Below are positions 1-50,324 of a stretch of DNA of 50,324 nucleotides, one piece after another; position 1 is the stretch's first letter, and the number at the start of each line of letters is the position of its first letter. The notes beneath the pieces are model-generated. The model was not told the origin of the DNA, made no database searches, and was given only the letters and a program-made list of their open reading frames with translations. The stretch lies in the IMG/VR virus record IMGVR_UViG_2839031043_000001; one strand, given 5' to 3'. The DNA is from an uncultured virus (IMG/VR IMGVR_UViG_2839031043_000001). Taxonomy: Duplodnaviria; Heunggongvirae; Uroviricota; Caudoviricetes. Position numbers and translations under genes: made by a program.

Positions 1-593
1 CTGAGTATTGGAGTGAGATTGATAAACTTCTTGGAACAGGATACACACTGGTGTTCATTTCTCATGTAGAAGAAACAAAAGAAGGCAAACACATTCCAAA
101 AGGTGATAAGCGCTCAATTAAACCAATCATCGACAACTCTGACGTAGTTGCTTACCTACAAAGCAATGGTGTAGATGAAGAAGGAAAAGTCATCAAATCA
201 TCTGCATGGTTTGCTGAGACAGACAAATGGTTTGCTCGCTCTAGATTTGACTATATCGATACATATCTTGAGGAGTTTACAGCAGAAAATCTTGAAAAAG
301 TCCTTGCTGATGCCATTGAAAAACAAGAGAAAGCTGAAGGAGTGAAAGCTGTTTCATTTGCTGAACAGAAGGAAAGTTACACATCCGAAGAGTTGAGCTA
401 TGAGGAACTCATGGAAGAGATTAAGGATATTGGAATCAAGTTAAATGAAGCAGACAGACTTGAAGAGTTACAAGATATTGTTGAGAAACACCTTGGTGTT
501 GGTAAGAAGGTGACTGAATGCAAAAAATCACAAGTCCAAGTTATGTCTATTATCCTTGATGATCTTAAAGAATTGCTAACAGCAACTGAATAA
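1..593 (+). CDS. Phage NTP-binding/AAA protein (YorG/Sak4-like), 5' truncated by window edge
   Basis: C-terminal part with FISH..EE and FARSRF motifs; syntenic position before YorH/YorI-like genes. Confidence 0.65.
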   Translation, partial: EYWSEIDKLLGTGYTLVFISHVEETKEGKHIPKGDKRSIKPIIDNSDVVAYLQSNGVDEEGKVIKSSAWFAETDKWFARSRFDYIDTYLEEFTAENLEKVLADAIEKQEKAEGVKAVSFAEQKESYTSEELSYEELMEEIKDIGIKLNEADRLEELQDIVEKHLGVGKKVTECKKSQVQVMSIILDDLKELLTATE

Positions 594-603
594 AAAAGTA
601 AAT

Positions 604-636
604 AGGGGGATAGGTGTTCTATCCTCCTCTCTTTTC
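604..636 (+). terminator. Probable intrinsic terminator
   Basis: AGGGGGATAG-GTGTT-CTATCCTCCT hairpin followed by CTCTTTTC. Confidence 0.55.
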
Positions 637-651
637 AAATGGGGTGGTAGT

Positions 652-1128
652 ATCGCAAGGAAAGTTAAATGTCCTGTTTGTACAGAGTTTTTGGAAAAAA
701 ATGATGCTGTCCAACATGGAAGACAATATTTCCATTCTGGCTGCTTGGAGGAACGAATTAGGGCAGTAGATGATAGAAAAGAACTTATTCAATACATATG
801 CGAACTTTATAATATGGATTCACCCACTGGAATGATACTTAAACAAATCAAAGATTATCAAGAGCAGTTTAATTTTAAGCTCCGTGGAATATTACTGTCT
901 TTGAAGTATTTTCATGAAACACTAGGGAATGTCCCAAGAGAAGGGGATGGGATTGGGATTGTACCTTTCATGTACGAGGAAGCAAAGAAGCATTATTTAA
1001 TGAAGCTTAAAGTTGAAGATAGTATTGATTTTTTAGAACAACAACAGCAAGTAAGGGTTGTGGAAATAATCTCACCACAATTTAACTACAAGAAAAACTT
1101 GAAACCAATTGATATCAGTTCGTTATAG
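652..1128 (+). CDS. YorH-like Zn-finger protein (putative helicase loader); probable ATC start
   Basis: Frame open from ATC at 652 behind GGGGTGG, adding ARKVKCPVC; FHSGC and GDGIGIVP motifs; precedes helicase. Confidence 0.65.
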   Translation: MARKVKCPVCTEFLEKNDAVQHGRQYFHSGCLEERIRAVDDRKELIQYICELYNMDSPTGMILKQIKDYQEQFNFKLRGILLSLKYFHETLGNVPREGDGIGIVPFMYEEAKKHYLMKLKVEDSIDFLEQQQQVRVVEIISPQFNYKKNLKPIDISSL

Positions 1129-1143
1129 GTGGTGAAGATATAA

Positions 1144-2673
1144 ATGAGTTTGACGCCAAAAAGAAGTGTGTTTCAAATCTTAGGCTGCTTGATGCAAAAA
1201 CCATCCTTACTTGAGGATGAAAAATATCGCTTAACAAGGGAAGACTTTATTGAAGAAAAAGGATCTTCATTTTACGTTATCATATTTGCAGCAATTAACA
1301 ATCTTTATCAAGAAGAAATAGAAGTTATTGATTTGATGATGATTGACAGCTTTCTTTCCAACTATGATGTACAATATAAGATTTTTAATGATAATAATGG
1401 TATTGAATATCTTCAAAATGCCATTGAACAGTCAAATTTATCAAATTTTGATTATAACTATAATTACTTAAAAAAATTCAGCTTACTTAGAGCTTATAAG
1501 TCACAAGGGTTTAGTATTAAAGAGATTTATGATGAAAATGTGGTTGATCCAAAAGAACAAGAAGCAATGATGGAGAAATTTAATAAGCTATCCATTGAAG
1601 AAATTATCGAAGTGTTTGAAAAGAAGCAAATTGAAATAAGGAATATGTTCTTTACTGATAGCAACAAGGTTACTCAACATGCTGCACAAGGCGCAGCAGA
1701 ATTAATTGAGCGATTTAAACAAGCTCCGGACTATGGGGTTTCTCTAATTGGTAATTTACAAAATACTATTTTTCGTGGCGCCAAGTTAAAAACCGTTACT
1801 TTGCGGTCAGCACCTCAGAACACAGGCAAGACAAGAATCGCACTTGCTGAGGCGGCTGATTTAGCTATAGATGAGCTTTATGACCCAGAAAAAGGACGAT
1901 GGGTGACAAATAACAATCCAGAAAATGTATTATATATTAGCTCTGAGATGGAAGCGGAATTGCTACAGCCTACTATTTTAGCTTACATAAGTGCAGTTCC
2001 AGAGGAAAAAATTAAGGATGGGCTATGTTCTGATGAAGAGTATCTAAGGGTAAAGAAAGCAATTGAAGTTCTTGCAAGAAGTAACTTTTGGATTGAGTAT
2101 GTGCCTGATTTCAATACACAATTAATTGAAACAATAATTAAAACGCATATCATTGAAAATAAAGCTCAATACATATTTTTTGACTATATTCACATTAGTG
2201 TACGAATATTAGAGGAAATGGCTAACATGTCAAAAGGCATGAGTATGCGTGAGGATATGGTTCTCTTTATGTTTATGTTCCGTTTGGTTCAAATTGCGGA
2301 ACGGTACAATGTGTATATTAAAACCTCATCTCAGCTAAATGGTGAATGGAAAAATGCAAAAGATGCTGACCAGAACTTATTACGTGGGGCAAAAAGCTTG
2401 GCTGATAAGATTCAGATGGGATTAATTGCACTTGTACCAACAAAGCAAGATTTGGAGGCAATTGACCCAATTTTAAGGAATGGTTTTTACCCTGAGCCAA
2501 ATATTGTTTATCACATTTACAAAAATCGAATGACTAAATATAAAAATATCAAATTATGGTTGTATATTGATTATGACACAATGAGAGTTCATGAGCTTTT
2601 TGCTACAACCAACGATTATCAATTAATTAACATCCAACCAACAGAATTAAAAACAAAGAAATTTGATTTCTAG
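1144..2673 (+). CDS. DnaB-family replicative helicase (YorI-like)
   Basis: Walker A SAPQNTGKTR, YIFFDYIH Walker B, SSQLN and LRGAKSLADK motifs. Confidence 0.9.
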   Translation: MSLTPKRSVFQILGCLMQKPSLLEDEKYRLTREDFIEEKGSSFYVIIFAAINNLYQEEIEVIDLMMIDSFLSNYDVQYKIFNDNNGIEYLQNAIEQSNLSNFDYNYNYLKKFSLLRAYKSQGFSIKEIYDENVVDPKEQEAMMEKFNKLSIEEIIEVFEKKQIEIRNMFFTDSNKVTQHAAQGAAELIERFKQAPDYGVSLIGNLQNTIFRGAKLKTVTLRSAPQNTGKTRIALAEAADLAIDELYDPEKGRWVTNNNPENVLYISSEMEAELLQPTILAYISAVPEEKIKDGLCSDEEYLRVKKAIEVLARSNFWIEYVPDFNTQLIETIIKTHIIENKAQYIFFDYIHISVRILEEMANMSKGMSMREDMVLFMFMFRLVQIAERYNVYIKTSSQLNGEWKNAKDADQNLLRGAKSLADKIQMGLIALVPTKQDLEAIDPILRNGFYPEPNIVYHIYKNRMTKYKNIKLWLYIDYDTMRVHELFATTNDYQLINIQPTELKTKKFDF

Positions 2674-2685
2674 GGGGAATCCCCA

Positions 2686-3774
2686 CTGCGACTAGATAAA
2701 GACAAAATTAAAGATTCGTTAGATAAAAAAGACATAGAGCTTATCCTCACAGATATGGGAAGCAATAGACCAAAACAAGGTAACAATGGAATACAAATGT
2801 TTCAAACTATTTGCCACTGTGGAAACAAACATAAACTCTACTATTATCCTGAAACTAAGATATTTCACTGCTACACAGATTGCCAAGAAAGTTTCGATAT
2901 CTATGAGCTGTCTATGAGAGTCAAGAAAATCTCTTTCTATGAAGCAGTAAGCTATGTATCAACACTGACGGGAAAAGTTTACACGTCCCTGTCAGTGTTT
3001 GATAAAACAATGCAGCTTATTGATGATTGGGATTGGATTGGTAAGCTCAAGAAGGAAAAGAAACCTAGCATTTCATTGCCCTCAATAGACCCGTTTATAA
3101 TGGATGTGTTTGTAAAAAAACCTCATGAGAAATGGCTTAATGAGGGTATATCAAGGGAGACAATGGATCTATATCAAATTGGCTATTACAATCGTTTGGA
3201 TTGCATAACTATTCCTCATTTCAATATCAATAATCAATTAGTTGGTATTAGAGGTAGAATGCTATTAGAAGATGATATCAACGATGGACGTAAGTATTTT
3301 CCCATAAGCGTTGAAGGACGAATGTTATCTCATCCAACGATGTATAATTTGTATGGTTTAAATATAACAAAAAATAATATCAAGCGATTAAAGAAAGTAG
3401 TTTTGTTTGAGGATGAGAAATCATGCATGAAGTGTCAAGACTACTATGGCGCAAATAACTTTTCAGTGGCGACTGGTGGGTCTGCTTTAAGTGATTATCA
3501 AGTGAACTTGCTACTTTCCTTGGATATAGAAGAGGTATTTATTGCAAGGGATAAAGAATTTGAAAACCACGAAAGTGTTGAAGCCTATGAGTACGCTGAA
3601 AGATTATTAAAGCAGGCACACAAGTTCACTCCTTATATAAGAACGTATATTCTTTGGGATGAGTGGAATCTTCTTGAATTGAAAGATAGCCCAGCAGACA
3701 AAGGAAAGAAAGTTTTAGAGGAGTTGATGAGGCGAAAATTTGAGATTAAAACAAAAGAAGGAATGATAATTTGA
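2686..3774 (+). CDS. DNA primase (YorJ-like); probable CTG start
   Basis: CHC-type Zn motif (TICHC..FHCYTDC), IPH..VGIRGR, TOPRIM FEDEKS..IARDKE; frame open from CTG 2686 behind GGGGG. Confidence 0.85.
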   Translation: MRLDKDKIKDSLDKKDIELILTDMGSNRPKQGNNGIQMFQTICHCGNKHKLYYYPETKIFHCYTDCQESFDIYELSMRVKKISFYEAVSYVSTLTGKVYTSLSVFDKTMQLIDDWDWIGKLKKEKKPSISLPSIDPFIMDVFVKKPHEKWLNEGISRETMDLYQIGYYNRLDCITIPHFNINNQLVGIRGRMLLEDDINDGRKYFPISVEGRMLSHPTMYNLYGLNITKNNIKRLKKVVLFEDEKSCMKCQDYYGANNFSVATGGSALSDYQVNLLLSLDIEEVFIARDKEFENHESVEAYEYAERLLKQAHKFTPYIRTYILWDEWNLLELKDSPADKGKKVLEELMRRKFEIKTKEGMII

Positions 3775-5474
3775 GATATAAAATAATGGGAAGTAATGAT
3801 TATGTAATTGATCCGATTGGGGAGGTATTGAGGAATCGTGAAGTTTATAATGTAATTAAGTTTCTAAATATTGATGAATCAGTAGTGAATAGTTGGAAAC
3901 TACTAAAAAACATTGATAATGCAGTGAAGTGTTTATTACATCATTTAGAAAACGATAGTGTTATCTTTTTTCAAGTTGACTCAGACTGTGATGGTATGGT
4001 TAGTACAGCTTTGCAGATTAATTATATCTGGCGAATCTATCCTGAAGCAAAGATTATCTGGAGACTACATAAAGGTAAGGAGCATGGGGTTATATTAAAT
4101 GAGATACCCGATGACACTAAATTGGTTATTATTCCCGATGCAGGGTCAAATCAATATGAAGAGCATCAAATATTGAGGGACAAGGGAATCGATGTAATTG
4201 TTTTAGATCATCATCAATGTGAATATGAGTCCGAAAACGCTATTGTGGTCAACAATCAATTGTCTCCAGAATTCCCTAATAAGAATTTTTCAGGTGTTGG
4301 TATTGTCTATAAGTTTTGTCAAGCACTTGATCACTATCTGAATGTAAATTATGCAGATGAGTTCCTTGATCTGGTCGCAGTAGGTAATATTGCGGACAAC
4401 ATGGATATGCGTGAATTGGAAACAAGGCACTATGTAATAAATGGTCTTAAACAAATCAAAAATCCATTCTTAAAAGCACTAATTGAGAAACAGTCATACT
4501 CAATGAAGGGAATAGTTAATATCACGAATATCAGCTTTTATATTTCCCCCCTCATTAATGCTGTAGTACGTACTGGAACAATGGAAGAAAAATCAATGGT
4601 CTTCAAGTGCTTAATCGAATCAACTGAGCAAGTGTATTACAAGAAAAAGGATATTTGGGAATCTATACATACAAACACAGCACGTCAAACAGCCAATGTG
4701 AGAGTAAGGCAAAATAAACTACGTGATAAAGGTGTTGAGCTGATTAATGAAAGAATACTTGAAAAAGAGCTAAACCTAAACAAAATTCTAATAGTTAATG
4801 TGACTGGTTTATTAGAGAAATCCCTCAGTGGACTTGTCGCTAATAAGTTGGTTGATAAATACAAGAAGCCAGTAATCCTCTTGCGACAATATGATGAGGA
4901 TGAAGAGTTGTTTGGTGGATCAGCACGAGGATATGAAAAGAGTGAGGTTAAGAACTTCAGGCAGTTCCTGCTAGAGACAGGTATGTTCAATTTCTGTGAA
5001 GGGCATGACAATGCATTTGGCTATGAGATACATAAGAATAAGATTGTAGAGGCAAATGAATACATAAATAATATCCTTAAAGATGTCGAGATGGGAAGCG
5101 ATGTTTATGAAGTAGACTTTGTCATTCCAGCATCAAAATTAAGTAAAAGCCTTCTAAATCAACTGAATAAAATGCGTGATTTATGGGGTTTTAAAGTACA
5201 GGAGCCACTTTTGGTAATTGAAGATATCCCACTTACGCAAAAGGATATTAAGTATCCTGATAAAGAAAAAGGTACTGTTTTAATCAAATATAAGGACATA
5301 GAATTCATAAAGTACCAAGCAGATAGTAGCATTATGGAAAAATTACGTGAACATAAGTTATTAAAGCTTACAGTAGTGGGCAGAGCGAATGAAAATGTGT
5401 GGAAAGATAAGGTGACACCTCAGCTAATTATTGATGATTTTGATGTAGTGAAAAATAGAGTGCCTGTGTTTTAG
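3771..5474 (+). CDS. recJ: RecJ-like DHH single-stranded DNA exonuclease (YorK-like)
   Basis: DSDCDG, PDAG, VLDHH, GSARG and GHDNAFG motifs. Confidence 0.92.
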   Translation: MRYKIMGSNDYVIDPIGEVLRNREVYNVIKFLNIDESVVNSWKLLKNIDNAVKCLLHHLENDSVIFFQVDSDCDGMVSTALQINYIWRIYPEAKIIWRLHKGKEHGVILNEIPDDTKLVIIPDAGSNQYEEHQILRDKGIDVIVLDHHQCEYESENAIVVNNQLSPEFPNKNFSGVGIVYKFCQALDHYLNVNYADEFLDLVAVGNIADNMDMRELETRHYVINGLKQIKNPFLKALIEKQSYSMKGIVNITNISFYISPLINAVVRTGTMEEKSMVFKCLIESTEQVYYKKKDIWESIHTNTARQTANVRVRQNKLRDKGVELINERILEKELNLNKILIVNVTGLLEKSLSGLVANKLVDKYKKPVILLRQYDEDEELFGGSARGYEKSEVKNFRQFLLETGMFNFCEGHDNAFGYEIHKNKIVEANEYINNILKDVEMGSDVYEVDFVIPASKLSKSLLNQLNKMRDLWGFKVQEPLLVIEDIPLTQKDIKYPDKEKGTVLIKYKDIEFIKYQADSSIMEKLREHKLLKLTVVGRANENVWKDKVTPQLIIDDFDVVKNRVPVF

Positions 5475-5490
5475 TTTTGTAATTAAAAAT

Positions 5491-8400
5491 ATGAAAGCGG
5501 ATGTGATTATGTTGTGTTTTGTGCCATTGCATAACCATAGTGATTACTCTAACATTCGGCTGCTTGATTGTGTTAATTCAGTAGAAGAATTGATTAAAAC
5601 AGCCGGAGAGTTAGGCTTTAAAGGTGTGGCATTATCAGATCATGAATCGGTATCAGGACATGTCCAAGCAATTAAAAAGACAAGGGAACTGAAAGAGAAA
5701 GGGGTGCTCTCAAATGATTTTAAGTTAATCTTAGCTAATGAGATCTACTTAGTTGATGATATCAACGAAACGAGGGACAATTACAAATCAGGTGTTACAA
5801 AGTTCCCTCATTTCTTGATTGTTTCAAAAAACAAAAAAGGTCATGATCAAATGCGTTACTTGAGCAGTCTTGCTTGGAGTAACTCTTTTTATACTGGTAC
5901 AATGGAACGTGTTCCAACAGATAAAAAGGATCTTGAACGTGTAATTACAGAAAAACCAAATAACTTAATTGCTTCAACTGCATGTCTTGGATCAGAATCA
6001 AGCATTCATCTGTTGGCAATAAGAGAAGCCGAACTGTCAAATGACGAGCAAAAAGCATCTCTTCATAGATGCAAATTAAATGAATTCATTACTTGGTGCA
6101 TGGAGCTATTTGGTGCAGCAAACTTCTTTCTAGAACTACAGCCAGCATTAAGCGAAGAGCAGATATATGTCAATAAGAAGCTTGTTCAGATGTCCAATTT
6201 TTATGGATTAAAATTAATCATCACTACGGATACTCATTATCTACGACCTGAACAACGTACAGTACATAAGGCATTTCTCAATGCAAAAGAAGGCGATAGA
6301 GAAGTCGATTCGTTTTATGCAGATACATACCTTCACACAGTAGATGAAATTTATGAAAAGATGAATTACATTCCTAAAGAAGTGATCATGACAGCAATTG
6401 AGAACACTTTGCTAATTAGTGAAATGGTAGAAGAATATACTATTGAACATGAAACTGTGATACCCAAAATTGACTTGCCGCAATTTGAATTGCGCCATCT
6501 ATTTAAACCAGCTTATGAACAGTATGAATACATAGGAAAAATGGCTACTTCTAAGAGTGATCAAGATCTATATCTTATGAAAGTACTTGAAGATGGATTT
6601 GATGCTTACATTCCAAGAAATGCACTTTCAAAGGAAAAGTTTCATCAAATACTTGCCCGTATAGATATTGAACTTGGTGAGTTATGGGAACTAAGTCAAC
6701 ATTTGAAGCAAGCTATGAGTAGTTACTATATTACAGTAAGAGAAATCATCAATATCATTTGGGATGATGATTGTGGTAACAGCCTTGTGGGTTCAGGACG
6801 AGGAAGCAGCTCAGGCTTCTTGATTTGTTTCTTATTAGGTATTACACAAATTAATCCGTTAGAGTATGGAATTGAAATGCCACATTGGAGGCATTTACAC
6901 AGAAGTCGTCCAGACATTGGAGCACTTGATATTGACATTGATACGGAAGGTGCTAAAAGACCAAGAATTATTCAGGCACTCAAGAAGGCGTTTGGGGATT
7001 TACGAGTTTTGCAGGTTTGCACTTTTGGAACAGAAGGCTCTAAAAGTGCAATTCTTACAGCATGTCGCGGATTAGGAATAGATAATGATACAGCCATGCA
7101 TATTGCCTCTCTAATTCCGTTTGAGCGTGGACAGAACTGGAGCCTATCAGACTGCTTATATGGTAATGAGGAAAAGGGAAGAAAGCCAGTAAGAGAATTC
7201 ATTAATGAGATTGAGAAATATCCCAATTTGAAAGAAACGGCATTGAGTATTGAAGGTAAAATTAACAAGCGAAGTATTCATGCGGGAGGTGTGATATTAT
7301 TTAATGAACCATACTACAATTCGAATGCTTTGATGAAAGCACCAAATGGACTTCCAATTACCCAGTTTAATCTTGATGATTCGCAAGCTGTTGGCAACAT
7401 TAAGTTCGACTTATTAACAATTGAAGCACTTGATAAAATTAGAACATGCTTAGATTTACTACTTAAGTTTGGTGAGATAGAGTGGCAAGGAACAATCCGA
7501 AAAACATTTGAAAAGTACCTGCATCCAAACATTATTGAAAAAGTGAATCCGAGAATTTATGAAATGTTGGGAGAAGGAACGGTCATGGATTTGTTCCAAT
7601 TCTCAACAGACGTGGGCTATCAAGCAGCTATTAAAGTAAAGCCAAACAACTTGCTGGAAATGGCTTCGGCAAACTCTCTTATGCGCCTTATGGCAAGTGA
7701 TGGAGAGGAGCAGCCAATTGATGTATTCATTAAGTTCAAAAACAATATGCAATTATGGTATGAAGAAATGAAGCACCATGGACTTAATGAAGATGAAGTA
7801 ATAGTTATGGAAGAACATCTGCTGAAACTAAATGGAGTGGCAGACACACAGGAGTCAGTGATGTTACTTTCAATGGACAACAGGGTTGCTGGATTTGACG
7901 TAAAATTAGCGAATAAACTACGTAAGGCAATTGCTAAAAAAAGTAAAAAGGACATGGAAGAAGCACACCAAGAATTTTTCAAACGTGGAAAAGAACTGGG
8001 CAATCGAGAGACAATTTTAAAATATGTATGGGATGTTCAGATTAAACGACAATTGGGCTACAGCTTTAGTATTCTTCACACATTAGCTTATTCAGTAATA
8101 GCACTTCAAGAGTTAAATTTGAACTATCACTTTAATCCTTTGTATTGGAACACAGCAGTCCTCACGGTAAACAGTGGGGGGCTAGACATTGAATCTGATC
8201 CAGATGATGAGGAAGAAGATAAAAAGACTCGATCAACAGATTATGGTAAGGTAGCTTCAGCTATTAGTTCAGTAATGAAAAATGGTATCATGGTCGCCTT
8301 ACCTGACATTAACAATGCTGATTTCGGCTTCAAGCCCGACATTGAAAAAAACGAGATCATCTTTGGGCTTAAGGGTATTAATGGTATAGGTGATGATGTA

Positions 8401-9465
8401 GTACAAACCATAATTGCAAATCGACCTTATAAATCATTTGATGACTTCATTCAGCGAATGTATGTTAATGGAGATGTAAAGAAGGGTCAAGTTATACAAT
8501 TAATTAAGGCTGGTTGCTTTGATTCGTTTGGCAATCGCACAGACATTATGAGGGATTTCATTAATGTGATATTTGAGCGCAAAGAGAAGTTAACAATGCA
8601 AAATTTCAACTCCCTTATTGAAAATGATGTAATTCCAGATCAATATGGATTACTCGTTCGAATTTACAAGTTTAAAAAATACATTTCAAAACGTGTTTAT
8701 AAAACACTTAATAAGCCAAAAGATAAATTGTTCGAATTAGATGATATCGCAGCACAGTTCTTTAGTTCACACTTCACAGATACATCTGTAGTGGATTGTA
8801 TAAATGGCAAAATTATCGTGTCTGAAGCAAAATTTAAAAAGGAATATGATAAAGCAATGGAGGCAATTAAGCCTTGGTTAAACAGTAAGGAGGCTCTGGA
8901 AGCACTTAACGACAAATTGTATCAAGATGAATGGTTAAAATATGCAGAGGGTTCAGTCAGTAAATGGGAAATGTCATCCCTGAGTTTTTATTATGGAGAT
9001 CATGAATTAGCAGGGGTAAATTATCAAAAATATGGGATTGTTGACTTTAATGAATTGCCAGAAGAACCTGTAGTAGCTGNNNNNNNNNNCTACTATAAAT
9101 CCAGAGGTCAAGAAAAACCAAAATACGAAATCGTTCGAATCGCAGGTACAGTATTGGATAAAGACAAGAATAAACATACGGTATCTTTACTGACCACAAG
9201 TGGAGTTGTAACAGTAAAGTTTTATGATGGTGCATTTGCTCATTATAATAAACAAGTGTCCTCGATTAATAATGAGGGCAAAAAAGAGATTGTAGAGAAA
9301 AGTTGGTTCACACGAGGAAATAAACTGCTGCTGTGTGGATACAGAAGAGGCTCACAATTCCGTCCATATAAGTACATAGATAGCATTTATAGTCACACAG
9401 TTGCAATGATTGATCAGGTTAGTAAAAATGGAGACCTTGTTTTAATATCAGAAAGAATAAAATAA
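5491..9465 (+). CDS. dnaE: DNA polymerase III alpha subunit (YorL-like)
   Basis: PHP domain (LHNHSDYS, SDHE, DTHY), GSGRGSS, DIDID, KFDLL, GYSFS..H, C-terminal OB fold. Confidence 0.96.
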   Translation: MKADVIMLCFVPLHNHSDYSNIRLLDCVNSVEELIKTAGELGFKGVALSDHESVSGHVQAIKKTRELKEKGVLSNDFKLILANEIYLVDDINETRDNYKSGVTKFPHFLIVSKNKKGHDQMRYLSSLAWSNSFYTGTMERVPTDKKDLERVITEKPNNLIASTACLGSESSIHLLAIREAELSNDEQKASLHRCKLNEFITWCMELFGAANFFLELQPALSEEQIYVNKKLVQMSNFYGLKLIITTDTHYLRPEQRTVHKAFLNAKEGDREVDSFYADTYLHTVDEIYEKMNYIPKEVIMTAIENTLLISEMVEEYTIEHETVIPKIDLPQFELRHLFKPAYEQYEYIGKMATSKSDQDLYLMKVLEDGFDAYIPRNALSKEKFHQILARIDIELGELWELSQHLKQAMSSYYITVREIINIIWDDDCGNSLVGSGRGSSSGFLICFLLGITQINPLEYGIEMPHWRHLHRSRPDIGALDIDIDTEGAKRPRIIQALKKAFGDLRVLQVCTFGTEGSKSAILTACRGLGIDNDTAMHIASLIPFERGQNWSLSDCLYGNEEKGRKPVREFINEIEKYPNLKETALSIEGKINKRSIHAGGVILFNEPYYNSNALMKAPNGLPITQFNLDDSQAVGNIKFDLLTIEALDKIRTCLDLLLKFGEIEWQGTIRKTFEKYLHPNIIEKVNPRIYEMLGEGTVMDLFQFSTDVGYQAAIKVKPNNLLEMASANSLMRLMASDGEEQPIDVFIKFKNNMQLWYEEMKHHGLNEDEVIVMEEHLLKLNGVADTQESVMLLSMDNRVAGFDVKLANKLRKAIAKKSKKDMEEAHQEFFKRGKELGNRETILKYVWDVQIKRQLGYSFSILHTLAYSVIALQELNLNYHFNPLYWNTAVLTVNSGGLDIESDPDDEEEDKKTRSTDYGKVASAISSVMKNGIMVALPDINNADFGFKPDIEKNEIIFGLKGINGIGDDVVQTIIANRPYKSFDDFIQRMYVNGDVKKGQVIQLIKAGCFDSFGNRTDIMRDFINVIFERKEKLTMQNFNSLIENDVIPDQYGLLVRIYKFKKYISKRVYKTLNKPKDKLFELDDIAAQFFSSHFTDTSVVDCINGKIIVSEAKFKKEYDKAMEAIKPWLNSKEALEALNDKLYQDEWLKYAEGSVSKWEMSSLSFYYGDHELAGVNYQKYGIVDFNELPEEPVVAXXXXYYKSRGQEKPKYEIVRIAGTVLDKDKNKHTVSLLTTSGVVTVKFYDGAFAHYNKQVSSINNEGKKEIVEKSWFTRGNKLLLCGYRRGSQFRPYKYIDSIYSHTVAMIDQVSKNGDLVLISERIK

Positions 9466-9480
9466 AGACGCAAAAACATG

Positions 9481-9510
9481 TTGTATTATATAAAAATATA
9501 TGATAAATTA
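9481..9510 (+). promoter_or_regulatory. Probable sigma-A promoter after dnaE
   Basis: TTGTAT ... TGATAAAT (extended -10-like). Confidence 0.45.
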
Positions 9511-9541
9511 AAACTAGAAAAAGTAACTGAAAGGAGAATGA

Positions 9542-9697
9542 ATGATGAAAGTAGCAACCTCAGAGTATTCACATGAATGGAAAGCCCATACATATTACAC
9601 AAACACAAAGAAGAGAGATCAGCAGCCAGATTTTAAAGATACACTACTTGCGGCAATGCAGAATATCTCAAAAAATCATCGGTTGATGACTCGATAA
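9542..9697 (+). CDS. Small hypothetical protein (51 aa, not in ORF track)
   Basis: AAGGAG RBS; MMKVATSEYSHEWK... Confidence 0.5.
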   Translation: MMKVATSEYSHEWKAHTYYTNTKKRDQQPDFKDTLLAAMQNISKNHRLMTR

Positions 9698-9745
9698 ANN
9701 NNNNNNNNAAGGTATTTCATTCAGAACATTAGGAGTGATGAAATT

Positions 9746-10411
9746 TTGAGTTGCGGAGTGATTATCCAAGGGCACGATATTTTCTATATTGGAGCTGACT
9801 CTGCTTTAAGCGTGGCAATGCATGACGGTATTTATCGTATTTCTGATTATAACTCTGAGAAAATTTTCTTATTACCGAATAAGGTGATATTTATGAGTGG
9901 AAGGAGTCATGTTACTAATGACACAATTTCAGAGTTTAAATTACAAATTGATCAATCTCTTGATAATTTGATTAGTATATTTAAGAAGTATCATAATTCG
10001 CAAAAGAGTTGCTTTGCTGATTCATCATTAACTATTTGTACATTTGAAAATGGAATAGCAGTCAGCAATATAATTGAATCTAATAGTGATTTCAAAATAA
10101 GAGAAACAATCGTACAGCCCAATAATTTTAAATCAGTCGTTTGTGGATCAAAAAATGAAGAAGCGTCTAAAGCAATAAACCGCTACATTAATCAAGGCTT
10201 ACTTCTAGATCATGCTTTCATCAATACCTTCAACGATGTTGCAAGTGCCGAGATTGGTGGAACGTTAAGTGTATATAAATTTACAGTACAGGAAACAAGA
10301 CTATATCTAAAAACGAAAATTACTGACCCAAAAGACTTAAAGAAAGTTACAGTAAAAGAAGCTGCAATGAGAAATCCAAGTCTCATAAGATGGGAGAGTG
10401 TATTTAAATAG
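9746..10411 (+). CDS. Hypothetical protein, possible Ntn-hydrolase/proteasome-beta-like fold
   Basis: N-terminal MSC followed by IGADS, EKIF..IFMSG and late IGG..VY pattern. Confidence 0.4.
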   Translation: MSCGVIIQGHDIFYIGADSALSVAMHDGIYRISDYNSEKIFLLPNKVIFMSGRSHVTNDTISEFKLQIDQSLDNLISIFKKYHNSQKSCFADSSLTICTFENGIAVSNIIESNSDFKIRETIVQPNNFKSVVCGSKNEEASKAINRYINQGLLLDHAFINTFNDVASAEIGGTLSVYKFTVQETRLYLKTKITDPKDLKKVTVKEAAMRNPSLIRWESVFK

Positions 10412-10536
10412 AAATATATGAAAATGTTTAGTTCTATATTTAAACATAAAAACAACTTGAGTAGAGGGACAAATTGTGATTTGAAAATTCATTTTGTATC
10501 AAATGGATATTTCATTAGGTAAAGGAGAGAGCAAAT

Positions 10537-10923
10537 ATGCGTGTGATTGAGTTTCGCGGAAAGCCCATAGAAGAATATGAGGAAATTCTATGGGTATACG
10601 GCAGCGCAATTTTAAACTATGAGGATAAATTGGCTTACATTGAGGCTTCAGGTATGGGGTGCGTTCCAGTGCATTGGGAAACGGTAGGTCAATTCATTGG
10701 ACAGCCAGATAAGAATGATAAGCAGATATTTGAAGGAGATGCAGTGAAACACAAATTCCAACTTGGTGATGGATATGGGATTGTTTACTATTCTATGCCT
10801 GCTTATGGACTGAAGGTAAAAAACGGTGTATGTACAGAATTTGAATGGTCAGATTTTAATGAATTTGAAGTTATAGGAAACGTGCACGACAACCTTGAAT
10901 ATGCTCAATTTATTTTTGACTAG
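10537..10923 (+). CDS. YopX family protein
   Basis: IEFRGK..WVYG, TVGQFIG..DKNDKQIFEGD, EVIGNVHDN. Confidence 0.9.
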   Translation: MRVIEFRGKPIEEYEEILWVYGSAILNYEDKLAYIEASGMGCVPVHWETVGQFIGQPDKNDKQIFEGDAVKHKFQLGDGYGIVYYSMPAYGLKVKNGVCTEFEWSDFNEFEVIGNVHDNLEYAQFIFD

Positions 10924-10976
10924 ATGGGATTTATTTATAAAATTTATTTAATTTGAAATGAAGGAGGTGTAGCTTA

Positions 10977-11195
10977 GTGTCAAATAAGCATGAACTAATC
11001 ATGGTAAATAGAAACAAGGTGCAAGTATCTGGGGTAAAGGATATTGTAAGCTTAGACGATACCTCGATTACATTGGAAACAACAAATGGCTTTCTAGAAG
11101 TGTCTGGAGAGAAACTCAAAGTTACGAATTTGAACTTAGAGACAGGTGAGGTTTCTATAATTGGTGAAGTAGTAGAGATAAAGTATCTAACCTAA
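10977..11195 (+). CDS. yabP: YabP/YqfC-family sporulation protein homolog
   Basis: H.L...NR....SGVKDIVS.D...I.LET..G.L.V.G..L.V..LNL..G.V.I.G.V..I.Y pattern of YabP. Confidence 0.8.
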   Translation: MSNKHELIMVNRNKVQVSGVKDIVSLDDTSITLETTNGFLEVSGEKLKVTNLNLETGEVSIIGEVVEIKYLT

Positions 11196-11215
11196 AGTTG
11201 GGAAAGGTGAGGAAT

Positions 11216-12031
11216 ATGAGTTTTGACCTGATTTCAGACGTTCATCTGGACTTTTGGGTAAAAGTTGAAAATCCACTACATAAGATGGTGACTCAAGTTA
11301 GGAACTTTATAAATTCTATCTTGCCAGAGACTCCTCATAAAGTCCTCGTTATTGCTGGTGATCTTGGTCATTACAATTGGCAAAATAAACTATTTATTGA
11401 AGAGTTGAAACAGACATATGAGCACATTCTGATAGTTGCAGGAAACCATGATTACTATCTGGTTAGTGCTAATCAAGAAAAACAGTACCGAGGAAGATCT
11501 ATTAATCGTGTCATCGAGATGAAAGAAATCTGCAATGCGTATACCAATGTCCACTATTTTGATGGAGACACAGTAGAGATCGATGGCATTACCTATGGTG
11601 GAGTTGGAATGTGGTACGACTTCTCTTATGGGATGAAAGAACTTGGATATTCAGAAGAGGCCTTGTATTCCAAATGGTGGGATATAATGAACGACTCCAG
11701 ACTAATCAAGGGTTTGTTGGACAAGTCGTTTACATTTGCAGACGAAGAGAAGAAGAAACTTGACGCTATCATTGAACCCTCAGATGTGATAATCACTCAC
11801 GTTGGTGGAGATTGGAGTAGAGTCATCGGGAATTACAAGTTTGATCCAGTGACTTCATTCTACTATTTCGATGGGAGTCAGCATTTTTCAAAGCTGGAAG
11901 GTAAAGTCTGGTGCTTCGGACACACTCATCAGCGGTATGATTATGATGCTTACGGATGCTGGTTTGTTAATGCAGCTTTAGGTTATCCAAGTGAGGACAC
12001 AGGACGCAAAATAGTGCAGATTCAACTGTAG
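11216..12031 (+). CDS. Calcineurin-like metallophosphoesterase
   Basis: SDVH, AGDLG, GNHD, ITH, FGHTH, N..GYP motifs. Confidence 0.9.
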   Translation: MSFDLISDVHLDFWVKVENPLHKMVTQVRNFINSILPETPHKVLVIAGDLGHYNWQNKLFIEELKQTYEHILIVAGNHDYYLVSANQEKQYRGRSINRVIEMKEICNAYTNVHYFDGDTVEIDGITYGGVGMWYDFSYGMKELGYSEEALYSKWWDIMNDSRLIKGLLDKSFTFADEEKKKLDAIIEPSDVIITHVGGDWSRVIGNYKFDPVTSFYYFDGSQHFSKLEGKVWCFGHTHQRYDYDAYGCWFVNAALGYPSEDTGRKIVQIQL

Positions 12032-12053
12032 ACTAAATAAAAGAAAACTTTGA

Positions 12054-12305
12054 TTGGAAGTGAGAGAAAAAATGCATTTTAATCGAAACGTAAATAAGCG
12101 TGTAGCTGATTATGGCGATACGATAGTCACCAATAAAGATCAGTACTTGGTTATTGATACCAGTTTGATTAGCATGAGTAACTATGGACTTGTCTCAATA
12201 AAGGGTATGCATGTTGCAAGTCTATATCCTAACACTGATTGCTTTTATGTTGGAAATGAACTAAAACAAGATGAAATCATCAATGCGGTGTTCCTAAGAG
12301 ACTAA
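12054..12305 (+). CDS. Hypothetical cassette protein
   Basis: ORF bounded by junction palindromes at 12037 and 12306. Confidence 0.55.
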   Translation: MEVREKMHFNRNVNKRVADYGDTIVTNKDQYLVIDTSLISMSNYGLVSIKGMHVASLYPNTDCFYVGNELKQDEIINAVFLRD

Positions 12306-12347
12306 ATAAAAGAGATGTTTTATATGATAAGAGGAGGAATATAAAGA

Positions 12348-13016
12348 ATGAAAAACTTATTCAAACGTATTGCACGTCTGTTTACAATCAAATCGAACAA
12401 ACTATTAAAACAAATGGAAGACTCAATTGAAGTGCTTGAATATGAACTCGGAAAATCTGCTAAAAGTATTGGTGAGTTATCTGATAAGATATCTAAAATT
12501 AGAGCACAGAGACAAACCACACTAGATAATAAAGAAAAAACTAATACATACTTAAAGCAATTGCAAGAAGTATTGGATCTGGCAGTAGCAAAAGACGATG
12601 AAGTTTTAGGGAATGAAGCAATTGAATTATTGGAAAAGAATAAGGAAAAGGTAAAAATTATTGAAGTAAATATTCAATACTTTGATGGAGTAATCTCAAA
12701 ACTAGAGGAACAATATTACAACCTAAAAGCAAAATATGATGATAAAAAGTCAAAATTGGATTCATTAAAAATTAAAAATGAGTTCGCAAAAACAATGGAA
12801 AATGTAAATAAAGAATTGAAGGTTCATTACTCAAATGATGAATTTGATATGTCAGAAATCGAGAAGATTGAAACTGAAATTCAGGAAAAAATTTACTATG
12901 AAGCAAACAAAAATGAGAAGTTAAGTAAGCAAGAGTCACTAGGAGATAAAATGGCAGCACTGACTAAAACTAATCGATTTCAGCAATACAAAGAATCTTT
13001 AAAGGGAGTTAAGTAA
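12348..13016 (+). CDS. PspA/IM30-like coiled-coil protein
   Basis: N-terminal LFKRIARLF amphipathic helix then long coiled coil, 222 aa. Confidence 0.6.
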   Translation: MKNLFKRIARLFTIKSNKLLKQMEDSIEVLEYELGKSAKSIGELSDKISKIRAQRQTTLDNKEKTNTYLKQLQEVLDLAVAKDDEVLGNEAIELLEKNKEKVKIIEVNIQYFDGVISKLEEQYYNLKAKYDDKKSKLDSLKIKNEFAKTMENVNKELKVHYSNDEFDMSEIEKIETEIQEKIYYEANKNEKLSKQESLGDKMAALTKTNRFQQYKESLKGVK

Positions 13017-13017
13017 T

Positions 13018-13377
13018 ATGGTTGCTCCGTTATGGATGGTTCTAGGGTTTGATGTCAGTGTTGTACTATTAGTCGTGACAATAGTTATCTTGATCAAAAA
13101 GTTAAGAGCAAAAAATAACTATGGCAAAAAAATTATTAATTATTCGGAAGAAGATCAAATCATCGAAGTGTCTAAAATAATGAAAAGAAAAGACATAGAT
13201 AAATTTGATGCATTGGAATTAATTAAAAAAAGGAATCAGTTATTTGAAATCAATCTTAAAAAAAGCGAGTTTAAATTTGATTGTCCAGTATGTGGAAGGA
13301 ATAATTGGAAAGTCATGAGCACCAACATTAACTGCGACTGTGAGTCGATCAAGCCTTTAAAAAGCAAGTTAGAATAA
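13018..13377 (+). CDS. Membrane-anchored Zn-ribbon hypothetical protein
   Basis: N-terminal TM segment; CPVC..CDC. Confidence 0.55.
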   Translation: MVAPLWMVLGFDVSVVLLVVTIVILIKKLRAKNNYGKKIINYSEEDQIIEVSKIMKRKDIDKFDALELIKKRNQLFEINLKKSEFKFDCPVCGRNNWKVMSTNINCDCESIKPLKSKLE

Positions 13378-13411
13378 AACCAACATTTTATAAGGAAGGG
13401 AGTAGATTTTA

Positions 13412-13630
13412 TTGGAACGGGGGAGGGTGGTCAAATCTTCTGTGGTGAATGCTGGTCACTTACCTTCAAAGGTTAAAGGTGATGATTATTTAGATGAATT
13501 ACACAATGATAAGGATAGATACCTTGAAGCATTGAGGGAAATTGATATACATATCCGAAGTACAGATGATCCAGTGAGATACATAATTGAGACTTTGAAA
13601 ACTGTACTACCTGAATATAAGACCAAATGA
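13412..13630 (+). CDS. Hypothetical cassette protein
   Basis: ORF between palindromes at 13374 and 13627. Confidence 0.45.
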   Translation: MERGRVVKSSVVNAGHLPSKVKGDDYLDELHNDKDRYLEALREIDIHIRSTDDPVRYIIETLKTVLPEYKTK

Positions 13631-13677
13631 AACTCAAATTTCCTCGGAATTGATAATAAAAGAGGTGAGTATATAAG

Positions 13678-13977
13678 ATGAAAGAACTAACTCTCCCAAT
13701 AGGATATATGGCTGGTCTATGCATTTGGCTATTATACTTAAAGATCAAAGAGATTTATATCAGAAACAAGGAAAGACAAAAGCACAAAGCAGCCGTTGAC
13801 GATAATTTAAAAATGAATTTCCATACTTGTCCATCCTGCCTAAGTCCAATTAAGATCAAACGAAATAAAGAAAATGAAATAATTGATGGTAGTTATATTG
13901 AAACGATCCAAAGATGCATGGTCTGTGGAGTGGATTCTGTATCAACATTGAATATGGAAGGAAATGTAACGAGATAA
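13678..13977 (+). CDS. Membrane-anchored Zn-ribbon hypothetical protein
   Basis: GAGGTG RBS, TM segment, CPSC..CMVC. Confidence 0.55.
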   Translation: MKELTLPIGYMAGLCIWLLYLKIKEIYIRNKERQKHKAAVDDNLKMNFHTCPSCLSPIKIKRNKENEIIDGSYIETIQRCMVCGVDSVSTLNMEGNVTR

Positions 13978-14023
13978 AGCTCAATTTCGGCTAGTTATAG
14001 CGAATGGAAAGGAAGGAAATCAA

Positions 14024-14158
14024 ATGGGTGAGGCAAGAAGACGAAAGCAAGTAGAGGTAAATACATATAGAACTAAAAATAATAACTCAATTAAAAATAT
14101 ATACAATAACATGCTAGGTTTGATTTCATCTGGCAAAATCAAATTGACAAAACGGTAA
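14024..14158 (+). CDS. Small protein with MGEARRRK N-terminus (44 aa, not in track)
   Basis: AAGGAAGG RBS; N-terminus resembles MGEAKRRK (DUF2839-like) motif. Confidence 0.5.
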   Translation: MGEARRRKQVEVNTYRTKNNNSIKNIYNNMLGLISSGKIKLTKR

Positions 14159-14182
14159 TTATGACAAAGAAAGGGGCTTCTC

Positions 14183-14546
14183 ATGAATATTGAATTGGCA
14201 AAGAAATTCATGAAAATTGTTCAAAAGCACTCGCCAAGTTGTTTTATCAACCATAATTTCGAACTAATTGTCGAGCCTAAGAACAACATTTATTTCAGAC
14301 TAGAGGATGTAGACACCGAGTTAGAGCTTAAATGCAAGGTGCTTGCGTGGCTATCCAGACCGAGCTGCAAAGGCATTAGTGACCATTGGCAAAAAAAGGA
14401 TAAGAGCTATTGTAAATGAGTTTCTAAGAACTGACTTCACATTAGATGAAATGCACGAAGTTTACACTCGTTTAGGAAATGATTGCAATAGACAGTTAAG
14501 CATGAAATTCATCGAATCAAATTATGACTTGGCTTTATTTGAATAG
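14183..14546 (+). pseudogene. Phage hypothetical gene split by a frameshift in an A7 run
   Basis: Deleting one A at 14391-14397 joins ...SDHWQK to RIRAIVNEFLRTDF...YTRLGN into one ~120-aa ORF. Confidence 0.7.
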
Positions 14547-14599
14547 TGATTAATGCTATGTATTCAACTAAACGGCAATTGTGAAAAGGAGCGAGGCAA

Positions 14600-14752
14600 A
14601 TGAGTGTTGTAGGATATTGCGGTTACTGCGACAGGCAGTTTGAGTTTCACTCTGAGACTGTAAAGAAATCACTTGATCGTGACGGATATTCATACATAAA
14701 TATTTCTTGCCCGATTTGTGGCGGTTGTGAAGAGGTTCCAACAAGTAAGTAA
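14600..14752 (+). CDS. Small Zn-ribbon protein (50 aa, not in track)
   Basis: AAGGAG/GAGG RBS; CGYC...CPICGGC. Confidence 0.6.
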   Translation: MSVVGYCGYCDRQFEFHSETVKKSLDRDGYSYINISCPICGGCEEVPTSK

Positions 14753-14793
14753 TTAAACACATCATACGATGTGATAAATGGGAGGTCTAACTG

Positions 14794-15075
14794 ATGACGA
14801 AACAAGAGGCTATCGACTTGCTGAACACACTGACAGTAATTGAGTGCGAGATAGAAAATGATTGCTGCTTTGAGGTCATGGTCGCCATGGATTCCGAGAC
14901 AAGGGAAGTCCTTCGGAAATTGGGCAAGACCGATGAATGGATAGACCTGAACAAGCATATAGGCATCGGCATGAGCGAACGAGAAGGCATGTTCAACTTG
15001 ACGCTGCTTGCTTGGGATTATGCAAAGTGGTTTTGCGAGGAAAGAGGATTCTTGTTAGAAGAGCCGGATTATTGA
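14794..15075 (+). CDS. Acidic hypothetical protein
   Basis: GGGAGG RBS; higher GC than neighbours. Confidence 0.6.
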   Translation: MTKQEAIDLLNTLTVIECEIENDCCFEVMVAMDSETREVLRKLGKTDEWIDLNKHIGIGMSEREGMFNLTLLAWDYAKWFCEERGFLLEEPDY

Positions 15076-15117
15076 TTAACAAACCAATCGATTTGTTAAA
15101 TGGGAGGAGATAACAGC

Positions 15118-15249
15118 ATGTGGTGCACTTTTGAATGCAAGGGCTGCGAATGCTCTTTTGAAGTTACCTTTACCGATCATGACTTGGGTGATGAACCATA
15201 TGTAAATTATTGCCCGAATTGTGGTTGCGGACATGTAGAAGCAGTTTAA
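15118..15249 (+). CDS. Small Zn-ribbon protein (43 aa, not in track)
   Basis: GGGAGGAG RBS; FECKGC...YCPNCG. Confidence 0.6.
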   Translation: MWCTFECKGCECSFEVTFTDHDLGDEPYVNYCPNCGCGHVEAV

Positions 15250-15294
15250 CAAAACATTACGTTTGTAAAACCCAAAGAAACTATTGCATAGGAA

Positions 15295-15945
15295 GTGGTA
15301 GAAATACAATTTAAGACATGTGTAGACTGTTTGCAAAATAAGCAGCTTGCAGACTTTTATAATCAGAACAAGTACTCGAAAAAACGTGGAGATTATATTT
15401 ACTATCATCCTGAGTGTAAAGAATGTAGCGTAAAGCGCACTTTTAAATGGAAATACAATAATTATGAAAAGCATAAAGAGGGCGTAAGAAAGAATGATGC
15501 TAAACCAAAGCGACTGGAGCAAAGAAAATTGTATTCAAGAAAGTCGCGAGAAGATGGTTCATATCAAAGATGGAGGGAATCTGAAAGAGGTAAAGAGTCA
15601 ATAAGTAAAACAATGGCGAAAAATAAGTCTAAAATTCATGAAATTACAGATAAAGAGCTAAACGAGTTATATACATATGCAAATTCATCATGTATGTATT
15701 GTGGAATGACAGAAGACGAGCATAAGGCGAAATTTAAAAAGAGATTGCATAAAGATCATGCAATAAATGAGGGTAGTAATAAAATTGACAACTGTGTGTT
15801 GGCATGTTTGACATGCAATTCTTCAAAAAGAGCAAAAGATTGGACTGAGTGGTATACACCATTGAATGATAATTACAGACAAGCAAGATATGACAGAATC
15901 GTTAAATGGTTGAGTGCGCATACTAATTTAGTGGTAAAATCATGA
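15295..15945 (+). CDS. HNH endonuclease with N-terminal Zn finger
   Basis: CVDC..CKEC; CMYCG..HKDH..N..N.VLACLTCNSSK. Confidence 0.85.
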   Translation: MVEIQFKTCVDCLQNKQLADFYNQNKYSKKRGDYIYYHPECKECSVKRTFKWKYNNYEKHKEGVRKNDAKPKRLEQRKLYSRKSREDGSYQRWRESERGKESISKTMAKNKSKIHEITDKELNELYTYANSSCMYCGMTEDEHKAKFKKRLHKDHAINEGSNKIDNCVLACLTCNSSKRAKDWTEWYTPLNDNYRQARYDRIVKWLSAHTNLVVKS

Positions 15946-15983
15946 ATCGAGGAGGAGACATTAAAACTAATAATAAAACAAAT

Positions 15984-16006
15984 AGACTCCCAACATGCAG
16001 GAGTCT
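15984..16006 (-). terminator. Probable terminator of the ligase gene
   Basis: AGACTCC..GGAGTCT hairpin with T-rich tail on minus strand. Confidence 0.5.
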
Positions 16007-16849
16007 CTATAAAACGAATTCTACAAAACTGGGAGATCTCATCAAACCAGACTTAGTGTAACACTGGAACTTAACCTTGCACTGAATCTCAGGTTTCACA
16101 TATCTCCAATCATTAGATTCATTTACTATAAGGCTCTTAGATCTTTGGTGCAGTTTTGCTCTAGCTTCCTTGTTAACAAACTCCATTGTACCAACATAAT
16201 CCCCATCCTTGGACAATGAACAAGCAAACTCACTCTTCTTAATGCCAGTAACGGTTACAGTCTCATACATATATACCTTAGTCTTCAACCAATGATCACT
16301 TCTTGTGTCAAGTAAATAGCGACTATTGAGTGATTTAGAGCAAATACCCTCAAGCCCTAACTCTTTAACTCGATTGAAGAGTTGCTGACCATCTGAAGAT
16401 GAGGGACAGATAGAGATAGAATTCGATGGCTCTACTATTGATTCGAGCAGATTCAAGCGATCAATCAGTGGCATAGATACAGTGCTCTGATTGTTTACAT
16501 AGATGATATCAAACGCAACAAAATGCGCTGGAATAGTAGACATTAAATGCTTAATGGAAATGGGCTTGGTGGTTTGGAATCGCTTCATGACGGATTCCCA
16601 GCAAGGCTTAATACCATCCATCACGATCATTTCCCCATCAATAATAGCACTTGAACAGTTTAGGTCAGGCTGTATCTCAGGAAACTGAGTGGTACATTCG
16701 TTCTGGTGACGGGTGAACAATCTGATTTGACCTTGGTCGTAATGAAGAAGACAACGAAAACCATCAAACTTCAACTGGTGGATTAGATTGCCTGAAGGTG
16801 GACTGTCTGATTTTTGAAGCAACATAGGCTTGATAGGGGTATTTAACAT
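16007..16849 (-). CDS. ATP-dependent DNA ligase (SPbeta LigB/LigD-ligase-like)
   Basis: PML, KFDGFR adenylation motif, IDGE, FDII, EGICSK, WLKTK, MRSPSF; AAGGAG RBS before ATG 16849. Confidence 0.92.
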   Translation of the reverse strand: MLNTPIKPMLLQKSDSPPSGNLIHQLKFDGFRCLLHYDQGQIRLFTRHQNECTTQFPEIQPDLNCSSAIIDGEMIVMDGIKPCWESVMKRFQTTKPISIKHLMSTIPAHFVAFDIIYVNNQSTVSMPLIDRLNLLESIVEPSNSISICPSSSDGQQLFNRVKELGLEGICSKSLNSRYLLDTRSDHWLKTKVYMYETVTVTGIKKSEFACSLSKDGDYVGTMEFVNKEARAKLHQRSKSLIVNESNDWRYVKPEIQCKVKFQCYTKSGLMRSPSFVEFVL

Positions 16850-16923
16850 TAGATACACTCCTTCAATGTTAAGGATAACATTGAAAAGAAGGAATTTGAT
16901 TATAAAAATAATGGGAGGAAACA

Positions 16924-18598
16924 ATGAAGTTACTTAAGCAAATTTTCAAACCGAAGCTTCCAAGGACAACCTTGAACAGAGAAAGTGAAAAATACTATTC
17001 AGAAATGCAGAAGCTTGCTAGAGACTTGGTTTCATATCTAAGTATGAACGAAGATCCTAATGAAGAAACCTTTCAAGGTAACTGGAATCTTACGTTTTTA
17101 GAAGAAAATATGACCGAGGAAGAATACGAAAAGATTGTATTTCAAATGATGTGTCGAATTCCATTAGGAAGGCTGATTGAAATAATTAATAAATCAAAGT
17201 ACATCAAAGCCGAAATAGTGCGTTAAAATAACATTTTAATTCAGAAAGGAGAACTGGACACATGACGATTTGGGAAGCATTGAATCAATTGCAAAATCAT
17301 CAAATGATTGAGGGAACTCCAAAAGATGATTATTGTTTACAGGAGAAGTATATTAGGAAGTTTAATGATCAATTAGAAGAGTGTGAGTATGATGGATATC
17401 CTATAGGCGGCTTTGATTGTGACTTAAGCTTGCTTGATATGTATGATTGGAAATTGAGTAAATTACCTGAGTGGACCCAGATTGATTTCAAGCATGCTCA
17501 TGATTGGTTATCAGATGGAAAAGAGGTAAAGTGTGAACTTGGTGAAAAGGTATACATACACTCACCTAAAAGCCTAAAAGACACATTCTTATCTTGGGAT
17601 CAAATATTACAAGGTGAATGGTACATTAAAAACTAATTAAAGTCCGATTTCATTGGAAAGGTGGTGAGATTATCAAAAAAGAAATGATGTTCACTATTGA
17701 AGAGGTAGTTGAAATATATAACCCTACGGCATCTGGAGCGGATTACAAAGGAATGATTAATGCTGTAAAGATTACAAAAGGGTATGCAAGTTTCGATGAG
17801 CAAGGTGAACTTCAGAATATGTTTGTTGATGATGTGAGGATCGACAACAAACAAACTAGACCAAGTGAACGCATTGAGGCTAGAAACGATAGCATGATCA
17901 AGAAACTATTAAAAAGATTAATCAAATAAAATAAAAGAAAATCCAATTTCTGAAGAAAGAGGAGAGAATTTAAATGCCTAATCTTGATGATGTTCAAACG
18001 AAACTTGAAAAATTGTGGGACTATCTTGATGATATGCCAACAGATAAATCATCTGAAGAAATGAATGACTTGATTGTTGCTGCAATGGATCAAGTTGAGG
18101 AGATTCGAACAGAAATTGATGCTATGGCTCATGAATTAGAAGAGGTAAATATTAAAGTTCAAAATATCATTCATAACGTGTAAGGAGTAGATGCAGATGG
18201 AGAAAGTAATTTTCCCAAAAGAGGTAGCACAGGCAATTGAATCAGTATTAAATCAACTTAAGCATAGTGATGTTGCTAATCATATCATCTTAACCAATTG
18301 GAGTTATTTAGCTGGCATGTTTAAAAAAGAATACTCAGTTCTATATGAATTCGCAAAGACTTCGATGATTGATTACGTAAATGGATTGGTCAACGGATAT
18401 GAAGTGGTTGAGACCCCAGAAGATAAAGTAAAAGCATTTTATGAGGAAGCAATGCAAATTCTACTAAACCCGAATAATTATCAACCTGCAACGGTAACAT
18501 TTAGCCAAGGTGTGGCAACTGGGATACTAAAAACACTAAATATCCTTGGCATAGAGGTAGTTGGTCTTACTGATGATAAAGAACTAATCAAATTGTAG
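16924..18598 (+). other. Run of five small hypothetical ORFs (16924-17226, 17262-17636, 17684-17929, 17974-18183, 18191-18598)
   Basis: Each has an RBS; several junctions carry the 18-bp palindrome; last ORF resembles DUF1642-type phage proteins. Confidence 0.6.
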
Positions 18599-18657
18599 TT
18601 TTATCAGAACAAAAAAGGCAACTGCTCAGAAGAACAGTCACCTCTAATATGATTTAA

Positions 18658-18858
18658 TTACAGTCTTACAACATTCTCAGCTTGTGCGCCACGTTGACCT
18701 TGAGTAATGTTGAATTCAACACGCTGACCTTCATCCAAAGATTTGAAACCGTCTCCTGTGATTGCGGAGAAGTGAACGAATACATCGTCGCCACCTTCAA
18801 CCGAGATGAAACCGAAACCTTTGTCAGCGTTGAACCATTTAACTGTACCTTTTGTCAT
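18658..18858 (-). CDS. cspA: Cold shock protein (CspA family, 66 aa)
   Basis: [15 protein letters not shown] and DVFVHFSAI (RNP1/RNP2); GGAGG RBS before ATG 18858. Confidence 0.97.
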
Positions 18859-18956
18859 CAATGAATACCTCCAAGATTTTAAGTGAGTCTTAGTGCAAAT
18901 GCAACAAAACTCTGATAATAAATATAACACATTTCTCGAAAAAATAAAAGGAGTGC

Positions 18957-19265
18957 ATGCATATGGAAAACAAACTTACTACGTGGATTCACAATAGCTT
19001 TGCAACTGATATTTTGACCAAAATTAAAGAAGTGCTCAAGACAGTTTATTTACTGGACGACAAGGGAATCACTCAGGCAGAAAACGGACTAACATTTATG
19101 TTTGATGACCAATCTACAGGAGAAATTCATATCACAATTGCAGAGCAGAAAGACACTCACAGTATTCAAATCACTGGAGAGTTTGATTGGGAAGTTGTAG
19201 NNNNNNNNNNTGTATATACAAAAATTCAAGCACTACTAACAGACATTGTGGAAGGAGCTGCATGA
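18957..19265 (+). CDS. Hypothetical protein
   Basis: AAGGAG RBS; contains N gap. Confidence 0.55.
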
Positions 19266-19266
19266 G

Positions 19267-19368
19267 ATGAAGATTATTCTATCCAACAATAAGAACTTTT
19301 TAATTGGCATTAGTGGAAAAGCAGGAGAAATTTCTAAATATCTTAAAGAAAATAAAAATAATAAATAA
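19267..19368 (+). CDS. MciZ-like small peptide (33 aa, not in track)
   Basis: MKIILSNNKNFLIGISGKAGEISKYLKENKNNK; AAGGAG RBS; GKA.EI...LKE core matches B. subtilis MciZ GKAWEIRAKLKE. Confidence 0.55.
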   Translation: MKIILSNNKNFLIGISGKAGEISKYLKENKNNK

Positions 19369-19397
19369 ATACATGTACAAAAGATAAGGAGGCGCAT

Positions 19398-19994
19398 ATG
19401 ACTTTAGTTTTCTTACTTGCATTCATGATGAATGTGAATGCTCCCGAATATCTGATCACCAGTTCTGCACAGGTGATGCAAGATAAGAAAACAGCAGTCG
19501 AGGCAGCAAGCCTTGAAGAAGATACATTTCCTACATATAACATCGACCTTGAGCCAAACATTCAGAAATACATATGGGAAACATCTAAACAGAGAGGCAT
19601 TGACCATGAGTTAATGTTAAGCATTGCTTTTACAGAATCAAGATACGATTCTAATGCAGTATCATACGATAACAGTAGCAGAGGCTTGTTTCAGATGAAC
19701 ACGAGTAATACCTTTCCAGAAGAGGCGCGATTAGCTGGTATCAAAAACCCAGATCCTTTTAATCCTTATCAATCAAGTTTGACTGCAATTAATCATGTGA
19801 AGAGATTGATGGATAAATACAGCGGACAAGGATATGAGGGTGAGAATCTAACAAAGAGGGTATTGCTTGCATATAGAAAAGGCGAATCAGGCAGTGAAAA
19901 ATACATTAAGGCACATGGCTTGGAGCATTCTTACATCAAGAAACTACTCAGTTACAAAAATGAACTAGAAAGGAGTAATAGAAAATTTGATTAA
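19398..19994 (+). CDS. Secreted SLT-family lytic transglycosylase
   Basis: Signal-like N-terminus; TES catalytic Glu, GLFQM, AY..G motifs. Confidence 0.8.
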   Translation: MTLVFLLAFMMNVNAPEYLITSSAQVMQDKKTAVEAASLEEDTFPTYNIDLEPNIQKYIWETSKQRGIDHELMLSIAFTESRYDSNAVSYDNSSRGLFQMNTSNTFPEEARLAGIKNPDPFNPYQSSLTAINHVKRLMDKYSGQGYEGENLTKRVLLAYRKGESGSEKYIKAHGLEHSYIKKLLSYKNELERSNRKFD

Positions 19995-21075
19995 AAATAA
20001 GTACAAAATAACCGATCAGCATGCAATTATATACTTGCGAAACGGTAAATATTTCATAATGGATAATAGTGATTTTACGAGATTCAAAGAGGGTAAATTT
20101 ATTTTGTTTAACAACAGAGTGCATATTATCCTTTCAGATGGAAGTAAAGTCAATGTAGCAAGACATATTTTAGGCTTGCGTGCCAAAATGAAAAAGATAG
20201 TGTATCTCAATGGAGATTTCTTAGACTTAAGTAGAACTAATTTGAACACCTCTAAAAATGCATTTTTATTAGAAGAATCAGTATGTAAAATTGTAATCTC
20301 TAATGATCTGGTTGGTGAGGTTGATATTGAAGATTACGAAAAAGTGAAACCACACACTTGGCAAATATCAAGAAACGGATATGTATATACAAAATTAGAA
20401 GGTAAAATTAAATACTTGCATAGATATTTATTGAAAGTTAATGGCGATGAAATAGTAGATCACATTAACATGAATAAATTAGACAATAAAAAATCAAACT
20501 TAAGGCTCTGTAGTATAATGCAAAATTCATTTAATACTGGAAAGCCTAAATCTTCATTGCGAGAGTTTACTAGTATCTATAAAGGGCTTAAGAAAGTTTC
20601 AAATGGATGGAATGTCCGAATTGGCATCAATGGAACAGTATACCATCTAGGCGTTTATGAAAATGATATTGCGGCTGCAAATGCTTACAACTATTATGCT
20701 AGTTTATTTCACCCAGATTTCGCAAGATTAAATGACGTGGAATTATGTGAAAACTGGTATGACTATAAAAAATATAGTGGTGTTTCTATGTATAGAGGAG
20801 CTTGCTACAACAAGAAAATTGACAGATGGTATGCGTCCATATATCTAAATGACAGACCAACTTTAATAGGTTACTTCGACAGCGAAAAAGAATGTGCTAA
20901 AGCTTATAATGAAAGGGCTATTGAATTAGGGTTTGACTTTCACAAGCTAAACGTAATTGACGGAGTAATATATGGAACGAATGAGCAATACTTTAGTGAC
21001 TTTATAAACAGCAACAAGAAAGTGGTGAGATTGGTTGGTCAAAATTGCACTAACAGGAAAAATGCGAAGCGGTAA
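19987..21075 (+). CDS. HNH homing endonuclease with AP2 domains
   Basis: YLHR..VDHINMNKLDNKKSNLR, degenerate first HNH, two AP2-like repeats (YKG..AANAYN; YRG..AKAYN). Confidence 0.88.
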   Translation: MIKNKYKITDQHAIIYLRNGKYFIMDNSDFTRFKEGKFILFNNRVHIILSDGSKVNVARHILGLRAKMKKIVYLNGDFLDLSRTNLNTSKNAFLLEESVCKIVISNDLVGEVDIEDYEKVKPHTWQISRNGYVYTKLEGKIKYLHRYLLKVNGDEIVDHINMNKLDNKKSNLRLCSIMQNSFNTGKPKSSLREFTSIYKGLKKVSNGWNVRIGINGTVYHLGVYENDIAAANAYNYYASLFHPDFARLNDVELCENWYDYKKYSGVSMYRGACYNKKIDRWYASIYLNDRPTLIGYFDSEKECAKAYNERAIELGFDFHKLNVIDGVIYGTNEQYFSDFINSNKKVVRLVGQNCTNRKNAKR

Positions 21076-21559
21076 AGACTCGGTTGCTGAATATCTCATC
21101 AAGAAGTATGGTTTTACACGATTTGCCTTTGGAGATGGCATTAGAAGTGTTTGTAGGGATTTGTTTCCTGAGCAGCTTGCAAATGTTCAGAAACCTCGAT
21201 CATTGCTTCAAGGGGTGGGTCAAGCTATGCGGATGTTTAACCCTAATGTATGGATTAATAAATGCTTTAAAGAAATAAAAGAACACTATGGTGATATCAT
21301 TATTACAGATTTGAGGCAGCCAAATGAACTGAATGCCGTTAAACTTGATGGATTTTATGTAATTAGAGTGTCGAGTCCTGATGAGGTGCGGATACAAAGA
21401 ATGAATGCAGCAGGAGATAACTTCACATTGGATGAGTTGAATCATGAGACTGAAAGACACATAGACTCAATGGATGTTGACTTTGAAATACATAATGATG
21501 GCGATTTGGATCATCTGCATAACCAGATTGAGATAATTCTCAAACAAATGACCAAGTAA
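21035..21559 (+). CDS. Deoxynucleoside monophosphate kinase-like protein
   Basis: P-loop GKMRSGKD, R.LLQ.VG, ITDLRQPNE, HETE. Confidence 0.8.
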   Translation: MVKIALTGKMRSGKDSVAEYLIKKYGFTRFAFGDGIRSVCRDLFPEQLANVQKPRSLLQGVGQAMRMFNPNVWINKCFKEIKEHYGDIIITDLRQPNELNAVKLDGFYVIRVSSPDEVRIQRMNAAGDNFTLDELNHETERHIDSMDVDFEIHNDGDLDHLHNQIEIILKQMTK

Positions 21560-21589
21560 AAACCTAATTTTATTGAATGGAGGATAATT

Positions 21590-23067
21590 ATGAATTCAGC
21601 GGAACACTACGATATTGATTTTCCAGATGGTTGGCATATAAAAGTTGGTCAGGTTTACTCAAGCCCATACCAATCATGCCATTTTCTTGTAACTAAAATT
21701 GTGCTAGATCAAGGTGATGAAATCAATGACGCAGAGATTCATTACAAAGAAGTGAATCCACAAAATTATAAGGAAATTTATGAAAATGAACACCATCTTT
21801 GGCATCGAGCTTGGTGGGTTAATGATGGAAATTGGGATTTGGAACGTGATGTTGATTTACAATAAAATCTAATATTTATTGGAACGGGTGATCTGATGAC
21901 TGACACAAAGACAATGGCATTGCTTGGTGATGTCTGGTACCAAGTTATGGGAGTACGTGATGGAACTGAAGTAGAATATCGCCTATATTCCAAAGATTAT
22001 TGGGTTCCACGCTCGTGGATAAAAGAGTTTAAAGAAGAATTGAAATCAAATAATAATTTGGAGAAGTGATAATTTTGACTATAGAAGAATTTAAAAAATA
22101 TGCAATCGATCTTAAAAGGTTCAATATAGCTGAAGTGGAAGAATTGACACTAATGCAGCCTGACGAACTAGATCAATATCAAACGGAACTGGAACGAGAC
22201 ACTGGCAACCTGTCTAATTGGGATCATTTCAGAGCATTCATCACAATGAAAGCCAAAGTGAAAACATATGAAGATGTTGTACTTAACCATATTAATAGTA
22301 TAAGAGAGGAGGGCGAGTAATCTGTCTAAGCTCAACAAAGAACAACGCATTGAAGTAGTAAACAAAATCATTAAAGAGATTTCACTACGAGGTCGTAACT
22401 TCTTCTATTCGAAAGCAAAAGAGCGATTAGCTTATTTTGTCCAAGGTAATCGCTCTCTGTGGTACGTGGATGAGTATACAGGAGTACCTATAAAAATGGT
22501 CAAAGGACAAATGAGTAATGACAAGGGATTTTCCCACGGAGGTACATTGTGGGGACTTGTGAACGATTTTAAAGACTTTATCAATGGAGATGACGAAGCT
22601 TATCACAATAACGGTTATGGTGGCTTATATTGTCCTCATTGGGGATATCCAGAAGAAGATATGGCTGCAATCCAAAAATATGCTATTGAGTTGGGGTACT
22701 TAAAATCATGAAAGATTGTATTGTAAAAATAACGTTTGCTCCAGACCATATAATGATGTTTGGGAACTCATATAAGCCATGGGAAATGCAATTTGAAGAA
22801 TACCTATACCTACTAAAACGTGATGGAGAATACCCTTCTGAGATCAAAGAAGTTAAGATTTCAGATAGTCCATGGATTAAATGGGGTGGGTTGAAGTGGT
22901 GCCCAGAGCAAAAGTTCCAATATCTATTAAATCGTGAAGGGTGTCAAGAGAAAGACCCAGATAATCCAAGACCAAGAAAGTATAGCGAGATGAAGTTTTA
23001 CAAGAATGGAGCAATAACTAAAAAGGTCAAACAATATTTCAGGAACGTGTTTCAAGGTATATATTGA
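21590..23067 (+). other. Run of small hypothetical ORFs (21590-21865, 21896-22069, 22066-22320, 22322-22711 with CTG start, 22708-23067)
   Basis: RBSs, translational coupling, junction palindromes at 21556 and 21862. Confidence 0.6.
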
Positions 23068-23104
23068 TTGTTCGAAAGAAAAAGAAGCAACCCAGAAAGG
23101 CTGT

Positions 23105-23326
23105 TCATTGTCTTAAATTGATTCTATCCCATTGAATGTTCTGACAGAAGTACTCTGAAATGGGTAACACTCGGTTGCTTTCATACACAATGAACTTAAC
23201 TCTACGACCACTGCAACGCTCAATCCTTTTTCGAAGTGATTCTCTACTTGACTCTTTTTGGTACTTTGCTTTGGTAATACGAACTAATAGAACTAAACTT
23301 CCAAAACGACAACCTGTTATATACAT
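23105..23326 (-). CDS. Small basic protein on the opposite strand (moron-like)
   Basis: AGGGAG RBS, own terminator at ~23079-23106 on minus strand, structured leader. Confidence 0.45.
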   Translation of the reverse strand: MYITGCRFGSLVLLVRITKAKYQKESSRESLRKRIERCSGRRVKFIVYESNRVLPISEYFCQNIQWDRINLRQ

Positions 23327-23454
23327 TATAACGTCTCCCTAAATGTGGAGAGGATCTAGCCTCTCCTTTCTATACACTATTATTCTGGTCAATTTAGGGA
23401 GTTTTAAACTCGATTGATGAAAATATTTTTAAAAATGAAAGGTGAAGTAAAAAT

Positions 23455-24474
23455 ATGATTAAGCGGAATATTAAGACACCTAGTTACATTGTTTATGACT
23501 GGGAGGAACAGCTCGTAATCCAAACTGACGATTATGACGTGGCTTTAAAAGCATACGAAGAACGCAAGAAAGATTGCGAAGAGTTTTTTGACAGGAATGG
23601 TGAGTTTTGTGAGGGTGTGAAAGTGGTTCTGACTGCTGTTTTGAAGAATTTTTACTCTGCACCAACTGAGAAACAAAATGAGAATGGGGGTAATTACTGG
23701 GGTTTTTATGAAGATACACATGAAACCAAATCAGCAATTACAGCAGTCAATTTAGATTTTACTAAACCAATTGAACAAGTAGTAACTACTAAAGCTGGTG
23801 AAGCATTTATCCCATATAATAAGTTCGCTAATATTTCTAAAAGTAACTCATTAAAATAATGGATTTATTCAGAAAGGAGGAATCTATGTACGTTTTGGTT
23901 AGACGAAATAAGAAAGGTGAATCTGAGTTTTTAAGAGATGGGTGGACTACTGAGGATGCATACACAGACGATCTAGGACATGCTCTATTATTTACAGAAA
24001 TTGCTGATGCTGAGAAAGTGCAGCATGGTAATGAGCATATATGTTATGTAGAGCAGGATGACGATGGAGGATTATATTTTCCTGCACCTCAGATCCGATA
24101 AATGTGCAACTTTATAAGAAATGAGGTGATGTATATGAATAAATGGGAAAAATTACGAGACACATTAACTGGATGGGCTGAAGGTGCAAATGCAGGTGGT
24201 TTTTATGACCAGCTTGATGCCATTGAGAAAGTACTAAACGAAATGAATGAGTTAGAAAAAACTGAATGAGGTGGCTTTAATGAAGATCATAGCAGTAGAT
24301 AATTTCGCTAGAGAATATATTGCTGATACATTGATTGCAGAAAACGTAAATGAATACATGGGAAAGCGCATTGTTGATGCGTTAAATGATAAGCAACATG
24401 AGAATAGTCAAGATTTCTTCAAGCTGGTTTCAGATGACTATGTATTGTGGCGTGGTATGGAAGAACTTGTTTAA
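23455..24474 (+). other. Run of small hypothetical ORFs (23455-23859, 23886-24101, 24135-24269, 24280-24474)
   Basis: RBS-preceded ORFs. Confidence 0.55.
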
Positions 24475-24533
24475 ATAGGCGACATCTAAAAATACATATT
24501 AAAAAGCATCTGAGGGGGAGCNNNNNNNNNNTT

Positions 24534-25523
24534 TTGATTAAAGTTCTTGAGTTATTCGGAGGGATCGGAGCGCCGCGAAAGGCACTTATTAAGCTAGGAG
24601 TTAGTCATAAATGTATCGATTATGTAGAATGGCAAGTCAACCGTGTGAAGGCGTACAACGCTCTTTATGATCATTTACATCACCCACAAGATGTAAGAGG
24701 ATGGAATTTAAAACCTGATATCTTAGTTCATGGTTCTCCATGCCAAGATAATAGTAGAGCAAACAAGCAACGTAAGGGAGCGGCTAATGATTCACGATCA
24801 CAATTGATGCTAGAAACTCTGAGAATAATTAAAGAGATGGGTACATGGAGACCTAGAGTAGTAATTTGGGAAAATGTCGAGGGTGTACTAGATAAGAACG
24901 TCATGCCAATTTTCAATTATTATCTTCAAGAAATGAAGTCACTCGGTTATACCAGTTCATATGAAGTGTTGGACGCTAGAGATTTCGGTATTCCACATGC
25001 ACGAAAAAGAGTGTTTTGTATCTCGCTGTATGATGATAAAATGTTCGACTTCAATAAGATACAGAAGAAACCGATGAAGCATATTAAGGAATTTCTAGAG
25101 TTTAGTCCTAACGATATGGTACCAGCTCAGTATCTTATTACTATTCCATCCATGCTAAATAAAATTAAAGAATTCAATCCCAAGCCAACAGGGAGTTATA
25201 AGCGCCAATTAGATGTTATTGATGAGTATTGTTACACAATTACAGAAAGACAGGATCGGTGTCCTAATGCTGGGATCATTCGATTAAGTAATCCTCAGTA
25301 TCGATACTTAACTGAGCGAGAGTGCTGGAGGCTATTAGGTTTTGATGATGAAGATTATGACCTAATGTTGAAAGAGTTTCCAACCAAAGAAGGGAAGCGA
25401 AACGCCACACTGTATGCATTAGCTGGCAATAGCATCGTAGTAGATGTATTAGAAGAGATATTTAGAGTGTTGTTGGATGAATACATAGTGATTAATGATT
25501 CAAAGATGGAATTGGTCAGTTAA
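24534..25523 (+). CDS. DNA (cytosine-5)-methyltransferase
   Basis: Motif I FGGIGA, IV GSPCQ, VI ENV, VIII RKRVF, IX RYLTERE, X AGNSI. Confidence 0.93.
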   Translation: MIKVLELFGGIGAPRKALIKLGVSHKCIDYVEWQVNRVKAYNALYDHLHHPQDVRGWNLKPDILVHGSPCQDNSRANKQRKGAANDSRSQLMLETLRIIKEMGTWRPRVVIWENVEGVLDKNVMPIFNYYLQEMKSLGYTSSYEVLDARDFGIPHARKRVFCISLYDDKMFDFNKIQKKPMKHIKEFLEFSPNDMVPAQYLITIPSMLNKIKEFNPKPTGSYKRQLDVIDEYCYTITERQDRCPNAGIIRLSNPQYRYLTERECWRLLGFDDEDYDLMLKEFPTKEGKRNATLYALAGNSIVVDVLEEIFRVLLDEYIVINDSKMELVS

Positions 25524-25577
25524 TACATTGAAGTAAATCTGAATCAAATTCGTATTTTATTTCGAAAGGGTGTAAAT

Positions 25578-26844
25578 ATGGCACTAACTCAAAAAGGCAA
25601 AGACAATTTACTACTGTGGTTGGAGAAGGTTGAAAACATTAATGACATGAAGTTACTCATTCGCTCACTTATTCTGAGTCAAGACGTAACCGAAGATAAA
25701 AACTAAATAAAAAATAACTTTTATCGAAAGAAGGCGAGGTAGAATGAAGATTAAGAAGACTGATTATGCGCTAATTAAAGAGGCAGAAAATGAAGGAAGA
25801 TCTGTTTCAATGAGTAGTGTTATCGACAGAAATAGAACTGAATTGAATAAAGAGTTGCAGTCATATTTCAACCAAAATTATAAAGAATATAAAGGTAGCT
25901 ATGATGAAAATGAGGGAGAGGACGTTCTTTATTCATTAAACGAATACATAAGCGACCACAAGATTGATATGCGATCTTTAGATTTTCCAATCGTTGAAGG
26001 TACTGATGTTTACTTATTGCCTATAACCAATAATCTTCAATTAAAGGTGATTGTAGCTGATGAGTACTATGGTGGGGGCAATTACTCAAAATATGTAATG
26101 ATTGATAGGTTTATCATTACAGATTCAGCAACTACTGAAGATGTAGATAAGTTGATTACAGTTTTACGGGAGTATTCTGTCAGGTAACTGTCTCAATGAA
26201 ACAGTCATTTAATTGGAGGTGATTCACTATTTGGTTTGACTGTCTTGAAAAAATATCACTTAAGCTTCAAGGAATACATAAGATATTTGAATTCTATTTA
26301 ATTGCTTATAGTGGTGATCCTATATTCGATTTTTATCAAGGAAGAGTTTTAATAATTAATGACAAGCAATATGTGCTCATTCGGAAGTATTTAGATGGTG
26401 GTAGCATCTATGATCAAAGAATTAAAATTTATGGCATTGAATACTCCAAAGCACCACCTGAGCTAAAAGACAAATTAAATGTCTTAATCGAAAGAAATCA
26501 AGATAGACATCGCAGCGAACACACGAAAAATTGGAATTGGCTACTTCAAAAGCATCAGTACTATAAAGCTCATATAAAATAAAATCGAGATTATATTCAG
26601 AATGGGAGATGAAGTCATGCAGAAATCCATTCCTGCAAAGCATTTGATTGAGGCACATGCATATCATAAGAACAAAGTAAAGTCACTTGATTTAGTGTTA
26701 ACGGAGTTAATGACAGATAATGAATTTGGAGAGAAGAAAGGCATTCATTCCGAAACGATTGAGTTTATTAAACAAAAGATAAATGAACACGATGAGAAGC
26801 AGAAATATTATGAAGAGGTAGAGATTATTCCATTAAATAGTTAG
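25578..26844 (+). other. Four palindrome-delimited small ORFs (25578-25706, 25744-26187, 26229-26582 with ATT start, 26617-26844)
   Basis: Palindromes at 25543, 25707, 26196, 26579 precede each RBS. Confidence 0.6.
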
Positions 26845-26880
26845 TTTCATATACCCTAAAGACCCTTTTAGATCGTTTGG

Positions 26881-26909
26881 TTGATTTTGTAATGGAAGTT
26901 TCATACAAT
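26881..26909 (+). promoter_or_regulatory. Sigma-A promoter of OLD-family gene
   Basis: TTGATT-17 bp-TACAAT. Confidence 0.6.
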
Positions 26910-26955
26910 TGTTGTATATTAGACTAGACCAAATGAACTAAAAGGGAATGATGAT

Positions 26956-28779
26956 ATGAAAGTAAATTATGTTCAAATTAAGAATTTTAGATCAATAAAA
27001 GATTCGGGTAAAATATACTTCAACAATCTTATTACTATATTTGCTGGTAAAAATGAGTCAGGTAAAACTAACATACTTAAGGCTTTACATGCATTCACTG
27101 AAGATGCTTTCGATCAGGATTATGACTACCCGCTGGAAGCAGAAGATGGGATCTATCCAGAGATAACAGTTTCGATAAGCTTAGATACTAAAGAAGCACT
27201 TACGTTGGCTCCATACTTGGCAAACAGCCTCGCAAGAGAATTGATCATTGTTAGATCTCCTCTGTATGTAGATGTTATTAAGGGAGAAGTGTATGATAGC
27301 ACTTTAAAAGATGAAGATTTAAAAATTGAAAAGCACTTTAATGAGATTAAGGAGTTCTTCAAAAAAATAGATGCAGTAGCAAAAACAAGTTTTGTTAAGC
27401 CACTTTTGGCAGACAAAAGCGAGCAAAATATAAAAGCATTGCTTGATCAATACTTGCATAACAAAAATTCATATCCTCCAATCGAAGAAGAGATATCAGA
27501 CAAGTTTAATTTCATTCTAAACGAACTATTGCCTGCATGGAGTACATTAGTAAATAGAAGAAATGAATACATTGATAAAATCTACAGTCTCTTACCTAAG
27601 TTTGTTTATTTTGACTCCTTTAATGATTTAATTCCAGATAGCATTTCTAAGGGTAAAGATATTGACTCTGAAATCGTTAAAAGGTTCTTTAAGGTCGTTA
27701 ATGTCAAAGTAGAAGATATTTTTGCATTACAAAATCCACAGAGAAGACAAAATTTAGCCAACAAGATATCAGCACAGGTAACAGGTGACTTTATGGGCTA
27801 TTATTCACAGGATGATGTATCACTAAAGATAAACTTAGATGGTGACATGATGAATTTCTTTGTTTATGGCAAAGATGGTGAAAAAGCATTTCAACCGAAG
27901 CAAAGAAGTCAAGGCTTACAATGGTTTTTGGCATTTTACTTAACTTTACAAGCTGAGTCCTCCAAAAACACAGTATTGATGATTGATGAACCGGGCTTGT
28001 ATTTACATGCAAAAGCACAGGGCGATTTGTTGAAACTGCTCGAAAAATTATCAGAAGTAAATCAAATCTTAATGACGACTCACAGCCAGTGGTTGATTGA
28101 TCCAGATAGACTTGAGAGAGTTCGTTTGGTTAAAAAAAATGATGATTACACAATGGTTGAAAACAAGATCCATAAAGGAGCAGATAAAGACACACTGTTA
28201 CCTATTATGTCTGCGATTGGACTCGATCTATCAAGGAGTATGACTGACTTTGGTGATATTAATGTCTTAGTTGAAGGTATATCAGACTATTACTACTTAA
28301 GGGCTATCATACGTTATTTTGAAAATGTTACAAGTGTTAAAGATATTAGGGTATTCCCATCTGTTGGCGTAACGCAAATCTCAGTGGTGTTGTCCTTACT
28401 AATAGGGCGAGAAGCAGAGTACATCATCGTTGTAGATAATGACAAGGATGGAATTAAGGAGAGGACACGACTCATTAATGCTGGCATAGAAGAGAATAAA
28501 ATTCACTTTGTAATTGAAAGACAGAATGGAACAATTGAAGATTTATTCTCAGAAGTCGATTACCACAAGTATGTTTTGCAGTCTCCACTGGACTCTAGTG
28601 AATCCAAGACAAGAAGAACAGCATCAGGTTTGGATAAGGTTATGCTTGCAAAGAGATTCAACGAATTGGTTCATGAAGGCAAAGTTAAATTAGATAGCGA
28701 AACGGAAAAAAATTGTCTTATCATTTTAGGAAAAATACTTGAGAAGGATTTGGCTTTAGTAGGGTCACCAGCTATTTAG
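26956..28779 (+). CDS. OLD-family ATP-dependent nuclease (ABC ATPase + TOPRIM), candidate anti-phage defence
   Basis: KNFRSI, Walker A GKNESGKT, RSQG signature, IDEPGLYLH Walker B, TTHS; TOPRIM VEGISD and DNDKDG. Confidence 0.88.
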   Translation: MKVNYVQIKNFRSIKDSGKIYFNNLITIFAGKNESGKTNILKALHAFTEDAFDQDYDYPLEAEDGIYPEITVSISLDTKEALTLAPYLANSLARELIIVRSPLYVDVIKGEVYDSTLKDEDLKIEKHFNEIKEFFKKIDAVAKTSFVKPLLADKSEQNIKALLDQYLHNKNSYPPIEEEISDKFNFILNELLPAWSTLVNRRNEYIDKIYSLLPKFVYFDSFNDLIPDSISKGKDIDSEIVKRFFKVVNVKVEDIFALQNPQRRQNLANKISAQVTGDFMGYYSQDDVSLKINLDGDMMNFFVYGKDGEKAFQPKQRSQGLQWFLAFYLTLQAESSKNTVLMIDEPGLYLHAKAQGDLLKLLEKLSEVNQILMTTHSQWLIDPDRLERVRLVKKNDDYTMVENKIHKGADKDTLLPIMSAIGLDLSRSMTDFGDINVLVEGISDYYYLRAIIRYFENVTSVKDIRVFPSVGVTQISVVLSLLIGREAEYIIVVDNDKDGIKERTRLINAGIEENKIHFVIERQNGTIEDLFSEVDYHKYVLQSPLDSSESKTRRTASGLDKVMLAKRFNELVHEGKVKLDSETEKNCLIILGKILEKDLALVGSPAI

Positions 28780-28787
28780 CTGGTGAC
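28764..28787. terminator. Hairpin at end of OLD gene
   Basis: GTCACCAGCTA-TT-TAGCTGGTGAC inverted repeat; no strong T tract. Confidence 0.45.
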
Positions 28788-28875
28788 TTGAAATTAGTTT
28801 ATATAAACAAAAGTATAAAATAATGATTATGTGATTTGAATGAAATGCAAGTTTGATTAGGAAAGGGGGCAAAGC

Positions 28876-29049
28876 ATGAATAAAATATTAAAAATAAACG
28901 AAATGAATATTATTGCAAATAAACCAGAGAGCAAAGAAAAAATGATTAAAGTGTTAACCTTGATCGACAATCTTTCTGACACAGAGGAAGAAATGTTCGC
29001 TATATTGGCAGGGGTGACTGAAACGCTAAAAACAGCGTTAAAGAATTAG
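28876..29049 (+). CDS. Small hypothetical protein (57 aa, not in track)
   Basis: AAAGGGGG RBS after palindrome at 28840. Confidence 0.5.
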   Translation: MNKILKINEMNIIANKPESKEKMIKVLTLIDNLSDTEEEMFAILAGVTETLKTALKN

Positions 29050-29133
29050 GATATGTAATCGATTATTCTTGATAAGACAATGACAAGTAAATAAGCATTC
29101 ATACATATAGTACTTCGGGGAGGGGAGGTCTAT

Positions 29134-29232
29134 ATGGGAAAGATATTGTTATACATAACTGTTGGGTCGATTTCTGGTGTTATAGTTGGTTGTTTGTTTT
29201 TATTAATGGCTTTAAGTGGATGGTTTTCATAA
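29134..29232 (+). CDS. 32-aa single-TM peptide (not in track)
   Basis: MGKILLYITVGSISGVIVGCLFLLMALSGWFS; strong GGGGAGGGGAGGT RBS. Confidence 0.6.
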   Translation: MGKILLYITVGSISGVIVGCLFLLMALSGWFS

Positions 29233-29290
29233 AGACTATTGGGGAAAATAAAATTTTAAAATAAAATTACTCATTTATTTGGAGGTATTG

Positions 29291-30350
29291 ATGGGAAACA
29301 CACTAATTGTTTTAACAGGTGACGACTGGGAAGGTCTATTTTATAATGGGAAATTAATCGAAGAAGAGCACAGCATTCATAAATCAGAACTTGTTAATCG
29401 AATGAAGCAATATCAGACATTTGATGTTAGATTTTTATGGCTTAATAATATGGGGCTGAAATGGATACATAATGAGGGAAGTTTTCCATCTAACTTTGAG
29501 GATGTTCCCAAAGAATATTTTGGATAAAACAACGTTTTGATTAGGAGATGGGTTTATGAATAAAATCACTATTAGGACTTGGGACTATACATGTGGAGAT
29601 CGTTGTTGTTATGACTGGGGTCAAGATATCAAGGTCAACGATGTAGAGGTAGGAACTTTTCAAGATGTTGATATTGCTGCTATAGAAGCAATACTAAACG
29701 CACTTGGTATTAAGTTTGAGCTAGAGGAGATTGACAATAGGGAATAAAATTAGGATTTCATATTAAAAATAATATATAAAAAAACATGATAAAGCTATTT
29801 ACAAACAAATTCTGATGCTNNNNNNNNNNNNNGAATACACCTTTTGAAAGGACTGAGAACAATGTAAGTCAACAAGAAGTGCCTCATAAAACTATCTGCA
29901 AAATAAATAAAAATATAGAGGAGAATACATAATGAACTTTTTCAATAAAAACAATCAAACTGTACATGCAAAAACGGTTGAGTCAAAACGAAACAAGATT
30001 CAATACTATGGAATTGGAACTAATAACACAGTAATTGATTTTGAAGCAAGCACACCTATTCAAGCACGAAGCTACTTTGAAATGGAATTCAATGCACAGG
30101 GCACAGAATTAAACTACATGGGTGCATATGCACGTTAATGGGCACGAAAGACATTCCCAGTGTAGTAGATTGCAAAGAATGGATTCAAAACATATTGAAT
30201 CGTGTTAGGAATGTTGATCTATTCACTAGCTACAATCTAAGTGTTAAAGATTTTGAAAAAGGCTACGAAGATGCTGAACTAAGACGAGCATTGAAGAACT
30301 TAAAGAAGGCATATGAAGAAATGAAGGCTGAAACAAATACATCAACATAG
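29291..30350 (+). other. Small hypothetical ORFs (29291-29527, 29556-29747, 29932-30138, 30138-30350)
   Basis: RBS-preceded; palindromes at 29261, 29524, 29744. Confidence 0.55.
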
Positions 30351-30358
30351 AGGAGCTG

Positions 30359-30703
30359 ATGCTCTATATGCAAACTTATATAGTCAACAATTTGGCTATT
30401 AAGGCAGAGCAGATGAATCAGGATTTTACACTAGAGAATGAAAATGGCACATTTAATGGTCGCAAGGGTGATTACATCATTCACACCAAAGGGAAACAAA
30501 GAGGGCTTAGTAAATTAGAGTTTGAACAAACCTATCAGAAGGTAGAGGATTGGGAGTCAGCCAAAGACAAGTTCAGGCAAATGATGGCACAAGGGTATCA
30601 GGAGATGGGTAGTATCAATCTAGGAATTGCAAATGAAGATGTACATTTAGAAGTTGAAGCTGCTCGTATTAGGGAGCAGTATATAAATAAACATAGTAAA
30701 TAA
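30359..30703 (+). CDS. YosL-like protein with C-terminal MazE/EndoAI-like antitoxin segment
   Basis: MAQGYQEMGSINLGIANEDVHLEVEA aligns by eye to B. subtilis EndoAI MRRGYMEMAKINLNISSEAHFAECEA; located directly before the RNR gene as yosL is in SPbeta. Confidence 0.7.
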   Translation: MLYMQTYIVNNLAIKAEQMNQDFTLENENGTFNGRKGDYIIHTKGKQRGLSKLEFEQTYQKVEDWESAKDKFRQMMAQGYQEMGSINLGIANEDVHLEVEAARIREQYINKHSK

Positions 30704-30749
30704 AATTAAAATACATAATTGAGTTAAACTATCATTAGGAGGCAGTAAT

Positions 30750-32996
30750 TTGGCTATTGATTTTATCACAAAAGAATACGTTGGCAAAGTTGTAGCAGAG
30801 AATCCCAAACCACTAACTGAACTTGGAGAGTTCGTTTATAACAGGACATATTCTCGATGGCTCCCAGATGCTCAAAGACGAGAAATGTGGCATGAAACAG
30901 GAAAACGTGCAGTTAACTATAATATCGGATTAGCATATGACCATCTCAAGGAAATGGGATATGCTCCTAATCTAAAAGAGATGCAAGCTGAAGCACAGCA
31001 ATTATTTAAAAATCAATATGAAACAAAGCAATTTCTCTCAGGACGGACACTTTGGGTTGGTGGAGCTAATGAGATATTAAATAAAAAATTCGTACTTGGG
31101 AACTTCAATTGTAGCTTTATCAATATTTCAAGCTGGGACGATCTAGGCGACTTGTTTTACTTGCTCATGGTAGGTACTGGAGTAGGCTTCAAATGCACTA
31201 AGAATATGGCAAAAGGTCTCAAGAAGATTCGCATTAATACAGAGCTGCTACATTCGGAGTATAAACCAGTTACAGTGCAACAGCGTCTTGAACAAACTCA
31301 ACTGACTCTATTTGAAAATGGATTTGCTAAAATTTATGTAGGAGATTCAAAAGAAGGTTGGGTTGAGGCATTACGTACATACCTACGTTTGCTTACTGAG
31401 CCTAAATATGATCAGGTACATACAATCAAGGTTAGCTACAATTCAGTACGTCCCAAAGGTGAGCGACTTAAAATGTTTGGTGGAACAGCTAGTGGTTATG
31501 AACCACTTAGAGAAATGTTCGAGGGGATTGATAGGGTACTTAAAAACCAAATTGATTCATCACTTGATCCAATTCAATCAGACGAAAAAGGTTATGGTAA
31601 TGTAAGACCAATACATATTCTTGATATCGGAAACCTGATTGGTGCAAATGTCGTAGTGGGAGGTGTACGCAGAACAGCAGAGATCTTTCTACTCGACGCT
31701 GATGATTACGAGTGCATGTTTGCGAAGTATGGTATTAACGGCATTTGGACTGAAGAACAACTGAACCAACATAAAGTCGTTGGAGAATCACTTGAGAAAC
31801 AAGGCATTAAACCAACTTGGTTTGACAGTATTAATAAAATTGGTGATGGTCGCTTTGGACTTGATCACCGAAGAATGTCTAATAATTCAATTGCATTTAC
31901 TAAAAAACCAACAAAAGAATTTCTAAATCTTGTCTTCACAGTAATGAAACTTGAGGGAGAGCCGGGATTCATTAATCTAGAGGAAGCCAATCGACGTAGA
32001 CCTAATGCAGAAGGCTTGAATCCCTGCGCTGAGATATTGTTAGACTCTTACGGTGTATGCAATCTTACAACGGTTAATCTTGTGCAATTTGTAAATGAAA
32101 CAGATCAAGTGTATGTACTTGATTTGGATGAACTTGTCAAAGCTCAAAAACTGTCTGCAAGAGCAGGACTTCGAATGACACTTGCTACACTTGAATTGCC
32201 GCATTGGGATAAAATTCAGCAGCGTGATCGATTACTTGGTACGTCTCTTACAGGTGTAAAAGATGCAATTGCTAAACTGAATTACAGTGATGAGCAAGAA
32301 AAAGAGTTGATGGAATTACTTGGGACTGTTGCACGAAATGAGGCAGACAAGTATGCAAAAGAGCTTCGAGTAAATTCACCACTTCTTGTGACTACCGTTA
32401 AACCAGAAGGAACATTGTCTCAAGTAGCAGGTGGTGTATCTAGTGGTTTGCACTGGTCTCATAGTCCTTACTACATTAGACGTATTCGAATTAATTCAAC
32501 AGATCCATTGGTTAAAGTAGCTCAACAACTTGGATGGAATGTTAATCCTGAAGTTGGAACTCAGGGAGAAACACACGAGGAAAGAATGCAAAATGCAAGA
32601 ACACTTGTAATTGATTTCCCAATTGCATCAGGAGCAAAGGAAACAAAAGATGATGTCTCAGTTGAACGTCAATTTGATACTTACTTCCGTTTCCAAGATA
32701 ACTACACAGAGCATAACTCATCTAACACTATTACCGTTCGTCCGAATGAATGGGATAAGTGTGAAAGTATCGTATGGGATAATTGGGACAATTTTGTTGG
32801 AGTATCATTCTTGCAGCTTGACGGTGGGACTTATCAATTGGCTCCATATGAAGCTATTTCCAAAGAAGAGTATGAAGAAATGAAATCAAAAATGAAGCCG
32901 TTTGATGTTGCTTTGCTGCATACCTTAGAAAAAGCTGAAACAGAGGCAGAATTGATCGCAGATGAATGCTCAACAGGCGCATGCCCAATTCGTTAA
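30750..32996 (+). CDS. nrdJ: Adenosylcobalamin-dependent (class II) ribonucleoside-triphosphate reductase
   Basis: YNRTYSR, FNCSF, GGVRRTA, NPCAEI, CNL, KPEGT, C-terminal CSTGACPIR; no beta-subunit gene nearby. Confidence 0.93.
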
Positions 32997-33174
32997 GATA
33001 TGATAATGCCAACTTTTATTAAAATGGTATCAATTATTAAAACCAAAGATAAAGTGCTATCTAACTTTAGCAACAACGATCTTTTGGAGTTAAACTGCAT
33101 GATTGAATACTTCGATGATGAGACAAAAGAAGAGTGGTATCAATCAATAAATAAGATAATGAATGGAGATAAGA

Positions 33175-33612
33175 ATGAAAATTAAAGTTAAATATTTTGA
33201 TAAAGAGTTGCCACGTATTGAAAAAATCTCCAAAGGAGATTGGATTGATCTTCGAGTAGCAGCAACGACAACATTGAAAAAAGGTGAATTCAAGGCAATT
33301 CCACTTGGTATTGCAATGGAACTACCAGAGGGGTATGAGGCACATGTAGTGCCTCGTTCCTCAACCTTTAAGCATTTCGGTGTAATTCAAACAAATGGGA
33401 AGGGCATTATTGATAACGTATATTGCGGAGACGATGATCAGTGGTTTTTTCCTGCGTATGCCCTAAGAGATACACTTATCACAAAAGGAGATCGTATCTG
33501 CCAGTTCCGTATTCTAGAAAAAATGCCTGAAGTAGAATTTGAAGAAGTGGATGTACTTGGAAATGNNNNNNNNNNAAATAGAGGAGGACATGGCTCTACT
33601 GGTACAAATTGA
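33175..33612 (+). CDS. dut: Trimeric dUTPase
   Basis: [30 protein letters not shown]. Confidence 0.95.
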
Positions 33613-33618
33613 GCAAAC

Positions 33619-33666
33619 ATACTACATACAGATTAAAAATTGAAATAAATATCTACATATAGTTGT
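33619..33666. promoter_or_regulatory. Possible tandem NrdR boxes
   Basis: CTACATACAGA (33622) and CTACATATAGT (33653), 31 bp apart, resembling CwAtATaTwGt. Confidence 0.4.
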
Positions 33667-33721
33667 AGAAATCCAATGAAAGATGTCTTTAATTAGAAAA
33701 GTATAAAGGGGTAATTGAGAA

Positions 33722-34144
33722 ATGAAAAATAAAGTACATGAAAAAATTTACACACCAGATAGAATCGTTTTAAATTTATTCTATGCTTGCGATGAGATTA
33801 AATCTCTTTTAAAGCAAAGACTCTATGAGTGCTTAGGCAAACAAGCGAAACAATTTACTTTAATTGATGTTCAAAATATTAGAGGCATAGGTAAAACAAC
33901 AGCATTGATAGAATTTGCTAAAGAAAATGATTTCTATGTTGTTGTAGCAAATCATCAAACTGCAAATCTATTAAAGAAAAAATTTAATTATGATAAAATC
34001 ATTGCTCAAAGAGAGGTACGTAGTGGTCGTAATCTCAAATATGTTGTGGACGAAGACGTTGTTATTGATGATTTAATTGATAAAAATATAAATATANNNN
34101 NNNNNNTGGCAGGTTTTGTTTCAAATTATAAACTAATTTTTTAA
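33722..34144 (+). CDS. Small P-loop protein
   Basis: RGIGKTT Walker A, YVVDE Walker B-like. Confidence 0.55.
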   Translation: MKNKVHEKIYTPDRIVLNLFYACDEIKSLLKQRLYECLGKQAKQFTLIDVQNIRGIGKTTALIEFAKENDFYVVVANHQTANLLKKKFNYDKIIAQREVRSGRNLKYVVDEDVVIDDLIDKNINIXXXXAGFVSNYKLIF

Positions 34145-34238
34145 TATTTTATTAATTGTGGATTGAATCGTACTAAGGAGGGGGCAATCCCCCCTTCCGA
34201 TAAAACAGAGATTTTATGGAGAAAGGAGGTGAAGAAAG

Positions 34239-35189
34239 ATGTTCAAAACAAATATATTAAAAAAAGGAAGCGATAAAGTGAAGAGTAATACAGAAAAAAT
34301 TATTCATTATGGATGTTGGGAAATTGATGGGAAAGAAAAATCTGAAGTTGATTGTTTTGTAACTGATACAGGGCGAAGACTAGTTTCATTAAGAGGGGCT
34401 TCAAGGATAATGGGATTGGTTGGTGGTGGCTCAAAAGCGGTAGTGCGTAATCTAACTGCAAATTATATGCAACAATACCTATCTGAACCTTTAAAAAATT
34501 GGCTGCAATCTGTATTGGATAAAACAATTACAAAATTAAAAACACCAAAAGGAAAAGAAATTGTTCCTTTTGATGGAGAATTGTTTGTAGATGTCTGTAG
34601 TGCATACATAAATGCTCAAAAGGATGGAGTGTTTAAGCGTGTGAATGGAAATCAAAATGAGATTGCTAATAATTTGTCGCATATTGTATCCGCATTTGCC
34701 AAAACAGGTATTGTTGCCTTGATTGATGAAGTGACTGGTTATCAAGGGGCGAGGGAAAAGGACGAACTCCAAAAAATTCTTGCTAAATACATAAGAGAAG
34801 AATATCTACCTTGGACTTCAAGATTTCCTGAAGAATTTTATACTGAGATGTTTAGGCTGAAACGATGGGAATACAAAGGGAAGAAAAAGCCGCCATTGGT
34901 TGGAAAAATCACCAATAAACTTGTATATGAAGCTCTCCCAGACAATGTATTGAAACGACTTCAAGAATTGAATCCTGTATTGTCAAAAGGCTATAGAAAG
35001 TACAGACATCATCAATTCTTAACAGAAGATTTTGGTGTTATACATTTGGATAAGCATTTGGTCAAACTCGTTACATTGATGCAAATCTCAGATAGTTGGG
35101 AAGAGTTTGAGTCACGCTTTACAAGGCTTTTTTACAAAGAAATTAATGGTCCCAAAGATGATGGAAATACGGGTGAAATCGCTTGTTAA
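34239..35189 (+). CDS. P63C-domain protein (phage antirepressor-like)
   Basis: ALIDEVTGYQ..R..DELQKIL..YI..E..PW..RFP..FY..FRL..W; HHQFLT. Confidence 0.85.
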   Translation: MFKTNILKKGSDKVKSNTEKIIHYGCWEIDGKEKSEVDCFVTDTGRRLVSLRGASRIMGLVGGGSKAVVRNLTANYMQQYLSEPLKNWLQSVLDKTITKLKTPKGKEIVPFDGELFVDVCSAYINAQKDGVFKRVNGNQNEIANNLSHIVSAFAKTGIVALIDEVTGYQGAREKDELQKILAKYIREEYLPWTSRFPEEFYTEMFRLKRWEYKGKKKPPLVGKITNKLVYEALPDNVLKRLQELNPVLSKGYRKYRHHQFLTEDFGVIHLDKHLVKLVTLMQISDSWEEFESRFTRLFYKEINGPKDDGNTGEIAC

Positions 35190-35212
35190 GCCCGTATTTC
35201 CGGGCTTTTTTT
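35188..35212 (+). terminator. Intrinsic terminator after P63C gene
   Basis: AAGCCCG-TATTTC-CGGGCTT-TTTTT. Confidence 0.75.
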
Positions 35213-35272
35213 GAGGTCCAAATGATTTATATCAAACACTGATTTCATTCAATTAATAGGGAGGAAACACAC

Positions 35273-36325
35273 ATTAAATCAAACATCTTTATTCCTGAAA
35301 AGTTAAAGGTAGGATTCCGAGAAAGAGGCGATACATATACAGGTAAACTGGCTTATGTAATTTGCTATGATCAAAAAGGGAAGCTTCGCAAGGAAAAGTC
35401 TTGGCAAGGTTGGCGAGATAATAAAATTCAGGATCTGGACTTTGAAAATGAACCAACTTCAGGTTTTGTTTTAAATAAAAAAATTGGTGGACACAGTTCA
35501 GGTTGGAATCATAGGCAAACATATGTAAGAGTGTATGACCCACGAGATTTCGAATTCGAAATCAGTGTGCCCAATCTTTTATACATACTAGAAAATACCA
35601 ACTCAATCAAAGGTAAAGGCTTAGAAGGTGATTTCGTTTATGGTTGGGATGGTACTGAACTAGTACTTATCCCAACAAGTTCACCTGATTATGCTGATAT
35701 TTCAGAACTTAATAAGTTAAGACATGAAAAGCCTAAATTTATTGGAAAAGAATTGATTATAGGTGCAACATATAAATCTAATGACAATGTAAACTTGATT
35801 TATTTAGGCAGATTTTATGAAGCAAATGGTGAAAATAAAGAGTCTAAAGCGTACTTCTTTTACAACACAAGTGGCAAATACTCAAAAATACAACACTACA
35901 AATCTCTAACTAGCAATATCTTAGATATTGTGGATGATAAATGTGTGGATAATTATTCTAATTTAATTGACGAATTAAAAAAATCGAGGTATTACTCGGA
36001 AAGAGATCCCAATAAGGATGAGTACGTTAATTACACTTTGGACGAGTTTAAAAATGGGTTTAGCTCTTCATATTATGGCGATCCATTTTATACAGATGAG
36101 GGTGAAAAATTATTCGTTTCCAAGCATCGTAATTATGGTTGGCACAATAACTATAATGATAAGTATGACGTTTATGACAGTTATAGAAATAGGAAAAATG
36201 AACAAATTTTAACCAAGATGACTTTAGAGACGATTTTTACAAAATACAAACCAAAATACTTAATAACATATAAATCAAATGGTGAATTAATTAAAAAATG
36301 GAGGAATATAAATGACAAAAAATAA
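35273..36325 (+). CDS. Phage hypothetical protein (~350 aa), ATT start
   Basis: Frame open from ATT 35273 behind AGGGAGG, adding 86 codons (KSNIFIPEKLKVGFRERGDTYTGKLAYV...). Confidence 0.7.
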   Translation: MKSNIFIPEKLKVGFRERGDTYTGKLAYVICYDQKGKLRKEKSWQGWRDNKIQDLDFENEPTSGFVLNKKIGGHSSGWNHRQTYVRVYDPRDFEFEISVPNLLYILENTNSIKGKGLEGDFVYGWDGTELVLIPTSSPDYADISELNKLRHEKPKFIGKELIIGATYKSNDNVNLIYLGRFYEANGENKESKAYFFYNTSGKYSKIQHYKSLTSNILDIVDDKCVDNYSNLIDELKKSRYYSERDPNKDEYVNYTLDEFKNGFSSSYYGDPFYTDEGEKLFVSKHRNYGWHNNYNDKYDVYDSYRNRKNEQILTKMTLETIFTKYKPKYLITYKSNGELIKKWRNINDKK

Positions 36326-36725
36326 CGATCAAAAAATTTTGGAACTTAAAAAGCAAATTGAAGATAAGAAACAAAAACTTAGCAAGTCAAAGAAGTTTAG
36401 TCCAGTAACGAACTGCTCTATTGAGATTGATGGTGTTCGACACAACATTCAAGTTCTAGGGAAAGATGTTGCACAATCATTACTAATTAAACTCAACTCT
36501 TACGCTTTATCTGCAAAAGATTTGGGGATTCTGGATGATTATTATATTTGTGGTTACAAGTTAAAGGAATGGATTGAAGACTTAAAAGGACGTTATAATC
36601 ACATCACTCGAAAAGAAGAGGAGCAAAAACTCAAAGCAATGGAAAATAAATTAGATCATCTTCTTTCAAATGAGAAGAGAGTTGAACTGGAGATTGGAGA
36701 AATTGCAGAGATGTTAAAAGATTAA
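36312..36725 (+). CDS. Coiled-coil hypothetical protein
   Basis: GGAGG RBS, overlaps previous gene. Confidence 0.6.
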   Translation: MTKNNDQKILELKKQIEDKKQKLSKSKKFSPVTNCSIEIDGVRHNIQVLGKDVAQSLLIKLNSYALSAKDLGILDDYYICGYKLKEWIEDLKGRYNHITRKEEEQKLKAMENKLDHLLSNEKRVELEIGEIAEMLKD

Positions 36726-36752
36726 TCAAATAAAAATTGTATTTTATGAGGA

Positions 36753-36986
36753 GTGTTGAAAATGTATGTATATCAAGTACATGAAGGGTCTTATGATCTG
36801 TATTATGAGCAATTACTGACTCATAACCTTAAATTCACCCAAGAAGAATTTGAAAGTATGTGTTTGGAAATTGTAAGCAAGCCTGAAAACGTAGGGGTAG
36901 TTGAATTAGTAGAAAAATTAATTGAAGATTATGGATTCAAGGAGTACGAGCACGAATATCAAGCTGATTATTACATTAGAGGTTAA
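36753..36986 (+). CDS. Acidic hypothetical cassette protein
   Basis: Bounded by palindromes at 36730 and 36994. Confidence 0.55.
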   Translation: MLKMYVYQVHEGSYDLYYEQLLTHNLKFTQEEFESMCLEIVSKPENVGVVELVEKLIEDYGFKEYEHEYQADYYIRG

Positions 36987-37041
36987 GAAAAAGATAAAAG
37001 CAGAATTTGATTAGATATTGCATTACAAAGGGGAGATTAAT

Positions 37042-37737
37042 ATGAAAATTAACGTATTGGATAAAGGGTATGTGCGTCTTGTAAATGTAATGGGCAGTGA
37101 CTTAACTGTAGTCAATTCAGCTCGTGTAAGTTATGCTAAAGAATCTAGCGAACTTACAGAAAAAGATAAGAGCCTGATTAGATTTCTTGCACGAGAAGGG
37201 CATACATCGCCATTTAGACACGCTACATTGCAATTTGAAGTTTATGCCCCTTTAATGATTGCAAGACAATGGTGGAAGTATGTAGTCGGTAGTGACCATA
37301 CAATGGATGCGTGGAATGAAGCAAGTCGAAGATACATCACACTTGAACTGGAAAACTATATTCCCAAAACAAATGAATGGAGAAGTAAACCTGCGAATTC
37401 TAAACAGGGAAGTGGTGTTCCTTTAAGTGTATCATTGGGTAGCGAACTAACTGAACGTCTAATGAAACAGATTCAGCAAGGAGTCGAAGATTACGAATTT
37501 GCACTTGAACAAGGTGTCGCAGCGGAACAAGCACGACTTTTGATACCATCTGCTTATGGAATGTATACAGCATGGTATTGGACAGGCAGCTTACAATCGG
37601 TCGCTCATTTGATCAACCAACGTGTAGCAAGTGATTCACAGTATGAATTCCAACAATTTGCTAAAGCAATTTACGAACTGACAAAAGAACATTTTCCTGT
37701 ATCAATCGAAGAGTTGATGAGTCAAAATAATAACTAA
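37042..37737 (+). CDS. thyX: Flavin-dependent thymidylate synthase
   Basis: ARVSY, GHTSPFRH, ARQWWKY..NEASRRY, EQARL, QYE. Confidence 0.93.
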   Translation: MKINVLDKGYVRLVNVMGSDLTVVNSARVSYAKESSELTEKDKSLIRFLAREGHTSPFRHATLQFEVYAPLMIARQWWKYVVGSDHTMDAWNEASRRYITLELENYIPKTNEWRSKPANSKQGSGVPLSVSLGSELTERLMKQIQQGVEDYEFALEQGVAAEQARLLIPSAYGMYTAWYWTGSLQSVAHLINQRVASDSQYEFQQFAKAIYELTKEHFPVSIEELMSQNNN

Positions 37738-37756
37738 AAAAATACGATAAAACTTC

Positions 37757-37785
37757 TTGTAATAACTTAAAATATATAATACAAT
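37757..37785 (+). promoter_or_regulatory. Sigma-A promoter abutting thyX terminator
   Basis: TTGTAA-17 bp-TACAAT. Confidence 0.55.
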
Positions 37786-37820
37786 GATCCTAACAAGGTA
37801 AAACTTGTTAGGATCTTTTT
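37786..37820 (+). terminator. Intrinsic terminator after thyX
   Basis: GATCCTAACAAG-GTAAAA-CTTGTTAGGATC-TTTTT. Confidence 0.8.
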
Positions 37821-37838
37821 GATATGTAAGGAGCAGAC

Positions 37839-40368
37839 ATGAATACACAAGCGTACGCAGTCAGACACTTAAGAGACTTACCAAATAAAGCTCAGGAAGG
37901 TGATGTTTACTACGTTGACGAGAGCAAAGAGTATTTTACTAAACCTGTTTGTTATCAATGGACAAGTGGGGCGTGGCACATCAAATACATAATGAATGAG
38001 GTGGTTTGAGGTGTGTAAGGCAAGTGAGGTGTCAAACAAAATTGTTGAGTTATTAGAAGATGCTATTGGTATTAGACAGAGTTTGGTGAGTCAGTTGTCT
38101 GATTTGGACAGGAAATTGTCAGATGCTTATCATGATTTAGAATTTGTTGAAATGAACGCATACCAAGGATACAAAATCGCAAAATACATACAAAGCATTG
38201 TGCAAGAACGAAGAGCAATTAAGAAAGAACTTCATTCGCTTAATAGTTTTGTTGACTCCATTACTGCAAGTGGATTGAAACAAAAGTTTGAGACTTATGC
38301 ACAGAAGGCTGATAAGTTACATAAGAGTTATGCGAAACCTAAACCTAGAGGATCATTTAAGCATATAAGTTGACAAATGATACATTAAAAGGAGGAACTG
38401 AAGTGGACAAGTTACCTTATACAAAAGATTTCCCAGTACGCAAGGTCACTACAGATGAATGGGAGATTAAAGTTTATGACATATATGTAATGATGGATCG
38501 CAAGGGATTTGAAGAGTTGTTAAGACGAGGAAGGTTTTATGGTTTGTATTCGAAGGTGATAGGAGAGGAGTAGTGAAACCCAGTAAAGCATCAATTTGAT
38601 TAGAAAGCGAGGAAATTAAGTGAACGTTCCATTGTCGGTGGTTAAAGCAAATAAAACAGATCAGTATGTCCATCTAAAAAACGAACTTGAAAAAGCAAGT
38701 GTGGTGAGGCGCGAAAGTTACAAGAAAATGGATAGCACCAGAGATGAAATCAAGAACATTTTTGCGCCGAAAGGACATAGAGATCCTTTGTTTAGAAGTA
38801 AACGATACGTTGAGTACAACCATTGGACTGAAGCATTAAAAATTGCGGAATTGGCTAATTTACTTGTTGAAGCAACTGGATTATACATAGAGGCAGATTA
38901 TAAATGCGATGATATTCAAAGTAAAATTATTCAAATGGAGAGAATGTAATAAAGTATCAGTTTGAAGTGGAAAGGATAATGAGAGTGGAGTATCGAGAAC
39001 CAGTTAGAGGATTGAGAATTTATGTCCCAACATCGTTATCTATTGGTCATGGACAAGACGATGTTAGAGGAGGTTTAGCAACAATTGAACGTATCATGCT
39101 GAAAGAGTGCGAAAATGAATACAATACTGTATTTTGCACAGTAAAAGAAGTGAGAGGTAAGTCATATAACTGGAGATACCTGTTAAGCAATCAAGATAAA
39201 TGGGCTATTAAATATGACAAGCAAATTGCAAGAAATGATCCTGATTATTACGACTACGGTTCATACTAAAAATCCGTTCAAAGATTGAATTCATTCAAAA
39301 AAGGAGAGGATACATTGTTCAAGCAATACCTAACATTCATCTATTTTAACAGAGACTTTTACTATCCGAATTTCATTCAAATGCTATCTGCCAGTCTGTT
39401 GATTATCCTATTTACCAAACTGATTAATCACCCATTATTTGAAGAGATAGTAATTATTTTCTCTGGATTGTTTCCATCGGCAGTTATTGCAACCACATAT
39501 ATCCACTGGGTTTATGAACACGGAAGGAAAGGAAGCTAAAATAATGAAACTAACTGAAATTAGAGCAGAATACCTTAAACTTAGAAAAGCTGCAAAGCAA
39601 TACATAAGTAAGCAATTTACGATGGATGGATCAGTAATTGGACTATCAGGCGAATACTTTTTTAAGATTGATGAAGTAGATATTGTAGATGATGTTGCTC
39701 AAGTTTATTATTATTCACCTGAAGTGGGATTTGAGGATGAAAGTCCTTGGGTGTTGGAATTTATCCCATTCAAAGTGTTAGAAGAAAATGCAAGATGGAA
39801 TGAGGCTAAAGAAAATGTGGTGGGAATGTCCCAAGTGTAAAAGTAAAGTTGATTGTCATAATCAAATGGAAGAAGTATTTGATTATGACAACAAGGAAGC
39901 AGATTTCAATCCAGAGTCAGGTCTGATCTTGCATACAATATCTTGTGATTGTGGAGTAGACTGGTTTGTGTCTATCAGTAAGATGTCAACTGAAAGAATG
40001 GAGCACATGGCTGAAACGGAAATCAAATAAAATTATCATTTCATGAGAAAGGAGATGTAGAATTGAGTTCTTTGTGGAATGAATTTTTCAGCGGTGCAAA
40101 TGTTCCTAAACTAAAAGCGAAAGCATATGAACTAAAAGCAGAAATGGATTTAATTCAAGGTTTCTTTTCATGGTTTCAAAAGGCTTCAGCGAAATCAAAG
40201 TTAGTTCAGATTCTTGATGAAATAGACTATCAAGAAGGAAGGAAACAATTTGCTAACAGACCCTATAGCAAGCCAAGTGCAAGTATTAAGCGAAAGAGAT
40301 GCACAAATGACAATGAATGTCAGTGTGGGTGCTGGGCAATTAAACGTAAAGAGCACTTCAAACTCTAG
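37839..40368 (+). other. Run of small hypothetical ORFs (37839-38009, 37996-38373, 38370-38573, 38620-38949, 38967-39269, 39285-39539, 39544-39840, 39815-40030, 40063-40368)
   Basis: Consecutive RBS-preceded ORFs; palindromes at 40027, 40369 and degenerate ones at 38583, 38949. Confidence 0.55.
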
Positions 40369-40477
40369 ATAAAAGTCCTATTTGATTCGATATTGACATA
40401 CATAGAGCAAATAAATTATTATATGACATCGCTATTTTAAGAGTGTTCAGAAATGAGTTATAGTTTCATCAGTACAG

Positions 40478-40506
40478 TTGACTACCAAACATCTCCATCG
40501 TATAAT
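40478..40506 (+). promoter_or_regulatory. Near-consensus sigma-A promoter
   Basis: TTGACT-17 bp-TATAAT. Confidence 0.75.
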
Positions 40507-40534
40507 GTTCTTAGAAATCTAAGATCGTTGAAAG

Positions 40535-41161
40535 TTGGAGGATATGATGACAAGGAAATACACTGCATCAGAAGTAATAAGAATTGTAGCACTAAAAATT
40601 CTTGCTCAACATCCTCATGGATTATCATTTAGCACATTAAAATCATTTACAGAGCAAGAATTAGAAAAGTACATTGAACCTGATGATTACAATAAGGGCA
40701 AGTATAGATCGGCACTATGGAACCTAGACAAGGTTAAGCAAGGATATGTAATTCGAACAGATGCAGAAGGCGATAAGAGGTTTCACCCTACAATGACACT
40801 ATTAGCAGAAGTTAATGATTTACAATTGCCTGATATGGAAGAGTTCATTAGGATTCAAAGAGAGAAAGAGGTTATTAAAACTTCAAGAGTTATTAGAGAG
40901 ACAAGTACAGGGTACGAAGATAGGGTTAGAGAGCACAATTATAGAAATATGCAACCATGGCAGAAAATCTCTCATATACGCTCAATCTTAGAAAAGGTTA
41001 ACGATTACATCGATGAGAAACAACTAAGTAGATTTATAAATAGGATAATTCTTGATCCTTCAGGACTATCTCATGAGGAAATCGAAGCAGTTTACAGGCT
41101 GAAATTTTGCTTGGATATACTTAATGAGCACAAAACCACAATATTTCGCAATAAATTTTAA
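40535..41161 (+). CDS. Hypothetical moron protein, possible N-terminal winged helix
   Basis: Own strong promoter; HPHGLSFSTL...YRSALWNL helix pattern. Confidence 0.55.
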   Translation: MEDMMTRKYTASEVIRIVALKILAQHPHGLSFSTLKSFTEQELEKYIEPDDYNKGKYRSALWNLDKVKQGYVIRTDAEGDKRFHPTMTLLAEVNDLQLPDMEEFIRIQREKEVIKTSRVIRETSTGYEDRVREHNYRNMQPWQKISHIRSILEKVNDYIDEKQLSRFINRIILDPSGLSHEEIEAVYRLKFCLDILNEHKTTIFRNKF

Positions 41162-41229
41162 GGAGGTGTTTTGTCATGTGAATCAAATCGCACCACCCAA
41201 AACACACCACAAAAATAGGGGGTCTAATA

Positions 41230-41508
41230 ATGGAAACCGAGGTCACTCATCTGTATCTTTGCTACTTTAATGATTCTGGCGATTTGTGCGAGTCTGAAAT
41301 TACTGACGATGAAGATTATGCTCTTACCCTAGATCCAAATCCAACTGTGCCAACAATTGACGATCTTAAACAACATAGAACAGCCACAGGGGAAGTTTTC
41401 CAAGGTATCCTAAATACATATGAAGGTTTGGTAATGTGGATTTATAACGAGGATGAACCTGAACATTCAAGCTATGTCCTTATAAAAGAAAAAGGGCTTG
41501 CTGCATAG
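41230..41508 (+). CDS. Acidic hypothetical protein
   Basis: GGGGG RBS; D/E rich. Confidence 0.55.
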   Translation: METEVTHLYLCYFNDSGDLCESEITDDEDYALTLDPNPTVPTIDDLKQHRTATGEVFQGILNTYEGLVMWIYNEDEPEHSSYVLIKEKGLAA

Positions 41509-41525
41509 AGCAAACCAATGTTTAG

Positions 41526-41665
41526 GGTGTTTTGTACCTTGGAGAGTACAAAAGGATAGGCAGGATTCGCGGTCTTGCCTATCTGCTACAAATTATAGTC
41601 GTTGTTTATAAACACTGTCAAACAATCTTATTGACTAATGGCAGTGTAAAAAATCAATATGCAAC
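41526..41665 (+). ncRNA. Candidate structured RNA / leader upstream of HNH-TK
   Basis: Three hairpins with G-U pairs: 41530-41553, 41555-41583, 41612-41647. Confidence 0.35.
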
Positions 41666-41695
41666 ATAAAAATAATAAGGAGTTAATAATAAGAC

Positions 41696-42826
41696 TTGAA
41701 AAACACTTATCGAATTATAGGGGACACTGTTGAGATTCTTTTAAGATCAAAAAAATATGGTAATTTTCTTACCAACATCTCATTAGGGGACTTAGAGAAA
41801 GTTAATCAATTCAAGGGTAGTTGGTATTTGTGGCATAGAGAAGGGGATGGCTACTACGTCAAAGGTAATATAAATGTAAATAATAAAAAAACAACTATTT
41901 TCTTGCATCGCTACATATTCGATTTACCTTCAGTAGAGATACATATAGATCATATTGATCATAATGGATTAAATAACACCAGAGGAAATTTGCGAGAAGT
42001 TAATCACTTTGAAAATAGCCAAAATCGTACAGGGGCATATTCGACTAGTAAGAGTGGACAGCGAGGTGTTGCTTATTCAAAACTGCATGATAAATACGAG
42101 TCATACATCAATATTAACTACATAAAGTACAGTTTAGGATTATTCAAAACTGTTGAGGAAGCAAGTGAAATGGCTTCAATTGCTCGTGCAGTGTTTATGA
42201 CTCATGCTACTGATGACCAAAATATATGCATTTATTACAAGGAAGATAAAGGATCTAAACTCATCTTTAGGCACGGAGTAATGGGAAGTGGAAAGACTGA
42301 CAACTTGCTAAAGCTATCGCACATCTATAAAAGGCTTAAGAAGAATATATGCCTATTAACACCCCACATTGATAATAGGTTCGGAGATGGGTTAATAAAA
42401 TCAAGAAGTGGGTGGGAAAGCAAGGCGGAAATCATTTATCCTGACACTGATGTTTCATCAATTATCACTAAATCTGGTAGTGAAGTCATATTTATTGATG
42501 AAGTCAATTTCCTAACTATGAATCAAATTAAGCAAATTTCATATCTACTTGAATTTAAGAAATTAAAAATATACTGTTATGGATTACTAAAGGATTTTAA
42601 AAATGATTTCTTTGCCTCAAGTTTAGAATTGCTAAGATGTGCGGATCAGATACAAGAGATAAAAAGCAATTGTTCCTATTGCGAAAATGTAGCATCAAGA
42701 ATTTTAAAAATCAAAAATGGAACTCCAGTATATAAAGGAGACCAAGTGGAAATTGGTGCTGAAGATCTCTATAGGTCAGTTTGTATTTCTCATTATCATA
42801 ATCCTCCATCAAAGGATGTTGGATAA
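41696..42826 (+). CDS. tdk: HNH-AP2 endonuclease fused in frame to thymidine kinase
   Basis: N-part LHR..IDHIDHNGLNNTRGNLR + AP2; from 42251 GVMGSGKT, DNRFG, FIDEVNF, YGL..DF, CSYC..YRSVC..HY. Confidence 0.85.
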   Translation: MKNTYRIIGDTVEILLRSKKYGNFLTNISLGDLEKVNQFKGSWYLWHREGDGYYVKGNINVNNKKTTIFLHRYIFDLPSVEIHIDHIDHNGLNNTRGNLREVNHFENSQNRTGAYSTSKSGQRGVAYSKLHDKYESYININYIKYSLGLFKTVEEASEMASIARAVFMTHATDDQNICIYYKEDKGSKLIFRHGVMGSGKTDNLLKLSHIYKRLKKNICLLTPHIDNRFGDGLIKSRSGWESKAEIIYPDTDVSSIITKSGSEVIFIDEVNFLTMNQIKQISYLLEFKKLKIYCYGLLKDFKNDFFASSLELLRCADQIQEIKSNCSYCENVASRILKIKNGTPVYKGDQVEIGAEDLYRSVCISHYHNPPSKDVG

Positions 42827-43026
42827 TGGACAGGCACACATACTTTGAAGAAGAGCAGAAAAAAGTAGGTCAATGCATATGCGGTGATGATTTGTTTGAA
42901 GGAGATAGAGCACATCAACTTGATGAATATATAGTATGTGACAATAGTGATTGCTTCAAGAAGTTGTGTATTGAGAAGTTTGGAGCTATGTATGGAGTAT
43001 TGGACAAAGAAGGTAATGTAACATAA
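42826..43026 (+). CDS. Small Cys-rich protein (YqaI-like)
   Basis: CICGDDL..GD..CDNSDC. Confidence 0.5.
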   Translation: MDRHTYFEEEQKKVGQCICGDDLFEGDRAHQLDEYIVCDNSDCFKKLCIEKFGAMYGVLDKEGNVT

Positions 43027-43092
43027 TGCACAAGAAATGAATCTAAAATAATTGATTTGATTAATTAAACAGGAGGTTAGTTTAATAACTGA

Positions 43093-43383
43093 ATGACAGT
43101 ATTTGAGCAAACATTAAAAGGAGCTGATTATGACGTGTACATGAAAATTCCTACATTTATGATGGATGAATTGATTCTTGAAAACGGAGATTGGCTAAAA
43201 CTCAGAATTGGCACTGGTTATTTTGTTTTAGTAAAAACAAATGAGAAACGTAGTGGAGTACAAATTAAAAATAACAAAATTAGATTTCCTCAGCAATTTA
43301 GTCATACATATAGAGTTCGTTCAAATGATCGAGTGCAGATGCATGTTCGTGGTGAGAAACTGATATTTAGTAAAGTAAAATAG
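43093..43383 (+). CDS. Tandem AbrB/MraZ-like swapped-hairpin protein
   Basis: Two repeats: KIP....ELILENGDWL and RFP....YRVRSNDRV. Confidence 0.5.
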   Translation: MTVFEQTLKGADYDVYMKIPTFMMDELILENGDWLKLRIGTGYFVLVKTNEKRSGVQIKNNKIRFPQQFSHTYRVRSNDRVQMHVRGEKLIFSKVK

Positions 43384-43399
43384 TAAAGTGAAATGATTT

Positions 43400-44169
43400 A
43401 TGATTGAAGAGGTGAAGCAAATGAACTGGATTAAGTTTGATAGATACAATATTCCAGAACGGAGTAAGCCTTATCTAATCACAGATGGTGATAAGATTGA
43501 CATTTCGTATTATCCTGATTTTGAATGGGGATTATTTGATCAGTACGGAATCAGGAAGGTGTCAGATGTTACTCATTTTATTCCCATAGAATTATCCAAT
43601 TTAGATGGAGTTGATTACATTATGAACTCAAACGGTGGCATGACTCCCCAAGAAAAAGAAATAGCTGATCATATTGTTGCAGCTTGGAATGGCTTCGTAA
43701 CACTAAAGCCAACCCATCCAGATGATATCAATGAGTTTGGTGATGCAATTCATAGGGTTCAACACTTGTTAGGAATGAGAGTGTTGAGACGAGATTATCC
43801 AGATTATTGGATCACTAAATCCAAATAAATGCTGACTTTATCGAGAGGGGGAGAAGTTGCATGGAGATTTTAGGAAGACCTTATGTTTTTGGAGACCCTG
43901 AGCAAAGTGAGTGGATCAGAAAAGAATATTGGAAAGAAGACTTGCGAAATCAAATAGTAAATGGACTACAGCAAGCTTTTGATGGAATTGATGAATATGC
44001 GTATGCATTTACTTCTGACGATGAGTTACAAGCAACCATAAAACATGCTGTAGAGAAGCTTAAGTACATTGGCGGAATTACACATCATGAAAAACTGGAA
44101 GCAGAGAAGAACTCTGATGAGGGTATGTTTATCAAATGGGAGCAGGGCAAAAAGAAGAGTAAAAAATGA
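43400..44169 (+). other. Two hypothetical ORFs (43421-43828, DUF551-like N-terminus; 43861-44169)
   Basis: NWIKF...PE...VTHFIP motif in the first; RBSs. Confidence 0.55.
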
Positions 44170-44183
44170 AATGGGGGAGTAGG

Positions 44184-44525
44184 ATGCTCCGAGCATATCT
44201 CGATGGCTTATCACAGTCAATCAACAACAAGTCAACGTTATCAATTACAATCACCGACTTAAAAGGTAATCTTGAATATCAAAATTATGAACTCCTAGAC
44301 AGCAAAAGGAGTAGTACTGAAATAGAAATGATGGCATTTAATAAGATGATGGATTGGCTATTAGAACATAAAATTAATGAAGTTGTTGTATACACAGAAT
44401 CAAGGTATGTATACACGAACTGGCGCAAGAACAAAGCTTATTCATTAAACAAGTCAAAATTTGATTGTTTCGTGGTTAGACTTATTGGAAATTCGAACAA
44501 TGTTGTAAATTTGGCTTTTGCATAA
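44184..44525 (+). CDS. RNase H-like fold protein (divergent)
   Basis: AYLDG, STEIEMMA, VYTES (third Asp replaced by Glu). Confidence 0.55.
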   Translation: MLRAYLDGLSQSINNKSTLSITITDLKGNLEYQNYELLDSKRSSTEIEMMAFNKMMDWLLEHKINEVVVYTESRYVYTNWRKNKAYSLNKSKFDCFVVRLIGNSNNVVNLAFA

Positions 44526-44563
44526 ATCTAAATAAAACCTTAGTTTAATTAGGAGATGACAAC

Positions 44564-45025
44564 ATGCAAAAAGTATTAACAGAAAAGAGAATCGTTACTG
44601 AAGAAAAAGAGATTGTTATCAGTGAATCTCTGATTTGTAATAAGTGCGGAAAAGAATCAACTAAAACAGAGGGGAATTATTGCTTTGGACAAGATTATCA
44701 AAGTATAAATCTTAGCTTTGGCTATGGGAGCGCATTTGACATGGAACGATGGAGATTTGATTTGTGCGATGCATGCTTACTTGAGATTGTAAAGACATTC
44801 AAATTCGTACCAGAAGGATTTATGCAAGACTATACAGAAACGTGTTTCACTAAAGATACACAAAAAGCTTTTGAAAAATGGAAAGAAACAGGCGAATGGG
44901 ATGAGTTTGCAGACTACACATATGAAGAGTTAGAGGAATTAAGGGGCTACTTAGGAGATCAATACATAGATGGCTTATTTAAAAGATACAGTCTGGCTCC
45001 AGCAGCAAATGGAGAGACAAGTTAA
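44564..45025 (+). CDS. Zn-binding phage hypothetical protein
   Basis: CNKCG..FGYGS..FDLCDAC. Confidence 0.6.
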   Translation: MQKVLTEKRIVTEEKEIVISESLICNKCGKESTKTEGNYCFGQDYQSINLSFGYGSAFDMERWRFDLCDACLLEIVKTFKFVPEGFMQDYTETCFTKDTQKAFEKWKETGEWDEFADYTYEELEELRGYLGDQYIDGLFKRYSLAPAANGETS

Positions 45026-45049
45026 TTGCAGTTCATAATTGATTTGAAG

Positions 45050-45290
45050 TGATACAGATCAAATCTTGATAAAATGATCTGTATCATTAGTTCCTTCATA
45101 ATAAAAGAACTGATCTTATCATGCTTAACAGAGAACCATGTTTGTCAGATGGTAAAGCGGCTAAGAAATAGCTATTTGTTAAGTTGATAAGAAGTAAGAG
45201 TATATATGGAAACTGCTTGATAGTCAATGCAATTACCTACCAATATTGGGTGAGTTTATGGGCAGTGATATCCATATCGAGCGAGAGATG
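45050..45290 (+). ncRNA. Candidate structured non-coding RNA
   Basis: 12-bp inverted repeat, a hairpin, a three-way junction (45114-45192) and a further stem (45204-45277) with G-U pairs; no credible ORF. Confidence 0.45.
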
Positions 45291-45371
45291 TATGAAATCA
45301 AAATCAATAGTGGGACACAGCAAACACAATAAAATGTATGTTTTATGGGACACATGGGATAAGGAGAGTAA

Positions 45372-46004
45372 ATGGCGAAAAGATGTACAGTTTGTGATTC
45401 AGAGTTTAAAGTATACAATGTTGATGGTTTATATTATTGCAATAAACATTACTTACAAATAAGAAGAAGTGGGAAAGTTCATAGAACAAAATATGATCCT
45501 AACGAAATTAGAGTTTTGGATACGCATGCAGAAGTTAGCTTATATGATAGATTTGGCATTGAAAAATGTCGTGCATTAGTATCTTTGGATAAAGTTGAAT
45601 TGATAAAAAATATAAAGTGGTATCTAAATCATTATGGATATGTAATCAGTAAAAATAAAGAAGGTTCAGTAGTCTGGATGCATCGATTGATAACTAGCGC
45701 ATCTGATGACTTCGAAGTTGACCATATAAATTGGATAAGACACGATAACAGGAATGAAAATCTACGAATCGCGTCTCGTAGCAACAATGGCATGAATAAG
45801 TTAGAACCTAAAAATAACACTTCTGGTCATAGGGGAGTAGTGTGGCATAAAGCTTCTGGTAAATGGATTTCTCGTATCAAAGTAAGGGGTAAAGAAATAC
45901 ATCTTGGGTTATTTTCGGATTTTAAAGAGGCTGTCAACTCAAGAACTGAAGCTGAAAAAGAACTATTTGGGGAGTTTGCACCAAGAGAGGATGATATTGA
46001 TTAA
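45372..46004 (+). CDS. HNH-AP2 homing endonuclease
   Basis: CTVC..CNKH, MHR..VDHIN..DNRNENLR, NTSGHRGV..W...I..LG.F. Confidence 0.9.
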   Translation: MAKRCTVCDSEFKVYNVDGLYYCNKHYLQIRRSGKVHRTKYDPNEIRVLDTHAEVSLYDRFGIEKCRALVSLDKVELIKNIKWYLNHYGYVISKNKEGSVVWMHRLITSASDDFEVDHINWIRHDNRNENLRIASRSNNGMNKLEPKNNTSGHRGVVWHKASGKWISRIKVRGKEIHLGLFSDFKEAVNSRTEAEKELFGEFAPREDDID

Positions 46005-46635
46005 CGAAGGTAAAAAATTTGAAGAAGACTGGAAAAATAGCTATAAAACATCGTCTCATTATTATATGCGTTTAAGAGATACAGCTAAATGGTTGCAGGG
46101 AAATAGTTCGAAATATACCCCCAGCAACCCCTGCGATTCGATCCAACATACAATGCCATTTCTTTGGCTACTCGAATTGAAAAGCACGAAAGCAGCTTCA
46201 ATTAGTTTCAATCCATACATAGAAGGTGTAAGTTCACCAGAACAAAAGCCTAAGAATAAAACGACAAACGTCATGATTAAGGCTAATCAGGTAAAAGAAT
46301 TGAGTCAGGCGGTTAAGTATCAAGGTGTAATTGCTGGATTTGTTGTCAACTATCGAGAACATAAGCTGAAGACAAAAGTATATATAAATGAGACTTACTT
46401 CATACATATTAATGATTTCTGGGATTTTGCTGTACGCACTGGCAAGTCAAGTATTGGTCGTAAGGACTGTAGAGAAATTGGAGTAAAGATTGATCATGTG
46501 AAATTAAAGACTAATTATAGATATAAAATTAATGATTTTGTTATAAAAGCAACTAAGTACTTTGTTGATAAGTCATACCTTAACAAGCAAGAACTTAAAA
46601 ATACAATCAATTGGCTGAACGAGTTGATTAGTTAA
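45997..46635 (+). CDS. RecU-like Holliday junction resolvase
   Basis: GKKFE, NPCD, ELKST, NQVKEL PD-(D/E)xK pattern; GAGG RBS before TTG 45997. Confidence 0.7.
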   Translation: MINEGKKFEEDWKNSYKTSSHYYMRLRDTAKWLQGNSSKYTPSNPCDSIQHTMPFLWLLELKSTKAASISFNPYIEGVSSPEQKPKNKTTNVMIKANQVKELSQAVKYQGVIAGFVVNYREHKLKTKVYINETYFIHINDFWDFAVRTGKSSIGRKDCREIGVKIDHVKLKTNYRYKINDFVIKATKYFVDKSYLNKQELKNTINWLNELIS

Positions 46636-46659
46636 GTAGCTAGAAGTGGAGGAGATCCA

Positions 46660-46842
46660 TTGAATTCTATTTTAATTGGAGAAGACAATTTCAATATATA
46701 CGTAAATGATTCAGGCAGAGTGGTGGCAGAATGTCCAGTTAGCAAGAATGGATTTCGTGTTGTCATAAAATTTACGGAATGTAAGCAAAAGCATCAAAAA
46801 ACAATTGATGCGATGGCAAGATTATATGCAAGCACATATTGA
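46660..46842 (+). CDS. 60-aa protein, candidate recombination directionality factor
   Basis: GGAGGAG RBS; last small gene before the integrase; function inferred from position and size only. Confidence 0.4.
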   Translation: MNSILIGEDNFNIYVNDSGRVVAECPVSKNGFRVVIKFTECKQKHQKTIDAMARLYASTY

Positions 46843-46852
46843 GTATAAAAAT

Positions 46853-46902
46853 AAATGACACATTAAACTATGTGTCATTTTTGTTTGGGTCTATGTTATA
46901 AT
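46853..46902 (+). promoter_or_regulatory. Palindrome/terminator overlapping the integrase promoter
   Basis: AAATGACACAT-TAAACT-ATGTGTCATTT then extended -10 TGTTATAAT (46894-46902). Confidence 0.6.
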
Positions 46903-46935
46903 TCTTTTAAGTAAACTGAAGGGAGAATAATTAAA

Positions 46936-48564
46936 TTGAAGAAGAGAGTTTGGGCATTGTATAGGGTTTCAACTGACAAACAAGTAACTGATGAAGATAT
47001 ACCAATGCAAAAAAATGCTGTTTATAGATTTATTGAGAAAAGGAAAGATTGGGAACTGAGTAATGAACTCAGTGAACTGGGAGTTTCCGGCTTTAAGAAA
47101 AGTGTTCAACAAAGAGATAAGCTGCAACTTATAAAAAAAGGTGCACAGGAAGGTAAATTTGATGTTCTAGTTGTGTGGAAAGATGATCGATTGGGTCGTA
47201 ACAAATTTGAAATTCCTTTCATGTTAGAGTTCTTAGGTAAACATGGAATAGAAGTGTGGTCTGTAGAGGATGGAATATTAAATAAAGACGAAAAACACGA
47301 AGACAGCTTATTGTCATTCTTGAGGTTTTGGGTTGCAGAAGGTGAGAGCAAAAAAACATCTGTACGTGTAACAGAGGCAATCAAACAAATGAATGAATTA
47401 GGTAAATGGACAGGTAACAAGATACCATTTGGTTATGAAATGTATGATACAGGTATTGTGCATCCAAAATCTGATAAAACAATTAAAGAAATAAAAATAA
47501 AAGAAATGGATTCTATTATAGTTAAGCTTATTTTCTATTTAGTACTAGAAAAGGGATATGGTGCTGACAGAATAGCCAATTTTTTAAATGAAAATGGTTA
47601 CTCGCCAAGAGAAGGAGGAAAATGGAGAAATAACGTTGTAAGGCGCATTCTTCGAAATCCTATTTACATAGGGAGACAACGTTACAATATAAATGATAAA
47701 GATGGAATAAAATTAAAGCCAAAAAGGGAAGACTTAGTAATCTTGCCTGATGAAATTTTCTATAATGTTCAGGATGTTCTCAATAAAAGAAATGCAAAGC
47801 AGAAGGGGGATTCGGATTCAGAGCTGAATTTGCCCACAAAAAGTAAGAATCTGCTACTTTCAGGTATTGCTCGATGTGGATACTGTAGGGCAAAATTATA
47901 CGCAGATTCAAGCACAAAAACTAAGTTAAAGAGTGATGGAACAAAGAGTAGTTACACATACTGGCGTTATGTATGTCGTGAATCACTTAATCATAGAGAG
48001 ACCCACCCAAAAAGCTATTTTGGTGCAAAGCGCTATGAGCCAGAAATAGAAAAACATGTAATTAACATGTTAAATTCTTTTGTGAATGCAGAAGAGTTTG
48101 ATGAAACGGCGCTAGATACATTGGACAGTCAGTACGAACAGAAATGTGTTCAGATCCAAGCAATAAAAAAAGAGATACAGAATCTAAATACGCAGTTAGA
48201 AGCTGTTAAGGGATTGATTATTAAGATAGCTATGGGTGAAAGCAAATTAACAGAAAACTATGTTGTTGAGCAAATAGGATTAAAAGAAGCGGAAATAAAA
48301 AAACAGCAAAATTTGATAGAAGTCTGTGAAAAAGAGAAGAATGAGTTGGAGGATAGAAATAAAAAATTCAGAAGTACTAAACAGGAGTTAGAGACTTGGG
48401 AGTATAGATATAGAAAAGGGGATCATGACACGAAGAAGACAATGTTGGCAAATGCTTTAGATGTAGTGTACTTTTTTGATAAAGAGTTTGAGATTGAGCT
48501 AAATTATTACTATGAAGAAATTTTGAAACGGTTCAAAATGATTGGAAAAGCTGAAACTTATTAA
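46936..48564 (+). CDS. Large serine recombinase (phage integrase, SprA-like)
   Basis: YRVST catalytic Ser, DRLGR, PFGY, NPIYIG, LLSG..RCGYC Zn ribbon, coiled coil. Confidence 0.95.
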   Translation: MKKRVWALYRVSTDKQVTDEDIPMQKNAVYRFIEKRKDWELSNELSELGVSGFKKSVQQRDKLQLIKKGAQEGKFDVLVVWKDDRLGRNKFEIPFMLEFLGKHGIEVWSVEDGILNKDEKHEDSLLSFLRFWVAEGESKKTSVRVTEAIKQMNELGKWTGNKIPFGYEMYDTGIVHPKSDKTIKEIKIKEMDSIIVKLIFYLVLEKGYGADRIANFLNENGYSPREGGKWRNNVVRRILRNPIYIGRQRYNINDKDGIKLKPKREDLVILPDEIFYNVQDVLNKRNAKQKGDSDSELNLPTKSKNLLLSGIARCGYCRAKLYADSSTKTKLKSDGTKSSYTYWRYVCRESLNHRETHPKSYFGAKRYEPEIEKHVINMLNSFVNAEEFDETALDTLDSQYEQKCVQIQAIKKEIQNLNTQLEAVKGLIIKIAMGESKLTENYVVEQIGLKEAEIKKQQNLIEVCEKEKNELEDRNKKFRSTKQELETWEYRYRKGDHDTKKTMLANALDVVYFFDKEFEIELNYYYEEILKRFKMIGKAETY

Positions 48565-48578
48565 TCGAGTTCGATGAT

Positions 48579-49040
48579 CTATAGTACCATACCATTACCC
48601 ATAGAATCAATTTCACCCGAATCACTTAGTAGGCTCTTTTCCGATACCATGCCAGATCCCAATGGATCGCCTGTTTGAATCATGAAGTCTTTGATGACGC
48701 GGTGGAACTTAATGCCGTCATAGAACTTGTCCTTTGCGAGGAAGACAAAGTTGTTGACAGCAATGGGGGCATCTTTTTCAAACAGATCGATCGTAATGTC
48801 TCCCATGGAAGTAGATATTTTTGCTTGATAATCTTTTGCTTTGTCAATCTGCATAGCCGGAGCCTTCTCGTATTTCTTCTCTCCGGTTGGACCCGGTGGG
48901 TTAGCTGGCTCTTTGGATGCTGGTTTCTCTGCTGGCGTAGTCGGTTGATTAGGAGCGGCTTGATTGCTTCCTGTAGAACAACCCGTAACCAAGGCGATTG
49001 CCGTCAGACATGTGAACAGAGTTGTCATCATTTTTCTCAT
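48579..49040 (-). pseudogene. ppiB: 5' half of a lipoprotein cyclophilin-type PPIase interrupted by the prophage
   Basis: Lipobox LVTGC; AP..VNNF..FY.G..FHRVIKDFMIQTGDP; expected GGPGY and C-half replaced by ~22 phage-derived residues. Confidence 0.88.
48630..48670. other. Prophage attachment junction
   Basis: Cyclophilin homology stops after GDPLGSG(M) at ~48647-48651; GC content changes here. Confidence 0.8.
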
Positions 49041-49175
49041 CTTATGCACCTTCCTTTGTATCATATCGTTGGGTGGTTCGGTTTCGAATTATAACACAAA
49101 TCGTCGAGCATTTGCCAATCCGCTAGTTTCCTTTCCAATCTCGCGTGGTATGATTGGGAGAAAAGGGTGATCAAT

Positions 49176-50324
49176 GTGGCAGAGCGATTTGAGACCAAAA
49201 CGGTACATATCGGACATGACCCTTTGCAGGGAGTAAAGAGCAAAACGACACCGATTTATCAAACCTCTGTTTTTGCCTTCGAAGGCTTGGAAGAAGTAGA
49301 ACAATACTACGTCGGCGAAGGTGAATACTTGTACACCCGAAATGGAAATCCCAACCAGGCTGAGCTAGCTCATGCAATCGCAGCTTTAGAAGGCGCCGAG
49401 GCAGGTGTCAGTGCTGCCTCCGGTATGGGAGCGATCATGGCGGGTTTACTTGCCGTTCTTTCCCCTGGCGATCACGTTCTGGCATCCCATGAAATTTATG
49501 GCGGTACCTATGCTCTACTGTATAAGGAGCTGTCGCGGTTTGGAATCGAGCTTGGATGCATCCAGCTTGGGCAAACGACAAAGCTTGCTGATCACGTTCG
49601 CCCGACGACGCGGCTGTTTTTCGTGGAGAGCATCACCAATCCGCTATTGACGGTTGTAGATTTGCCATACTGGATCAAGGAAGCAAAAAGACTTGGCTTA
49701 ACCGTCATGGTGGATAATACGTTTGCGACCCCGTATTTGGTACAACCCGTTTCATTCGGAGCAGATCTTGTCGTGCACAGTGGAACCAAATACATAGGTG
49801 GACATAGCGATGTGACGTCAGGTGTTTTGGTTGGATCACAGGCGATAATCAAGCGTGCTACCGAGATCGTAGTCAACTACGGTGCGTCCCTCAGTCCTTT
49901 TGAGGCTTGGTTGACATCGCGGGGTTTGAAAACACTGGCAGTGAGAATGGAGCGTCAATGCGATAATGCCAGTCAGATTGCTGCGTTTCTTCGTGATCAT
50001 CCTGCAGTTGCACGGGTGTATTACCCAAGTCCTACGGAGACCTTCTTTTTTTCAAGGCAAAAACAGGGGGCAATGATATCCTTTGCTCTGGCAGACGAAA
50101 CGAAGATTTACGATTTTTACCGGGCACTTGACTGGATCAAGCTGGCTCCGTCTCTGGCAGGTGTGGAGACGAGTGTATCTCATCCAGTTACGACGTCTCA
50201 CCGTGCTTTTTCTGAAGAGCAGCGCAAGGAAACGGGAATCACGATGGGACTGGTACGGTTATCGGTCGGAATCGAGGCTGTTCAAGACATTCAGATAGCA
50301 TTAGATGCCGCATTAGGGAAATAA
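49176..50324 (+). CDS. PLP-dependent trans-sulfuration enzyme (cystathionine gamma-synthase/methionine gamma-lyase family), host gene
   Basis: PIYQTS, YTRNGNP, SGMGAI, ESITNP, DNTFATP, HSGTKYIGGHSD, SLAGVE, RLSVGIE. Confidence 0.92.
   Translation: MAERFETKTVHIGHDPLQGVKSKTTPIYQTSVFAFEGLEEVEQYYVGEGEYLYTRNGNPNQAELAHAIAALEGAEAGVSAASGMGAIMAGLLAVLSPGDHVLASHEIYGGTYALLYKELSRFGIELGCIQLGQTTKLADHVRPTTRLFFVESITNPLLTVVDLPYWIKEAKRLGLTVMVDNTFATPYLVQPVSFGADLVVHSGTKYIGGHSDVTSGVLVGSQAIIKRATEIVVNYGASLSPFEAWLTSRGLKTLAVRMERQCDNASQIAAFLRDHPAVARVYYPSPTETFFFSRQKQGAMISFALADETKIYDFYRALDWIKLAPSLAGVETSVSHPVTTSHRAFSEEQRKETGITMGLVRLSVGIEAVQDIQIALDAALGK

Follow-up and report, generated by a model that had tools for sequence, protein, structure and literature searches.

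A short dyad, ATNAAA-N6-TTTNAT, is repeated at gene boundaries along the window (the whole stretch of 50,324 nucleotides analysed here), and the best explanation that we can offer, though a tentative one, is that these sites act as position-addressed exchange joints, probably of a lox/dif-like kind. By its sequence, the window belongs to a distant SPbeta-like prophage, of which it forms the right arm (YorL 60% identical). As no close relative was found in the collections searched, where the best YorL identity was 71%, the window's own sites are beyond comparison at the nucleotide level, and the evidence on breakpoints comes mostly from relatives. It would seem likely that the copies in the window behave as they do in these better-sampled clades.

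A dyad motif at the gene junctions of the window

The exact motif occurs 21 times in the whole window, 20 copies lying within 10498-44549 and one at 45329-45346, while dinucleotide-preserving shuffles gave a mean of 0.71 and a maximum of 2. A sequence-only reading of this DNA had counted 20 exact and at least six one-mismatch copies and had put chance at about one match per window, and these figures hold up well; a scan against a shuffled control, which it had proposed in an intergenic form with a lack of enrichment as a result that would tell against the motif, found enrichment. There are also 21 one-mismatch matches in the window, of which two are exact sites read in a shifted frame and seven lie at junctions (Table 1); the remainder, mostly within ORFs, look like chance. 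Spacing matters, since arms separated by any other spacer from N2 to N11 are found only 0-5 times. The conserved element comprises 18 bp plus some flanking bias. As had been claimed, the spacers all differ: the 28 centres are distinct and none of them is self-complementary. The replication block (1-9465) had been described as free of the motif at its junctions, which is true of exact copies in our scan but not of one-mismatch copies, one of which lies at 2707 in the gap following the helicase gene.

All 21 exact copies are at ORF boundaries and none is in the interior of a long ORF. Sixteen have a stop codon within 60 nt upstream and a Shine-Dalgarno (SD) sequence with a start codon within 70 nt downstream, two have only the start and three only the stop. 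In 7/21 the upstream stop is the TAA of the left arm itself. The proposed placement next to a stop and ahead of the ribosome-binding site (RBS) is therefore borne out, though the idea that each site heads a unit of one small ORF fits only in part: 13 of the 27 site-to-site intervals are shorter than 500 bp and the others extend over 0.5-4.2 kb. The sites at 34200 and 35231 follow hairpin-like stretches that we read by eye as terminators, a point against the RNA signal considered below.

Table 1. Copies of the junction motif in the window, from the motif scan (strand '.')
Class	Position	Strand	Centre	Context
Exact junction site	10498..10515	.	TGGATA	YopX-family gene 10537 starts 21 nt on
Exact junction site	12037..12054	.	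GAAAAC	phosphoesterase gene stop 5 nt before
Exact junction site	12306..12323	.	GAGATG	abuts preceding stop; then PspA-family gene 12348
Exact junction site	13374..13391	.	CCAACA	left arm includes upstream stop TAA
One-mismatch junction site	13627..13644	.	CTCAAA	
One-mismatch junction site	17223..17240	.	TAACAT	
Exact junction site	17636..17653	.	GTCCGA	
Exact site	18587..18604	.	TTGTAG	centre includes stop of ORF 18191-18598; syntenic, same centre in relative G001 (55092)
One-mismatch junction site	21556..21573	.	ACCTAA	after dNMP kinase gene
One-mismatch junction site	21862..21879	.	TCTAAT	
Exact junction site	25543..25560	.	TTCGTA	after C5 methylase gene
Exact junction site	25707..25724	.	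AATAAC	same centre at G001 58247, flanks unrelated
Exact junction site	26196..26213	.	CAGTCA	
One-mismatch junction site	26579..26596	.	TCGAGA	
Exact site	28840..28857	.	TGCAAG	OLD-family ATPase gene 60 nt before; start 28876 18 nt after
One-mismatch junction site	29261..29278	.	TTACTC	
Exact junction site	29524..29541	.	CAACGT	left arm includes upstream stop
Exact site	29744..29761	.	TTAGGA	end of ORF 29556-29747
Exact junction site	33676..33693	.	GATGTC	after dUTPase gene
Exact junction site	34200..34217	.	CAGAGA	after G+C-rich hairpin-like stretch (by eye), then P63C gene
Exact site	35231..35248	.	CACTGA	left edge of two-gene block common to G002, G004
One-mismatch site	36274..36291	.	TGGTGA	start 36312 20 nt on
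Exact junction site	36730..36747	.	ATTGTA	G004 homology stops at 36735, within site
Exact junction site	36994..37011	.	GCAGAA	then ThyX gene
Exact junction site	40027..40044	.	TTATCA	
Exact site	40369..40386	.	GTCCTA	abuts stop 40368; then TTGACA / TATTAT promoter-like stretch (by eye)
Exact junction site	44532..44549	.	CCTTAG	
Exact junction site	45329..45346	.	TGTATG	HNH_3 endonuclease gene 45372 26 nt on; beyond 10498..44549

Most copies are 1-17 nt 5' of the SD sequence and the flank downstream of the site is purine-rich, as might be expected of an RNA signal in the polycistronic early mRNA, whether a hairpin, an RNase processing site (also suggested earlier) or a translation enhancer by the RBS. 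We consider such a signal very improbable. The mean folding energy of the sites (-0.71 kcal/mol) is close to that of shuffles (-0.64 kcal/mol), the N positions are pairable in only 6/21 copies, and the position-specific centres described below would not be accounted for. A hairpin in particular was rejected, with -2 kcal/mol or lower reached in 1/21 copies and the two N positions showing no covariation.

Occurrence in SPbeta-like phages

The motif runs through the whole family, taking the form TAAAA-N6-TTTTA in SPbeta. Relatives carry 12-65 forward copies against 0-9 for the reversed pattern, and the pattern of the window is found in them 3-25 times forward and 0-1 times read backwards. Here too only the 6-bp spacing is enriched when other spacings are used as controls. 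SPO1, a Bacillus phage rich in small genes, has 0-1 copies, and in a staphylococcal SPbeta-like genome the enrichment is weak. We found no published description of the motif. A by-product of composition, arising from AT-rich gaps, TAA stops and A/U-rich leaders, would agree with the stop that is often inside the left arm and with the AT-rich gaps between genes of the window; it is, however, contradicted by the enrichment of a single spacing, by the excess of forward over reversed copies and by the counts in SPO1, and we give it next to no credence. The arms and the exact 6-bp spacing are kept across phages with proteins that are just 52-70% identical, and the arms are presumably read by a protein.

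The window and the relatives G002 and G004 have a two-gene block in common, and in each of them it begins immediately after a site. The centre of this left site is CACGAA in G002 and CACAAT in G004, and the DNA upstream is unrelated among the carriers; at the other end, homology of the block between the window and G004 ends inside a site. The centre TTGTAG is in a syntenic position in the window and G001. Overall, centres of the window recur in distant relatives six times where 3.0 would be expected (P=0.11).

Breakpoints and centres in relatives

The alignment of related prophages that had been suggested as a check was carried out in the SPbeta clade, using seven right arms, strict sites and unique ends of high-scoring segment pairs (HSPs), and in these seven phages homology blocks begin and stop at the edges of sites. 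Of the 401 unique HSP ends, 97 lie no more than 20 bp from a strict site; the sites plus 20 bp make up 2.2-3.1% of the sequence. Near sites, 46 of 61 HSP starts are at -13 to +2 and 37 of 49 HSP ends at +15 to +25, so that homology spans the whole site. In this clade, 132 of 154 breakpoint events involve a partner site with the same centre. Amongst the junctions of SPbeta, 17/18 with the motif have a breakpoint compared with 14/33 without it (P=2.4e-4), and when only gaps of at least 15 bp are considered the motif-less junctions with a breakpoint number 11/19 (P=0.019). The mosaicism of SPbeta is only partly linked to sites: 16/61 HSP ends are at sites (allowing one mismatch) and 35/61 are elsewhere.

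Pairs of sites with the same centre (n=215) were sorted by their flanks, which are alike on both sides in 75, on one side in 91 and on neither in 49, this last class representing nine distinct centres. Flank types reassort freely about one site, the centre TTCAAT being found in the combinations A-X, B-Y, B-X and C-Y. Variants within the arms track their own flank in 21/21 pairs from four distinct sites of the SPbeta clade, which places the exchange point inside the centre, although the pairs are phylogenetically non-independent and selecting identical centres biases the test. A second clade gave a similar picture. G008 (47 sites) and G010 (45 sites) have 24 same-centre pairs, perfectly collinear, against about 0.5 by chance on a uniform estimate (47 x 45 / 4096); in 13 of these neither flank is alike, and differences in the arms are on the side of the unrelated flank in 9/9. 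In relatives, then, the sequences point to exchange inside the centre between partners with identical centres. Variable spacers had been taken to argue against homology-dependent exchange, and this argument falls: centres are unlike within a genome and alike between genomes at the same position, which is what spacer-matching exchange requires.

The same joints could have arisen without a dedicated recombinase, if phage annealing and repair proteins or host RecA used islands of identity of 16-22 bp. Under this explanation, which we think somewhat unlikely, the arms would be conserved for a regulatory or architectural protein and identical centres would persist because only identical sites recombine, homogenising each other. 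Every comparative pattern above fits it equally well, and many breakpoints are away from sites. Candidates would be the Sak4-like YorG, the RecJ-like YorK and the YotM-like resolvase; counterparts of all three are encoded in the window, the Sak4-like one at 51-593 with 66% identity to SPbeta YorG. Against it, 16-20 bp is short for efficient exchange driven by an annealase, and short homology alone gives no account of palindromic arms with exact spacing across such divergent phages. The laboratory hybrids of phi3Ts and SPbeta were uninformative in our comparison. In favour of short homology, the hybrid study, in the passage used, places 15 of 16 laboratory recombination sites in ordinary homology.

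Comparison with regulatory sites

An operator or roadblock array, in which a dimeric phage protein bound to the dyads silences or times early genes in the manner of the stoperators of mycobacteriophage L5, would suit the dyad geometry and the position of the sites between early-region genes, which must be silent in the lysogen; breakpoints would then cluster at the sites only because these are conserved islands. DNA-binding proteins with a recombinase fold are present in SPbeta-like phages, as is a second repressor, SroE, according to the parts of two reports used here (PMC10516654, 10.1101/2025.11.27.690993). Such an array nevertheless predicts that centres drift freely, whereas those observed are position-specific and are kept where both flanks have been replaced. 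In SPbeta the sites are found among late genes as well, and the ten MrpR ChAP-seq peaks given in the part of the study drawn on are at SPBRE promoters, which have a different sequence (PMC10516654). We regard an operator array as unlikely.

SPBRE is likewise an intergenic repeat of this phage family, and its reader has the tyrosine-recombinase fold. In the sections of the two reports that we rely on, it is bound by MrpR/YopR/SroF at about ten promoters (PMC10516654, 10.1101/2025.11.27.690993), the protein binding as a monomer over 24-26 bp (10.1101/2025.11.27.690993). The consensus that we derived from SPbeta promoter stretches (yorE, yorM, yorZ, yosX, aimR and others), approximately ACAAATACAAAwAATATGTATA, is, as we read the sequences, inside the promoter-like -35/-10 stretches of these genes and is a different word from the junction motif. 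An SPBRE/MrpR operator was rejected for the window, where the 22-mer pattern had no match with up to three mismatches. Nor do the sites overlap sigma-A promoters: 16/21 lie between stop and SD sequence within operons, and a promoter-like stretch was seen, by eye, only at 40369.

The stoperators of mycobacteriophages L5 and Bxb1 are asymmetric 13-bp sites, all alike and in one orientation, which are bound by the immunity repressor and are not known to have a variable centre or a link to gene exchange. The phage sites resemble them in that tens of short sites are placed in small gaps within the long operons of a temperate phage. They differ in having a dyad as their core, and the MrpR peaks, in the part of the work cited, are at SPBRE promoters only (PMC10516654).

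Candidate recombinases and proposed mechanism

No tyrosine recombinase was found by a Pfam scan of the 69 proteins of the window, where the sole recombinase is a large serine recombinase (46936-48564) and no integrase is beside the sites. In G008 the only match to a Pfam integrase is a YopP-like homologue of tyrosine recombinases, and by alignment the YopP-like candidates of G008 and G010 retain R, K, HxxR, H and Y. In both YopP and YomM of SPbeta the motif is HxxK, with lysine in place of the second catalytic arginine of tyrosine recombinases. Since tyrosine-recombinase genes are present in all SPbeta-like genomes checked, even the staphylococcal one in which the motif is weak, their co-occurrence with the sites is uninformative.

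In the exchange-joint mechanism that we propose, each site would be a dyad of two conserved AT-rich arms (ATNAAA and TTTNAT, or TAAAA and TTTTA in SPbeta) flanking an asymmetric 6-bp centre of free sequence. Where a cell contains two related phages, or a prophage as well as a phage, exchange would occur between sites with the same centre, and whatever two joints enclose, be it one gene or several, would be replaced as a slot with the order of genes retained. Cassettes would be flanked by a site on both sides, the TAA of the left arm often providing the upstream stop and the RBS lying beyond the right arm. The likeliest chemistry would be conservative site-specific recombination with strand exchange within the centre, the enzyme responsible being encoded outside the window; we infer that an enzyme, and not short homology, would drive the exchange. 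A more specific version is that this is a natural multi-site cassette exchange, with dozens of heterospecific sites whose 6-bp centres serve as slot addresses, read by a phage tyrosine recombinase of the YopP (SroD) family from the lysogeny operon, so that resident prophage and incoming relative swap accessory genes slot by slot and leave the gene order undisturbed. It would give physical form to the 'linkers' of the modular theory of phage evolution and would offer orthogonal sites ready for use. This version is speculative and we think it unlikely as a whole.

Comparison with recombination systems

In lox, FRT and dif, strand exchange takes place in the centre of 6-8 bp, where the partners must match, and the arms are 11-13 bp. 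The phage sites are like those of Cre/lox, Flp/FRT and Xer/dif in their inverted arms, asymmetric 6-bp centre and apparent requirement for the same centre, but their conserved arms are only 5-8 bp. As with heterospecific lox and FRT sites, differing centres appear to coexist on one molecule without recombining, and the outcome resembles two-site cassette exchange. To our knowledge, heterospecific lox/FRT sets are a laboratory invention; the phage sites, known from sequence alone, would be natural, with dozens per genome, a centre for each and a conserved order. The attC sites of integrons fold in single-stranded form and are long, imperfect inverted repeats. An integron was rejected, as 18-bp sites with no stable fold are not of the attC type and no adjoining integrase was found among the proteins of the window. 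Of the earlier suggestion of integron-like recombination sites, recombination is thus the part best supported, and the integron form is left without support.

Modules of pdif/dif sites in Acinetobacter plasmids, as described in the part of the source used, place many Xer-type sites in an accessory region and flank adaptive genes in different replicons (PMC6449649). Many sites on one replicon, and genes flanked on both sides, are also seen in the phages. Compared by this partial description, pdif sites resemble the chromosomal dif and are tied to Xer, whereas the phage sites have other, shorter arms; conservation of order and centres between phage genomes suggests replacement in place, while pdif modules are mobile. 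The PeSLs of T4-type phages, in the portion of the account drawn on, consist of a promoter and a terminator stem-loop and recombine by homology, even as mini-circles (PMC2839356). They too are short repeats between small non-essential early genes, in hyperplastic regions, to which insertions, deletions and replacements distinguishing related phages map. Set against PeSLs as described there, the phage sites are 16-18 bp with no stable stem and no promoter of their own, being too short for one, and their differing centres should block recombination within a genome.

Implications

Small accessory genes that change quickly are carried in long runs by large temperate phages, among them genes for defence, counter-defence and nucleotide metabolism. 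If true, dyad sites found family-wide with conserved centres of their own would provide a concrete mechanism by which accessory genes turn over while their order and expression are kept, and would make the old idea of special linkers between phage modules testable by crosses and binding assays, for which SPbeta and phi3T in Bacillus subtilis are a tractable model. Should the enzyme be found, many naturally orthogonal recombination sites would become available. For annotation, the sites mark the boundaries of cassettes in SPbeta-like prophages.

Gene content of the window

The window is assigned, from its sequence, to the right arm of a distantly related SPbeta-like prophage, equivalent to yorG–yotN. 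This assignment rests on a YorL-type DNA polymerase that is 60% identical to its counterparts in SPbeta and related phages, on helicase, RecJ-like and polymerase genes in the order of SPbeta yorI–yorL, on the gene content, and on a large serine recombinase that follows the accessory genes and gives way to host DNA of higher G+C. The ~37 kb downstream of the polymerase consist mostly of small plus-strand genes. The window encodes nucleotide-metabolism proteins (class II ribonucleotide reductase (RNR), dUTPase, ThyX, thymidine kinase and dNMP kinase), a C5 methylase, four HNH endonucleases, an OLD-family ATPase and a YotM-like protein, and its early region also encodes a YabP-family (sporulation) and a PspA/IM30-family protein.

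The class II (B12-type) RNR stands in place of the class Ib nrdEF of SPbeta with its introns and intein. It is 72% identical to a protein encoded on a Brevibacillus sp. contig (54% G+C) and 52–67% identical to proteins encoded on viral contigs (43–56% G+C), and the gene seems to move horizontally between unrelated elements. The OLD-family ATPase, which has a TOPRIM domain and forms a single cassette with a site on either side, is likely to be an anti-phage defence gene. The open frame that holds both an HNH_3 endonuclease and a thymidine kinase domain may represent a genuine fusion, or the ORF call may have joined two genes. A cyclophilin-type isomerase ORF adjoins the serine recombinase and may be the gene in which the prophage inserted.

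Positions of features in the window and in related sequences
Sequence	Feature	Position	Detail
Window	YorL-type DNA polymerase	5491–9465	
Window	YabP-family protein	10977–11195	
Window	PspA/IM30-family protein	12348–13016	
Window	ORF upstream of site TTGTAG	18191–18598	
Window	Site, centre TTGTAG	18587–18604	
Window	Sites flanking OLD-family ATPase	26579; 28840	
Window	OLD-family ATPase	26956–28779	AAA_15, AAA_21, OLD-like_TOPRIM
Window	Class II RNR	30750–32996	
Window	Two-gene block	35276–36735	
Window	First gene of block	35273–36325	
Window	HNH_3/thymidine kinase frame	41696–42826	Residues 80–108; 188–367
Window	Large serine recombinase	46936–48564	
Window	Cyclophilin-type isomerase ORF	48579–49064 (minus)	Profile positions 3–61 of 159 matched
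SPBc2 (L001)	"stem_loop", site TATTCC	116406–116431 (31406–31431)	
SPbeta (L002)	YopP	38691–39767	HSFK
SPbeta (L002)	YomM	301–1302	HLFK
G008	YopP-like protein	63403–63888	HSFR
Hyb2 (L042)	Tract identical to both parents	5250–6653	Site TTTGTC, 6631
Hyb2 (L042)	Tract identical to both parents	14790–19684	Site GAATAC, 19664
Hyb1 (L049)	116-bp tandem duplication	7396–7627	yorX region

A family-wide palindrome at gene junctions

The gene-junction palindrome described in the sequence-only reading was confirmed. ATNAAA-N6-TTTNAT, a dyad whose free 6-bp middle we call the centre, has 21 exact copies in the window, with 0.71 expected, and is enriched at the 6-bp spacing only (0–5 copies at other spacings from 2 to 11). 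Twenty copies lie within 10498–44549, as counted originally, and a further one is at 45329. All 21 are at ORF ends and/or just 5′ of a Shine–Dalgarno sequence (SD) and start codon, the placement that had been claimed, and in seven the upstream stop is a TAA within the left arm. Among 21 one-mismatch matches, seven are at junctions, where at least six had been proposed, two are exact sites read in a shifted register, and most others lie inside ORFs. The 28 centres of the exact and one-mismatch junction sites are indeed all distinct, and none is self-complementary. The flanks extend the motif weakly, with an A at position 0 and T-A-G-R-A-A leading into the SD. The further claim of one small ORF per unit is valid for about half of the units, since 13 of the 27 site-to-site intervals are shorter than 500 bp; the other 14 are longer, reaching 4.2 kb.

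The motif is family-wide among SPbeta-like phages. SPbeta has 14 copies of the window pattern, 13 of them ATAAAA-N6-TTTTAT, with 0–1 at other spacings, and its right 49 kb contains 22 copies of TAAAA-N6-TTTTA against 0–1 at other spacings; many of the SPbeta copies are at yoq–yot gene junctions. Records of YorL relatives hold 19, 22, 3, 25 and 12 copies of the window pattern against 0–1 of the same pattern read backwards, and complete genomes of 164–175 kb have 45–65 copies of TRAAA-N6-TTTYA against 3–9 reversed. A staphylococcal SPbeta-like phage gives a weak signal (20 versus 10 only), Bacillus phage SPO1 has no copy in its first 50 kb and one in the whole genome, and five class II RNR loci (L004–L008, 43–56% GC) show no enrichment. 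One junction site, with centre TATTCC, is annotated in the SPBc2 record as a "stem_loop". Full-text searches and the available passages of SPbeta papers gave no description of the palindrome. An earlier mention is possible, for instance in the first annotation of SPbeta, reportedly that of Lazarevic et al. (1999).

The motif was also compared with SPBRE, the repeated element already described for SPbeta, and this identity was rejected. The SPBRE consensus that we drew from extracted SPbeta promoter regions (~ACAAATACAAAwAATATGTATA) is a different word, lies within promoter-like stretches and has no match in the window at up to three mismatches. In the available text of published work, in silico analysis suggested that SPBRE is a repressor site and ChAP-seq linked ten SPBRE promoters to MrpR (PMC10516654, PMC4191935), while SroF, the same protein, is described as binding a 24–26 bp box as a monomer (10.1101/2025.11.27.690993). 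A role at the RNA level, as a hairpin, had also been considered and did not hold up: the mean folding energy is −0.71 kcal/mol compared with −0.64 for shuffles, and the two N positions are able to pair in only 6 of the 21 copies.

Homology breaks at the edges of sites

As the window is without a close relative, the SPbeta clade was chosen for tests of exchange, using seven right arms (SPbeta, phi3T, Goe11–14 and SPR), each with 8–14 strict sites. Breakpoints were compared with the motif, as the sequence-only reading had proposed, and 97 of the 401 unique ends of blastn HSPs proved to be no more than 20 bp away from a strict site; such zones make up 2.2–3.1% of the DNA. Near sites, most homology tracts begin at the left edge (46 of 61 starts, −13 to +2) and most stop at the right edge (37 of 49 ends, +15 to +25), and therefore the shared tract spans the whole site. 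In 132 of 154 site-edge events the partner has the same centre, in 16 its copy is off the strict pattern and in 6 the centre differs, four of these six being explained by BLAST running through the site on arm matches alone.

Of 18 SPbeta junctions with a site (≤1 mismatch), 17 show a breakpoint against one or more of six relatives, compared with 14 of 33 site-less junctions (Fisher P = 2.4e-4), or 11 of 19 when only gaps of 15 bp or longer are counted (P = 0.019). The sites are not the sole breakpoints in SPbeta: of its 61 HSP ends, 16 are within 12 bp of a site (≤1 mismatch; 5.7% of positions qualify) and 35 are elsewhere. The main rival to a dedicated exchange reaction is short-homology recombination at conserved islands by annealing and repair proteins of the phage itself, which we regard as possible, if somewhat doubtful.

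Flanks reassort around a shared centre

In the SPbeta clade, 215 pairs of sites with the same centre, which are phylogenetically non-independent and were conditioned on identical centres, have both flanks alike in 75 cases, one in 91 and neither in 49, where alike means at least 70% identity over 60 bp (unrelated 60-mers: mean 0.32, 95th percentile 0.60). The last class covers nine distinct centres. Flank types reassort freely around one centre: TTCAAT has three to four left-flank and two right-flank types, in the combinations A-X, B-Y, B-X and C-Y, and at GTTTTA two left-flank types are joined to four right-flank types, while the order TTCAAT, GTTTTA, GGATGA is constant in all these phages. 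Where the arms of same-centre pairs differ, at four distinct sites, the flank next to the differing arm is unrelated in 19 of 19 left-arm and 2 of 2 right-arm pairs, and the flank on the other side is alike in most pairs (15 of 19 and 2 of 2). The arm variants go with their own flank, so the point of exchange must lie in the stretch that separates the arms.

The pattern is repeated independently by G008 and G010, relatives of another clade that are alignable over 49 kb only. Their 47 and 45 sites share 24 centres, perfectly collinear, where a uniform estimate (47 × 45/4096) gives about 0.5 by chance. Neither flank is alike in 13 of the 24 pairs, and all nine arm differences are on the side of the unrelated flank.

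The laboratory phi3Ts-SPbeta hybrids were considered as real-time evidence and dropped as uninformative: the Hyb2 crossovers lie somewhere along two stretches of identity, 1.4 and 4.9 kb in length. The parental identity blocks of Hyb2 do stop at sites, ending 6–8 bp past them, and the right arm of Hyb1 is that of phi3Ts except for a tandem duplication. In the available text of a study of prophage hybrids, a single laboratory junction is called "nonhomologous" and is located "following yosA" (10.1101/2020.05.06.055103). The TATTCC site of SPBc2 lies following yosA, and could be this junction.

Possible exchange in the window itself

The case is weaker for the window's own sites than for those of its relatives. 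Its accessory region has almost no DNA in common with them, and only ~15 of ~70 accessory genes have protein homologues in G001, the closest record. Megablast of 10000–30000 against phages gave no match, and when viral, genome and metagenome contigs were scanned with YorL and the class II RNR, protein identity did not exceed 72%. A two-gene block is common to G004 (77% identity) and G002, with a site directly 5′ of it in the window, G004 and G002 that has the related centres CACTGA, CACAAT and CACGAA; the DNA upstream is unrelated, and homology to G004 stops inside the site at 36730. The first gene of this block has an apparent ATT start where the G002 homologue has ATG, with the frame open from 35273; the ORF lister gave only a GTG start at 35531.

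The centre TTGTAG is found again in G001, where it too is placed between ligase and transglycosylase genes, but the genes adjoining it are different. It contains the stop codon of the upstream ORF, so coding constraint can act on a centre, and this may be part of the reason for its presence in G001. Overall, the window and distant relatives have a centre in common six times against 3.0 expected, which is not significant (P = 0.11).

A candidate mechanism

The arms are kept at a fixed spacing across phages whose polymerases are 52–70% identical, which argues that a protein reads the dyad. In lox, FRT and dif, which are simple tyrosine-recombinase sites, strands are exchanged inside a centre that has to match in the partners. 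The position-specific centres of the junction sites, and an exchange point that lies within them, resemble this, and we therefore tentatively favour spacer-matching site-specific exchange. A pure operator array ranks next after short-homology recombination, and we consider it improbable.

Tyrosine-recombinase-like genes number 1–3 in every SPbeta-like genome checked, so their co-occurrence with the motif is not discriminating. The sole one detected in G008 encodes a YopP-like protein in which R, K, HxxR, H and Y are kept by alignment. The usual HxxR box (HSFR) is present in the YopP-like protein of both G008 and G010, SPbeta YopP and YomM have HxxK at this position, and the tyrosine is aligned in all. 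A PDB sequence search with YopP gave no match. In published SPbeta work, including the available text of PMC10516654, yopP is among the core genes transcribed in lysogens.

Among known systems, the nearest are simple core sites of tyrosine recombinases that have heterospecific centres and, as described in the available text, pdif modules (PMC6449649) and PeSL cassettes (PMC2839356); the junction motif does not fully belong to any of these kinds. The proposal that the palindromes are recombination sites is partly supported: breakpoints and same-centre exchange at sites in the relatives agree with it, and the integron-like form does not stand, the joints being addressed by their centres. In SPbeta-like phages, site-specific exchange would then take place by spacer matching, between sites with an equal centre.
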